Assembly: GCF_947568905.1 (NCBI RefSeq)
Contig: NC_079170.1
Location: 4,402,001-4,466,000, forward strand
Direction: 5' to 3'
Source: Ostrea edulis
Lineage: Eukaryota
DNA: 64,000 nucleotides
The notes below the pieces were generated by a model, which saw only the letters and a list, made by a program, of their open reading frames with translations, made no database searches and had not been told where the DNA came from. The position numbers were made by a program, and so were the translations under genes. Positions 1-64,000 of this stretch are shown here, one piece after another (positions within the stretch are counted from its first letter, which is position 1; every line of letters begins with the position of its first letter).

Positions 1-3000
1 CATATACACTTGTTTATATTCATGTTGTACACATATACACTTGTTTATATTTATGTTGTACATATACACTTGTTTATATTCATGTTGTACACATACACAC
101 TTGTTTATATTCATGTTGTACACATATACACTTGTTTATATTCATGTTGTACACATATACACTTGTTTATATTCATGTTGTACATACACACTTGTTTATA
201 TTCATGTTGTACACATACATACTTGTTTATATTCATGTGGTACACATATACACTTGTTTATATTCATGTTGTACACATACACACTTCTTTATATTCATGT
301 GGTACACATATACACTTGTTTATATTCATGTTGTACACATACACTTGTTTATATTCATGTTGTACACATATACAATTGTTTATATTCATGTTGTACACAT
401 ACATACTTGTTTATGTTCATGTGGTACACATATACAATTGTTTATATTCATGTTGTACAAATACACTTGTTTATATTTATGTTGTACACATACATACTTG
501 TTTATATTCATGTGGTACACATATACAATTGTTTATATTCATGTTGTACAAATACACTTGTTTATATTCATGTGGTACACATACATACTTGTTTATATTC
601 ATGTGGTACACATATACAATTGTTTATATTCATGTTGTTCACATACACACTTGCTTATATTCATGTTGTACACATATACACTTGTTTATATTCATGTTGT
701 ACACATACACACTTGTTTATATTCATGTTGGACACATACACACTTGTTTATATTCATGTTGTACACATACATACTTGTTTATATTCATGTGGTACACATA
801 TACACTTGTTTATATTCATGTTGTACACATACACACTTCTTTATATTCATGTGGTACACATATACACTTGTTTATATTCATGTTGTACACATACACACTT
901 GTTTATATTCATGTTGTACACATATACACTTGTTTATATTCATGTTGTACACATACACACTTGTTTATATTCATGTTGTACACATATACACTTGTTTATA
1001 TTCATGTTGTACACATATACACTTGTTTATATTCATGTTGTACACATACATACTTGTTTATATTCATGTTGTACACATACACACTTGTTTATATTCATGT
1101 TGTACACATATACACTTGTTTATATTCATGTTGTACACATATACACTTGTTTATATTCATGTTGTACACATACATACTTGTTTATATTCATGTTGTACAC
1201 ATACACACTTGTTTATATTCATGTTGTACACATATACACTTGTTTATATTCATGTTGTACACATACATACTTGTTTATATTCATGTTGTACACATATACA
1301 CTTGCTTATATTCATGTTGTACACATATACACTTGTTTATATTCATGTTGTACACATACATACTTGTTTATATTCATGTTGTACACATATACACTTGTTT
1401 ATGTTCATGTTGTACACATACATACTTGTTTATATTCATGTTGTACACATATACACTTGTTTATATTCATGTTGTACACATATACACTTGTTTATATTCA
1501 TGTTGTACACATATACACTATTTATATTCATGTGGTACACATATACACTTGTTTATATTCATGTTGTACACATACATACTTGTTTATATTCATGTTGTAC
1601 ACATACACACTTGTTTATATTCATGTTGTACACATACACACTTGTTTATATTCATGTTGTACACATATACACTTGTTTATATTCATGTTGTACACATACA
1701 TACTTGTTTATATTCATGTTGTACACATATACTCTTGTTTATATTCATGTTGTACACATACATACTTGTTTATGTTCATGTTGTACACATACATACTTGT
1801 TTATATTCATGTTGTACACATATACACTTGTTTATATTCATGTTGTACACATATACACTTGTTTATATTCATGTTGTACACATATACACTATTTATATTC
1901 ATGTGGTACACATATACACTTGTTTATATTCATGTTGTACACATACATACTTGTTTATATTCATGTTGTACACATACACACTTGTTTATATTCATGTTGT
2001 ACACATACACACTTGTTTATATTCATGTTGTACACATATACACTTGTTTATATTCATGTTGTACACATACATACTTGTTTATATTCATGTTGTACACATA
2101 TACTCTTGTTTATATTCATGTTGTACACATATACACTTGTTTATATTCATGTTGTACACATATACACTTGTTTATATTCATGTTGTAAACATACACTTGT
2201 TTATATTCATGTTGTACACATATACACTTGTTTATATTCATGTTGTACAAATATACACTTATTTATATTCATGTTGTACACATATACACTTGTTTATATT
2301 CATGTTGTACACATACGTACTTGTTTATATTCATGTTGTACACATATACACTTGTTTATATTCATGTTGTACACATACATACTTGTTTATATTCATGTTG
2401 TACACATATACACTTGTTTATATTCATGTTGTACACATATACACTTTTTTATATTCATGTTGTACACATATACACTTGTTTATATTCATGTTGTACATAT
2501 ATACACTTGTTTATATTCATGTTGTACACATATACACTTGTTTATATTCATGTTGTACACATACACTTGTTTATATTCATGTTATACACATATACACTTG
2601 TTTATATTCATGTTGTACACATACACTTGTTTATATTCATGTTATACACATATACACTTGTTTATATTCATGTGGTACATATACACTTGTTTATATTCAT
2701 GTACACATATACACTTGTTTATATTCATGTACACATATACACTTGTTTATATTCATGTTGTACACATATATACTTGTTTATATTCATGTACACATATACA
2801 CTTGTTTATATTCATGTTGTACACATATATACTTGTTTATATTCATGTACACATATACACTTGTTTATATTCATGTTGTACACATATACACTTGTTTATA
2901 TTCATGTTGTACACATATACACTTGTTTATATTCATGTTGTACATATACACTTGTTTATATTCATGTTGTACACATACACTTGTTTATATTCATGTTGTA

Positions 3001-3017
3001 CACATATACAATTGTTT
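1..3017. repeat. 31-bp tandem satellite, array 1 (open at window start)
   Basis: Unit CATATACACTTGTTTATATTCATGTTGTACA repeated, with 28-30-bp variants. The + strand has no stop codon in any frame, which explains the 700-1000 aa spurious ORFs. Confidence 0.98.
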
Positions 3018-3809
3018 ATACCGAGCGAAGCTCGGACGGGCCGAAGGCCCGTCCGCGAAGCAAGGCTCTAAAGGTAACACGTATGTAAAAGAAAAAAGTC
3101 AAAATCAGCAAAAGAAAAAGAGATAATCTCTATATACGTTCACTGAAATTTTCGTGATCCATATGGGCGCCGCCATTTATTTTTTCATTACCTGCTTCAA
3201 CAGTTATTCGTGTTTTATTTTGAATGCCAATAATAGAAAACTCTGACGTGCAATTCGTAATTTAAACACTCAGTTTTTTCAAAGTGAATAGTATAATTAT
3301 CATTGTAACAGGTTTTAGCAAATAAATACATATAAAACCATAATACGACTAAATAGATGAACGAGTTTATGAGTTTCTTTGAATAAGAATATACGATAAA
3401 ATTACGGTTACTTTTTTACAATTTTGAATTCATTGGTTAATTTTATTTAGTTTTAACGGCCTTTTTCATTGCATACGCATTGTATTATTGTTGTTTATAA
3501 TTGTTTGCTTTGAAAACGAGAAAAAAGTCGAGGCTAAATGTGACGTCACGATGCTCTGTTTACGTCGCCTTGCGTTTTATTTCCCGCGTTCAATGAATAG
3601 GCGGATCCCGTAAAACTGTTGTCCCCATATAAACCCCTTTAATACTGAGATGTTACTGAGTGTTTAGCGCAAGGAAAATTTCATTCAAAATATATATTTT
3701 TAAATGAATCATAATCTACCGTACTTAACGGAATTATGATTACCACTTGCGACTCTCCAATGACCATTACATTCTTCGCTCGGTCCAACGGTCACACCGT
3801 ATACATATT
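3018..3809 (+). mobile_element. Non-autonomous Helentron-like element (HINE/DINE-1 type), copy 1
   Basis: 5' subTIR ACCGAGCGAAG (3020-3030) with hairpins CCGAGC-gaa-GCTCGG and GGACGGGCC-gaa-GGCCCGTCC. Complementary 3' subTIR CTTCGCTCGGT (3774-3784) followed by hairpin ACGGT-cac-ACCGT. No clear TSD. Confidence 0.8.
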
Positions 3810-3921
3810 AAGTAGTAAAACTTGACATGCTTATTTCAATGAGGATGGGGGAAATTAGAGAGTGATCAAGAAAGGATTTATTTCCTATAGATCAATTTGT
3901 AGTCAATGTTTCAACTTAGTA

Positions 3922-4710
3922 ATACCGAGCCAAGCTGGGACGGGCCGAAGGCCCGTCCGCGAAGCAAGGCTCTAAAGGTAACACGTATGTAAAAGAAAAA
4001 AGTCAAAATCAGCAAAAGAAAAAGAGATAATCTCTATATACGTTCACTGAAATTTTCGTGATCCATATGGGCGCCGCCATTTATTTTTTTATTACCTGCT
4101 TCAACAGTTATTCGTGTTTTATTTTGAATGCCAATACTAGAAGACTCTAACGTGCAATTCGTAATTTAAACACTCATTTTGTTCAAAGTGAATAGTATAA
4201 TTATCATTGTAACATGTTTTAGCAAATAAATACATATAAAACTGTAATACGACTAAATAGATGAACGAGTTCATGAGTTTCTTTGAATAAGAGTATACGA
4301 TAAAATTACGGTTACTTTTTTTACCATTTTGAATTTATTGGTTAATTTTGTTTAGTTTTAACAGCCTTTTTCATTGCATACGGAATGTATTATTGTTGTT
4401 TTTAATTATTTGCTTTGAAAAAGAGAAAAAAGTCGAGGCTAAATGTGACGTCACAATGCACAGTTTACGCCGCCTTGCGTTTTATTTCCCGCGTTCAATG
4501 AATAGGCGGATCATGTAAAACTGTTGTCCCCATATAAACTCCTTTAATATTGAGATGTTACTGGGTGTTTAGGGCAAGGAAATTTCATTCAAAATATATA
4601 TTTTTAAATCAATCATAATCTACCGTACTTAACGGAATTATGATTACCACTCGGGACACGGAGTTACGTACATGCTTCGCTCGGTCCAACGGTCACACCG
4701 TATACATATT
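3922..4710 (+). mobile_element. Non-autonomous Helentron-like element, copy 2
   Basis: Co-linear, diverged copy of 3018-3809 with the same termini (3' subTIR at 4675-4685 plus hairpin). Separated from copy 1 by a 112-bp unique spacer. Confidence 0.8.
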
Positions 4711-7227
4711 ATTCATGTTGTACACATATACACTTGTTTATATTCATGTTGTACACATATACACTTGTTTATATTCATGTTGTACATACACACTTGTTTA
4801 TATTCATGTTGTACACATATACACTTCTTTATATTCATGTTGTACACATACACTTGTTTATATTCATGTTTTACACATATACACTTGTTTATAATCATGT
4901 ACACATATACACTTGTTTATATTCATGTACACATATACACTTGTTTATATTCATGTTATACACATATACACTTGTTTATATTCATGTACACATATACACT
5001 TGTTTATATTCATGTTGTACACATATACACTTGTTTATATTCATGTACACATATACAATTGTATATATTCATGTTGTACACACATACAATTGTTTATATT
5101 CATGTTGTACATATACATTTGTTTATATTCATGTTGTACACATATACACTTGTTTATATTCATGTTGTACACATATACACTTGTTTATATTCATGTTGTA
5201 CACATATACACTTGTTTATATTCATGTTGTACACATATACAATTGTTTATTTTCATGTTGTACACATACACTTGTTTATATTCATGTTGTACACATATAC
5301 AATTGTTTATATTCATGTTGTACACATATACACTTGTTTATATTCATGTTGTACACATATACACTTGTTTATATTCATGTTGTACACATACACACTTGTT
5401 TATATTCATCTTGTACACATATACACTTGTTTATATTCATGTTGTACACATATACACTTGTTTATATTCATGTTGTACATATACACTTGTTTATATTCAT
5501 GTTGTACACATACGTACTTGTTTATATTCATGTTGTACACATACATACTTGTTTATATTCATGTTGTACATATATACACTTGTTTATATTCATGTTGTAC
5601 ACATATACACTTGTTTATATTCATGTTGTACAGATACATACTTGTTTATATTCATGTTGTACAGATACATACTTGTTTATATTCATGTTGTACACATATG
5701 CACTTGTTTATATTCATGTTGTACACATATACACTTGTTTATATTCATGTTGTACACATATACACTTGTTTATATTCATGTTGTACACATACACACTTGT
5801 TTATATTCATGTTGTACACATATACACTTGTTTATATTCATGTTGTACACATATACACTTGTTTATATTCATGTTGTACACATATACACTTGTTTATATT
5901 CATGTTGTACACATACATACTTGTTTATATTCATGTTGTACACATATACACTTGTTTATATTCATGTTGTACACATACACACTTGTTTATATTCATGTTG
6001 TACACATATACACTTGTTTATATTCATGTTGTACACATATACACTTGTTTATATTCATGTTGTACACATATACACTTGTTTATATTCATGTTGTACACAT
6101 ATACACTTGTTTATATTCATGTTGTACACATATACACTTGTTTATATTCATGTTATACATATACATACTTGTTTATATTCATGTTGTACATATACATACT
6201 TGTTTATATTCATGTTGTACATATATACACTTGTTTATATTCATGTTGTACACATATACACTTGTTTATATTCATGTTGTACACATATACACTTGTTTAT
6301 ATTCATGTTGTACACATATACACTTGTTTATATTCATGTTGTACACATATACACTTGTTTATATTCATGTTGTACACATACACACTTGTTTATATTCATG
6401 TTGTACATATACACTTGTTTATATTCATGTTGTACACATATACACTTGTTTATATTCATGTTGTACATATACACTTGTTTATATTCATGTTGTACACATA
6501 TACACTTGTTTATATTCATGTTGTACACATACACACTTGTTTATATTCATGTTGTACATATACACTTGTTTATATTCATGTTGTACATATACACTTGTTT
6601 ATATTCATGTTATACACATATACACTTGTTTATATTCATGTTGTACATATACACTTGTTTATATTCATGTTGTACACATATACACTTGTTTATATTCATG
6701 TTGTACACATATACACTTGTTTATATTCATGTTGTACATATACACTTGTTTATATTGGTGTTGTACACATATACACTTGTTTATATTCATGTTGTACATA
6801 TACACTTGTTTATATTCATGTTGTACACATATACACTTGTTTATATTCATGTTGTACACATACATACTTGTTTATATTCATGTTGTACACATATACACTT
6901 GTTTATATTCATGTTGTACACATATACACTTGTTTATATTCATGTTGTACACATACATACTTGTTTATATTCATGTTGTACATATATACACTTGTTTATA
7001 TTCATGTTGTACACATATACACTTGTTTATATTCATGTTGTACATATACACTTGTTTATATTCATGTTGTACACATATACACTTGTTTATATTCATGTTG
7101 TACACATATACACTTGTTTATATTCATGTTGTACACATATACACTTGTTTATATTCATGTTGTACACATATACAATTGTTTATATTCATGTTGTACACAT
7201 ACACACTTGTTTATATTCTTGTTGTAC
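4711..7227. repeat. 31-bp tandem satellite, array 2
   Basis: Same unit as array 1; resumes directly after HINE copy 2. Confidence 0.98.
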
Positions 7228-7607
7228 TAAAAAAGAACTTTAGATTATCTAGTTGGAAATATGGATGAATACGTGTACATATTGGGTGTACAATTGACAT
7301 GTTTATATCTTGCGGTGTTTGTGTAGTAGCATCTGTATTTGACGCACAAATCCAATGCATTTTCTTTGCTCTTCGTGTTGTGTGATATAGTTGTCGAAAT
7401 AATGAAACTTTGTCATATACAGTTAATTTATCTCAAGGGGTTAAACTCTGAAAAATTATATTTAATCTGAAATTTCATAAATGTATTCAACAGTTTTATA
7501 TGAAATAAACACATGTCGAAGTTTCATTGGCGAATGAATATTTAAATATTATATATTAAATGTCACAAAGGTCAACTCCATTGAAATATGAAAGAATGTT
7601 AAAGTCT

Positions 7608-7757
7608 NNNNNNNNNNNNNNNNNNNNNNNNNNNNNNNNNNNNNNNNNNNNNNNNNNNNNNNNNNNNNNNNNNNNNNNNNNNNNNNNNNNNNNNNNNNNN
7701 NNNNNNNNNNNNNNNNNNNNNNNNNNNNNNNNNNNNNNNNNNNNNNNNNNNNNNNNN
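7608..7757. other. Assembly gap (150 N)
   Basis: Run of N. Confidence 1.
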
Positions 7758-8895
7758 TGAATTCTTCGTGTTTCTGTTTAGGTGGTAGTTTTCATATACT
7801 GGTAACTGCGGTAAAGCAAACAACATGATAATTGTACATATTCGAACAGTGCGTGGCCGGGAAATCTAGCAGAGAGTGAAAAGTATACTAGTTTTTGTGC
7901 ATGAGATAAATACTAAATTAAGGCAATACCAACCACCCAACTCCATGATTCGGGGCAAACTACTGCATGGGAGGGGGTATTATACAATGTTTGCTTCATA
8001 TGGTGTTAAATTGCTACATGAATAAAGGATTCATTTGAGCATATAGCATGAATGGAAAAATTGACAATTCTCACATTCTGTTCATTCAGTAATAGTAATA
8101 ACGAACTGTACCTGTCATACTTTTGACTTTTGGTTGTTGTATTTTTTTTTATTTTTTTTTTTAGAAATATCAGTATTTCGTACACGCTTCACGAATGCCA
8201 TTTCGGAAGATTTTCGTTTCACTAACTTTCATTCTGAAATTGTAACATAATTAAACTAAGAATTGCTACGATAGTAAATGTTCATAATGCTTTATGATTA
8301 AAAGTATTCGTACCAAACACAGAGCGAGCGATTCGTGCTGAAAACGTGAGCAGTGTTTGTCTCTCAGAATGTATGCGTTCGATGCAGTGAGATGGTGTTC
8401 ATTGTCTAAAGTATAAATGTGACGTGTCATTTATGTCTGTTTAAAATCGAAACCTTTAGAAATGTTGGTGATTGAAATAGATTACAAAAACAAAAGCAGT
8501 TCAAAAAATATAGGTCTCCAGTTTTAAAATCTCGGAAGAAATCATGACTCACTTTAAGCAAAGAGGGATAACTTTCGTTCCAATTCTAATAATTTCGTTC
8601 CAGTTTGTACGATGTTAATTAGAATCTCAGCTGTCAATCAAGCACAGCAATACCTTATTCTGTAATCAGTTTACCAATGGTTTCATTGATTGAGAGTGTG
8701 TGTAATTTCCCTACTACATGTATATACATCAGATGTTTGTTAAACATTTCTGTCTCAAACCATGTATGACATTACCTACATTATATATAATTGGAGCGTA
8801 CCAAGAAAACTATGTGCTACCTGTATTTAGTTTTAAAATCTATAAAGAATTGCATTCCTATACATTTATTACTATTTACATAGATATTCGTTGTA

Positions 8896-9196
8896 ATGTA
8901 AAACTTAAAAATCGGAAATAACAATGACGTTTTAGAGCTACTATAGGCAAAAACAGTGTGCCAAAAGAGTGGAGTCAAATTCGTTGAAGGATAAGAGCTA
9001 TGCGTGAGGGAGATAATCCTTAATTTTGAAATGAATTTCTAAATGTTATAACAGCAATTAAATATACATCCGTATGTTCAAGCTAGTAACGAAGTACTTA
9101 GCTACTGGGCTGTAGAGACCCTCGGGGACTAACAGTTCACCATCAGAGGCCTCGACCCAGGGGTCATAATGTAAAACTTATACGGTACCAATTTAA
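8896..9196 (-). mobile_element. Retrozyme-family repeat fragment lacking the ribozyme core
   Basis: Reverse complement of the 13184-13853 monomer. The segment holding the hammerhead is deleted at one end and not reached at the other. Confidence 0.85.
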
Positions 9197-9602
9197 TGTA
9201 ATGTAATGACAATAGCCTCACACCACCCAATCTGTGAGAGGAAGTTTGTATGCCTGAGATCAGTGGAAGCCTTTCTCCTACTTAATGAGACACTCCTCTG
9301 TATACATGTCCATAACCATCCTGTTCTTTCTACCGGTGTATAACCATGATGAACAAACACCTGTCATTTATCTCTCGTTATATGTAAACATACGACTTTT
9401 GGAGGAATGACAATTTTCCCGATCCTTATCATTTCTTATTATCTATACATGTGTACATTTTTATAAACGTACCGAAGTAAGAAATCATGGCTGGACATTT
9501 TCAGTCATTAAGTGGATTTCTATCATACTTTTCGATATTAGCACGCCTCCATATAGCCAAGTCTTTTGACATCAAATTTGAAAAACTACTTCCTACTTTC
9601 AG

Positions 9603-10949
9603 GTGGTAACCACAACACTGCTCGTATTAGTAAGCTCTGGAGATAGAGAGGTTTCTGCCGATTGTCCTTTGCCGTTACCCTGCGAGTGTAATGGAAATCA
9701 ACAGATAGTATATTGTAGCAACAAAAACCTATCCTCACTCCCACCCATTCAAAAGTGTGAAGGACAATGGACGTTTTTTCTAGATGGTAATGGGATTGAG
9801 ACAATATCTGATCATTATTTTTATGGTGTCGCGGTCAATTTTCTTAGTTTAGAAAACAATGCGATTCACTTGATCGGTGAAAATGCTTTCAATGGGAGCG
9901 AGGACACATTAAATTATTTTCATCTTGAAAACAACAAACTGTCAGAGTTACCAGTCGCGATTGGAAAGCTTCGGCAATTAACTGCCATTTCTATTCAGGG
10001 GAATCCCCTGACTGATTTGTCAGAGAGTGTGGTGAAAAATTTATCCTCTTCCCTTCAGTTGATTAGTTTGGGGTCCAAGTCCATGACAAGATGGCCAAAG
10101 AACATGGACCTTCTCCCAAATTTATTTTCAATTGATTTATATGACGTACAATTTCCAGAGCTCCCCGACGATGCATTTTCCTTGTACCACAAGAATCTGA
10201 CATTTCTTAACTTTTACAATACTGGGTTAACAAAACTACCAACCTCCATCAATGACTGCAGGAAAATTTCTACGATGACATTTCAAAGAAATAAGAAATT
10301 GTCAGCTAATGCCATTACGGAATCTGTTACCCATGGTTTCCCCTACCTAACATCGATAACATTCCAGGACAACGGGTTAACAACTCTTCCATCCATCTTT
10401 TCAAAATCAAATCACATAGGAAGAATTTCTGTTGATAATGAGCCAATAGAATATCTTCGCGGTGACACCTTTCCGCCCCACTTGAGCAATTATTTGCACT
10501 ATCTGCCAATCAATGGCACACAACTTACCCACGTGCCTCCAGTTTTGTCAAACTTAGACTCCCTAACAAGCCTAGTCATCACCAGCAGCCAGATTTCTGA
10601 GATTCAATACGAGGATTGCAATAAACTGTTTAACATAGGAACACTTTTCCTGAGTTATAACCCGTTGTCTCAGATCTCTGAAAATGCGTTTCTTAACAAT
10701 AAACAACTTGGTTTCATAGTTTTGGATCACACCAATCTAACGTCAGTTCCAAAAGCACTTCTGAAAGCAGAGTCGCTACAAACTGTGGATATGACGTCAT
10801 GTCCGGTGGAATGCTCCTGCACGAATCTTGACTGGATGAAGTCGTGGAAGTCCATCCCTACATTTTATGGAACATGCATTAATCTGAATGGGACAAGTTT
10901 AATGAGCTACATACAGAAAGAAATTCCGCATTGCCCAGATAGCATTTAA
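9603..10949 (+). CDS. Secreted leucine-rich repeat protein, large terminal exon (start exon upstream, not located)
   Basis: 448-codon ORF: hydrophobic N-terminal remnant, LRRNT (CPLPCECNG..VYCSNKNLSSLP), many LxxLxLxxNxL repeats, LRRCT (CPVECSC..C), no TM segment. A splice acceptor TACTTTCAG ends at 9602, so the GTG is probably not the true start. Confidence 0.9.
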   Translation: MVTTTLLVLVSSGDREVSADCPLPLPCECNGNQQIVYCSNKNLSSLPPIQKCEGQWTFFLDGNGIETISDHYFYGVAVNFLSLENNAIHLIGENAFNGSEDTLNYFHLENNKLSELPVAIGKLRQLTAISIQGNPLTDLSESVVKNLSSSLQLISLGSKSMTRWPKNMDLLPNLFSIDLYDVQFPELPDDAFSLYHKNLTFLNFYNTGLTKLPTSINDCRKISTMTFQRNKKLSANAITESVTHGFPYLTSITFQDNGLTTLPSIFSKSNHIGRISVDNEPIEYLRGDTFPPHLSNYLHYLPINGTQLTHVPPVLSNLDSLTSLVITSSQISEIQYEDCNKLFNIGTLFLSYNPLSQISENAFLNNKQLGFIVLDHTNLTSVPKALLKAESLQTVDMTSCPVECSCTNLDWMKSWKSIPTFYGTCINLNGTSLMSYIQKEIPHCPDSI

Positions 10950-11182
10950 ATCTCTTTTATCATTTTCTACATAATTCGCAGGGAACTTTGTAATTTCCAA
11001 TGAATCTATAAAGAATGCGAGACAGAGAATTCTGGTACATGTTTTGAATGCATCCTCATCTACAAACTGTTCTTTACATTTCATGTACACTTATCAGATT
11101 TAGTATGTTATGCATTGTTTGAAATCTTTATCATGATATCGTATATATATATATATATGAAGAAGAGGCAATACTTAGAACT

Positions 11183-11398
11183 AGATAGCATGCCTAGGTG
11201 TCTAGTAAGAGGACAGACGAACCTATTTATATATGATTCATTATATATTACCCGATACAAAGTAGATTTAGAGTAGAGCATGCCTAGGTGTCTAGTAAGA
11301 GGACAGATGAACCTATTTATATATTATTCATTATATATTACCCGATACAAAGTAGATTTAGAGTAGAGCATGCCTAGGTGTCTAGTAAGAGGACAGAT
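11183..11398. repeat. 90-bp tandem repeat, about 2.4 copies
   Basis: AGCATGCCTAGGTGTCTAGTAAGAGGACAG recurs at 11187, 11277 and 11367. Confidence 0.9.
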
Positions 11399-11523
11399 GC
11401 ATTAATAAATCAGGTTTGAAATGATTTATCTGACAATTCTTTGACTTCTATCGATATTCTGGAGTTTAATCACCTACTTCCAGTCGTACTGAGTTTAGCC
11501 TTGTCTGATACACTATGTTTTAT

Positions 11524-11693
11524 ATGTAAAACTTATTCGGTACCAATTTTGATGCACCAGATGCGCATTTCGACAAATAATGTCTCTTCAGTGATGCTCA
11601 ACCGAAATGTTTGAAATCCGAAATAACTATGAAGCTTTAGAGCTAAATATAGCCAAAAACAGCGTGCCAAAAAAGTGGAGACAAATTCGTCCA
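11524..11693 (-). mobile_element. Retrozyme-family fragment with intact hammerhead
   Basis: Reverse complement of part of the 351-bp monomer; shares the AAGTTTTACAT terminus. Confidence 0.88.
11554..11597 (-). ncRNA. Minimal type I hammerhead ribozyme
   Basis: Minus strand reads GCATCA-CTGAAGA-GACA(ttatt)TGTC-GAAA-TGCGCA-TC-TGGTGC. Confidence 0.85.
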
Positions 11694-13454
11694 ATATCAT
11701 GTTTTGAAATAAATATAATATTAAGTAATTACTATAATGATGATATATTTTATTTTAGTTTTTATTATTTTCCTTCTTCTATTTTAGCGAAGTCAAACTA
11801 TTCATTATAACGACTATATACTTCGTGAGACGTCACTTTAAACAAGACTGTCAAGACTCCTGTAACATCAACGAATTTTTCAATACCTGCGCCGGTATAG
11901 AAGTTGATCATACGCCACACATGTTCTTGCATACCAAATAAATTAAGAAACATAAGTACCATATATAAATTTGATAAAGATGGCTGACAGTGTACCTAGC
12001 ACATTCACATCTGGATTTGAAAGTACATATTTTTAAATATAGATAATTGGTTTATTGGTAAGATGATAATTGCGATAGCTGTATTTTTCAAACCGTACCG
12101 ACATTTTTGATCAGCTTATGGTTTTTATGCTTTTTACCCCGTATTGGAAAGAGAGAAAACAAACAAGAGAAAACGAAAAATTTAAACATCCCCCCTGTCT
12201 CCATTTCTTTTATGAATGGATAAAGGATCTGTAAGTCAGATGTCCCTTTCAATAGGCCTCGGGTCGCTGTTTTCTATCAACATGCATGTTTAAATTTACA
12301 TCCTTGGTTATCTGCTATAGAAGGTTTTCAAGAAGAGGTTACTTCTGTGGTTCAGTAAAGAATTAGAACAAAAAGAAATATTTCTACTCATATTTTTATT
12401 CATTATCTCATTTGTGTTTATGTATTTTTGTTTTGGGTTCAGAGAGCCTCTTAAATTTTCTTCTTTATTGGAACAATTGTTTGAAAATGAAATGTTTCAC
12501 AAATTGTTAATTACTGGCCCCAGTTTGAAATTATGGTTATGAATTGTTGAAATAAATGAAATGTCACGAGAATGGAAAAAAAACAGGTTTCTATTGATGA
12601 CATAAACGTATGTTTTCGCCCATCTGATTAACGTTAGCTAATATCACGCATTGCTTTTAAAATATTAGATTTCTGCATTATTTTACGTATACATCCATGT
12701 TTTTATTTACACATTGAATGCGTTTTATGCTGTATATCCAACGCTATGTCTATTTTTGCCTTTTTTAAAAATCAATATTGGTTCTGAATAAAAATGATAT
12801 CCGCCTTTCCTCACCTGAAGTCCATGTCCTATCATTAATCGGCCCTGATGACATCTCAAAGAATCGACGTGACAGAAAGCAAGCGAAGGCTAGCATTATC
12901 CCGAGGTTTAGATAAATTATCTCTAATACGTGAAACAATTACAATCATTTCCTTTCACTGATCCGCGCCCGGTTTTTTTGTTTTTTGTTTTTTTTTTCCT
13001 TACATGGAAATTATATTAGACACAGTGTAATATTAGAAATGCGTTTTAATTACAAATATCTATGATCTAACATTTGTACCATCTAAAATATACAACAGCC
13101 GGGTAAAATATATTGTCTTCATATATATATACAATATCATGATAAAGATTTTAAACAATGTATAACATACTAAATCTGATATGCCCTGGGTCGAGGCCTC
13201 TGCTGGTGGACTGTTAGTCCCCGAGGGTCTCTACAGCCCAGTAGCTAAGTACTTCGTTACTAGCTTGAAAATACGGATGTATATTTAATTGCTGTTATAA
13301 AATTTAGAAATTCATTTCAAAATTAAGGATTATCTCCCTCATGCATAGCTCTTATCCTTGGACGAATTTGGCTCCACTTTTTTGGCACACTGTTTTTGGC
13401 TATATTTAGCTCTAAAACTTCATAGTTATTTCGGATTTCAAACATTTCGGTTGA

Positions 13455-13498
13455 GCATCACTGAAGAGACATAATTTGTCGAAATGCGCATCTGGTGC
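13455..13498 (+). ncRNA. Minimal type I hammerhead ribozyme
   Basis: Stem I GCATCA/TGGTGC, core CTGAAGA (13461-13467), stem II GACA/TGTC, GAAA (13481-13484), palindromic stem III TGCGCA. Predicted cleavage after C13492. Confidence 0.88.
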
Positions 13499-13780
13499 AT
13501 CAAAATTGGTACCGTACAAGTTTTACATTATGACCCCTGGGTCGAGGCCTCTGCTGGTGGACTGTTGGTCCCCGAGGGTCTCTACAGCCCAGTTGCTAAG
13601 TACTTCGTTACTAGCTTGAAAATACGGATGTATATTTAATTGCTGTTATAAAATTTAGAAATTCATTTCAAAATTAAGGATTATCTCCCTCATGCATAGC
13701 TCTTATCCTTGGACGAATTTGGCTCCACTTTTTTGGCACGCTGTTTTTGGCTATATTTAGCTCTAAAACTTCATAGTTGA

Positions 13781-13824
13781 GCATCACTGAAGAGACATTT
13801 TTTGTCGAAATGCGCATCTGGTGC
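13781..13824 (+). ncRNA. Minimal type I hammerhead ribozyme
   Basis: Same core and stems as 13455-13498. Predicted cleavage after C13818. Confidence 0.88.
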
Positions 13825-14697
13825 ATCAAAATTGGTACCGTATAAGTTTTACATATATGATCTAACATTTGTACCATCTAAAATATACAACAGCCGGGTA
13901 AAATATAATGTCACATTCACCACCGTGTTGGCCTTTACTTTGACGAGTTACTGTATATATTTCAATATTACTTATTTCACGATTATGTATTGCTGTTGTG
14001 TGATGAAACTTCACGTCATCAATTATTTTGTAATTAAAGGAAAAATTAAAACTGAGACTGACTCTAGAAATTCGGACCGTCAGCATTTACTGTTTTGATT
14101 CGCATAAACACCGAGGGTTGGGCCCATATGTTTACATAGTGGTAGAAATTTCTAGCTTAATTGATAATTTAAGGCATTAATATATAATTTGTTTGTATAA
14201 TGGGGGCATGAAGACCTATCCTCATTAACAAAAACTTTATATTTTCCCGTATTTGTAATTTTCACATTTTCTATATGTAAAGTTGAAAAGATCACTCTCG
14301 AGTTACTGCTTGATATTAACAGTTATAAATGTCAAGGGTTTTATTATGTCAAAATAACATCCATCGACATCACTTCCGTGCACAGACCAGCTGATCGACA
14401 TGACAATTCAACGAAAGACAACTCGTATACTACTCGTAATTTACAACTAACTGGTCAGGTATTGCATTGAAAAAATAACATTTTGTGAATATTTTATTTT
14501 GTCGTTTTATCGTCCATTGTTTCTGAAATAGACAAAGATTTTGCATTGGTCCATTTCAGAGAGGGAAAGAAAAACCTGCATTGAAATATTATTTGTATAC
14601 ATAATCAAGGACGCACTAGACGTTTCTGACATTATCCCTGAAGTTATTGATATGGAGACTTCTTGTATGATTTTAAACATTGATTCACGTTTTTTAT

Positions 14698-14831
14698 TGT
14701 AGTAATATTATCACACTCAATATATCGGCCTGGTTACCTTAGTTATTAGATCCCCTAGCCAGTGCTTAATGCAAGGGTTCCGGGTTCGATACCCCATTCT
14801 CCTAATATATTTTCTTTCTTTCTTTGCTACA
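14698..14831 (+). mobile_element. Diverged solo LTR with tRNA-like sequence, related to the 63-kb TRIM
   Basis: TGTAG...GCTACA ends; ATATCGGCCTGG and GCAAGGGTTCCGGGTTCGAT match the 63-kb LTR. No matching TSD. Confidence 0.5.
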
Positions 14832-15970
14832 ATAATGTCAATTTATACAATACTTTACATTTTTATTTGCAACAATATTCAACTATCAAAATATGCTAAA
14901 TCTACAAACAATATGGCATTATACCCCAATCTTTTGTAGAAAAGATGTATAATGCATGTAAATTGAACGTGAAATGTCACGATTAATTTTATATTATTAA
15001 GAAACGTAGCGTATTTTCTCAAAATCGTATTCAAAAACACACTGGAGATGTGAACATCCGGATTGTGTTATAACACTGCAGATTGAATTACGAAAGCTAG
15101 GCATTATCATGCACCCAATCCTGTGGATAATGAAGTGAGTTATTTTCGAAAGTCATGCACATAATTCAAATAAAAAAAATAATAATATTTATAGATCATT
15201 GCACAATGTTCTGAATCTTCCCGGTATTGTTGGAGTGTCTCGTCCTCATACTCAGAATTTTGTAAACCTTCTTTTGAGTCCCACACTGAAATACTTAATG
15301 ATATTGCTTCTACGCAGTCAGTCACCTTCAAAAAAAAAGATCTTGTTAGAAAGAAAAGAATTTATACGATTGTCAATTTCTTTAACAATGAGACATCCTT
15401 TGATATATGGACGGCATATACAACGTGTTGAAAATAAAGGGTTGGATATGTTTTGTGTCCTTACATGTATCAGAATTTGAATGTTGACGAGTGTGTACCA
15501 CGTTGTTATATACAAGTTGTCAGATTCTATGTCATGTTTTGTAGAGGAGTCCAACTGTCAATTAGAAGGTTTGTCAAAAAAACCCAGTGTCGATGGATTA
15601 TTTGTCGATGAGTGATCAGGAACCACGAAATAACACATATGACCGGTCGACAGTGAAATGACCTGGGATCTGTTATTGTCATACTCTTAATTTTGTATTC
15701 TTTATATCATTGCTTTTAGATTGATGTACGTTATTTTTATTTTTCATAGGTCGCAACAACAATCAACAAACATCTGCCGAACAATACAATATTGTAAAGA
15801 TTATATCCTCATTCTCGAGGGAAAACTCTTGTATTAAGAATGTATGATGAATTTGGGATATTTGAAAAGAATAGAGACGGTTCATATTGCCGTAAGTTAT
15901 AAATAGTATTGGCAAATGTGTAGTATTGCCCAGTGATGTGTCGCCCTAAACTTTAATTTTTTTTATAGTT

Positions 15971-15974
<4 letters not shown>

Positions 15975-16043
<69 letters not shown>
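15975..16043. repeat. (TC)n microsatellite
   Basis: Direct inspection. Confidence 0.98.
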
Positions 16044-16046
<3 letters not shown>

Positions 16047-16080
16047 ACATTGATTTAGGCATTGTTGTGTATACCGGAAC

Positions 16081-16163
16081 TGTCACGACCTGTTTTAACA
16101 TTTAGGTCTTTCTCGGCCGGGATTCAAAACCCAACTTTCCGCATGCTGAGTGAACGCTCTACC
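16081..16163 (-). mobile_element. tRNA-derived SINE head fragment
   Basis: Minus strand GGTAGAGCGTTC...GGGTTTTGAATCCCGGCCG, degenerate A/B boxes. Confidence 0.5.
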
Positions 16164-17985
16164 TTAAGACTACAGAAAATTCATAGGATGAGGTGAATAC
16201 TCCAAGTGAAGCTAGCAGTAACAAGAAAATAAGAACAACAAAATCTATTTGTAACAAGAGATTCAGGCTCAAAGGATACCCATTTGGAGAGTTTAGAAAA
16301 GTGATGAATTTTTGTTTATGCTCTATACATTCTTCGGTTTGTATGAAGCTTATTAAACGAAAAATCAGATAGGTTTTCATTTGACTTTTTGCCATGTGTA
16401 CTCTGAAATAACTTTCAAATTTAAAGTTGTTTACGACATTATTTCCACACCCTTCCATACCATGCAATAACTTATAGAATGTGAACTTTATAGCCACGCC
16501 TATTCATATGACAGACATATACTAGTATGGGGAATTACTTGTTTTTAGTCATCAAAGAAAATACACCGTATCAATGCCACAATGTAATGTACGGAAGATA
16601 GATGATGTAAACACTGACAGCAGGTAATAAACGTACGCTTTTACAGTCAAATACTCTCATTTGACATTACATTTTTTTTACAAAAATTATAGGTTTTGAA
16701 GTGATGACATATCCCATGGAAACGAATTCCATTCAATAATAACAACTGACCTCAACAATGTATTTGTCGCATTAAACAAAACGATAGATGTGTTTAACAG
16801 TCACTCTAGTTTGTGTAGTATTTTAAGTCCCATTTGATAAGTGTTCCCTCATGTAGAATCAATGCCAGCTTTCGTTGACGTACCACACGTTGTGAACTAC
16901 TTAGGGTACTCGGGACAGTAGTGGTGGTGGTTCTTTATCGCGCCAACACCTTAGTGTAAACATTCACAGACAGAAATATGATATATGTAATCCAATATCC
17001 ACTCAAATAAAGTTTAAAAGAATGAAATTAGAAAAAAAACATTCGCGTTCAATAACCTTGTGGAACTAGTGGAGAGTGCGATATGGAAGTCAGATATAGG
17101 CCGTACATTTGTCAAGATCAAAACATGGGCTTTATTGAAAACGCTTTGTTTACAAAATATGCACTATCGAACGCACTGCTTTTGAAGGACAGTTTTTTAA
17201 ATAACAGTCGACTAGTTTAATCAATATCAGATGCACAGATGGTGTGTAACATATCCTGCTGTAAAGTGTACCACGTTTGAGTTTGAAATTGTCCAATAAA
17301 CACCATACACTGTGCTTAAGGAAAGTCCGTGCTTTTACGTATCCGGTTTTAAATTTTAAACACCGACTAGAAAGTTCCAGTTATAACTTCTTTGTTTGAT
17401 GTTTGTAGTTTACGAGAACTGTACGAGTCAAATTTAGCATTCAAATGTGAATCTTAGATATATTTACCATGAATTATTATAGTGTGAAGTCCTCACTTGC
17501 TCCAATGGTACAAAGCAATGTAATATCTACATTGAAAGGCTCATAGGCTTAAAAGGCTCATAGCTTGCAATCTAAGCCTGAACAAGTTAAAAATCATACA
17601 TAGGCGTGATCCTCACAGTGGAATTCACACTGAATTTTAGGGAGTGTGTTTGGTTCAAAGAAACCCAGAATTATAAATCCTCAGAAAATCATCAACAAAG
17701 TTGTTGAATATTTGAACTCTTCTTCACAAGTACTTTCAAGAAACAAAATTATTTGTACATGAGCTGTAGTTGCTAGAATCTACATATATGTACACTATAT
17801 TTATTTTTTCTATAAATATGAGATAGCATGTATGTATTTTTATGTATTATATGATTGATAGCCAAACAAAAAAAGAATAACACACACACCAAAAAAATTG
17901 TGAGAAAAAGGAAGGGGTGGGGGTGCACCCCCCCCCCACTCCTTGTGTTCTAATTGTCTGGTAGGACAAAATTTTCAGTATGTTT

Positions 17986-17988
<3 letters not shown>

Positions 17989-18026
<38 letters not shown>
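17989..18026. repeat. (AT)n microsatellite
   Basis: Direct inspection. Confidence 0.97.
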
Positions 18027-18029
<3 letters not shown>

Positions 18030-20600
18030 CATATTCTGTTAATCTTGATTTTAAGACTGTATTTGCTGTTACAATTTACTATTTTCAAAGTGTGCAAAGA
18101 ATAATTGTAAAACTTAAATTTAAAAATGGGGGTTTACATATTCAAGAGACCATTTTGCAGAATATCTCTGGTCAATTATGGTAAAATATGTTTTTTTCTT
18201 AACCTTAGATATAATTCTAAATATTTTTAAAGAAAAACTGGCATGTAAACAATTTAGATTTTGAGAATTTTTCAAAATTGCGATATTCTGTGATTTTTTT
18301 CTGAAGGATGTGAGCAGATTAAACAGCAATTGTGTATGTTTTCAATTGAATATCTTTAAAAATTCTCTCAGTAAATGAATAGCTATTGGTTTTTATATAT
18401 TAGAGCTTAATATGATGTGCTTTGGTGCATATTTTAAATAAAACATGAGATAATGCATTCTTGTGTTAGAATTTGGCTTTTGCATTTGGGGGTATATGTG
18501 CTCTGTAGCACATAGTATAAAAATAAACCTGCAAAGGTATGTCTTATATGGGCTTTTTAGTTAGTTTATGAGTTGTTAAAGTTATTTAAATGGAAAAAAA
18601 ATTGATTGACAGAAATTTCTAATAGTATTTACCTACCTTAAGTTTAAACATCCTCACCATAAAAGAAGTAGGAGGTGGTCAGCATGCATCTATTCCTAGA
18701 CTTCTGATTATTAGTATTATGCTAAATCTAAAAATGTTGAATATGATAACATAAAAGCGAGGTATATACATGTACACATGAATGGAAATTAAGATACATA
18801 TATTTTGTTGAGTAAACCATATGTTATAAATAAATAAGAAATGTGACACATTAGAATTCATATACAAAATTAGAATTTATTATTTACCTATAGAATACGG
18901 TATAAGCAGTCAGAATAGTTTAGGTTGCTTTTTCTGAACATCATAAATGAACTTGAGCATGGATTGTCGTGCATTTCAGAATATGTGTCCAATTCGCTGT
19001 TTTATTGCCATATACCCCTGTGTGTCTTTGTGAAAACTGGAGCTCGGCAGTGCTTGTGATTCCTTGTTATTAATATTGATGTTAATCGTAAATAAGCTCC
19101 TCTACTGAAATGAAACACTGTACTGCAGTTAACACTAATTCATATAGTATCAAGTTCATCAGGGTAGACTCAGAAAAACATGGGCCCAATGACAGTATGT
19201 GTTTGATTTTGAATAATATTAGTGTATTGAACTAAATTTTGCTTAACATTCTTTTATTTTGATTGATTGTGATTCAATGTTAAAGTTTACATTTAAGCAT
19301 TAGTTTAATACTCACAATGAACTTGCTAGTTATTGCAGACATATTCCGCCTCTTGAATTGCAAAGCTAGGAAATCAAATACACCAGCATAGGGTACCTCT
19401 TGATTGTCTTTCTTATATCGAATTTTACAATAGTAGAATGTTTGAAATGAACTCGCGTCTGACATGTTACGAAAGGGTATGCTATGAAATTGAGAATTCT
19501 GTTACATACTGTGCAAAAAGAAAAACGACGAGGGTCGTGTCCTTTGAAATAATGAATTTTTAACATTCAATTCAAGGTAATTGACCCAAATATTGAAACA
19601 ACAATTATTTTGTTTATTCTTACTTTGTGGATATTTTGTAAATAATTTCCCTTTTCAAAGCAGAACTTAGAAGAAAAAAATTCGGAAACTGTGAATTTCA
19701 ATTTCAGAACTCTTAAACATCCATACCTCCAATATTAAATGGCTTTATATACAATCTGAAATCACATGTGAAAATTTCAACCAGCAGGCATGTTCAAGAA
19801 GCTATCTTAGGGCTAAGCTATGTCCGAAGTATATTTTAGGTCAGTTACTTGAAACCATGCAAAATCTTAGGCCTCGCTATACGATCGTCCTAACTTTAGG
19901 ACAGGGAAAATAATCTTAAGTTTGTAAACATGGCAACATTCATTATAGTGACTTTTGTAAATAGGAAAAAATCTGATTGAAGGTGTGTATGACAGTCATT
20001 TAAATTTCATGAATGTGGTATCTAAATTAGCTGCAATATATAATGTAGCCTTCTCCAACTTCTTTTTGGGGGACTACAAGTCGTTAGGATCTCCGTCAAT
20101 GTGCAGATGCGGAAGCGATTCACTCCCGCGACATTTTGATCATTCTAAACATTTCCTGGTTTTCTATGTTTAAAAAGAGTAATTTAAAATTGAAATATTT
20201 GAAAAAACATTATATAGATATACACTAATCATCCTTAGTCTGAATTCCAATTTGGAATGTTTTCCACTGATAATTTATGCTTATATCATTTTATGTCGTA
20301 TTAACCTTCCTCAAACCATACTGAATCATAATGTAAGTGTTTCATTCTCACACATCTCACTCAACATATTGACAAGGTCGTGTTCCTACATTATGAGGAG
20401 AAAAGTGTTCAGGTCTATCGAATGATAAAATAATCACAAAATCTATAATCTAATGTTGCAATTTAAGGCACGAAATATTCTCATCAGGAGTCATGCATGG
20501 TCAGTTAAATTTTGCATTTTGTAAAATAAAAGCTATATAAATAAAAACAAACTGCTACTCGAAATATTTACATGTTGAAGTTTGCAGGGAAACGCTAAAA

Positions 20601-21405
20601 ATGTTACAGGTGCTTTATCTGCTGATTTGTATGGTTGCCTTGTCTCGATCTGACTGTCCGTGTAAGAATGAAATAAGAAACTACAACATCTGCACGAAGT
20701 CTGCCAATTCATGTGGTCTTCACCTCAGCGAATTTGAAGAGTGTATAAAGAACAGATTTACTTCAATGGAGACCGAATTGACAACTTTGAAAACATATCT
20801 TCCAGGTCTGTTTAATCAATATAAATGTACAATTTTAAAAAAAGAAAATCCTGCTCTATGATTTTATTTCATGAACTTTCATGAAAATGTAATTTTTAAT
20901 GGGCACCCATTTGAAACAAGCATTAAGTTTTAAGATATTTTAACATGCTGTTAAATTTAACTTTGTGGTCTAAATCATGTTGTTCAAACATACAGGTAAA
21001 AAGCCTGTCTCTTTCATGGCTCAACCATCCTCAAGGTTCAAATCTTCGTCTGGGAAGTTTCTTAAATTTGGAAGAGTTACAACCAATAAAGGGAACGGAT
21101 ACGACGGCAAGACTGGTGTGTTTACCGCCCCTGTAGCAGGAACCTACTCCTTTACTCTTACCATCGGTATGCCTACACCCTCCAGCACGTCAGACTACTT
21201 GAGGTTACATATACTACATAACAATTATCAAGTTGGATTTTGGTGGACTCCATGGGTGGGAAAGTGGATTAAAATCTCCGAAAATATTCTTCTTGACATG
21301 AAGAAGGGAGACAACGTACGCATCAAGGTGTACTCATGGCCAAAAGAGTTTCAGTATATCGGAGGTACAACCCATTCCAACTTCAATGGTTTCTTAATAC
21401 AATGA
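20601..21405 (+). CDS. Secreted C1q-domain-containing protein, two coding exons (20601-20805, 20996-21405), 204 aa
   Basis: Exon 1: signal peptide plus short helical/coiled region. The phase-1 GT..AG intron joins G+GT to give Gly. Exon 2: C1q motifs F.RV.TN.GNGYD..TGVFTAPVAGTYSF and HSNFNGFLI. AATAAA follows the stop. Confidence 0.9.
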
Positions 21406-21657
21406 AGGAAACATTTACATAATGAATCTGAAATGAAAATTGATAAATAAATATCTGACCAGCATCAGTTTAATTGTTTTAATCAGTTGCTTTATCTCGA
21501 ACATAACAGTGATGTGTCACTGAAAATGAGTAGCCCTCATCAACATTTTTCCTATTACTATCATAACCTTTGAAATAAGTTCTTAAAGCATTGCCATCTA
21601 ATTATCTTCACGTTATCTTCTAAACAATATCAGCGTAGTTGTTGCCATTTGCGCATT

Positions 21658-22443
21658 GATATTCATATGAAGCAGAATTTATTCAAAAACTTCTACGTGA
21701 GAAGAAAGAATCTCTCGCGGTGACCTTCAATTCGACTTTTAGATATATCGATGACGTTCTGTCTATTAACAATGATAGCTTTCATTCATATGTCGATTTG
21801 ATATATCCCTGTTAGCTCGAAATAAAGGACACCACAGAGTCGTCCACTTCTGCTTCATACTTAGATATTTTATTGCAAGTAGACATTAACGGCAAACTAA
21901 CAACTCAACTGTATGACAAACGGGATGATTTCAGCTTCTCCATCGTCAACTTCCCACATTTATGTAGCAATATTCCATTATCACCTGCATATAGTGTTTA
22001 TATATCTCAACTGATTCGATATGCAAGAGCTTGTTCTGGGTATAGTCAGTTTTTAAATCGAGGTAAGCTACTGACAAACAAGTTGATGGTACAGGGATTT
22101 CAACAGTTTCGATTGAAGTCAGCATTTCGCAAATTCTATGGTCGTTATAACGATCTAGTTCGTCAATACAACCTCGCATTGGGTCAAATGCTGTCTGACG
22201 TGTTTCATACCGATTGTTAAGCCGTTCTTCGCACACTGATTTTGACTGCGGATAACTCCGTTTACCTGATCAGGATATGGGGCTCACGGCGGGTGTGACC
22301 GGTCAACAGGGGATGCTTACTCCTCCTAGGCACCTGATCCCACCTCTGGTGTGTCCAGGGGTCCGTGTTTGCCGAACTATCTATTTTGTATTGCTTGTAG
22401 GAGTTATGAGATTGATCACTGTTCGTTATCTTCACCTTGCATT
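21658..22443 (+). mobile_element. 5'-truncated Penelope-like retroelement, RT at C-terminus (Naiad-like), with 3' UTR
   Basis: FRYIDD (YIDD at 21744-21755), YDKRDDF and thumb domain. In-frame TAG at 21813. The ORF ends at 22220 with no C-terminal GIY-YIG. Confidence 0.75.
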
Positions 22444-22626
22444 GAAGAAAATATGTAAAGATATACCGTAAATCTTAATATTTTTGCGTCGATTTATTTT
22501 TGCGAATTTGAGTAAAGAGCCTATATATTTATTTTCATGTTTCTTATTTTTACGAATTAATGGTGGAACTATGCTGCATTTTCAATTAAAAGCACAGGTC
22601 TTTCCTTTCTATTAAAGTAAAATTGA

Positions 22627-22763
22627 CGACCATAGAATTTGCGAAATGCTGACTTCAATCGAGACTGTTGAAATCCCTTTGCCATCAACTTGTTTGTCAG
22701 TAGCTTGCCTCGATTTAAAAACTGATCATACGTAGAACAAGCTCTTGCGTATCGAATCAATTG
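22627..22763 (-). mobile_element. Inverted fragment of the same Naiad-like RT
   Basis: Encodes LIRYARACS..QFLNRGKLLTNKLM..GFQQSRLKSAFRKFYGR, near-identical to part of 21873-22220. Confidence 0.85.
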
Positions 22764-22779
22764 TCAAAATCGCATTGAT

Positions 22780-25040
22780 CGAAAAGGTATAAATCTATCA
22801 AGAAGGGTGCAGACTAAAAGTGAAATTAAAACTTTTAACAAAAGGTTTGAAATTTACCCCTACTCCAAAAAGTAATCACCAGGAAATGAAAAGAGATATC
22901 AAAGAATATACACGGATATTAAGAGTGGTCGAGTTCTTTCAAAATTGTGAAAGTGATGATGACCATGCTAATGAAACAAATTTGGTTAAAAATAAATCAA
23001 GCTTTAATCCAAAGAAAGGGCGTAACAGCGTATTAGACATAGTATGTGATACGTTGCAAAATTATCCATTGAATGAAAATAGTAGTGTGAAGGCCATTCA
23101 AAATATTTCAACAAAAGAAGAGGATGATGCTTTAAAACATTTCTCAAATGATAAACAATCGTTATAAAAGAAGCTGATAAGGGTGGTGCTGTAGTCGTAA
23201 TGGATTCAAATTACTACAGAACACAAATCAAGCAGACACTTACTAATACGGAATTCTATGCAGCAATTAACAAAACCCAAGATATAAAGGTCTTACAAAA
23301 CATTAAAAAAAACTGTTAAACAAATATCCGTCGTCACTTACCGAAAATGAACAGGATTTGGTAACAAACTTTGAATTTACAGAGATTTGTTTTTATGGGT
23401 TACCGAAAGTCCATAAATCGGAAATGATCAAACAGGCAATAAAAACTCAAAATTCCGAGTACATCACCTGTAAAAAATCCAGAGGATCTCACATTCCGTC
23501 CAATTGTAGGAGGACCTTTAGCGCCGACTCAACGTCTTAGCAACCTTTTAGATATTGTTCTCAAACCTTTGTGCTGCGAAGTCAAAAGCTAGGTTCATGA
23601 TGATCTGGACTTTTTACGGCATCTACCTAACAATGTGGGGATCAATGATAAATTAGTTACTCTGGGTGTCGTAAATTTATATTCGAACATAACCAGCACA
23701 CTTGGACTCCAGGCATCAAGTTTCTGGATCGACAAACAGAGAGAAAAAAATTGATAGCCGTTTTGCTAAAGAATTTTTAATAGAGGCAACAAAATTAATT
23801 TTTAAAAATGACACTTTCAATTTTGATGACAAACACTTTCAACAAATCAAAGGTACCGCCATGGACACCACAATGGCCCCTACATACGCTACCTTAACGC
23901 TCAGGGTTTTAGAGGTACTTATGTACGAGCAAATTCACGAAACATTCGGCGAAGAACTTTGTGAAAATACCAAACGTCACTGGAAAAGATATTTAGATGA
24001 CTGTTTCATTATTTGGAATTAGAGTGATGAATATCTGACAAAGTTTCGTACCATTCTAAATAATATAGATCCAGATATAAAATTCACGGTCGACCAGAGT
24101 TCCACGAGTATTCCATTCCTTGAAGTACTGGTTACTAAACAATATGATAGATTAACAACAGACATATACTACAACTGTACAAGAGTATGGATACGCATCG
24201 ATATCGTCACTTTGGATCATCTCATCCCAGACACACAAAGCGTTCTATTCCGTGCAACCTAGCTAGGAGGATTTGCACCATAGTCAGTGATGAACACACA
24301 AGAGAAGAATGTTTACATCAACTTGAAATTTACTTGACAAAACAATATTACCCTAAAAACATAAATAAAGATGAAATAAAGAAATCCAAGGCGCCTAACA
24401 GAGAAGTTATCAACCTGCCTCCACGAAACCATGTAGATTCCAAAATATTACCATTTGTAACCACCCATAACCCAAAAAACCTTAATACGACTCCTGTGGT
24501 TCATCAACTTAATAATATTCTGAAATCAGATGAAAAGATGACATATGTCCTCCGAAATGACAAATTCATTAACAGTAAAAAAAAAACATCTCCGTAGAAT
24601 ACTATGTTCATCTAAATTTCATAGAAAATCCGATTTCCGAGTCAACAGATGCAAAGATCCCCGGTGTGGAACTTATCCATATATAAAGGAGGGACAAACT
24701 TTCAATTTAAACGGAAAGGAATTCACCATAAATGCGGATATGTCTTATGGCTCTAAGAATTTGATATATGTTATTATATGCAAGGTGAAGGTAACGAATG
24801 GGTGTAGACAAATCTATATCGGAGAGACAGGAACAACTCTTAGAGCGTGTACAGAATTCGTGTACATAAGCAACACATTCAAGTACCTGAATACCGTAAA
24901 ATAAAACTGAGTGAACATTTAGTCGTGTGTGGAAATAGACATTTTAACGTTTTTCCTTTTTACAAACTTTTCACGGACAATTTAGTGGAGAGGAGAGAAA
25001 AATAAAAATATTTCATTCGCTCATTTAGACCTATGCTTAA
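22780..25040 (+). pseudogene. Degenerate Penelope-like element with RT and C-terminal GIY-YIG endonuclease
   Basis: Fragments in changing frames: LLTKGLKFTPTP, ADKGGAVVVMD, FYGLPKVHK, GTAM, WKRYLDDCF (YLDD 23990-24001), HPRHTKRSIP, C..PRCGT, LIYVIIC..IYIGETG. Many stops and frameshifts. Confidence 0.88.
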
Positions 25041-26152
25041 GAGCTTGTCTACGAGAAAACAATGCATGCAAATATATAAAGATGAAGGAAATGGTGATCA
25101 TCAATATTATTTCTAATCACCTATATCATTTGAGCATATGGTTGGCATAATTATAATTTGAGGTCAATTTATCGATAGGTCGTTTCTATTTTTAGTAACA
25201 GCGCAGTCTTTGAACATAAGAAAAATCCTTAAATATTAGGGTTTTATCTTTTCAAAAATGCAAATCAATTCTGAAGACTTATGAAAAGAATTGAATTTTA
25301 AAGATATTTCCATGTAAACCATTTATGTAGAAAACATGTTTGACATCATAAGTGTCCATATAGAGATTTCATGGAGCCTGTAATTTGGCATTGTGCCAAA
25401 CTTTTTCATATCGTGTTATATTGTCAATTTTGAAATAGATGTTGCTGCAAAAGTAACCCTTAAATTACTTTAAAAGTGTATAATACTTGAATATCAAATC
25501 CTTGTCTGTAAAATATTAAAAAATCCTATTTTGGACTCTTGGCCGTTCATTTGCAATTAAAATCTAAAAACTGACAAAAATGCAATTTACCAAAATCTGG
25601 AATCGTACCAAATTTGTGACCTTTGTGCACTTAAACGGAAGTAAAATATTAGAGTCTCACTAAACAATATGAATGTGTATATCCAGTTGTTTTACAAACT
25701 GTGTAATTTTTTTAAAAATCATTAACCAGTCAGAATTTTTAAATAGAAAGGGTAAAATATACATAATTTTACCCTTTTGTCAGAACAAAAGTGCTATTTA
25801 TAGTAACATGGCTGCAAATGCCTGTCCAATGACTACATTCCCGAAAAAAATATGCCAAAGTATTTGATTTTGATGTACTTTATTACACTCAAAATATGTT
25901 GTTGATCCGACAACCTTGCTTCCATCACATTTTGCATGATTTTCTCGTAGACAAATAGGTTAATGTAAAGTCTTTGTATTACGTCACAATAATACGCTCC
26001 AAATTACTCCCTCTGTATTGTGACGTCATTATATTGTTAAAGTTATAACAACGAAATTTGTTTTCATAATGTAAAACGTCTGAAGATTTTTTAAAAATGA
26101 AAGCGCTTACGTTTCACAATGTGTTGTCATATTTCATTTAATATTTTACCGA

Positions 26153-26160
<8 letters not shown>

Positions 26161-26217
<57 letters not shown>
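26161..26217. repeat. (AT)n microsatellite
   Basis: Direct inspection. Confidence 0.97.
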
Positions 26218-26219
<2 letters not shown>

Positions 26220-26254
26220 AAATTGTGTTTTTAAAAAATCACAGTGTCCGGTAT

Positions 26255-26444
26255 NNNNNNNNNNNNNNNNNNNNNNNNNNNNNNNNNNNNNNNNNNNNNN
26301 NNNNNNNNNNNNNNNNNNNNNNNNNNNNNNNNNNNNNNNNNNNNNNNNNNNNNNNNNNNNNNNNNNNNNNNNNNNNNNNNNNNNNNNNNNNNNNNNNNNN
26401 NNNNNNNNNNNNNNNNNNNNNNNNNNNNNNNNNNNNNNNNNNNN
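26255..26444. other. Assembly gap (190 N)
   Basis: Run of N. Confidence 1.
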
Positions 26445-27695
26445 ACTTGACCCCTAAGGGTAGATGTCGTAAGTTTTCTCTCTGTAGCATGGCTTTCTGC
26501 ATGCTGCACGATTTCCGTGGGTTTGGGCAAATGCGATTACTTTTAACTTTACTTTCGCAGTAAACGAGTGATGTAATTTACCCATCTTAAATGCAGTTAT
26601 GTTTGAATTCCCCGTTTCACTACCATTTAATTTTTTCTTTACAGACGGAGCATCAATTGTTTACGGCACCAATTAAACTTTTGGCTTTGATTATTATAAT
26701 TTTGATAATTATCGAGTGGGGTTGATACATGTATACTGCACCTTTGTACATCATTTTTCGCAGCTTCGGTAGTTTGTCAATTACAACACATTGAATGCCC
26801 ATTCAATATTTTGAATTGATGTATATAACGTCGGCTATATGATTTGAAGTTTAAACGAAAAAAATATATAGTCTGTTAAATGTTTAATAGAAATGCTACA
26901 AAATCTCGTGCTTTACTGAAATCTACATTTCTCCCAGAAGATACTCGGTGAAGATTACCGCTATAAGGCATGAATGCCATTTCTTAAAATGTTGCTCCGC
27001 TGTATTGAGGCCTTACATTATTTCCACATAGAATTCTAGTGAAATTAATCGCAAATAATAAAATCAAGATTGGTAAGAATTTTTGCCGCGTATTATACAC
27101 ACGAGCTATTATTCTTCCTCAATTCTCAGACTCAAAAAGGGGGTGCGTATCAAATAGCAATGCGTATTTTATTCGACAAAACACGGTATATTTCATAGTG
27201 TGTTTTTTTAACTAAAACAGTAAAAAGCTACACTGCATGAAAAGCGGCGTTTAATAAAATTAAATTTCATTAAATCTACACTTTACATCAACTTTCACTT
27301 TAATTCAGATTTAATGTTGAATTATACTTGGAAGTATCACAGAAATTAAATCTCAACTTTACTTCAGATATAAAAAAAAAAATAAACGCCATTAAACTGC
27401 AAATATAATTAAGTTTCCGGTAAAACGAACGTCATACGACAAATTGCTTGTACACAGACAATGCAACGTTGAGATGTCCATGCTATGAACCAAACCAAAC
27501 CAAAGCATAGAAAAATATTAGAGCACAAACTTTTTATCACCTCATAAAAGTTCGACAGCTGATATTATTTCGTAGATTTTCAAAAGGGGGTGCAACCCAG
27601 GTTTGAATGTCGAGTTGTTGACCATTCAGAAAGGTATGGGTGAAGAGCCCAAAATGACTTTAATATTAAAATGATACACCAAAGAGAGAGGGGGT

Positions 27696-28221
27696 GCAAT
27701 ACGCAAGTTCCGGGTTACCCAAAAGTTATTTCCCTTTGTCGAACTCTTTCGCATTTTATGACGTATGGTGGGTACACAATGTATACATTATATCGTAGAC
27801 TGGCATTGTACATAACGATTACGTACGATTAATGTAATAGAAGAGTAACTTTTGTTTATATCAATCACTGGTATACATATTCTGGCCATATCAAGCATAA
27901 TTTGTTTGAATAAGATCATCAAATTGGCTATTGAATCATTATTCGTTTCCTCTTCTACATGAGTGACGCTTTTATCAAAGAAAGATGGCAATTAACAATA
28001 TTTGTTAGAGCCATTTTCTTATCCAATACTCATAAACTCACTAAAGTTGCCTTTTCCCTGAGATAGGATGGTCTCAGAAACTCTGGATATCATCTTTTAA
28101 GAAATAATACAACGATAGTAATTACCAAATGTACCCACTGTCATCATATTTTACGTCATAATTTACGGAAGAGTTCGACAAAGGGAAATAACTCTTGGGG
28201 AACTCGGAACTTCCGTATTAC
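27696..28221. mobile_element. MITE-like element with long imperfect TIRs
   Basis: AATACGCAAGTTCCGGGTTACCCAAAAGTTATTTCCCTTTGTCGAACTCT at the left is mirrored by its reverse complement at about 28150-28219. Confidence 0.7.
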
Positions 28222-28343
28222 CATGCTCCTTTTAAATCTGCCACTATTCAGCAAATGATACAAGTTTGACCTTTTATACTAAATGTTCACATCCGCTTCA
28301 GTGTGAAACCAGTCCTGCATGGTTGTCTTCTTTTTTTTTACGT

Positions 28344-28555
28344 CCCTCTCGAGAACTTTTTACTCATATGGAGACCACCATTGCCGATGAAACGGTGCAA
28401 AATTTAGGTAGATGCTCTCAGTTTAGTTTTGAACAGGGAGGGGATCTTTTAACGTGCCACCCCTGCTGTGACACGCCCCCCTGTTATGGCTGTCTTATCT
28501 GAAAGACTGCCCCATTTAGTCGCCTCTTACAGTCAAGGGGTACTGAGGACCTATA
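28344..28555 (-). mobile_element. SINE body/tail fragment (resembles bivalve tRNA-derived Meta-type SINE)
   Basis: Homologous to 55800-56000. The family name is from memory of the TGTCACAGCAG..TGGCACG..AAAGATCCC motif and was not searched. Confidence 0.55.
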
Positions 28556-28845
28556 ATCCAAGAAAGGAATATATTTCTTCAACCAATTGTTTTTTTCATT
28601 CAAACAAAAGAAAAACAGGTTTTATTTTCGTTTATTGCATACGTATCTTTTAAGCATAAATAATCAAAAATATGACCTCCCCTTCAACATTTTGGGAAAA
28701 CATTTCTATATACGTCTTCATATCACCGAAATAGCCATGGTACATGTATGTCCAACAATTCAAATGTTAGGAAACACAGGTATTAAAGTACATTAAAGGT
28801 TTTCACAAACATTACATGAATACATGAAATTAGCCACATATCCTG

Positions 28846-29199
28846 TTCCAAGATGGCTGATGCCAACTGGCACAGGACGTGCATCCTTCCAAGATGGCTG
28901 ATGCCAACTGGCACAGAACATGCATCCTTCCAAGATGGCTGATGCCAACTGGCACAGGACGTGCATCCTTCCAAGATGACTGATGCCAACTGGCACAGGA
29001 CGTGCATCCTTCCAAGATGGCTGATGCCAACTGGCACAGGACGTGCATCCTTCCAATATGGCTGATGCCAACTGGCACAGGACGTGCATCCTTCCAAGAT
29101 GGCTGATGCCAACTGGCAAAGAACGTGCATCCTTCCAAGATGGCTGATGCCAACTGGCACAGGACGTGCATCCTTCCAAGATGGCTCATACCAACTGGC
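28846..29199. repeat. 41-bp tandem repeat, about 8.6 copies
   Basis: Unit TTCCAAGATGGCTGATGCCAACTGGCACAGGACGTGCATCC at 28846, 28887 ... 29174. Confidence 0.97.
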
Positions 29200-29307
29200 T
29201 AAAGACAAAAATATTCCAATTTTGCTTACGCAATATATCACATAAAACATTGTTTTGAAATACCCCAATCTATCGATACAGTAAAATACATCAACCTTGC
29301 ATTTTGT

Positions 29308-32100
29308 TCATACATTTACCCCTTTAATAACAGGACAGATGTAAGATACATTCTTGTTAAAAAGCATACCATCAGCACATATGTATTTACAACTGATTCT
29401 CTGAACTGGAATGAAAGCAGAAGGCCCAAAAGTTTCATAAACATTCTGTCTCCACAACTCAACAGGCTTCCCACAGTGATATTTATGCACATTCGGGAGT
29501 GGCACAAGCCAAAACACTTTTGCAAATAAGTGAACACGGCTTTAATTTCCAACGATAAGGTTGTGTTGAAGAAAATATTGAATCACTCCAGGATGAAGGT
29601 CTCCTGTTCCAACTTCTTCAATGATATTTCCATCGTTGGAATGCCAGTAAGCCATGACAAATGAGGAACGCTTGTGACGAGATTGAACAGAACCATAAAC
29701 TTCTCCACCAAGAGATATGAAGGAACATTTTCTGAAGGACTTTGGAATGCATTCAATATGTTCATGAAGATCTGGATAAATATGTCTGTATGTTTTCTGT
29801 AACATATCAAAGTCTGCTGAACACATTACATGACATGATGTCTTCTGACATGAAAAAGCAGAACAAATTTGCCAATCCTGTCCAACAATATGGGCACTTC
29901 TTTTCGACATATACAAAATTTTCAAAATATCTGAATCAGAACGAATTCTGTCAGAACATAATTCTGTCACATTTGGAAAATGTTTCTTAAATTCATCAAA
30001 ATATAAACCAGGGAATTGCAAAGAATGTACAAAAGAATCTCTTAAAAAACCTCTCATAAGCTGCATTTCTATAGATCTGCTATTGTTTGGCATACTTCCC
30101 AAATGACCATTATATCTTTCAAAACTAAAAAGCCAAAATGAGTAAATGGGACCATAATCAAGCACACACTGTGATAAATGACAATGCATATGCATATTTG
30201 GTGTTATACTTGAAACACCATAAACTCTTTCTACACCTTTACAAAACTCAATAACATATCTATCAAATCTAGCTATTTCTACATTTGAAATAAATTTAGA
30301 GGTTAGAGTTCTGCAAGCTAAAACAAAATTTCGCCATACCTCCAAATCTGTTTTAGGTAAAATATCTACTAGTGCAAAAATTGAGAAAAAAATTGTCCAA
30401 TTTTTCCATTGCTCAGCGGTAAATCCTCCAAACGAGGATGCAATTTTTCTAGGAATAGTCCCTATGTTGCTTGCTGTATCAACTGAATCAACTTTTTGCT
30501 GAATTAAACTTAATTGATCTAAATGCAAAACCTTTAAATGAAGCCATAATTTCATCATCTTTTTAGCAGTCCCTTGAAATAAATTATGCATTGGATCAAC
30601 AATGGACATTCTTATTGGGTCAAAATAATCAATTTCACTCAATACTGAATATTTAACTCCATGAGAAGCTTCAAGTTTTTCTTTCTCTGTTTGAGTTTTG
30701 GCTTTTCTTACAACTTTCATAGATAAATTATAATCATTCAATGTTCTTGCTGGCCAATTATCAACATCAAAACCTGAATAGTCTTTTTTGCCTACACCAC
30801 CTGGAAATTTTTTGAAACATTTTGAGCAACCTAATGTTGCAGAATGACCCAAAAACCCACACAATGTACGTGTTGCTGGAATGTCACATCCAACACACAT
30901 AAGCGCAACTTTAAAATTCTTTTTTACATAAGGACTCTTATATGAAGCCAACTGAAATCCCTGCGACCATGCTACTTTAAGTTCATTAACAAGAGGTGTT
31001 ATGAAACTATTTACACACCTATTAGCAATACATTCTTCAATCTAAACCGTTCACTTCTAGGCAAATTCAAAATAACTGCATACAATACACCAACAGAATA
31101 TTTAACGTGCTTAAACGGCTGAAACCAATCTAAATTCAACATTAAACCATAATTATTTCGATGGCATAAAAAATTATTTTTTTCTGTACTTTGAAACTCT
31201 TTCCAGACATTCCCATCATAAATATCTGTTAGAAACCCGGGTGACTTTTTCCTTGATCGCCAATGGTCACAGAGGTCTTCAAACCTTGGCCTCTTAATCA
31301 AATCTTGCAAAGATTCACGAATAGGTTTATAACAATATGATTTAAAAGGATAAAGTTTTCTTGTACCATCTAAAAGTGTTACAGATTTCAACAATAGCTC
31401 CCCACATGGTTTTCGCCTTGCTGGTTGTGAATGGTTAGGATATTCCACAAAAGGACATTTTGTTGAAACAATTTGACCCTCTAAAGTCAATAAACATTCA
31501 CTATACTTGTAAATCGAAAAGCATTTTCTGCACACAACATACTTTGTGAAATTGTCTCTTTTCAAGCCTACTTTTTTCCACAACAAATAAACTGAACCTG
31601 GAAAGATGGCGGCTAAACTTGAAAATGCTATAGATTCTCTTCCTATTTGACAAAAAAATGTATGCAAAAATGAGAGAAGGCTGTTTATAACAGAGTCTGG
31701 CAGCATGAAAATGGATTGCCAAGTACATATAAATATACATAACCACATCAAAAGTGTCCCAAGATTCATGTTTGGGTTTGGAACAGTTCCATCATTAATT
31801 CCATTTTCTCCACAAAGCTCCTCCATCTGAAGGTCTAAATCTATATCCTCTAAACTTGTGCTATTCCAAACCTCATCTTCACTTTCAGAGTCTGTGTCAC
31901 AATTTTTTTCATAATTTTTTTTTCGTAAATAGGATTGAAAAACATCATGTAATCTATGAGAAGATACATTTTCATCTGATGAACTATCAGATAATTCCTC
32001 AATGACCTCATGAGATGAAAATTCAATATTTTCAAAGACAGATCTAGATTTGGAACAAATCCATTGATTATTACAGAAGTTTCTTTCTCTGTGCTATTGG
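29308..32100 (-). pseudogene. EnSpm/CACTA-type transposase, disrupted
   Basis: Motifs DIYDG..W, LNLDWFQPF, LNLPRSERF, CDIPATR.LCGF.GH...GCSKC, DPMHNLF.GTAK, TPNMH...HL, FSFERYNG.LG. In-frame TAA at 29542-29544, an apparent deletion/frameshift near 31010 (LIGV|NSFITPL), and a stop in the acidic N-terminal region. Confidence 0.88.
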
Positions 32101-32530
32101 AAATATCTAGAAGTAAATGATTGTTTACATCCTGGAGATTCTTTTCTCGACATTTTTTTCCGCTGAGCTTGATGGGAAAATGAGAGTTTTTGTTTCCCCA
32201 ACATGTTTAATTGCTTATCAAAATAAACTTTTCCAAAAAAATAAAATATGATTTCAATAGGAAAAAAAAATTAATAAAAAAACCCAACCCAAAACAATAC
32301 TAATAACTGGAGTACATGTATCAACACAGCCAATTTTTGTTTTTGTTTTGTTTCTCTTAACAAAAAACTAAAAATAAATTACGAAAAGCAAAGTGAAAGG
32401 ATAGTGCTAAGAACTCAAGAATTTTGATATGTTCACTCATACATGTACCTAATGTAAAAACATTGAAAATAATATAGTCAAAATTTTAAACAAAATTTGC
32501 ATTTTTTTTTCTACTCTTAACTAAATGAAT

Positions 32531-33938
32531 TCAATAGTTGGTAAATTTTAAGAGCTTCTCCCTTTTGTCTCTTTCATCATCCAACATCTTGCACAATTTA
32601 ACTGTTTCCCTGTCTCCATTCCCAAATAACTCCTTTGCTGTCTTGTAGGTGTTTCTTTTCTCTACACAGGTGTCATCTATAAATATGCCATCCTCCCTAC
32701 ACTGCACATTTACTTCCCTTTCTGCCTCCTCCACTTTCCCTAATAAAGTTTCCTCCTCTTGTTCAACTTTCTCTACTGAAAAATTAAATGATGTTTAATA
32801 AATTAATATACAATTAAAATCTAACAATCATAACAATTGACAGATTAGATCTTATATGATCAAAATACCTCTATTTAGAATAAATGAAAGACCCATGAGC
32901 CAATATGTTTGGCTCACATATGCAACTCTTCTGATATGCTGACATCAATATTATCAGCACTTCACAAGAAGATATAAAAATTGTCCAGTACCCCCCCCCA
33001 CCCCATTATATATACTTTTATACAAAATTTTAAACCCCTCCTGTTGCCCCATTCCTAGGCCTGTACAGACATTTTGTATAAAGATCTTTTTTTTCTCTTT
33101 TGGGGGAATGTCTGGTGCAGTGGTGCTGTAGTTTTGAAAAAAAAATAGGTTGTTTCACCCTATCTTTAAACTTAGGTAAACTTTCTCACTAACCGATGTG
33201 AGCAGGATTCGAACCCGCGATGACCAGAGGTGAGAGCGTAATGCTCTAACCACTCAGCCACTGAGGCCCTATTAGTGAACAAAATATTGTTTAAATTAAA
33301 AAAAATATCAAATAATATCTTATTTTTTTTTAAATTATCTCCCTCTGACAGGGCATCAGAATCCTTTTTAAAACAATTTGGATTATAACTAGCCAAACTG
33401 TTAAGTTTTAGGAAAAATGTATAAAACCTAAAAAATAATCCATGAGAACAGACAGATGAGATGCACAGATCAGAAAAGCCAAATTTCGCCTTCAACTCAT
33501 TTCAGCTAATACAAAATTTGCATTAATTTCTCTATCATGAAGCTATAAAAATATTCAATTTACTTCCATAGCCTGCCTGTAAATATAAATGTAAGCTTAA
33601 TTTTGGTAAAATATTGAAATTAATTTCAAATCATAAAAAACCCAGTAGTTTAATATACATTGTACATGACAAATAAGGTCAACATTAATTGATCAGGAAC
33701 AAGCAATCATACATGGTATTACTTGTCCACATACTGTGATTATATGTTCATGTACACTGTACTAAGTCTAGCATCCTTTATTGCAAATTCATGTAAAATA
33801 TTTACTGTTTTCTTGATTGAAATCTTTAAATGCCTCTGAACTCTCATTTAACTGCCGGAGCCTTGCCTTTTGCATTCTGTTTCTTCTTCTGTTTTCTTGC
33901 CTCTTCTTTCTCTTACTTATTAAAGAATGTCTTCCCAT
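32531..33938 (-). CDS. Predicted two-exon 125-aa protein with basic N-terminus (exons 33938-33806 and 32775-32531)
   Basis: MGRHSLISKRKKRQENRRRNRMQKARLRQ... A phase-1 GT donor (33805) and TTTTCAG acceptor (32776) join in frame to EKVEQEEE...FTNY*. An acceptor also precedes the ATG. Confidence 0.6.
33198..33268 (-). mobile_element. tRNA-derived SINE head
   Basis: Minus strand GGCCTCAGTGGCTGAGTGGTTAGAGC...GGGTTCGAATCCTGC: A and B boxes present, anticodon arm irregular. Confidence 0.55.
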
Positions 33939-36326
33939 TTTATCTACAATAATGAAATAAAACTAGAGTACTCATATTCCCTCATAATTTTTTCCTTCAA
34001 CTTGAAATCAAGGAAGCAATGTTTATGCATGCCATCTTATAAATGAAAAGTTTACAACAGCGACTGCCGACAAATTCTCAACTAATAGAAAATTCAGTCT
34101 TCGACGTTAACCAGTGGCCCGCAGTCAGACCTGACCGATGTGCAGTGCCTAAGGTCCGATGCATCATTTTTTACACCGGACCAGAATGTCCGATGTCTCA
34201 GTGTCCGGTTTTGAGCTTTATTATTTTGAAGCGGAGTCATTTAAATGTTTGTTATGAGTAAAAAATATCACACAAATCCAAATACGTAAATGAATGTGAT
34301 TAAACCCCATGGACCGTCTAAAGTATTATGCGGGAGGGATCCCTGGTATAGTATTACTAGTATAATAAATTAAGATTTACTTGGTTTTACATTTTCACGT
34401 GTTTCACTTTTTTACATTAGGTTTTTCGGTCTGACAAAATTTGGTTTGGTCCGGTGTGTTCATTGATTACACAGGACCGAATGTCCTATGTGGTCCAAAA
34501 AACTTTCGCATAGACTGGGCCCGATGCCCGTAAAATCGGGATTCTAAAAATATATAACCCAGGAGTCCAGCGGGCCTGTAAATGTTTTCTTATATATGTT
34601 CTGTATATATGATAAATAAAGCGCGAGATCGACTCCAACTTGGTCACGACTAGCAGTCACATTTTGCATCGTAAAACGATCAACCATACTGCATCGGACC
34701 AAGGGTAGGCCTTGGCTAGGATTTGATTCTGGAGAAAACAAAATGTTTTGTACGTGGTATATACAAAACAAAGTAGAACATGAGCTGCTGATGTGTCTGC
34801 GAGATTAATATGTTGAAAAATAAAATAAGATAATCCTTTTAGTGTCAGTTGTTCTCTAACTATGATCATCTTGATATGTATTTTCCTACAGTTGAACATG
34901 CATGTATCTATAGTGTAGAATCAGCATGCAGCACCTGGCAAATGACAAGTGGTCAAATTAGAAAAAAACATTTGGGCCTTTAAAATATTGTTCGGGCTTG
35001 CAAAATTATTATACTGGGAAGCCCGAAGGGCCTGTGCTTCACAAAGTTTTTCGTGAAGACTAGAAATGCTTTATTAAACCTTGCAAGTTTGGCTCAGGTG
35101 AGCTAATTCTTCTTATTAAATATAATCTACAGCAATCTAGTAAAAATTGATTGTATAGTAATTAGATGAATTTCTTACCACCAGATATTCTTTTGATGTT
35201 AAATGACCAACTTCTGTACAGCAAATTTTTTAACCTGAAATATGGAACAATTAATTGTTTTCAGCCATTAATAATATCCTCAACAAGGGATTCAGGGGGT
35301 CTAGGACCCCCCCCCCCCCCCCCCCTTTCCAGAGCAAGAAGACCCCCTTTGTAGAACAAGAAGATATTCACATAAGATATCACTGAATGGAAAGTCTAAG
35401 GTGGACGCTTATTAATTGCAGTCAGTTACGAGTATGGCAATTAGATCGACAAGAACCGTGGAAGCAAGTAGTACATGGCTAAGTATATAGAGCACCTCAC
35501 TATAGATTTACAGGGCCCAGGACAAATCTCAATCTTGTCTACTACAAATTCCAACCCTTGTAGACCCCCCCCCCCTTACAAATTCCTGGATCCGTCTATG
35601 CTCTAATCCACATGTTTCTCATACATGTATGCATATAAACAGCCAAAGTACACCCTAACAAATGGTCTCTGCTACCAACATCACATAATTCCTTTGGTTT
35701 ATTTGTACAAAGTACACAAAATCACAATCAGGGTTAAAAATATCATAAGAAAAGGCAATCGGAAAACATATCATTTTGGATGACTATTTACACACACAAA
35801 CATGTGATGTCAATTTCCCTGATGTATCTATGATATAATATCAACACATAATATTAGGAATTATCAACACTTACAAATGTTGTACATAATGAATGTACAA
35901 CTGTTCTGCCACAGCTCTCTGTTTTGTCAGTAAAAAACGCCCAGTAGTTTTACCTCTTTATTCATGTAGCAGTAATTACAGTAACAAACTGAAATACATA
36001 TAAACAAATTCTGCTCACACATATATCAGAATAGTTGACTTAATAAATTCAGAATTTCACATTTACTTTAGAAAATTTTTAATTCAAATAGCATAAAAAT
36101 AAATAGAATGAACATACATTGCTGCCCCTTTACACCGCAAGATCGATGGAAAGCGTCCCAGACGCTGTGTTGGGAAAATGACTCCCCGAGTCTGTCCTCG
36201 GTGCACGAGAAAAAATGTCTTAATGTTCAAACCGGATGTAATCACTATTAACTAAATAAACGTTTTCCGGACGACCCAACGAATTCCGGTGGCGTCACAC
36301 TCCCCGCCTGACATCTTATGATGTCA

Positions 36327-39300
36327 CTATGATGAAGGTGTAAACAGGTGAACAACCTCTGTAATGGGTCTAACACACGTAACACAGTTACCGTTCCTAA
36401 CAAGTCGGAGTTCTACTTTACGTACATGTCCATCGTTGCTAGGGAAGGTTCGAAGAACAATTGCCATTGGCCATTCGTATCTGACAGTGTTAGTATCCTT
36501 CAGTAACACTACGTCGTTGACCTTGATGTCCTCCCTTGAAATAGTCCACTTTCGCCTTGATTGCAGACTGAACAAGTATTCCAGTTGTCATCGTTTCCAA
36601 AACTGGTTGGCAAGGACTTGAGTGTGTTTCCATGATGTTCTATACATGTCTTTCAGATCAACTGCTTCAAAAGGTCCATAATCGACTTCTGTCTTTTGTG
36701 TAAGTAGCACTGAAGGAGATAGAACTGAAGGTTCTGTTGGATCAATGGATACATTAGCCAATGGACGACTGTTGATAATAGCACATGTCTCATACATAAA
36801 AGTGTTGAGAACATCATGTGTAAGAAGCTTCTTAGACTCCATGATGATGGCATTAAGAATTCTGCGAGCTGTTCCAATGATTCTCTCCCATATCCCTCCC
36901 ACATGAGATGCGTAAGGTGGGTTAAATATCCAAGTAGATCCATTTTCCACCATGAATTTCCTTACTGGTTGAGATTCTACGTTGATAGTATTGATGTTAA
37001 GTGCATCTGTACTCCCCACAAAGTTAGTTCCTCGGTCTGAATGAAATTCGGTAACTTTGCCACGAATCGCTACAAAACGTCTAAGGGAGTTAATGAAGGC
37101 ACTAGAAGTCATCTCGTCCACCAGTTCTATATGCACTGCTCTACTAGCCAAACAAGTAAATAAGATTGCCCATCTCTTGGAATTTGCTACTCCTCCTCTT
37201 GTTTTCCTAGCTGATACTTCCCAGGGTCCAAAGGTATCAACTCCTACGTAGGTGAAAGGTGGTGATGGTTTACATCGAAAATCGGGTAAGTTTCCCATTT
37301 TTTGTATTTCCGGCTTCCGGCGTAGTTTTCTACAGGTAATACAAGAGTTTAGTACTGATGATACAAGTCTCTTGGCGCCCATGATCCAATAACCTGCTGA
37401 CCTCACTCCGCCCTCTGTAATGTGACGTCCCTGATGTCGACATTTTTGGTGGTAATACTTTACAAGTAGACTCGCCACATGTGACTTTTTGGGAATGATA
37501 ATCGGTCCATTTGATCCGGCCATTAGATCTCCCGTAAGGATTCTGCCTCCTACACGAAGTAATCCCCCATCGTCCAGATACGGGTCTAGGTTTCGTAGGG
37601 GACTACCTTTGACAACTGATTTGTGATCTTGAAGTCTCTCAATGTCTTGTCTATAAACTTCATACTGCGCACTTTTGATAACTATCATTTCCATATCTTT
37701 GTGCAGTTTTGTAGGACTTATATCTTCAAGGTTGAGTTTCCTGTGAATTGATCTGCGAATGAATGACAGTCCACGAATCAAAGACTCCCAGGATGAAAAT
37801 CTTAGGAAAAAATTTGTGTTCAAACCACAAGACACATTTGTTTTAACAACAATCACAGTGTTTTTGATTTTAGAGTCATTTTTTGGATCCAGTAATGGGA
37901 ATTCTGATGAATGGTCACACGAGTCGTCATTCAAAATAATTGGTCCAGATAACCATGAAGATTTTACTCATTCGTTCACTGGCATAGAGCGCGTTCCAAT
38001 ATCAGTTGGATTCTGGTCTGATGCGACAAAAGTCCACTGTTCAGGAGATGAATTGTTGAGTATGCGATGAACCCTGTTAGAGACGTATGTGTGAAATCGC
38101 CTAGTCTTGTTATGTAGGTACCCTAAAACAACTCGGCTGTCAGTATAGAATCGAATATCATCAATCTGTGTATCAAACTGACGTTCAACAAAGGTAGTAA
38201 TTTCTGTAGCAAGAAGTGCTGCACAAAGTTCTAGCCTTGGAATTGTATGTCCATGGTGAGATGCTAATTTCGATTTCCCTGTAATGAATCCTACATGATT
38301 TTTTCCATTTCTTGTAATTTTGATGTATGTGACAGCTGATATGGCCTTTTCAGAAGCATCTGCAAAGGTATGGAGCTCAATCCTTTCTGCATTTTTAATG
38401 GATGTTGGAACATAACGTCGAGGTATTTCTACTTCAGACAAGTGATGGAGAGAACTTTGCCATGACCGCCAGCGCAAGATGATGTCCTTGGGTAGCAGCT
38501 CGTCCCATCCGAGTTCCAACTGTGTTATGTCACGGAAAATGAATCTTCCTGATAGAATGACTGGTGATAGAAAACCTATTGGATCATACAGACTATGCAA
38601 ATAAGATAAAACGCCTCGTTTTGTTTCTGGTACATCTTTGAGATCCGTAGAGAAGGTAAAAGTATCTGACGATATGTTCCACTTCAAGCCCAGACTACTC
38701 TGTGATGGTATAGTATTTATATCTAATTGTACGTCACTAAGATCTCCAGCCCTGTCCCCAGGTGACAAAGCATCCACGACGATCTGACTATTGGAGGCAA
38801 ACTTATGGAATCTGATTTTACCTCTCTCCATGAGTATTTTTTGTGTTTGCAGCAAGACGTCTAGGGCTATAGGATGACAGTCCATCATCGACATAAAAGT
38901 TTCTAGTCACATAATATTTCACTTCACTGTCAGATGGTTCTTCTACACATCTATGAAGACAATATGCTGCGACTGATGGTGAAGGGGAATTTCCAAAGAG
39001 GTGCACACACATTCTGTAGTTTCTTAAAGGCTTTGTTGGGTCGTTATTTCCAAACCAAATAAAGCGGACAAAGTTTCGATGTTCTTCGTCTAAGCGAAAC
39101 ATATGGAACATCTGTTCTATATCCCCTGTGATTGCTACACGTTCCTTGCGGAAACGTAAAAGGACACCTAGTAGATTGTTGGTAAGATCAGGTCCCTGAA
39201 GTAATGAGGAATTCAGTGATTGTCATTGGTAAGTAATGGACGAGTCGAAAACCATACGGATTTTGTTTGGTTTCTTTGGATTGAATACCGGAAAGATAGG

Positions 39301-40374
39301 AAGGTACCAACACTCTTCTCCCTCTGGAACTTCGGGGGCTTCCTCAGCAAATCCATGATTAAACAGGTTTTCCATAAATTTTATGGCCAAGTCCTTCTTC
39401 ACAGGATCACGTTTAAACGACGCAAGCAGTGAAAAGGTTCTCTTTAGTACTTGTGCTCTGTTGTTGGGAAGCTTAGTTCTATTTGACTTCAGTGGGAGTG
39501 GAGCTGACCAATGTCCAGTGCTGTCCTTGTGACACATTTTCTCCATAATTTCTAAAAATTCTCGGTCTTCGATGGACAATCCCGGAATATCGTCATCTTT
39601 AGTTCGTTCAAAGATCGGAGAAAATTGTATTCCAGTTTCACATGACAGGTGAGAATCAGAAAGTTTTTGAGGTGTAGAAATGTTCAAATGAGATGAACAT
39701 GGTATGAAGTGAGTTCCTCGTCCAGAGGGTAAGATCCGAGTCTTGTTCACTATCACTTGTTGAGGTCTATGTACTTTGCCTAAGCAACATTCCCCTATCA
39801 CGGCTCAGCCCAAGGGAAGTTTTTGCGCAAATGGAAGGTTTGGTTTATCAATCCTTTGTTCCAGTACATGATGAGCATAAGGAACATCCCGTCCAATCAG
39901 AAGAACTTCAGCGTTGCTATCTATTGGTGGGATTTCAGATTCCAAGTCTGACAAGTGTTTGTATGATTTCACTACAGCTGCCGTTGGGATCTCCTCATAG
40001 GAGATTGGGATACCATCACACTCTATAATGGATGGTAAGTGTATCTGCTCATCACCATTAACTGATGATACTATGAAGTTGAAGGCTTGTCTCCCGGAGA
40101 CCATGCTTGATCCATTGCATGATGACAAGATATAGGAAATGTCTTTTCCCTGAATTCCAAACTTGTCGAAAAAGGATGACCTTGCAATAGTTCTACTGCT
40201 CTGGTCATCAAGAATCACATGTTCTTTTCTTGAGATCCTCACGTCCAAATGGAAAAACATCCACCAGAATGATTTTCGCACAGGATTTTCCACTGAATGG
40301 CACTGAACAGACTTGAGTGCATCTAGTTGTGAGAGATCCTGATGAATAGTACTCCTTAGATCTTGTACTTTCAA
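36327..40374 (-). pseudogene. pol: BEL/Pao pol (PR-RT-RNase H-integrase), fragmented
   Basis: KIRMVFD, GPDLTN, NFYVDD, FADASEKA, TIPRLELCAA, H..CRHQGRH..CITC, VDTFGP, SDRGTNF, INSRPL, C-terminal DUF5641-like segment. Several stops and frameshifts. Confidence 0.92.
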
Positions 40375-42265
40375 TATTGTATGAATTCTCCTTATCCTCC
40401 CCGCCTTGAGAATTATTCACGTGTAATGCCCCACAATGACTATCACTCTGACACGAGTCACACTTCAAAGCCACAGTACAGTCTCTTGCTAAGTGGTCCT
40501 TAGAGTCACAACATCTGAAACATATTCCGTTTTCTTTGAGGAGCTTTTTTCTATTGTTGATAGGAAGTGCACGGAATTTACGACAGTCTTTGATAGTGTG
40601 ATTTGATTCATCTCTGTGTTCCAGAAAACATACTTTCTTTTGTCCTGTTAATTTGCTAGGTTTGATTTCGGTTTTTCTTGAACGAACTTGACTTGAAGGT
40701 TTCGGTTTAATCTCCTTCTTCATTGGTTCACTAAACTGAAATCCAGGGTCATTTCTCACACGACATAAGTCTTGCATGAATTTCACAAAGAAAGTGAATG
40801 GTGGGTAAGGAACATTATACCGATTCTTGTATTCTGAAGCTTTGTTTATCCATTTCTCTCTCCACTGATAGGGTAGTTTGTTTACGATTGGTACTATTCC
40901 GAGAGAGGTATCATAGTAAGATAAGGCTGCTGAGTATCTAGGATTCTTTTTCACACCGTCAACTTGAGTCAAGAGGTCCGATAGTCTATAAAGTTCTTTG
41001 GGATCTTTCACAGAAAGTGATGGGAAAACAGCTATCTTCAATTTCAGCGAGTTATCAATGAGTTCGATTGCTCCGTATCGCTTGTCTAATCTGGTCCATA
41101 TTTGACGCAGTCCTTCATAAGGATTCTCCGCGTTGGCTTGTTGAATATCTGCTGCATGTCTGGAGGATTCTGGTCCCAGCCATCTTACAAGTAGTTGTAG
41201 CTCCTCAAATGCAGAAATTTGTAAGTCACTCACAATAGATGTAAAGTTCAGTTTCCATGCATTGTAAGCTTCTGGCTCATCGTTAAATTTTTTAAATCTG
41301 GATAATAAAACTTTTTTCCTGAGTAGGAATCTTGACACTGATTCCATAGAGTTCTCTTGTGGCTGTAGTTCACTTCTGAAATGTTCATTTCTATGAGGAA
41401 CTGAAGAAACATCATTGTAGTAGTAGTCTTTAGGAATAGTTTGCGCAATTCTAGGATTCACATGAGTGTCTAAACTTAATCCACGGTCTTGAGAAACACT
41501 GTCCACATAATCTGTGACACGCTTATGTCGGTCACTAGGTAACTCATCCAAGAAAGAATTTCGGACACTATTGTTTTCACTCTCAGCTTCCTCAAATACT
41601 CTAGCTTCTGCATCTGCAATGGCGGCCGACTGTGTCTGTTCAAGGATTTGGATTTGTCCTTCGATTTTAGATTTTTCGGTTTGAAGGTTGACTTGTTTTC
41701 TGATGAATGCTAGTTTAGTTTTTTCTGTTTCAGCTTTATGTTTTAGTTGAATTCGTTGAGACTTAGATGCATCGCTGAGAGAGCTTCTGGATCGAGGTCT
41801 ATTGGAACCACTTGCACGTGAAATAGTGTCTGCTGCATCCAGTAGAGCGTCCTCAATGCGGTTCATCAGTTGATCTATGATGTCTTCTCTTTTACGGTAC
41901 CTTGGTTCTTGGATCGAGTATTCTTCGTTACTCTCTGCTGTATTTGTTCTTTTGAGAAATGAGAGGAAGTCATTTGCACAATCACAATAAGTAAGCTTAA
42001 GATGTCGAAGCTCTGCTTTTATCTTACACAATTCTTTATAGTTATTTTGTGTAATAATTTCATCTATGTCAACTATGATTTCTTCAATCTTTATCCAAGC
42101 ATTTTCTTCCTGAGATTTATAATTTTTCAAAAAGGTAGAAAATTGAATCAAGCCTTTTTCTGTCATGGTCTTCAGTCGACGTTTATCCTCAGATTCCTCT
42201 GTCTGTTTGTGTACATCCTCACTTTCCTCAGCGTTGACATCCGCCGGTTTTCCTCCAGTTGTCAT
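40208..42265 (-). CDS. gag: BEL/Pao Gag-like ORF
   Basis: 685 aa; BEL-type gag core with Cys/His knuckles (CFRCCDSKDH...C; CDSCQSDSHC). Confidence 0.85.
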   Translation of the reverse strand: MTTGGKPADVNAEESEDVHKQTEESEDKRRLKTMTEKGLIQFSTFLKNYKSQEENAWIKIEEIIVDIDEIITQNNYKELCKIKAELRHLKLTYCDCANDFLSFLKRTNTAESNEEYSIQEPRYRKREDIIDQLMNRIEDALLDAADTISRASGSNRPRSRSSLSDASKSQRIQLKHKAETEKTKLAFIRKQVNLQTEKSKIEGQIQILEQTQSAAIADAEARVFEEAESENNSVRNSFLDELPSDRHKRVTDYVDSVSQDRGLSLDTHVNPRIAQTIPKDYYYNDVSSVPHRNEHFRSELQPQENSMESVSRFLLRKKVLLSRFKKFNDEPEAYNAWKLNFTSIVSDLQISAFEELQLLVRWLGPESSRHAADIQQANAENPYEGLRQIWTRLDKRYGAIELIDNSLKLKIAVFPSLSVKDPKELYRLSDLLTQVDGVKKNPRYSAALSYYDTSLGIVPIVNKLPYQWREKWINKASEYKNRYNVPYPPFTFFVKFMQDLCRVRNDPGFQFSEPMKKEIKPKPSSQVRSRKTEIKPSKLTGQKKVCFLEHRDESNHTIKDCRKFRALPINNRKKLLKENGICFRCCDSKDHLARDCTVALKCDSCQSDSHCGALHVNNSQGGEDKENSYNIESTRSKEYYSSGSLTTRCTQVCSVPFSGKSCAKIILVDVFPFGREDLKKRTCDS

Positions 42266-43587
42266 ATTTAATCACCGATGTCAGCAATATGTCACAACTA
42301 GCTCACGGTAGATTTGCACATACCATATATAAACAAACATGTCACTGTCCAAGGAACACAGGAAGTATCACGGAATACAAGGTGATGGTACAGGTAAGGA
42401 GAGGATTAGGTGGTAAGCCCAGCTTCACAGGTATCCGACATCCGCGGAAGAACGTATTATCCCCAGGATAGGTCCGTTGTCGATCCTCGATGGGTGGTTG
42501 AGGTAGAATACTCACGATTTTGTTACCGTTCTGCCACAGCTCTCTGTTTTGTCAATAAAAAACGCCCAGCAGTTTTACCTCTTTATTCATGTAGCAGTAA
42601 TTACGGTAACAAACTGAAATACATATAAACAAATTCTGCTCACACATATATCAGAATAGTTGACTTAATAAATTCAGAATTTCACATTTACTTTAGAAAA
42701 TATATAATTCAAATAGCATAAAAATAAATAGAATGAACATATATCGCTGCCCCTTTACACCGCAAGATCGATGGAAAGCGTCCCAGACGCTGTGTTGGGA
42801 AAATGACTCCCCGAGTCTGTCCTCGGTGCACGAGAAAAAATGTCTTAATGTTCAAACCGGATGTAATCACTATTAACTAAATAAACGTTTTCCGGACGAC
42901 CCAACAAATTCCGGTGGCGTCACAACAACATTCACGTAAAACTTCCAGCCTTCATGTTTACTGTTTGTCATCTTAGTAATATTAGGAATGCCGAACCCAA
43001 TCGAACATGTTGCATGTGTTGTGCGATCTCGAACGAGTACTGGCTTAGATTAATTTTGTTCCCACTGCCATCAAAAACAACCTTTATGCCATTACTTATG
43101 AAAGGTTCTTATAAGACAACTTACAAGTTGTGTATTTAAGCTATTTCAAAGCCTTAATATTTGCAAATTAAATTGAAATAAGGTAAACAAAAAAATGATT
43201 AAAAATTTAATGAATTTATCTACTAGCTTTTGGTAAAAATTTGCCATACTTGGGCATGGATGGAAATCTATGATTTTCATTATTATTATTTATAAAGAGA
43301 CTCTAATTAGACATATGTAACCCGGTGTGTTTTTTTATCAGTAATTTGAATTATGCAAAAAACTACAGGTAACTTAAACTAAACACATGTGCGTTTGTTT
43401 CATACATTTCTTCAAATATGGTAGTCTTGATAGATAATGTATCTCCTACCATAGAAATTCGAAATTTTATCAATAAATTAAATAAGATTCACTCGATTGA
43501 CCAAGCCATGGGCTATGCGTTATGTTTTATATTGACTTTATCGATAAGATTTCGAATTCCTGTGCTCCTTGCAGTACATAACTTGCG

Positions 43588-43761
43588 CAACGGCGGATCC
43601 AGAAATTTTCGAAGGGGGGGGGGTCAACAAAATGTTTATCTTTTCGCGTCCCCATCGGCGGGGGTTGGGGTTGAAGACCCCCAAAACGACAACAATCAAA
43701 ATTAGGATCTTTTGTTCACAATGTTTGAAGGTAGCAACTCCTCTAAATAGATCCACCCCTG
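43588..43761. mobile_element. Short MITE-like repeat
   Basis: Imperfect TIRs CAACGGCGGATCCA / TAGATCCACCCCTG with G/C runs inside. Confidence 0.45.
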
Positions 43762-45705
43762 CTGTGCGCATAGTCAGACGATTGCACATGCATCTAGTGT
43801 TTAGGCCTAGTATATTAACTAAAGATATAGTAAAAATGACATCATGTAAATTTTAAAACAATGTTCGATAGGCTTACCTGTTATTCTAATAATCAAACTA
43901 TCTTCTAACTTCTTTATTCACACGTGTGTAGGTCTACCATTCAGTGTGGCGAGAGGTGTAATGTTACAGCCGCCAAAATTGCTGCTGCTGATTGAATGAA
44001 ATGTGATGCTAAACATTTTCGTAAATCATTTAAAACAAAATAATCAAAAGGGAAATAAATAGATATATATTAATATATATATACAGTTTAATATTTCGGC
44101 ATCTTTGTATTTAAAATTACATTTTTAATGACTTGATATAAGCCAAGTACAGATGCGAAAATATCATCACATTATAAAATTGGCGGACTATACGATTCTT
44201 TTCATCCCGCGCTGCCAGAGCTCTCAGAATCTCAAAGTATTACCACGATGTTTTCCGATTATGAAAATGCCTCCCTAGTTGACTCGGAGGAAAGTTACCA
44301 TCCAGATGAAGAGTACAGTGACGACTCTTCCCTGAATGATTCAGACGTACCAAGTACCTCGAAGAGCTCCAGACATCCAATATAAAGAACAAACACTCCA
44401 AGAAGAAATCCTCATCTTGTGTTTTCACCTCAACACCAAAAACCTCCACCAGACACAGACCTAGCAGTTCGGTAAATACATGTACTTAGATCTATGTAAT
44501 GTTTATCCATATTTCCTCCCGCTCAATGGGGGGGAGGGGAGGGGGGGGCATGAAGAGAAGCGCCAGACCAATAATCTTACATAATGTTAAAGTCGGCCCC
44601 TAAAAATAGTATAGTGGGAAGAGTGGTCCAGTAACGGGTAATAATCCTCCTAAGTTTTTAAAGAATTAGAATGAAAATATTCAACGTTATTGTACATACA
44701 ATGTACCTACACAATTTTATAATTTGGCATCAATATTACCTTTAACTGTTTAAGGTAGCTCCACCCTTCTCTGGAAAAATTGTATTAATTTCCACTAATA
44801 TATGGTGCATTCAGTTAACTGTTTAATTACATGTACATGTATACATATCAAAACCAGAAAATATTACATTTTTATTAAACAGCATCATAAAAATACATGA
44901 AAACTGTATAAATGACAAAATTATACTGTCAATAGTTTAGAAAAACCTTCTTTATAAATATACTTAATTGAACACTCCGGTGGTAGTCCCTAACTAACCA
45001 TATTGGGTGCCCACTCTCTTGGCCCCTTTGGCCTTTTAGCTGATAGAGAACACATACTGAGCTTTTCTATATTTATTAGAATAACCAGACATATTTCATA
45101 ACATGAAACGATTGAACTAAAATGGACATAGTGCACACAGGGTGAATTGGCAGCTACGGCCGCATGTTACATGTACATGTACAAAGTAAAAAATTGCAGG
45201 TCTAAAGGGATATCCGGAGTACCGACCATAGGTATTAGGGCAAACCGGTGGCCTCGTGTGAGCACGAGAGCCGACGTCCCAGACTGCGATATCAAGGGAC
45301 CGAAAACGGGCCCGCCCGATCTGCTTTACCCTGTTCCACCAAATAGCCCCCGGTGAGTCATACCAGTACCTCCCCCTGGTATTCCGGAACTGGGGTCTCC
45401 CCTCCCAGTTAAGGAGGTGGAGAGGACACCAAGACTGCAGTCCTGGGTGCCCCAATTAACTTGAATCAAAACTTTTTCACGTGAGCCACTATACACAGCT
45501 TTCTACTTCATATGAGCCAGTACTTGCTCATATGAGCCACATTAGTCCCTCTGTCTTTGTATGACAGATGGGCAGGGAACAACAGGCCAGATCGGACGGA
45601 CACATTCTTGTATTATATCCCCCAGACCTGCCACAGACATCGATATGATGTACCTCCAATAACCATGAAAAACCACTACCCCCCCCCCTAAAATGCCAGA
45701 CCCAG

Positions 45706-46304
45706 TTAAACAGGTTGAGGGTAACAATTGCCTAGTTGATTGATGAATATGTGAAAAGCTGCCCTGATGTTGTTTAGGAAAATGTCGTTGCCCATATCCG
45801 AAAGGTGTGTTCCATCAAATCTAAATAAGCACACGTTTCTTGCTGAGATGTTGTGATGGTTAATGACCAACCCCCCAAATCTAACACGAACTTAAGAATT
45901 CTTTTGTTAACCTTTACACGTTTTTTGTTAATCTTACCACCTAGTTTGCCAGGAACCCCATGCCAGTATAGGCGGGGCAAGATGGAGGACCATACTAATG
46001 TAGTTTGTGGGATTAGGGCATTATATCTGAGAAATGAACACTTTATTTCCTCTACCAACTTTTTGCCAGTTAGGCCTGGGGTGACCAAGTCGTTTGAACC
46101 TAGATGTATCACCATGAATCTAGGTGCAGGATACTTCCTCAGGAGGTCCATCACCAAGGGGTCCAATTGTTGCCACTGCATCCCCCGTCTTCCATGCCAA
46201 TGAATGTGGGCTGGTAAGTCAAGGTTTTTTCCGCCTGTGCGGTTTGATGTCGACTGACCTGCCCAAAATGGGATTGAAGACCCGAGGATCCATATTGAAC
46301 AATC
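45706..46304 (-). pseudogene. SGNH/GDSL-like hydrolase ORF of the YR element
   Basis: IWILGSS (46283-46275), GRRGM, HLGSND, and DGTH after a one-base frameshift near 45860. No in-frame ATG precedes block I. Confidence 0.78.
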
Positions 46305-46433
46305 TGAAATATCTTTGGTTTGGTTACTTATTTGTTATGTATTGATGGTAGGGGTGTCATTACTTAAATTGTGTGTCCTGTAGTGGTCCGAGGGCTGCGA
46401 AGTCGCATTACATGCGGATGTATTTCTGAAAGG

Positions 46434-47388
46434 CTAAAGACTTCCATCTCCCAAATGATTGTATTTGCTGGTCGGAAAAACCCTGTAGAGCCAAATCAGT
46501 GGCCCGACCGATTCGAAAATATGGGTACCAAAATGACCTGGTGTACTGATAGCCTGAATTGCTTTCTGCAGTACTGCATTAAATTGGAATCTAGTCAAAG
46601 GCATAGCATTACTGTGGATGAACAGACAGTGAGTGTCTGAGGTGTGTGGCCTTATTGCTAGGAAATTGCGCATACTGTGGACTGGGCATGCGATCGAGTG
46701 GGGCTGACTCCGAATGAATATAGTGGGTTTTTTTGCCCGTTTGGTCGGTTTTGGAATGAGGTATAGTGAATGTGACATGTTTGCTTTCCTCCCCCAGAGT
46801 AACATGTTGAAATTGAATGCAATGAGAATATCGGCTATTGCAGGAGTTTGCCAGAGTGAATTCGCCTACTCGGAGTAAACCAAAATAGGCCAGTGAGAAG
46901 GCGCTAGCAAAGAGTGTAGATTCGAAAGAGGATGTGCACACAAAAGGTAGATACGCTAGCAATTTTTCTAGAATGGGTAGGGTAATCGGGTACCGAGTAT
47001 CTGGGGCTGTGTTGCCACGTGCCAACCCTTGTAGAGCTTTTGCGACTAAGAAGGAGGCAGTTGGATCTGATACCTGCCTTACTTTATGAAAATATGCCAA
47101 TGCGCGTATGTATAACTGAACTGTATTTGGGGACATATGTTGTAACGACAAATATGCGATAAAGTTTAAAATTATATCTAAGGGTAACGGCCAGGAAATG
47201 GCAATGCCAAAAATCTGGGCAAATGCATGGAATTTCTTCAGTGCCGAATTGTAAGCTTTGTTGGAGTTATCAGACAGGGCGTTGTTGATGAGGCGTTGTG
47301 ATTCTACCTTTAGATATCCCATATTTGGTTGGGTAGCTGGGTTGGCCACTGGTCGGCGTGGGGGGCGAGATGTCGAAATCTTCTCCAC
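46434..47388 (-). pseudogene. Tyrosine recombinase, frameshifted
   Basis: SAM-like N-terminus, GLLRVGEF, HSKTDQ, CPV, LTRFQF, HIF..G; split over two frames near 46.8 kb. Confidence 0.88.
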
Positions 47389-48992
47389 TGCGAACGAGAA
47401 ATACTATCTGCTATAACGTTGCGTTTGGAGGGTATGTATTGCGCCTGGATTGTAATATTGTGTTGTAGTGTGATGAGAACCAATTTTCGAACAATTTTCA
47501 TGACCCTGTGAGATTTTGAAGTAGCGGAATTGATAACCTGGACTACAGCAGAATTATCTATGTGGAAAAGAATACGTTTGTTAGCCAATTGTGGCGACCA
47601 TAGCACGATTGCTACATATACCGGGAAAAGCTCAAGGAATGTCATGTCCCTAACTATGTCCGAAAGACTCCAGCTGTGCGGCCAGCTTGCATGAGCCCAG
47701 CTACCTGCAAAGTAAATGCCAAACCCCCCTTTTGTTCCCCCAGCGCTATCTGTGTATAATTGCAAGTACGAATCCGATGTCAATGTCGGAGAGGAAATGA
47801 CCGAAATGCCGTTGAAGTTTGCTAGGAATTGTTCCCATACTCTAAGGTCTTCCTTGATGGAAGAATTGATTCTGATCTTATGGTGTGTTTTGGTAGTGCC
47901 CATAGTAGCATCAATTAAACGTCTGCAGAAGGCTCTCCCTGGTGCTACCGTTTTACATGCAAAATTTAGCAGCCCAATGAGTGACTGAAAAGATTTAAGA
48001 GTAGCTTTTTTACTGTGAAGGAAGACATGAATGCGCTGTTTGAGCAAAAGTAGCTTGTCCTGTGGGAGTCGCATGATCATATTCACTGTGTCTAGCTCTA
48101 TACCTAAGAAAATAAGGATTGTAGTTGGGTTTGTAGTTTTTTCGAGAGCAATGGGTACACCTATATCTTGGCAAATGTGTTTGAATTCTGAGAGAGTAGC
48201 CTGACACTTGTTTGAATTTGCGGAGCCCATGAACAGGAAGTCATCAAGATAGTGTAAAATGGATGGATTGCGTGTCCTATTTTGGACTATCCAATGTAAT
48301 GCCGAAGCAAATCTTTCCCAGGTTGCACAGCTGACTGATGCCCCAAATGGTAGCATTTTATCGTAATAGTATTTGTTCTGAAACTTGAAACCTAAAAGTT
48401 CGAAATCTGAGGGAGCAACAGGTATTAGACGAAATGCCGATTTAATGTCGGATTTGGCCAAGTAGGTTCCAGGGCCCAAGAAGGATATGATGGCAGCAGC
48501 ATCGTCAATGGATGCATAATGAACAGAACAAACTGCTGGGTCAATGAAATCATTAATAGAGTCATACTCGGGGAAGGATAGGTGGTGTATTAACCGAAAA
48601 TCCCCATCCTTTTTAGGTACTAAGCCTAAAGGTGAAACTTGTAGCGAGTGGAAGGGGGGTGAATCGAAAGGCCCCCCGACTCGCTGGAGCAGTACTTCTT
48701 TCTGAATTTTTTGTTGAGCTAGTTGAGGATTTAGTACTATGCTTTTTAGATTATTGGAATCCCTTGGGCGCCTTGGCCCTTGATAATGTAAACTAAAACC
48801 AGATTGAAAGCCTCTAATGAGAAAAGGTTGATCACGATAATTGTGTAGGTAATGGGCAAGTTGGTCGACATTGATGGGGGTTTTCCCAAGTGTATACAAC
48901 GATTGGTAATTATTTTGTTGCCCGGCACTTTGATGCTGGATGATCTCCACCACACCCTTTGCATCTGTGGCTGAACCTACAATTTGGTGCAA
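47310..48992 (-). CDS. DIRS reverse transcriptase-RNase H
   Basis: 560 aa; VPKKDG.FRLIHHLS, DIKSAFR, LPFG, HYLDDF, YTDSAG, ELFP, DN.AVV, N..AD.ISR. Confidence 0.93.
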   Translation of the reverse strand: MHQIVGSATDAKGVVEIIQHQSAGQQNNYQSLYTLGKTPINVDQLAHYLHNYRDQPFLIRGFQSGFSLHYQGPRRPRDSNNLKSIVLNPQLAQQKIQKEVLLQRVGGPFDSPPFHSLQVSPLGLVPKKDGDFRLIHHLSFPEYDSINDFIDPAVCSVHYASIDDAAAIISFLGPGTYLAKSDIKSAFRLIPVAPSDFELLGFKFQNKYYYDKMLPFGASVSCATWERFASALHWIVQNRTRNPSILHYLDDFLFMGSANSNKCQATLSEFKHICQDIGVPIALEKTTNPTTILIFLGIELDTVNMIMRLPQDKLLLLKQRIHVFLHSKKATLKSFQSLIGLLNFACKTVAPGRAFCRRLIDATMGTTKTHHKIRINSSIKEDLRVWEQFLANFNGISVISSPTLTSDSYLQLYTDSAGGTKGGFGIYFAGSWAHASWPHSWSLSDIVRDMTFLELFPVYVAIVLWSPQLANKRILFHIDNSAVVQVINSATSKSHRVMKIVRKLVLITLQHNITIQAQYIPSKRNVIADSISRSQWRRFRHLAPHADQWPTQLPNQIWDI

Positions 48993-49902
48993 ACTTACAA
49001 TTTATACCAGCGTTAAACAACTTGCAAAATAAGGTGTTGACCTGTGTTTTATATTGGGGATAATTGCCGGGAGACTCGCGATGCATGTTCGGGGCCGCGG
49101 AGTTTTTTCCCGAGGGTTGTGAAGGATGAGTACCGTTTGTGATATACAAGAGCCATAGCTCGGAGTTAATGATTCCCCACGAAGACTGTGGGTCAGCTTG
49201 TTTTCTCAAGCGAAACTGCTCTTCATAGCGGAACCACCCCGATGACCTGGACGCGGCCAGTCTGATATCTCACATATATTTAAGTAACTCTTGGGCTCTG
49301 GTTCTGTATTTTTCTAGCATGATACTGGTGAAAATAATGAAAGCCGATGACCATTTTTCAATTGACAGAAAGGAATTATGTTTAGGCTTGACGAGGCACA
49401 TGACACCATTTCGGATTTCGATTTGTCCCTGAGTTTCAAGATGGCCGTCCAGTTCCCGCGCTGACCTAAGCAGTAAGGAAATGTCGATAAATTTTCCCTC
49501 CCAAATTTGATTTTTGAGTTTTTCCGGGACATGAAAGCTGACAGGATCGAAATAGCTATTGATTACCGAGGGTTGATACTCCGCGACTGAGAAATTGGGT
49601 CCCGCCAAGTCGACAGCCGGCGGGAAAATGTCAATGGGGGGAATAAGACATTGATGGTTTACGTCAAACTCACCTGACGGATTAGCCTGCAAGTCCTGAA
49701 TGGCATGAGTGTCGTCAGTCTCTGATTGTGTGGTTCCCCCCGCTGCATTTACAACAGCGGATGCCGTAGGTATGGGCCTCGAGGAGTCGGTGGCCACGCT
49801 GTTTGGCCTACGTCTTCTCCCACGTCCCCGGGCTGGGGACACGAATTGACGGTTTCTTTCCGCTTCTGAAAGTCTTGTCACCCTGGTTCGCACGGGTGGC
49901 AT
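48910..49902 (-). pseudogene. gag: DIRS gag-like ORF with one nonsense codon
   Basis: KYM*DIRLAASRSSGWFRYEEQFR..SWGIINSELW (TGA at 49270-49272) and a C-terminal Cys/His finger (C..FN..C.F...C.FSHRC..CGGDH). Confidence 0.82.
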
Positions 49903-50832
49903 GATGATGGCAAATAAGGATGAAGAAGTAGTCGATAATATAGATTACACTTCGTCTAGCGAAAATTCGTGACTTGTCTGCTTGTAAACGGAAACGGAAG
50001 AGGCAAGTATTGGTCCGTTTGGTTAAGTCGTACTTGGTGTGCGTTATACGAATACGTCGTACCACGGTAAAGCCACCAAGGTGATAACACAAAAGTAATA
50101 TAAGCAAAAGAACTTCGGTCAATTAAGCTGGATTATTTGACATTGAATTCAAATAATCTTCATTAAATTGATATAAATACATTGTGGATCAGGGAAGTCA
50201 ATAGATATTAACACAGGAGTTATTGGCCCTGACAACACTTTTTTTTAGAAATAGATAATTTATTGATAAATTATAGAAAATATTAACTTTTTGGAGCTAC
50301 CTTAAATACTTTTGCCTTTATGTTGCTAGGTTTCTATTGGAGGGAGATGTATCCCCCCTCCTTAGCCTGGATTTGCAAAATTCAGGATTTTTAATATGCA
50401 TTGCATACTAAGTGATTCATATTTAATTATATCCTCCAGCTTCCAAGAATGTCGTCCTTTGAGATGGATACATCATACCAGACTGGACAAAAATCAAAAC
50501 TCTCCCCAGGTGAAGAGGTATGTTGAAATATGAATTAGAAAATAATCCACTTTTTCCCCATCCAGATTGTGAAAAACTAAATATTCTGTTAATATTATTC
50601 AATTCATTTAATTGTTAGGAATTTTAGGAAACATTTGATTAGCGCAGAACTCTCAGTCAATGAGAGTAAGTGATACTCTAGGTAAATTAAATCAGAAGGT
50701 TGATTTGCTCCCTCTGTCACTTCTTAATTACAAACATCCTTTTGAACAAGATTTTGATAAATAATAACATGCATGTAATACAAGGGGAACCAACATTTTA
50801 TTTAACTGAAATCATAACAATATATGTTATTA

Positions 50833-50964
50833 TGTGAGGTGGTCAGACCGGGATTCGATTGCTGATGGCTAGATACCCCAATTGGTAGAGCACCTGACTA
50901 GAGATACAGAGGGTCTAGGTTTAAATACCGGCCTGGTCTGTTGCATTTCTCCCATTCTGTTGCA
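50833..50964 (+). mobile_element. Diverged tRNA-containing solo LTR related to the 63-kb TRIM
   Basis: TGGTAGAGCACCTGACTAGAGATACAGAGGGTCTAGGTT matches the 63-kb LTR core; ends in TGTTGCA. Confidence 0.55.
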
Positions 50965-51230
50965 TATTAATAGTGAACTGTAATTACCTTCATCTGGTAA
51001 ATGAACTGTCCTTTAGACTTGTTGTTCAGGATGACTTAACAGACTTTGTTTTCAGAATAAAAGTACACCAATTGCAATGCCTAGTACAAAATGAGACTGA
51101 ACCTTGTTTGTTTACAAATATTTCAAGGACAAAGTCCATAGAAAGGTTTTATATAGTGAATGAGGAAATTCTATCCGTACAATAATGTGCATATTCTTTG
51201 AATTCTTTTTTATTATTATTATAGGCTATT

Positions 51231-54203
51231 ATGCAGTATTTAATCAAACTGGATAAGAAAATGGACAAACTTCAAGATGACTTAAAATCGATGAGGGAAG
51301 AACTTGCAGTCAATAAAACAGGAACTAGGAGAGATGAACAACAGAAACTTTATGTTCCTGCAAAAATTAGAGTATGTATTATGAATTCATACAATAACTG
51401 TGTTAATTATGAATTTTTGTAATTCCATGATAATTTAGCCATCAGAAAAGGGTAAATTCATTATCAGCTACTTCAAAGTTGTTCTTTTTCCATGCATTAT
51501 TTCCTTATTACCCCCTTGAAAACTGAGTTTTGGTAGGACTTGAATGATATCACAGAATTAGGTCAAATGGTGCAGAAAGGTGAAATCTCAACTTGGAAAT
51601 TCAACTCAAAATCCTCAGATTACTGTGCTAGTAATCTACCAGGAAGCAATTTATATCCTCATTATTGACTGATTTATCAGCATCTTCAATATGCTAAACA
51701 ATTTGTTGTTTTGTCTCATGATTCAGAAACACCAAACTATTCCTCACTGTATAATATAATATTCTTTATTATGTAGACAGCTGTTCATGATGCATACAAA
51801 CAGCTTGTGGACGAGGATGGTGCTGTCAGATGGCAAACTAAGCTTGAAGACAATAAACTAAAGTATGTAATTTTAATTCAATTTGATTAATTTTCCAATT
51901 CAGGTACTTGTAGAGCTCCACCCTCTTGTGACTTATAAGCATATAATGGTTTGAAATGAAAAAGCTATTAAATTCCACTAAGATATAGTTTAGTTTGATA
52001 AATAACCAAAAGAAAATGCGTTTGTTGTCATCTTTTAAAGATGTCAGACAGAAATGGAGGTACATGTCAACATCGGAAAATGGCACATTTTCTTTAAACA
52101 GAATAATGAAAATAAAACTTGATAAAATGACAATTTTTTAATGTTAACCATTTCAAAACACTGCTGCTTAGCCTTTATAAATATGTATCAATTGATTGTG
52201 GATATCGGGGGGGGGGGGGGGGGGGGTCATATAAATATAGATATGCAGTAGGCAAAATATCAGCATAGGAGTTATTGCCCTTTATAACATTTTCTATTGT
52301 AGATAATTGATTTTATGGAAAATATAAAATTTCTATAAACAATATATTTCTATCATGCACAGAGTTCAATTTGATGTAGATGTTGGAAAAGTCTATGACG
52401 TCACACGAGGAAGGACTTTAAATATAAGATTATTGAGAAAACTTGTACTATTTTACATGTAAGACCAAATAAAATTGTATTTATGGTTCTCAGGCCAGCG
52501 CGCATCCATTCAGAGGTTGCCAATGTTATCGATTTTTCAATAAAATAAAAAATTGGAAATGCGCTTACGTATCTTAGTGGGGGGGGGTGGGGGGTGGGGG
52601 GTGCGCGGGAGGAATCTGAATTTCACATTTTGCGTTCGGAATTCTCTTTACACATTAATGTGTTTTGAAGTTTCATTTCGTTTGTTTGTTGTTTTTCATT
52701 CAAGTAACAAACACATACTGACTGGTAAATGTTTGTTAAGACCTGAAAATTCCATCAACTCAGCGGTCCACTTGACCAGTGAATTTTTTTTATTTCAAAA
52801 ACTTTGTTTAATAAGCTTGAAATTATACCTTTGAGACATTGCAAGATTCATCTAGTTTTTCCAATTTTAGAGCATCTTCTGAAGTGAACAAGGCCACCAC
52901 ACAGTCTATAAAGCAGTTTGTAAAAGGGCTCTATCCTGAAGTCCAGGAAGGATTATTACAAAGTAAGTTATATTTAATTTACTGAATGCATTAGCATACT
53001 GCCTTCCTAACTTAAATCAACTGGGATGCTCTGTACGTACATGACCTGTTTTTAATTAAAACAATTTAATGACTTATTATGAGATGGATCACCATTTGTT
53101 ATCTTCACTTTTTCAGTCTGAAGGATGATTGTTAAAAAGTAAACAAGAACAACTGCAACTTTAAAAGAAAGAAAAAAGAAATTTAAAACTCTGAATGAGC
53201 AATATGTTGAGTAATGTGTGTGCAATATAAAGTACAAGAATGACCAAAACTCAATCAATATTGTGTCATTGATCCTTCTTGTGCTTTATATTGACCTCAC
53301 ATTCTCTTGATAGATCTGACACCATTGGAGCAAGAATGTTTTTGGTATATAAATCCTTTAAGATAGATATATAGACACATAAATGTATATGTTCTATTCT
53401 TGTAGCTGCAATTGCCAGATATTTCGAATCAATGGCACAGAGAGAACATAAAGAAAAAACAGGCAAAGTGGAGCAGCACAAAACCAAAATGCTCCACTAC
53501 AGCAGGAGGAAGAGGGTACGAATTTACATAGTAGTAGTCTTGTGAATTTTCAAGAATCTTTAATGATATGCATGTTTAAGGTGGCTCATTACACCCATAA
53601 ATGTTTTCTTAAATCAGTACGAATTGATTTAATCATAAAAGATATGATGATATATAATAAGTATATATACCAAAAAGGCAGAAAATATGCAAATTTGGAT
53701 AAAAATATGATTTTCAAAACAATTATTTCAACGTAGTGTCATAAAGAGTATAAGCTTTAGTGTAGTGAGCTACCTTAAGAAATGAAAAGGCAATGTTGTT
53801 TATATATAATCCTGATTATGTTGTTCAGATATTCCTGATTATGTTGTTTAGATATTCCTAATTATGTTTGCAGAAATTGCAGTGGAGAAAGTCCATGGTG
53901 GAAAAAAAAACTGGGTGGGATGAGGCAAAGAAGAGACGTGTCGGTGATGCTCTGGTGCTGTCATATATGTCATCAGAGGATGAGCACAACACCAACGATG
54001 GAAGTTTTTTAAAAACCAAACCTCTTCGTTGGAGATAAGAGGAATATGTGAAAATATTGGATGATCTTGATTGCAAATATGACAGGTCTATGTCTAAGCG
54101 TTCGCGCAGACAAATGATGAAGCGAATTAAAGGTGACATTCCCTCAGCAAGGCAGAAACCGGCCCAGATTGAACCGGGGCATGAATGGGTGTTTGCTCAT
54201 TGA
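51231..54203 (+). pseudogene. Five-exon CACTA accessory (TnpA-like) gene with a premature stop
   Basis: Exons 51231-51371, 51777-51862, 52871-52962, 53406-53515 and 53874-54203, all GT-AG with compatible phases (0,2,1,0), 252 codons. Motif YMSSEDE..KPLRWR*EE..LD; TAA at 54036-54038. Confidence 0.75.
53580..53774. mobile_element. 195-bp Kolobok-like MITE in intron 4
   Basis: TIRs GGTGGCTCATTACAC / GTGTAGTGAGCTACC (2 mismatches); TTAA on both sides. Confidence 0.75.
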
Positions 54204-54723
54204 AGCAATAATAGCTGCCATTTTAGTGTCAAAAGGTTTTGTAAAACTTTTTATTTCTTCATTGAAAATTTGAAATTTTTCAAAACTATTTTAAAATATA
54301 ACGCCTGAAGATTATGAAATGAAAGCGCTTGCGTTAAAATTTTAACTTTGTGTACTGTTTATTTTATTTCTTTTAATATTTTATACCGGACACTGATTTA
54401 AAAAAAAAAAAAACAATTTGGATATACATGTTTATATATGTGTGTGTGTGTATGACTGTTTATATGTGTGGATGTGTTACTTTGTAAATAAAAATGCTAC
54501 ATGTCATATGGCTACCATAAATATCAATTGTGTTTTAAGATTTGTTGTGTTGTTTTCCAACTGAAGGTACATTGAATTGTAAAGCAATTTTTAGGTTTAT
54601 ATACAAATGAATGTGAAACCCCGTGTATTTCGGTTGAGATGTATTGCTATTGCATGCTATGGACTAGATTTGGATCTTCACGTAAAATTACATGTAATGC
54701 TACCTTAGCACCTCGTATAAATG

Positions 54724-55360
54724 AAATAAAATGAGTGGATTATACGTGAAATTCCACATAAAATTGTAAACTTGGGAGTATAACCAGATTAATTGTCATG
54801 AAAAACTGAAATAAAATGAGTGGATTATACGTGAAATTTCACATAAAATCGTAAACTTGGAGTATAACCAGATTAATCGTCATGGAAAACTGAAATAAAA
54901 TGAGTGGATTATACGTGAAATTTCACATAAAATCGTAAACTTGGAGTATAACCAGATTAATTGTCATGAAAAACTGAAATAAAATGAGTGGATTATACGT
55001 GAAATTTCACATAAAATCGTAAACTTGGAGTATAACCAGATTAATTGTCATGAAAAACTGAAATAAAATGAGTGGATTATACGTGAAATTTCACATAAAA
55101 TCGTAAACTTGGAGTATAACCAGATTAATTGTCATGAAAAACTGAAATAAAATGAGTGGATTATACGTGAAATTTCACATAAAATCGTAAACTTGGAGTA
55201 TAACCAGATTAATCGTCATGAAAAACTGAAATAAAATGAGTGGATTATACGTGAAATTCCACATAAAATCGTAAACTTGGAGTATAACCAGATTAATCGT
55301 CATGAAAAACTTAAATAAAATGAGTGGATTATACGTGAAATTTCACATAAAATCGTAAAC
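54724..55360. repeat. 84-bp subterminal tandem repeat, about 7.6 copies
   Basis: AAATAAAATGAGTGG at 54724, 54809, 54893, 54977, 55061, 55145, 55229, 55313. Confidence 0.97.
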
Positions 55361-55799
55361 GAAGTATAAAACGATTGTTTATGTGATATATAATTGACAT
55401 AAAATTGAAGTATAATTTTCATTAAATTTCGGAGTTTACAAAAAATGTTATCCCTAAGGAAATTCCAATTAAATATCAAGTATAATGTTGTATTAAATCT
55501 GTATTATACGTTTAAATTTGACATTTAATTGGGTAATAACTGGAATATAATTTTGAATTAAATGCAAATTTTCATGCAGTGCTAATTTTCCTTAAAGTCG
55601 TGAGTATCATATGAAAGTGGTGAAATTTATTATTAAGTGCTTCAAACGCAGAAAAATACGTCTTAGAAGTGAAGGAGGGCTATACAATTACATATTTTGA
55701 ATCATCTACCTATTATCTATCAGAATCTGTTAAAATGTGAAAATGGGTAAAATTGTCATAAGGGCCCTTTTGCCATGGGCGCAATCATATTGTTTAACG

Positions 55800-56000
55800 T
55801 CCCTCTCGAGAATATGTCACTGAATATGGAGGCGTCACCATTGTTGGTGAAGGGCTGCAAAATTTAGGCCTATGTTCGGCGCTTGCCACACCTGCAGTGA
55901 CACGAGACCTCGGATTTTGCGGTGTCATCCGAAGGACTGCCCCATTATGACAAGCAAGGGCTACTGAGCACCTATTCCAACCCGGATCCCCACGAGAAGT
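55800..56000 (-). mobile_element. SINE fragment, same family as 28344-28555
   Basis: CCTCTCGAGAA..CATTGTTGGTGAAGGGCTGCAAAATTTAGGCCTATG..GCCACACCTGC, with an internal deletion. Confidence 0.6.
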
Positions 56001-56380
56001 GCTGAATTGAAGAATACGTGTAGTGAACTAATCTTTGCCCCCCCCCCCCCCCCCCCCCCCCCCCTACGATTTGTAAGATAATGAGATTTGGACAGAAGTA
56101 CTTTATTGCTTCTCAAAATGTTTAATGTAAGTGCGAAGTGAACCCCGGCTGACCCTTCCCCTACTTTAAAAAACAATGCTACGTGCCGGTATATCACAAT
56201 ATCAAGAAGGAATTATTAAACTTGGAGTTTCATGCAACTAATTGAGAAACTTTTAGTACTTTACAATTGAATTTTTTATGTCCAAACCCAAACATTTAAT
56301 TTAAAAAAAAATTCTAATTGAATTCAAATATGAACACCGATGTCACTCTTGTAAGTTTCCACTACATTGTAAATACATTT

Positions 56381-57280
56381 TTATGTTCCCCAAACAAAGT
56401 TTGGGAACATATTGTTTTTACTCTGTTTCTTATTATTATTATTATTATGTTCCCCAAACAAAGTTTGGGAACATATTGTTTTTACTCTGTTTCTTATTAT
56501 TATTATTATGTTCCCCAAACAAAGTTTGGGAACATATTGTTTTTACTCTGTTTCTTATTATTATTATTTTTCCCCCGCTTTTTTTGTTCAGGCGATTTCT
56601 CGGAAACCCTTTATCTGATTATTATGAAACTTTCAGTGTAGATACATTGCATTAAGACCTAAAAAAGTTTGTTTTTTTTTTTTTCAAATTTTTGATATGT
56701 ACCTCCGTTTACGAGTTATTGCCCTTTAATTGAATTTCGGGGGGGTCTTTTGTCCAGCAGAAATCTCAGGAACTACAAATGATATCAGCAAGAAAATTGG
56801 AGAAAATGTAGGTAAGGTATTGTAGTTGTGCAGGAAGTTAAAATTATTGGCTAAACTTTTTAACTTCAGAAGCTATGTGATGGCAAATTTTGAGAATTTT
56901 TTTCCCATAGAATTTTGTTGCTTTTTGTGTAATATCTTTTAAGCTGGTATTAATTTGGTAAGACATATAGAACAAAAGTTGTGTGTAATTACAAGAGCTT
57001 TCGAATGAAATCAAGAAAAAGGGGCTGGCCCCTATATTTAGGGGTCAGCAGCTCATAAACGTGTTTTTTTAGTACTTAAAAATGTTGACATATATTGAAA
57101 AAGTTTGAATGAAATAATCTTTAGGATATTAAATCTTGTCATTTGGTATGATAAGAAACAAGCTTTGTGCTATATTTATTTCTATTTCATAAAAGAAATG
57201 TGTGAGAATCGTACAGGAACAAGTTGTCTGTACAAGCCCGCCAAGCTGTTTCGGGGCCTCATGCTTGTGTAGTGCTTAGA
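56381..57280 (+). mobile_element. Probable Helentron-like (HINE) element with a triplicated 5' end; right boundary uncertain
   Basis: Three copies (61-64 bp) of hairpin TGTTCCCCAAAC-aaa-GTTTGGGAACA plus an (ATT)n tail at 56381-56568. Confidence 0.5.
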
Positions 57281-58281
57281 TCTAGTTGATTTAGATACAT
57301 TGTTTTGATTCGACTTCTCTTTTTTAATTTATTTAAATAATTAACAAACTGCAATGTTTTTACACGATGAACTGTTAAACATCATGTATGTATGTATGTT
57401 ATCAGTGCAGAGCAAATCTTTACGGGGCCTCCTGGATGTAAACATTCACGAGAGGCATTGTGGGAAGGCCAGAGAATGGCGAAATCAAATTGTGATGTGT
57501 ACATTTTATCACCGTATGTAGACATGTATATTCATTGTACAGCTACGAGCACATGAACTGCCCTCGATTACGCATTTGGAGCATTAGTCAATACTAACGA
57601 AGGATATATTGTTGTCTGAATCGTTTACCATGTTTCGACTACGAGAAAATTCTGACGGTCATATTTGCAATGGATTGATAAACACATAAAGATACAGTGC
57701 AGATATATTTATAAACTGTCCCCAGTGATATTGTAACTAGTAAGGAAAAGTTAATGGTGACACTTTAATGTGTGATGGAATTGGACGTTGCTAAAAAGGT
57801 TAGAACGTTTTACTTATCTAAAATCCACACAGACAGAGAGGGTGGTATTAAAATGTCAGTATTTTGCGTACACACACACTGATTTTTATTTAATGTCGAT
57901 ACTGTGTTCATAAGCTTTCTAATGACATTCTCAAATTCCCCATGATTTAGCTTTTACATTATAAATACTTGTAATTTTACTATTTTTTTAAAAGTTTGTT
58001 TTTAGTGGGAGAGTTGTATTTGTTTATTAAAATTCCCTCGTGAAATTTTCATTCATGGACTCCACCAATGCTATTAGGAGAGTGCAAATTTAGATTTATT
58101 CTCTGCTGTCCTAGGTTCACTGAAAGGGGAGATCTTTTTTGCGTGACATGAGACCTTGTTTATATGCTCGGTCTTCATTCACTCAATGACAAAATTCATT
58201 CGCATTATAAGGAGTAGTCCGAAATATCTGACGTTTTCCAGGCTTTTTCCCGATTTTGATATTTAATGTGCAATTTATTTA

Positions 58282-59636
58282 CAGCCAACTGCCAAAAGTT
58301 TATAGACAAATGGCGGACGTCAATGTCTAAACGTCAACGTAATACAGATTTTCAGTGGCTATGAAATTACAAAGAGAATAAATCTTACCTCAGTATTTTG
58401 TTATATATCCCTTTGATCTGATCATTTTCAACATTCTGATAGGTAGGGATCGATAGAGGTTTCGTATGTAAGTAACGGGTATGTTAATCCAGATGTCATT
58501 TATATTTCTCTCCAAGTCAGTGACATTGTTTATATTAGAAAGTCTGCGTTTAAGTTTATTTTTCAACAGAAAATAAATGTTTTCAATTATATTTGCATCA
58601 GGTGACTGTGCTGGCCAAAACATACCTGGAATTATGTTTATTTGTTTATATTCTTGTACAATTCGGGCACGGTGAACCGGGGCATTGTCATCTTGAAATA
58701 TGTAATCGTTAGTAGGAAAATTTTTCATTACAACTGGCCACAATTGTTCTTCAAGGATATCAATATATTTATTTGCATTAATGTTGCCATTAACCACCGT
58801 TAGTGTGCCAACTCCATTCCAGGTAATGCATCCCCACAACATTAAACTCATAGCAGGTTTCGGTGGTGCGCCGGGGCTGATGCACGCTGGTAACCATTCT
58901 TCTCCTGCCTTTCTCCAAATATAAACTCGATTGTTTTGTCCCAAAACAACTTTACATTCATCAGAGAAGATCACTTTTGACCAGTTATAGTCAACAGTCC
59001 ACCGTCGTTTACCTCTTGCCCATGCCACACGGTTTTTCCTATTTTGTTCGCGAATCCGAATTTTCTTCCTGCATACACGTCGATGGTACTTAGTTTTTGA
59101 CAAATAACGATGAATTGATCTTTCAGACACGGGAACTTGCCTACCTTGATTAAATTGTCCTGTTATGTCTTTTAATGGAGTGGTACGGTTAAATTTTACA
59201 AGCCGCAATAGTTGACGCTCGCCTCTAACGTCCATTTTTCTGGGGCGTCCCGATTTTTTAGCATTTCCCGCACTTCCTTGAATTTCACACCGTTTTACAA
59301 CAGCATACACAGTTTTCCGGTCCATTTTCAATACCCTAGCAGTTTCAGAATAATTTCCCATTTGTCTGTAACTGTCTACGACAATTTGTTTCACAGCTGG
59401 CGATAAATTCTTAGACTTTCCCATAGCTACATTCAGAAGCTTGTATCAGACGATCATCAAATAAATACCAACACATGATGTCACATATGACGTCTCAAGA
59501 CCCTGTACTTATATGTGGTATGCATACGGAATCCCCGTTATCTATATATAGAATTTACAAAAGAAAAAACAAGCCACTTCCGTGAAGTTGGAATTTAGAT
59601 CCGCCATTTTGTCTATAAACTTTTGGCAGGTGGCTG
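58282..59636 (-). mobile_element. Intact Tc1-family transposon
   Basis: ~36-bp TIRs CAGCCA(A/C)CTGCCAAAAGTTTATAGACAAA..TGGCGGA; TA TSD on both sides. Confidence 0.95.
58390..59424 (-). CDS. Tc1 transposase (DD34E)
   Basis: 344 aa uninterrupted: HTH region, GRPRK, VIFSDE, FQDDNAPVH, SPD.N.IEN with 34 residues between the second D and E. Confidence 0.95.
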   Translation of the reverse strand: MGKSKNLSPAVKQIVVDSYRQMGNYSETARVLKMDRKTVYAVVKRCEIQGSAGNAKKSGRPRKMDVRGERQLLRLVKFNRTTPLKDITGQFNQGRQVPVSERSIHRYLSKTKYHRRVCRKKIRIREQNRKNRVAWARGKRRWTVDYNWSKVIFSDECKVVLGQNNRVYIWRKAGEEWLPACISPGAPPKPAMSLMLWGCITWNGVGTLTVVNGNINANKYIDILEEQLWPVVMKNFPTNDYIFQDDNAPVHRARIVQEYKQINIIPGMFWPAQSPDANIIENIYFLLKNKLKRRLSNINNVTDLERNINDIWINIPVTYIRNLYRSLPIRMLKMIRSKGYITKY

Positions 59637-59668
59637 TAGATAATTAACAAAATGCAATGTTTTTACAC

Positions 59669-60196
59669 TGTAGCAGGTCTGGCGTTCGTATAGTCTGTAC
59701 TTCGCGTTGTGTTTGTTTTTAATTTATTTTGATAGTAGCGACTCCGAAACGACCCAACTACACTATGATTTTAAACTTGAAATAGATTCAAATAGAAATG
59801 AAAATAAGATAAATAACACTTTACGAATTTATTACCAGTATGAATGTGACAAATACACACTCCTAAAGCCTAGAACTTAGCCTAGAAACTATCAAGAAAT
59901 CTCCCAACCCAAAGGTAATATAATAATTTAGTAAGTAAAAAGGGGCAAAGTAGACGTACAAAACGTAATTCCAAAACAGGAATAATGGAAGGAGAAGAGT
60001 AGCTAGCAAGGCCAGCTGTCTTGCTTCGACGAATAATAAGCTGCATGGCTTTATATAGCAAATTAGACAATAGAAAGTAGAAACTGTCATTAAAGTGATT
60101 GGCTAAAAGATAAAGTGGGCGTGGTCAAATACAACGGGTGAATAATTTACATCGTGATCGAAATCCAGAAGTAAAAGTAAAACCCAAACTACCACA
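59669..60196 (-). mobile_element. Solo LTR (528 bp)
   Basis: TG...CA ends and 4-bp TSD ACAC; an uninterrupted paralogous site is present at 57338-57403. CCAAT, TATA and AATAAA motifs on the minus strand. Confidence 0.75.
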
Positions 60197-60661
60197 ACAC
60201 GATGAAATGTTAAACATCATGTATGTATGTATGTTATCTCGGACTATGTAAGGAGTCCCTTATTTCATGACTCTTGAAAGATACTGTCTAACCACTTTAC
60301 CACTTTTGAATGAAGATAAAAGAATTTGTTACAAATCCTTATTAGTCTTTTGTCTGTCATTCTTTAAACAAAATATGCAAAAGTTCAACAATACACAGGC
60401 TAGAATACTATAAATATTGTTTATGTTGAATGGTTACTAAGTCGCTTTGTCCCAAAACGGAAATGCCCCATGCACAAACTTTCCAAAAAAATTTTCAGGG
60501 GCAACCAAGTTCATGTAGTATTTACCCCCCCCCCCCCTCCCCCAATTTTATTCATAAGTGCCCATAATACATATTCTGAGCACTCCAAATCTGTGATACC
60601 TCTGACTCTAACCCCGCACATGTCACAATATAAAAGCAGGGGTTAGAGTTAGAGGTATGTT

Positions 60662-61473
60662 CAGGGTTCGAAATTAACTTTTTCAAGCACTAGTCCGTAC
60701 GGACTAGTCACTATTGATGTTCACTAGTCCGCAAAACATTTCACTAGTCCGTCCAGTATATCAAAAAATGATCTTCATTTTAATCAAACTAAACACATCA
60801 CAGTTGCAAACAATTCGATTTCTGACACCTACAGAAGAAAAAGAGACCACCATATTTTATTTCGTATTCAAGATCTTCAAAAGCATACAATATTAACCTC
60901 CGAGTTAATCCTTTGATAAACGTCCATAAGTGCGTTCGAGATCGACGTTCCTGTTGTTTTGGTGTTCAGACCTTAGAGTCACAGGAGTTCGAAATTTTAT
61001 CAAGAAAGTCAATAAAATTCACTCGATTGACCAAGTCATGAGCTATAGTGTTATGAACTACTGTGTTAGAGTCGCGAATGACGAGAACAAGTGCGCACAA
61101 ACGTACATGTTCTCAGACCACACTACTTGCAATTCTTGCACCTAGAACATGTTCTCTTGATGTGTACTCGGCGTTCGGAATCGGCAGGAATTTGACAATG
61201 TGTGCACGTTCGAAGAACGGCGGTCTCAAACGCACTCCATGTGTTTGGAAGATCAGACTGTCATAGTCAGGCAAACACCTGACCATGCAGGTAATCAACC
61301 ATAAGTTCAAACATCTAAGAGACTCAGACAAATCTTGCTAAAATCTTTACCAATTCAAAATTGATTTCCGGATTTTCACTAGTCCGTACGGACTAGTGCT
61401 ATAGAGAGTTCACTAGTCCGACATGTTTTCTACTAGTCTCGGACTTACAGACATGAGTTAATTTCGAACCCTG
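60662..61473. mobile_element. Non-autonomous TIR element (hAT/P-like CAGGG ends)
   Basis: 17-bp TIRs CAGGGTTCGAAATTAAC / GTTAATTTCGAACCCTG; subterminal CACTAGTCC repeats; flanking TATGTT duplication. Confidence 0.85.
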
Positions 61474-61657
61474 TATGTTGGATTAGAGCACCCCAAAACT
61501 TAAACAAGCATATTCTGGAATGAATACATGAGTTGCAAACATTTGTTTACAAAATTATATCATATGGATAAATATGTTTGTCAAGAGAAAAATTTTTAAC
61601 CTTGGTATAGTGTTGAGTCATAATATGATGAAGTTAATTTTCATTTTAGTTAGTTTT

Positions 61658-62375
61658 TGTGGTGTTGTCTGTAAATAGTTGTTTATGCTTGTAAGGTGTT
61701 TCCGTAGTGTGAGTGTTGGTTGATAAGGCTATTTTTAGCATACCGGTTTGGTCAGTCAGAGTAGCGGCTGTTTGTCAAGCGTGCGGCCACGTTTTCATGC
61801 TGTCCAGCAGGGGTCTTTTCTTGGCGAATTCCAGAAGTTAGTCTGGGTAATGGGTAGCCAGAGAGATAAACATTTTACTGTGTGGGCATAGGTTTTCTCC
61901 AGCCGGTAAGCTATTTTTGTGTGAAAATATTTGCGAGGTTTCGGGTTAATTTTCTCGTGTATTGTGTTTTCAAATTTGTTGTTACCCAAGTCACTTTGTG
62001 TATAGGTTTTAGGTTAAGTTATTGCTATTTCAGTGCAGAGGGGATTTAAGAAGCTATCTGGGCCATATCAGGCAGTACTCTAAGCGTTTCAGTAGGTGTT
62101 CGGCGTGGGAATCAGAACACGTGAGACCGCGCTGTACGTACATGGGTGTTCCACGTGGTGGACTTGGCAATTATTTTGTGGGCCTAGTGTTGTCATTAGT
62201 GTAGTTGGCGTTATACCCAGTATCGTTGTTCAGTGAGAGACCTGTGAGTCCGGGACTGGAAGCGGAGGGGCTATTCGCGCTGTATGGAGGCCTGGTTGTG
62301 CCAAGTGTGACGTGGCGTTAAATTGAATTGTGCTGAGTAGCCAAACTTTCATATTGAGTTTCAGTAAATTAAACA
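61658..62375 (+). mobile_element. Possible solo LTR
   Basis: GC-richer block bounded by TGT...ACA with TTTT on both sides; weak because the flanks are T-rich. Confidence 0.35.
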
Positions 62376-63036
62376 TTTTATCAAAAAGGAATTTGAGAAA
62401 TTTGTACAAAACGTAATTTACTACTGTTTAACCTTTTCTGTAGTTAGCGGAATTAGCTACTATTTGAACCATTATGTAATACATTTATTACCAGTTATAT
62501 TTTCAGCCTGGAATGACATATTTGTTGTATTAACTATTGGATTGTCTTGACAGTTATACGTTATATTGATTGTCAATATTGCCAGGTTTATTATACCAAT
62601 TTATATTTTCTTTCTCGGTGAGAGAGTATGGGTGTGTGAATGTGAAAGTGTGATTTCTTTGTTTTTCAAACATCTCTATATTTCTTATCTTATTGCAAAA
62701 TAAATTTTCTTTTTATTTATTCTACGATTTATCATTTTCTCTATTGCCTACACAAAATCCAAAAGAACTTCATTACACATAAAGTTTAATGTTTAAAAAA
62801 AGGTGACCATAATTGCCAAAAAAAAAAGTTTTCTAAGCCATTATTACCTTTCTCAAATGTCATAAATATTGAAATATTTTATCTTTGATGATTTATAAGC
62901 TAGCCTCTAGAGTTAAATTATTCTCTCAGTCATAAATGCACACTTCATGCTGCCAAAGTTTACAATTAATATACACTTAAAGGTCTTACACAAGGAAATA
63001 GCCAATCAAAATGATTTAGTCAATTGTAGTTCTATA

Positions 63037-63391
63037 TGTAATGGTTTGGGCCGTGGATATCGGCCTGGATAGCTCAGTCAGTAGAGCACCTGACTAGTGA
63101 TGCAGGGGTCCCGGGTTCGATTTCCGGTCCTGCCATACATTTTCTCATTTCCTGTTACAGATTTGGTGCCGTTGACCACCCCTGGACTTGGAGGTGAAAG
63201 TCCTCCCAGGGACAAATAAGAACTTGGGTTGCATCTTCGAGGGCGAAGACAATTTAAGGAGGGAGGAATGTAATGGTTCTGGCCGTGGATATCGGCCTGG
63301 GTAGCTCAGTCGGTAGAGCACCTGACTAGTGATGCAGGGGTCCCGGGTTCAATTCCCGGTCCAGCCATACATTTTCTCCTTTCCTGTTACA
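63037..63391 (+). mobile_element. TRIM with tRNA-derived LTRs (Helenus/TRIMp3 type)
   Basis: 123-bp LTRs at 63037-63159 and 63269-63391 (TGTAA..TTACA), each with A/B boxes. PBS-like TGGTGCCGT (63164), PPT AAGGAGGGAGGAA (63256-63268), 4-bp TSD TATA. Confidence 0.9.
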
Positions 63392-64000
63392 TATATATAT
63401 AGAGACAATTTCTTTTCCTTTTTTTCTTTTTTGGCATCCTATTTTAGGCCTACAGTATTAATTTTGGGCTCATTTACTAGGAATGTTATAACTTTATTGG
63501 AATTGTCCCACTGAATTAAAGGGAACTCTTTTTTCAGGTGCGCATGATGCAACTTCTGGATGGTGTGTAGTCTGTTTGTCAACATGTGAAACCCACGTGT
63601 ATTTTGAGGTAGGTGTGTTTACTGTCAATTTTCTCTCTTAAATGCCGCATAAGGCGTCTTTTTTCTGATCTCAAATTTTTGCCCAAGAATTAATCTTTAT
63701 TTTCTCTTTCATTAATTATCTTAATTTAATTAAAGCTATATAGTAACATATAGTGAAATTATTTCCTTGTGTGAGACCTTAAGAGTAACAGGTAACGTTC
63801 ATTTTGACTGCAATTTCTCTGATTTCAGGAGTAGCCTCCCCTGTTAAAGATCAATAATGGTGGATAAACAATGCAGGATGCTGTCATGTCATCAACAGAG
63901 AGTTTTGACACCCGTATACTCGTATTTCTACCAATCACCTCTGTAACCTTTGTTGTGTTCATCAGACAGGTAAGAAATACATGATAATTATTTTAAATAA

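What the first reader, a model, noticed from the sequence alone, without database searches (positions are those of the whole stretch)
13184..13853. Tandem hammerhead-ribozyme retrozyme predicted to release a 326-nt RNA that could circularise
Seen: two 351-bp-period units, each with stem I GCATCA/TGGTGC, CTGAAGA, stem II, GAAA, palindromic TGCGCA and a UC cleavage site. The predicted cuts at 13492 and 13818 are 326 nt apart because of a 25-bp deletion. Established: minimal type I hammerheads in tandem repeats of this size define metazoan non-LTR retrozymes, reported in mussels to yield abundant circRNA and thought to use Penelope-like RT. Inference: this is an oyster-type member, and this locus would give a short size variant. 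The class is known; whether this locus is described is unknown to me.
Basis: partly seen in the sequence, partly recalled or inferred. Interest (0 to 1): 0.8.

Follow-up and report, generated by a model that had tools for sequence, protein, structure and literature searches.

The report
Tandem hammerhead retrozyme copy, bivalve genome
This is a two-unit copy of a small non-coding jumping element whose RNA carries self-cutting hammerhead motifs. The kind is already known from mussels, corals and salamanders, and this genome holds thousands of copies, so the locus is a well-documented example and not a new kind of thing.

Summary
Window 13184-13854 holds two head-to-tail units, 351 nt and a 25-nt-deleted unit. 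Each carries a complete type I hammerhead (13455-13498 and 13781-13824). Rfam Hammerhead_1 scores them 32.1 and 31.2 bits, just under the 34-bit cut-off, with local E about 5e-7. Cuts after C13492 and C13818 would free 326 nt.

The repeat is a young dispersed family:
- The 895-Mb genome has 8,154 exact hammerhead cores.
- Copies are 97-99% alike.
- All share one sharp 3' end, 36 nt past the cleavage site, and have scattered 5' truncation points.

Older paralogues keep the empty site. This copy is therefore an insertion (13118-13852), with a 57-60-bp target duplication and a 66-bp filler copied, inverted, from 2 kb upstream. These are marks of target-primed reverse transcription, as in Penelope-like elements, which abound here. 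I file it as a new member of the known metazoan non-LTR retrozymes.

Not shown: cleavage, circles, or any RNA from this locus. RNA libraries hold the family only as contigs. The two units belong to different subfamilies, so this copy was probably not rolled off one monomer circle. The scan has flagged the same family at two other places in this genome.

The parts
13058..13117 (+). Upstream copy of the target-site duplication. It is 57 bp for certain (13061-13117); the first 2-3 bases are ambiguous with the element's end.
   Evidence: The direct repeat with 13853-13912 matches at 58 of 60 positions. It is present once in the empty-site paralogues L074:4683-4742 and L075:4752-4811.
13118..13183 (+). 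66-bp filler at the 5' junction. It is an inverted copy of host DNA from about 2 kb upstream (11092-11152), joined by 2-3 nt of microhomology at each end.
   Evidence: Inverted repeat 11092-11152 / 13121-13181 is 95% complementary. The source sequence, but not the filler, is present in the empty-site paralogues.
11092..11152 (-). Source of the filler. It lies about 150 bp downstream of the LRR ORF.
13184..13534 (+). Retrozyme unit 1: full-length type, 351 nt, non-coding, 39% GC.
13455..13498 (+). Hammerhead 1 (type I). The predicted cut is after C13492. Loop 2 is UAAUU, against UUAUU in most copies.
   Evidence: Rfam RF00163 32.1 bits, full model, all pairs standard. Variant table.
13535..13854 (+). 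Retrozyme unit 2: 25-nt-deletion subfamily. It ends at the family's common 3' terminus ...GTTTTACAT.
13781..13824 (+). Hammerhead 2 (type I). The predicted cut is after C13818. Loop 2 is UUUUU.
   Evidence: Rfam RF00163 31.2 bits
13493..13818 (+). The 326-nt RNA that double cleavage of a transcript of this locus would release. This is predicted, not observed.
   Evidence: Positions read. Circular fold -69.0 kcal/mol, z = +0.24 against shuffles. No RNA contig spans the deletion junction.
13853..13912 (+). Downstream copy of the target-site duplication.
11524..11694 (-). Separate 5'-truncated solo copy of the same family (unit positions 175-345), with an intact hammerhead core at 11560-11591.
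8909..9194 (-). Third copy of the family. An internal deletion has removed the hammerhead, and the canonical 3' end is kept.
   Evidence: Its deletion junction is found only in the chromosome-7 paralogues, not at unlinked loci.

Best explanation
The locus is one insertion (window 13118-13852) of a young, very abundant, non-coding retroelement of the metazoan non-LTR retrozyme kind. It comprises 1.9 tandem units, each with an intact type I hammerhead ribozyme.

Shown here:
- The insertion is real. Empty sites survive in older paralogues.
- It carries a 57-60-bp target-site duplication and a 66-bp filler copied in inverted orientation from 2 kb upstream.
- All sampled copies of the family share one 3' terminus, 36 nt downstream of the cleavage site. 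Their 5' ends are scattered along the unit, and they are partial tandems of 1 to 3.5 units. This is the footprint of target-primed reverse transcription starting at a fixed 3' site.

Inferred from the literature on the class:
- A transcript that spans both hammerheads folds into a 'double hammerhead', with the two palindromic ATGCGCAT segments pairing with each other.
- A host RtcB-type tRNA ligase closes this RNA into a circle.
- The reverse transcriptase and GIY-YIG endonuclease of a resident Penelope-like element copy such RNAs back into the genome.

My odds:
- About 0.9 that this is a true member of the class, inserted by reverse transcription.
- About 0.7 that the hammerheads cut in a dimeric transcript.
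- About 0.3 that this particular locus is expressed and yields 326-nt circles.
For: - Hammerheads: complete core and three helices at both sites; Rfam Hammerhead_1 32.1 and 31.2 bits over the whole model.
- Dimer fold: two hammerhead segments co-fold into the double-hammerhead at -30.3 kcal/mol, against -9.6 and -10.3 for the separate monomers.
- Family size: 8,154 exact cores against 0 for the reversed control. The full unit gave at least 1,431 first-look candidates, and the scored copies are 97-99% identical.
- Ends: 26 independent loci end at unit position 344-351 (mode 345). Their 5' starts are spread over the unit, and lengths run from 0.99 to 3.54 units.
- Empty site: L074 and L075 carry one copy of the 60-bp target and no element. 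The filler origin is shown.
- Units within one insertion share 42% of their private variants. Units at different loci share 6.9%.
- Partner enzymes: the genome holds at least 1,102 GIY-YIG candidates, including apparently open 787- and 973-aa ORFs with RT followed by C-terminal GIY-YIG.
- PLE hallmarks (5' truncation, partial tandems, variable-length target duplications, odd junction tails) are described in PMC8557442.
- Class definition, mussel data and RtcB circularisation are in PMC7229834.
- RNA libraries from three studies hold the family. One 283-nt contig crosses a unit junction, and contigs at depth 5-21 run into other loci's flanks.
- In a related organism's run, the hammerhead-plus-tail segment has the highest depth and shows no listed difference, while the body differs at many positions.
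Against: - Both Rfam scores are under the 34-bit gathering score.
- As a lone monomer the canonical hammerhead fold (-5.2 kcal/mol) loses to other folds (-9.6).
- The circular 326- and 351-nt monomers are no more stable than shuffled sequence (z +0.24 and -0.26). This differs from the 'highly self-paired' circles reported for the class.
- There is no covariation support. Copies are too alike, and the one older copy seen (L031, 84% identical) simply has decayed stems.
- RNA evidence is contigs only, so it shows no ends, no strand and no circles. Nothing is specific to this locus or to the 326-nt variant.
- No resident Penelope-like element with a matching 3' tail or hammerhead was found.
- A clear target duplication was seen at only 3 of 26 loci.
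- The two units belong to different subfamilies, which a rolling copy of one monomer circle does not predict.
Confidence: 0.85

Rival explanations
1. Same element, different template. The cDNAs that integrate are made from uncleaved linear multimeric transcripts, or by the enzyme jumping from one RNA to another (the habit that gives Penelope-like elements their partial tandems). They are not made by rolling round a hammerhead-processed monomer circle. The hammerhead-plus-tail module would then serve mainly as the 3' recognition and start site for the reverse transcriptase.
For: The common 3' end lies 36 nt downstream of the cleavage site, not at it. The window's array joins a full-length-type unit to a deletion-type unit, and the deletion type exists independently at unlinked loci. 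Partial tandems are a general property of PLE insertions, even in PLEs without hammerheads (PMC8557442). A minimal hammerhead about 45 nt upstream of an element-like terminus is also seen beside a PLE fragment in L043.
Against: Units inside one insertion share private variants six times more often than units of different loci. This fits one small template copied repeatedly. Circles are the dominant RNA form in the mussel (PMC7229834). An internal start on a circle would also give a fixed 3' end. The window's mixed dimer could be a later gain or a conversion.
Confidence: 0.3
2. This particular locus is a silent fossil. The family is or was active, but the copy at 13184-13854 is never transcribed across both hammerheads, so no 326-nt RNA arises here.
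For: No RNA-library contig carries this locus's flanks or bridges its deletion junction. One X1 contig ends exactly at the junction, as a full-length-type RNA would. The element has no recognisable promoter of its own, and the locus lies in intergenic, repeat-rich DNA downstream of an LRR gene. About 8,000 sister copies compete as sources.
Against: Both hammerheads are intact. Only about one locus in nine has a pair of intact cores, so this is among the copies that could release a monomer. Contigs drop rare variants, so their absence proves little.
Confidence: 0.6
3. The element is a SINE-like retroposon moved by a LINE-type enzyme, not a Penelope-like one. The hammerhead would be a passenger.
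For: A fixed 3' end with 5' truncation is also the LINE/SINE pattern. No PLE with a shared tail was found.
Against: There is no poly(A) or microsatellite tail. A 57-60-bp target duplication, and many copies without one, fit the variable second-strand cut of the PLE GIY-YIG nuclease better than LINE endonucleases (PMC8557442). Partial tandems are typical of PLEs. Retrozymes and PLEs co-occur in 32 of 35 species, and their sequences are related in Xenopus (preprint 10.64898/2026.07.22.740005).
Confidence: 0.08
4. The repeat is an ordinary satellite spread by DNA-level processes (unequal crossing-over, segmental duplication, rolling-circle DNA transposons), and the hammerhead-like motif is a chance or dead feature.
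For: The locus itself was copied at least four times by segmental duplication on this chromosome, and its array size changed between copies.
Against: There are thousands of dispersed short copies on all large contigs, with different flanks. An empty site with a target duplication exists. The ends show no Helitron-type features. No arrays longer than two cores occur among the first 100 places. The motif matches the whole Rfam model with E about 5e-7.
Confidence: 0.02

Closest known systems
Non-LTR retrozymes of the mussel Mytilus galloprovincialis (Cervera and de la Pena 2020, PMC7229834)
   Same: Both hosts are bivalves. Type I hammerheads lie in non-coding AT-rich tandem repeats of about 350-390 bp. 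There are thousands of motifs (about 5,000 there, 8,154 exact cores here). Helix III is short, and few of the classical loop 1-loop 2 contacts are present. PLEs are in the same genome.
   Different: Sequence relatedness could not be tested, because no mussel sequence is held in the paper's text or supplement. Here the copies are mostly solo or 1-3.5 units, not long arrays. No northern, cleavage or circle data exist for this family. The predicted circles are not unusually stable.
Amphibian satellite 2 / axolotl retrozymes (HHR_Amex1/2)
   Same: Units are 330 and 350 nt, so size variants coexist. The weak helix III has a palindromic tetraloop, so the ribozyme works best as a dimer. Monomer and multimer RNAs are both seen.
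   Different: The hosts are vertebrates, with up to 126,000 motifs in long tandem arrays. This family's helix III has two pairs (the invertebrate type), which in mussel and coral allows some monomeric cleavage.
[quoted passage not shown] 2021, PMC8557442)
   Same: The hammerhead lies a few tens of nt upstream of the element's 3' end. Both show 5' truncation, partial tandems, variable target duplications and odd junction sequences. The CUGAAGA core variant also occurs in an HHR-bearing terminus next to a PLE fragment here (L043).
   Different: PLEs encode RT and a GIY-YIG endonuclease. This element encodes nothing. No sequence similarity to the two PLE families examined here was found.
Plant LTR retrozymes (Cervera et al. 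2016, PMC4918200)
   Same: Both are non-autonomous elements with two hammerheads that bracket an RNA which circularises. Both depend on another element's RT.
   Different: The plant elements have type III hammerheads inside about 350-bp LTRs, a tRNA-Met primer binding site, a polypurine tract, 4-bp target duplications, high GC and Ty3/Gypsy helpers. None of these features is present here.
Schistosoma Sm-alpha / W-element repeats with type I hammerheads (PMC8490949 lists them)
   Same: They are SINE-like, about 330-nt tandem or dispersed units carrying an active type I hammerhead. The Rfam Hammerhead_1 model is built in part on such sequences (my recollection).
   Different: The phylum and the sequences are different. 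I made no comparison here.

Membership tests
Metazoan non-LTR retrozyme (Cervera and de la Pena 2020) | Type I hammerhead with complete catalytic core and helices I-III | tested here: met
   The parts CUGAAGA, G10.1-C11.1, GAAA, A15.1-U16.1 and C17 are all present. Helices have 6, 4 and 2 (+GCGC loop) pairs. The full-model Rfam alignment has no non-standard pair.
Metazoan non-LTR retrozyme (Cervera and de la Pena 2020) | Motif embedded in short (150-450 bp) head-to-tail repeats of low GC, from dimers upward | tested here: met
   Units are 351 and 326 nt with 39-40% GC. Other loci hold 1-3.5 units.
Metazoan non-LTR retrozyme (Cervera and de la Pena 2020) | No LTRs, PBS, PPT or coding capacity | tested here: met
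   No ORF lying within the element exceeds 67 aa. The flanking repeat is host target DNA, not an LTR. No tRNA-like part was found. PBS and PPT were not searched for specifically.
Metazoan non-LTR retrozyme (Cervera and de la Pena 2020) | Many dispersed genomic copies; target duplications, when present, longer than 4 bp | tested here: met
   There are 8,154 exact cores on all large contigs. The duplication here is 57-60 bp, L020 has 9-13 bp, and most loci have none detectable.
Metazoan non-LTR retrozyme (Cervera and de la Pena 2020) | Hammerhead self-cleaves (alone or as a dimer) | not testable with these tools
   Only a thermodynamic prediction is available: the double-hammerhead dimer folds at -30.3 kcal/mol against -19.9 for two monomers.
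Metazoan non-LTR retrozyme (Cervera and de la Pena 2020) | Expressed as abundant unit-length linear and circular RNA | tested here: inconclusive
   The family is present in RNA libraries of three studies, but only as assembled contigs. No ends, strand or circularity can be read, and nothing is specific to this locus.
Metazoan non-LTR retrozyme (Cervera and de la Pena 2020) | Co-occurrence with autonomous Penelope-like elements | tested here: met
   There are at least 1,102 GIY-YIG candidates. ORFs of 787 and 973 aa carry RVT_1 followed by C-terminal GIY-YIG.
Rfam Hammerhead_1 (RF00163) | Score at or above the curated gathering score (34 bits) | tested here: not met
   Scores are 32.1 and 31.2 bits. 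The cut-off is an operational threshold. The shortfall comes from stem and loop sequence, not from any core position.
Non-autonomous partner of a specific Penelope-like element (SINE/LINE-like pairing, as shown for Xenopus in preprint 10.64898/2026.07.22.740005) | Sequence shared between the retrozyme and the pLTR or 3' end of a resident PLE | tested here: inconclusive
   No similarity was found to 30 GIY-YIG loci or to two PLE families (L070/L072, L071). Only a small sample of the PLEs could be examined, and the family's own copies saturate any DNA search.

The most novel reading that the evidence does not exclude
The genomic footprint suggests that integration does not start from the hammerhead-made ends. 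Reverse transcription always begins 36 nt downstream of the cleavage or ligation site. This insertion also joins units of two different subfamilies. If that holds genome-wide, the hammerhead-plus-tail module would be the enzyme's 3' recognition and start site. Tandem copies could then arise by template jumping between RNAs as well as by rolling on a circle. That would revise the accepted life-cycle model of animal retrozymes and tie them mechanistically to the partial-tandem habit of Penelope-like elements.
Probability: 0.2. Interest if true: 0.6.

Novelty: new member of a known kind. Interest (0 to 1): 0.4.

Why it matters
Animal retrozymes were defined in 2020 from a coral, a mussel and a salamander. 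How they are copied back into DNA, and by which enzyme, is still inferred. The 2020 review states that the repeats show no motif pointing to the helper element (PMC7761336). The 2026 preprint on their Penelope-like origin covers mainly vertebrates and calls for work on the mobilisation mechanism.

This family offers clean material for that question:
- About 8,000 very young copies.
- A sharply defined 3' start site 36 nt past the cleavage site.
- Scattered 5' truncation points.
- At this locus, a preserved empty site with a 57-60-bp target duplication and a templated filler.

For the genome's annotation, the family is a major interspersed repeat that standard Rfam scanning misses, because it scores 2-3 bits under the threshold.

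Tried and rejected
- Whole-window Rfam scan at gathering scores: only two tRNAs. The 1-kb scan at E<=10 found no hammerhead, because filters dropped it. It was found only in 66-nt scans.
- Genome search with RF00163: only 73 of 85,583 candidates were scored and it missed the family, so it is uninformative.
- Tandem Repeats Finder did not report the 351-nt period.
- Single-strand folds of the 56-nt hammerhead segments are not better than shuffles (z -0.5 and -0.7). Circular folds of the 326- and 351-nt monomers are also no better than shuffles. The first attempt at that fold timed out.
- Covariation: the 76 hammerhead instances differ only by scattered single changes, and the older copy L031 is decayed. 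No structural support could be obtained this way.
- Search for the helper element:
  - The retrozyme has no similarity to 30 GIY-YIG loci or to the PLE families in L070/L072 and L071.
  - The copy 1.2 kb downstream of the L071 PLE is a separate insertion, because that PLE family ends at L071 about 5505-5535.
  - An HHR-like core in that PLE's 3' UTR (L071 5433-5475) lacks a canonical helix III and cleavage site, and Rfam does not recognise it.
  - The L043 hammerhead terminus shares only the core.
- I considered that the 326-nt variant arose at this locus and seeded the other deletion-type copies. I rejected this, because those copies have the family's usual loop 2 (TTATT), not this locus's TTTTT.
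- I considered that the hammerhead-less copy at 8909-9194 had spread. I rejected this, because its junction occurs only in the local paralogues.
- tRNA-like origin: none found. The bacterial-type promoter/terminator scan is irrelevant for an animal genome and was at shuffle level.
- The supplement of PMC7229834 holds no mussel sequence to compare.
- A majority-rule profile of the units was computed inside one script, only to count shared variants. It is not reported or used further.
Full report
**What is there.** Two direct repeats are in register. Segments 13184-13427 and 13535-13778 are 351 nt apart and 99% identical. Segments 13450-13528 and 13776-13854 are 326 nt apart and 96% identical. 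A pairwise alignment shows that the second unit lacks 25 nt just upstream of its hammerhead and differs at six further positions.

Each unit carries these parts in order: GCATCA, CTGAAGA, a 4-pair stem II with a 5-nt loop, GAAA, the palindrome ATGCGCAT whose last T is followed by C, and TGGTGC. This is the order of a type I hammerhead. The cleavage-site C falls at 13492 and 13818, 326 nt apart.

**Is it a hammerhead?** The Rfam Hammerhead_1 model aligns from its first to its last position with no non-standard pair. It scores 32.1 bits (E 4.7e-7 for that 66-nt search) and 31.2 bits. The curated cut-off is 34 bits. The whole-window scan therefore listed only two tRNAs, and a 1-kb scan lost the match to the speed filters. 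All invariant core positions are present. Scaled to the window, the E-value is about 5e-4 (my inference).

Helix III can form only two pairs around a GCGC loop within one molecule. The canonical monomer fold is worth -5.2 kcal/mol, against -9.6 for the best alternative. Two copies co-fold at -30.3 kcal/mol into the classical double hammerhead: the two ATGCGCAT segments pair with each other and each stem I forms in trans. Such helix III forms and dimer-dependent cleavage are described for animal retrozymes. The mussel ribozyme cuts at about 0.1 per minute, and RtcB ligase circularises the product (PMC7229834).

There is no covariation support. The 76 hammerhead instances I collected differ by scattered single changes only, and 43 are identical. 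One older copy (84% identical) simply has broken stems.

**The family.** The genome is 895 Mb in 52 contigs, ten of them chromosome-sized. The unit gave at least 1,431 first-look candidates, and the scored ones are 97-99% identical. An exact pattern of the core (27 fixed bases, loop 2 free) occurs 4,139 + 4,015 times. The reversed control occurs 0 times. Among the first 100 places, about 80 are solo, nine are pairs 345-353 nt apart and one is a pair 174 nt apart. About one locus in nine therefore has two intact cores.

In 26 independent loci, every insertion ends at the same place...GTTTTACAT. This is unit position 344-351 (mode 345), 36 nt downstream of the cleavage site. The 5' ends fall anywhere along the unit, and lengths run from 0.99 to 3.54 units. 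That sample was chosen by full-length matches, so it is biased towards copies of at least one unit.

Units within one insertion share 42% of their private variants, against 6.9% for units at different loci. This fits repeated copying of one small template followed by decay. The element has no ORF of its own above 67 aa, no tRNA-like part, and 39-40% GC.

**This copy is an insertion, and its junctions can be read.** The surrounding region belongs to a segmentally duplicated cluster on the same chromosome.

Two older paralogues (L074 and L075, 85-93% identical in the flanks) run straight from the sequence left of 13117 into the sequence right of 13853. They hold a single copy of the 60-bp stretch that flanks the element in the window. 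The insertion is therefore 13118-13852, with a 57-60-bp target-site duplication.

Between the upstream duplicate and the first unit lie 66 bp that do not belong to the family. They are a 95% inverted copy of window 11092-11152, about 2 kb upstream. That source is present in the empty-site paralogues only at its own place. Both filler junctions show 2-3 nt of microhomology (read directly).

A long and variable target duplication, 5' truncation, partial tandems and odd junction sequences are the published hallmarks of Penelope-like elements. Their GIY-YIG nuclease makes the second-strand cut at a variable distance (PMC8557442). Elsewhere in the family I found a clear duplication only at L020 (9-13 bp) and a long flanking repeat at L015. 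Most loci show none.

**Later history of the locus.** Three young paralogues on the same chromosome (about 0.1, 0.4 and 1.0 Mb from the window's locus; 3' flanks 99.5-99.8% identical) carry the same target duplication and filler. They hold only one unit, of the deleted type. Four shared derived flank sites place the window inside that group. Either the dimer collapsed to a monomer at least twice, or the window gained its full-length unit once. I cannot decide between these.

The 25-nt deletion is not private. Ungapped matches to its junction occur at unlinked loci on three other contigs, as 5'-truncated single copies. Those copies carry the family's usual loop 2, not the window's UUUUU, so they do not descend from this locus. 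The window's array thus joins a full-length-type unit to a deletion-type unit. A rolling copy of one monomer circle does not predict this. A mixed dimeric RNA, a jump between two RNAs, or a later gain would.

**Helper enzyme.** The genome is rich in Penelope-like elements. There are at least 1,102 GIY-YIG candidates, and open frames of 787 and 973 aa carry a reverse transcriptase followed by a C-terminal GIY-YIG domain. I found no element that shares sequence with the retrozyme:
- The 30 best GIY-YIG loci and two PLE families show nothing beyond separate retrozyme insertions nearby.
- One PLE family has a hammerhead-like core about 60 nt from its 3' end, but without a canonical helix III or cleavage site. 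Rfam does not recognise it.
- A canonical minimal hammerhead about 45 nt from an element-like terminus lies next to a PLE fragment in L043, but it shares only the core.

The pairing with a PLE therefore rests on the footprint and on the literature. That literature includes the 2026 preprint, which finds retrozymes related to PLE pseudo-LTRs in Xenopus and states that non-vertebrates were not examined.

**RNA.** Seven runs on record as RNA hold part of the element, and I laid three of them, from three studies. All are served as assembled contigs, which cannot show ends, strand, level or circularity.
- In one small mollusc-labelled library, the hammerhead and tail segments reach word depth 100-230.
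- A 283-nt contig crosses a unit junction.
- Contigs at depth 5-21 run from the element into flanks of other loci, so some copies sit in expressed RNA.
- No contig carries this locus's flanks. One contig stops exactly at the deletion junction, as a full-length-type RNA would.
- In a run of a related organism, the hammerhead-plus-tail segment has the highest depth and no listed difference, while the body differs at many sites. This suggests constraint on that module.

The circular monomers are predicted to be no more stable than shuffles.

**Comparison and verdict.** By anatomy, copy number and footprint this is a member of the metazoan non-LTR retrozymes. Its closest relative in kind is the mussel family of 350-390-bp repeats with about 5,000 hammerheads (PMC7229834). 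I found no paper on such elements in oysters in the held library. The scan's own notes flag the same family at two other places in this genome.

The class is known, so the finding is a new member of it and not a new kind. What this locus adds is a preserved empty site, a long target duplication, a templated inverted filler, and a start site fixed 36 nt past the cleavage site. Cleavage, circles and expression of the 326-nt form remain predictions.

The two N runs in the window (7608-7757 and 26255-26444) were left alone.

Noticed in passing
window 4710-7227: A 31-bp satellite array of 82.5 copies, 94% matching. It leaves all three + frames open for about 2.5 kb, giving spurious ORFs of 776-852 aa with no Pfam hit.
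   Followed up: partly
window 9603-10949 (+): A single-exon 448-aa ORF with LRRNT and several LRR_8 repeats. It is a host leucine-rich-repeat gene inside a segmentally duplicated cluster on this chromosome. At least seven related segments lie between about 3.94 and 5.43 Mb of contig C7.
   Followed up: partly
window 11187-11399; L073 2146-2988: A 90-bp tandem repeat has 2.4 copies in the window but about nine in the paralogue L073, so the array size varies between duplicates.
   Followed up: no
window 8909-9194 (-) and 11524-11694 (-): Two further insertions of the same retrozyme family lie within 5 kb. One has its hammerhead deleted, and that junction occurs only in the local paralogues. The other is a 5'-truncated solo copy with an intact core at 11560-11591.
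   Followed up: yes
L043 (G000 C9:52624592-52627843), minus strand, about 2660-2870: A canonical minimal hammerhead (CUGAAGA core, GCGC helix III loop) lies in a perfect-looking inverted-repeat structure. It abuts (CA)n/(TA)n microsatellites and sits upstream of a 5'-truncated Penelope-like ORF. This resembles the inverted-terminus arrangement described for PLEs.
   Followed up: partly
L070 (G000 C1:110499000-110508999) and neighbours: Head-to-tail array of a Penelope-like element with a 3,717-bp period and open 787-aa RT + GIY-YIG frames. Many copies genome-wide have identical domain scores, often as inverted pairs, so this looks like a very young family. No canonical hammerhead was found in it.
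   Followed up: partly
window 63063-63135 and 63295-63367 (+): Two tRNA-model matches lie 232 nt apart (39.5 and 48.8 bits) with near-identical sequence. They are either a tandem tRNA gene pair or tRNA-derived repeats.
   Followed up: no
L015 (G000 C7:76785060-76788409): A retrozyme insertion is flanked by a direct repeat of about 170 bp or more (31 bp from each end). This is either a very long duplication or an insertion into a pre-existing tandem repeat.
   Followed up: no

Follow-up and report, generated by a model that had tools for sequence, protein, structure and literature searches.

A 28,351-bp segment of the flat oyster (Ostrea edulis) genome, located at positions 27231-55581 of the 64,000-nucleotide stretch of DNA analysed here (the window), is very probably (probability about 0.9) one copy of a low-copy CACTA/EnSpm family whose unexpanded length is 15.6 kb. 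This is a new CACTA family with plant-like ends, and the 28-kb copy is no longer able to move on its own. The features of this copy, in window coordinates, are as follows.

27228-27230: CTA target site duplication, left copy, defined by the single CTA at empty paralogous sites
27231-55581: CACTA element, 28,351 bp
27231-27243, plus strand: left terminal inverted repeat (TIR), CACTGCATGAAAA, 13 bp
28846-29199: 41-bp tandem array, 8.6 copies, directly 3' of the transposase gene
29308-32204, minus strand: transposase gene, Transposase_21 and DUF4218, DDE type, disabled in this copy
32531-33938, minus strand: small two-exon gene upstream of the transposase
35897-35901 and 42925-42929: ACAAC, the 5-bp duplication from the BEL insertion, defined by comparison with the uninterrupted C3 copy
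35902-42924, minus strand: BEL/Pao LTR retrotransposon, 7,023 bp, defined by the same comparison
44254-54203, plus strand: second gene, assigned to DUF8263 through its relatives; the long form comprises seven exons
44254-44474, 50449-50523, 51225-51377, 51777-51863, about 52872-52961, about 53405-53515 and 53874 to about 54200, plus strand: exons of the second gene
44754-50301: short TIR element with GGTAGCTCCA... ends, flanked by TTAA on either side; about 365 bp once its insert is subtracted
44972-50162, minus strand: retroelement, putatively of DIRS order, with a reverse transcriptase (RT) and an ORF resembling a tyrosine recombinase; C3 and C1 lack it
54722-55360: 84-bp subterminal tandem array, 7.6 copies
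55569-55581, minus strand: right TIR, exact reverse complement of the left (13/13 bp)
55582-55584: CTA target site duplication, right copy

Ends, target site and copies of the family

An earlier, sequence-only reading of the window had proposed exact CACTG inverted repeats and a CTA duplication bounding 28,351 bp, and all three were borne out. The site that hosts the element is a dispersed repeat, other copies of which are continuous and contain a single CTA. The same reading had suggested looking for an empty CTA site in other haplotypes; these empty sites, which are paralogous, join both flanks via one CTA and thus prove the 3-bp target duplication. Five insertions of a sister family are flanked by duplications of ATA, TTA, TTA, AAA and CTA; with the CTA of the window element and the TAG of the C3 copy, the 3-bp duplication was checked on seven insertions in addition to the empty sites. 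Two masked runs of N are present in the window, at 7608-7757 and 26255-26444.

The C3 copy, found on another chromosome within unrelated flanks, is 15,639 bp long, has TIRs identical to those of the window element and is flanked by a TAG/TAG duplication. Other copies had been named as the place to check the gene content, and C3 indeed has all three genes (transposase, small gene and plus-strand gene) inside one pair of TIRs. The BEL element and the tyrosine-recombinase retroelement are missing from this uninterrupted copy, and are therefore private insertions. A remainder of 14-15 kb, as had been estimated by subtracting the insertions, proved too small, as the base element represented by C3 measures 15.6 kb. 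The C1 copy, which is 22.2 kb long, also has the TIRs of the window element within unrelated flanks, and its flanks (..ATA / TAT..) show no clean 3-bp duplication. Termini of the CACT(A/G) type (CAC..GTG) are present in the window element, in C3 and C1, and in the sister-family copies. A chance origin of the TIRs is ruled out by the copies in unrelated flanks together with the empty sites. C3 is the best-preserved copy, with two single-base homopolymer differences that are either real or assembly errors. Within this assembly, none of the copies has a complete set of open genes, and current activity of the family is thus unproven.

Four near-identical 28-kb copies are found on the window chromosome, chromosome 7. 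They have their flanks and all nested insertions in common and are 97-100% identical over the terminal and flank stretches searched, features that could point to uncollapsed haplotypes or mis-joins in the assembly. We consider such an artefact improbable, as the copies differ in sequence and in length (about 28.1 to 28.8 kb), are spaced 0.1-1 Mb apart, and have at least five empty paralogous segments interspersed among them. True segmental duplication is the reading we prefer.

The subterminal regions contain the matching blocks described in the sequence-only reading, which are short (10-18 bp) and collinear. Both of the tandem arrays that it had noticed are present too. Copy number of the 41-bp array varies among family copies, and several units of the 84-bp array contain the motif AGATTAAT (four of about seven units in C3, in which the motif was counted). 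In addition, three AGATT(T)AAT motifs occur in the left subterminal region of the window element, up to about 27360. In the 15.6-kb C3 copy, eight of the ten occurrences of this 9-bp motif are clustered near the termini, at most 125 bp from the left end or 715 bp from the right.

Genes of the element

As the sequence-only reading had it, the transposase and the small gene are both on the minus strand, and both are present in C3. The window transposase, whose N-terminal zinc-finger-like exon begins near 32204, has been disrupted by a 28-bp deletion at about 31014, which shifts the frame, and by a nonsense codon at 29542-29544. In Pfam, the C3 transposase matches PF02992 at 29.8 bits (cut-off 28.6) and DUF4218 weakly. 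Homologues of the transposase numbered 956, and comparison of 14 of them revealed invariant residues (D5, D96, C115-x2-C118, H327-x3-H331 and E351) that agree with the CMC transposase signature as defined previously (PMC12730594).

The small gene consists of a basic exon 1 (about 33806-33938) and an acidic exon 2 (32531-32734), and an early stop makes the window version 15 codons shorter than that of C3. It is limited to this subgroup, being kept in a sister element of 70% identity and, weakly, in scallop. Perhaps these exons are not a gene of their own but part of the transposase transcript, as 5' leader exons or an upstream reading frame, possibly alternatively spliced as in maize En/Spm. 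The small gene lies directly upstream of the transposase start on the same strand (about 290 nt in C3), a relative of its exon 2 occupies the equivalent place in the scallop element, and both SmTRC1 and En/Spm make several products from one unit (PMC1636069). We nonetheless regard this possibility as doubtful, since the small-gene frame stops before the transposase start codon, and the gene begins with a start codon of its own and has a donor site that fits the consensus.

A divergent plus-strand gene had also been predicted, with five exons; strand and orientation are correct, and the long form has seven exons, the two additional ones lying further upstream. The window copy of this second gene is disabled twice over, having lost 1 bp in exon 1 (about 44361) and carrying an in-frame TAA in exon 7. 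When compared with two family relatives in the same genome, its exons are conserved and its introns are not. RefSeq models with matching exons exist, and RefSeq labels both the transposase and the second gene as uncharacterised proteins. In addition, the gene matches a 279-aa Crassostrea protein that is encoded intron-free on contigs of 1.2-1.5 kb from four sequencing runs. The predicted splicing and expression of the second gene rest on these RefSeq models and Crassostrea transcripts.

The products of the second gene and the small gene were searched exon by exon or via database relatives. Precomputed matches to PF26792 (DUF8263), some of them weak, exist for the Crassostrea, scallop and O. 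edulis relatives of the second protein; PF26792 was absent from our Pfam-library scan of those proteins. When the second protein was scanned against Pfam together with ten relatives, no TnpA-type or other significant family was detected. Nor is it a Pfam BEN protein: the protein scans gave no BEN match, the BEN matches in this genome are located elsewhere, and in the structural comparison BEN domains occur only among tied rows at Z 5.2-5.5. Its fold is confidently predicted, and Foldseek and VIA-align searches with the whole protein and its C-terminal domain returned no convincing solved structure, the fold matches being middling (Z at most 7.3 in the helical middle and 4.2 in the C-terminal domain). 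Atlas searches placed its structural neighbours in sponges, Mucoromycota and Basidiomycota; profile searches with alignments added only close oyster relatives, which leaves the fungal link as a lead from the Atlas searches.

In the flat-oyster genome, the transposase and the DUF8263 gene are arranged head-to-head in six lineages, whose transposases are 43-100% identical to that of C3 (43-70% for the relatives). The same pairing is found in the scallop Mizuhopecten and in the hydrozoan jellyfish Clytia. Such wide conservation bears on whether the plus-strand gene could be a host fragment captured in the manner of Pack-type elements, or a separate inner element, rather than a transposon gene. 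Many DUF8263-like (terminal) exons do occur in the genome with no transposase match nearby, and no transposon-related domain can be recognised in the second protein. Against these observations stand the persistence of the pairing across oyster lineages, scallop and hydrozoan, the conservation of exons while introns are not conserved, and the 15.6-kb copy, in which no internal TIR or duplication surrounds the gene. We therefore consider a captured fragment or inner element very unlikely, and treat the plus-strand gene as a gene of the transposon.

Nested insertions and history of the 28-kb copy

The nested BEL element identified in the sequence-only reading lies in the intergenic spacer that separates the two divergent transcription units. 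Its LTRs start at about 35900 and 42525, are 97% alike and have TG..CA ends, and its proteins include Peptidase_A17 (2.8e-45) and rve. With its LTR ends, duplication, Pao-type peptidase and integrase, the 7,023-bp element is a BEL/Pao element.

The short TIR element has TIRs of 10 bp and sits in intron 1 of the second gene. It had been read as a Kolobok-like shell containing a DIRS/Ngaro element and counted among the insertions of this copy. A TTAA-flanked TIR element holding an RT retroelement is indeed present, but the shell itself occurs in every family copy and is therefore not private to the window copy. Relatives that are about 72% identical, with the left terminus in common, occur elsewhere in the genome. 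No transposase was found for this shell, which makes its placement in the Kolobok superfamily tentative. The retroelement at 44972-50162 was inserted at a TTAA within the shell; it matches RVT_1 at 7e-15 and a SAM-like integrase N-domain only below threshold (8.7e-4), and its recombinase-like motifs were recognised by eye only. No terminal repeats were detected in a search for them, and no match to a solved structure was obtained.

Taken together, these observations suggest how the family works and how the window copy very probably came about. A Transposase_21-family DDE transposase would recognise the CACTG... inverted ends, excise the element and re-insert it elsewhere, leaving a 3-bp duplication. 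The element would be expressed as two divergent units, of which the leftward one encodes a small charged protein followed by the transposase, and the rightward one is the seven-exon DUF8263 gene. In the case of the 28-kb copy, the element landed in another dispersed repeat, after which a BEL/Pao LTR element entered the intergenic spacer. The tyrosine-recombinase retroelement entered intron 1 of the second gene, within the older TTAA-flanked miniature element. Mutations broke the frames of the transposase and the second gene, a premature stop trimmed the small gene by 15 codons, and segmental duplication produced three further copies on the same chromosome.

Relationship to plant and animal CACTA elements

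The oyster family resembles plant CACTA elements (maize En/Spm, Tam1, CAC1) in its CACT(A/G) inverted ends, 3-bp duplication and large size, in its clustered subterminal motifs and arrays, and in encoding a Transposase_21 (TnpD-type) DDE transposase together with a second protein. In contrast to the plant elements, in which one unit is alternatively spliced, the oyster genes are arranged in separate, divergent units; the second protein, placed in DUF8263 through its relatives, has no detectable similarity to TnpA, a third, small gene is present, and the host is a bivalve. CAC..GTG termini and 3-bp duplications are the norm for EnSpm (PMC12730594), whereas CCC ends with 2-bp duplications are confined to the animal TRC-type elements that have been described (PMC1636069; PMC4298943). 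With the latter, such as SmTRC1 of Schistosoma and Spongebob/EnSpm-4N1_HM of Hydra, the oyster family shares an animal host, a Transposase_21 transposase and the production of extra, non-transposase products (PMC1636069). It differs from them in its CACTG ends and 3-bp duplications, as opposed to CCC... and 2 bp (PMC1636069; PMC4298943), and these features rule out membership in the animal TRC group. As SmTRC1 also has no TnpA homologue (PMC1636069), such a homologue is not required for membership in CACTA/EnSpm.

The sequence-only reading had seen a large, three-gene animal CACTA of unfamiliar layout. The divergent arrangement was upheld, and is kept in relatives, scallop and a cnidarian; the novelty was overstated. 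The textbook CACTA element encodes, next to its transposase, a second protein whose function is unknown (bioRxiv 10.1101/2021.11.16.468883).

It is tempting to speculate on what the second protein does. Perhaps the DUF8263 protein serves the family as a TnpA-like helper and binds the AGATT(T)AAT motifs that cluster near the two termini, a suggestion we offer tentatively and at rather less than even odds. Somewhat less probable still is the broader idea that DUF8263 is the dedicated second protein of an animal CACTA clade with CACTG ends and 3-bp duplications, and the functional counterpart of TnpA. A dedicated second protein of this kind would have the AGATT(T)AAT motifs of the ends as its binding sites, and the gene pair would either predate the split between cnidarians and bilaterians or have been transferred horizontally among marine invertebrates. 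Judging by the structural neighbours in sponges, Mucoromycota and Basidiomycota, the partnership may even extend to CACTA-like elements of fungi.

With its ends and target duplication defined, an empty site and an uninterrupted copy identified, and its gene models and the order of its insertions described, the family provides a fully delimited bivalve CACTA reference, which could improve the annotation of oyster repeats, in which genes of this family are now labelled uncharacterised host proteins. It also shows that not every animal CACTA element is of the described TRC type with CCC ends and 2-bp duplications (PMC1636069; PMC4298943). The link between DUF8263 and CACTA elements is a useful by-product of the analysis: in bivalves and a cnidarian, this domain family now has a specific genomic setting, that of a second gene within CACTA transposons, and a TnpA-like helper function thereby becomes directly testable in animals.

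Boundaries and copies of the element

The left tip of the element, at 27231, reads CACTGCATGAAAA; the right tip, at 55581, is its exact reverse complement, and CTA lies directly outside both. When each terminus was searched separately across the whole genome (895-Mb assembly), identical ends were recovered at other loci. Three more copies on chromosome 7 (C7) share the flanks too and are therefore duplicates of the same insertion as the window copy. The uninterrupted reference copy on chromosome 3 (C3; 15,639 bp) and a 22.2-kb copy on chromosome 1 (C1) have unrelated flanks and limits exactly at the terminal inverted repeats (TIRs), with a target-site duplication (TSD) of TAG/TAG in the former and an ambiguous ..ATA/TAT.. 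in the latter. The flanks of the window copy are a dispersed repeat of more than 40 copies; in other copies of this repeat, the left and right flanks adjoin with an overlap of exactly one CTA, and five such empty paralogues lie on C7 itself (98% flank identity). A sister family, with ends ~70-77% identical, has clean 3-bp TSDs in five independent insertions (ATA, TTA, TTA, AAA and CTA). By these other copies, empty sites and sister insertions, 27231 and 55581 are the true transposon ends, and the CACTA boundaries and 3-bp TSD proposed in the sequence-only reading are borne out.

The complete 28-kb nested element with its flanks is present four times on C7, at 4.03, 4.33, 4.43 (the window) and 5.45 Mb, and at least five further paralogous segments, at 4.278, 4.782, 5.288, 5.394 and 5.532 Mb, are without it (98% flank identity). 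The pattern suggests a complex zone of segmental duplication, with the insertion older than the last rounds of duplication. The flank repeat itself spans 26760-27230 and 55582-55790, its copies being ~95% identical. One copy, at C1:52.096 Mb, adjoins a distant Transposase_21-like ORF (26-27% identity), and thus the host repeat may itself belong to another CACTA-like element.

The matching subterminal blocks described earlier are also real, being collinear and 10-18 bp long. Of the 10 occurrences of AGATT(T)AAT in the 15.6-kb copy, 8 fall in the end regions (the outermost 125 bp on the left and 715 bp on the right), four of these eight in the tandem array of 84-bp units. This resembles En/Spm, in which TnpA-binding motifs are clustered at the ends, and by analogy the oyster motifs might be candidate protein-binding sites. 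The animal CACTA elements SmTRC1 and Hydra Spongebob have CCC ends and 2-bp TSDs (PMC1636069, PMC4298943), whereas the oyster element has CACTG ends and 3-bp TSDs. EnSpm proper has CAC..GTG ends and 3-bp TSDs, and TSDs in the wider CMCT group range from 2 to 5 bp (PMC12730594). CMC elements have been found in every mollusc examined (PMC10294476), and the oyster element is a new, well-delimited family within this known superfamily.

Nested insertions

In alignment, the window copy is collinear with the C3 copy apart from three additional segments, listed here with the short element that encloses one of them:

35902-42924, BEL/Pao LTR retrotransposon (LTRs 97% identical, TG..CA ends)
44754-50301, TIR shell (10-bp TIRs, TTAA at both sides)
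44972-50162, retroelement (RVT_1 at 7e-15)
52223-52582, third extra segment of ~360 bp, inside an intron of the second gene and beside poly-G tracts

The BEL/Pao element carries Peptidase_A17 (2.8e-45) and integrase domains, and its insertion produced a 5-bp ACAAC duplication, seen against the intact C3 site. The retroelement was inserted at a TTAA within the shell. One of its ORFs has a sub-threshold integrase SAM-like match (8.7e-4), and a search for terminal repeats found none; its gene content suggests the DIRS order (DIRS or Ngaro). The shell is found in the C3, C1, C9 and C8 copies and has relatives genome-wide (~72% identical, with the left terminus in common), and is therefore an old family passenger rather than a private insertion. 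Of the nesting first proposed, the BEL and reverse-transcriptase elements inside the CACTA element and the latter inside the TTAA shell hold; the shell, in which no transposase was found, is at most putatively "Kolobok-like".

Other copies vary too. Around the third segment (52190-52620), the ~360 bp lie between long poly-G tracts; the C3 copy is without them and the C1 copy without a larger stretch. The C1 copy (C1:90284176-90306333) has, in addition, an internal deletion that takes out the transposase (window equivalent 29400-31762) and an unrelated 9.2-kb insertion ~35 bp from the BEL entry site of the window copy.

Three predicted genes and a modelled fold

The transposase is encoded by ORFs on the minus strand at 29308-32204, with matches to Pfam Transposase_21 and DUF4218 that are clearest in the C3 copy. 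The transposase has 956 homologues in the database, the closest being "uncharacterized protein LOC125660837 [Ostrea edulis]", and D5, D96, C115, C118, H327, H331 and E351 (numbered on the 620-aa C3 ORF) are invariant among 14 aligned homologues, a pattern that fits the CMC signature (PMC12730594). The window copy is dead: its transposase lacks 28 bp at ~31014 and has an internal stop at 29542 (a nonsense codon); all scored transposase-bearing copies of the family are broken somewhere or truncated. The C3 transposase is shifted in frame by a single-base difference in an A-run, and single-base differences in the length of short A-runs (at L001:4105 and, in L002, near element position 11765) are the only frame-breaking differences seen in its transposase and second gene; they may reflect true mutation or homopolymer error in the long reads. 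A 4.5-kb contig in a 'Candidatus Thiodiazotropha' metagenome-assembled genome encodes a 623-aa CACTA transposase 47% identical to that of the window element, probably bivalve host DNA binned with the symbiont.

The small minus-strand gene upstream of the transposase has a basic exon 1 and an acidic exon 2, begins with a start codon of its own and has a donor site that fits the consensus. Its only nine genome matches are all in the window element's family or in stretches of 56-58% protein identity, one of these lying in the sister element at C8:25.80 Mb. In scallop, a relative of exon 2 lies just upstream of a transposase (34 residues, 50% identity, E 8e-6). The small gene could stand alone or could belong to the transcription unit of the transposase.

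Translated comparison of the second, plus-strand gene with two relatives in the same genome (one with a transposase 70% identical) revealed short blocks conserved frame-specifically between unconserved DNA of differing lengths, as would be expected of exons and introns. Its searches were made with single exons and database relatives. With the largest exon as query, a full HMMER search returned 176 proteins, the named members coming from oysters, mussels, scallop, ark clam, the annelid Owenia and the hydrozoan Clytia. The best match, a 279-aa Crassostrea/Magallana protein, is encoded without introns on contigs of 1.2-1.5 kb in four separate runs; since introns interrupt the oyster gene, these contigs are spliced transcripts. 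This protein matches the window exons one by one, and a 348-aa RefSeq form places two extra upstream exons at 44254-44474 and 50449-50523. The gene was rightly predicted as multi-exon, plus-strand and divergent; with these two it has seven exons rather than five. The shell and retroelement sit in its intron 1 and the BEL element between the two divergent genes. The RefSeq model of the C7 gene, LOC125674788, comprises the last six of the seven exons and stops at a premature TAA.

Precomputed annotation assigns this family to DUF8263 (PF26792), which was listed in none of the Pfam library scans run on the second protein and its relatives and was not mentioned in the literature searched. AlphaFold2 modelled the Crassostrea orthologue at a mean pLDDT of 91 (80 family sequences) and the C-terminal 120 residues alone at 95; Foldseek with these models returned nothing below E 0.1. 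In VIA-align, the helical middle domain reached a best Z of 7.3, with BEN, TEAD and P-element rows tied at Z ~5, and the C-terminal domain reached Z 4.2, its weak rows including several integrase core-binding domains; by the tool's own calibration these values are too low to establish a fold. By sequence, the second protein is not a Pfam BEN protein, the BEN hits of this genome being at other loci. Atlas neighbours (TM 0.43-0.51) are uncharacterised mollusc, sponge, Mucoromycota (DUF4616) and Basidiomycota (DUF8263) proteins.

A conserved divergent gene pair

A complete CACTA element is commonly described as carrying, next to its transposase, another ORF whose function is unknown (bioRxiv 10.1101/2021.11.16.468883). 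In this genome, 8-15 kb separate the second gene's terminal exon from the transposase, and the two are transcribed divergently, both in the window element's family and at C8:25.80, C8:26.31, C8:56.12, C7:11.83 and C7:76.55 Mb, where transposase identity falls from 70% to 43%. The DUF8263 gene of Mizuhopecten has a transposase homologue without interruptions (58% identity over 605 residues) on the opposite strand, 6 kb upstream. In Clytia there are two transposase homologues, and the closer one is placed and oriented likewise. Such an arrangement would not be retained by a host gene picked up by the element. We looked for the two genes in separate elements, and for the lack of any empty allele joining the flanks, and saw neither. 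The divergent layout is upheld at these loci; almost all details of the original observation are confirmed, and its reading is supported.

Two other arrangements were seen. The Clytia hemisphaerica locus (contig positions 18812-22742) has, besides the closer homologue upstream, a second and more distant Transposase_21 gene of 864 aa, which is convergent with the DUF8263 gene; the locus may thus hold two CACTA elements, side by side or one within the other. At least 25 oyster loci, including C2:39005293, C2:39030414, C9:66007225 and C1:111987697, have open 94-110-aa frames ~44% identical to the second gene's last exon with no transposase match listed nearby; these may be a DUF8263 gene family that is non-autonomous or independent.

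Most usefully, this analysis assigns DUF8263 to the partner gene conserved in an animal CACTA clade.
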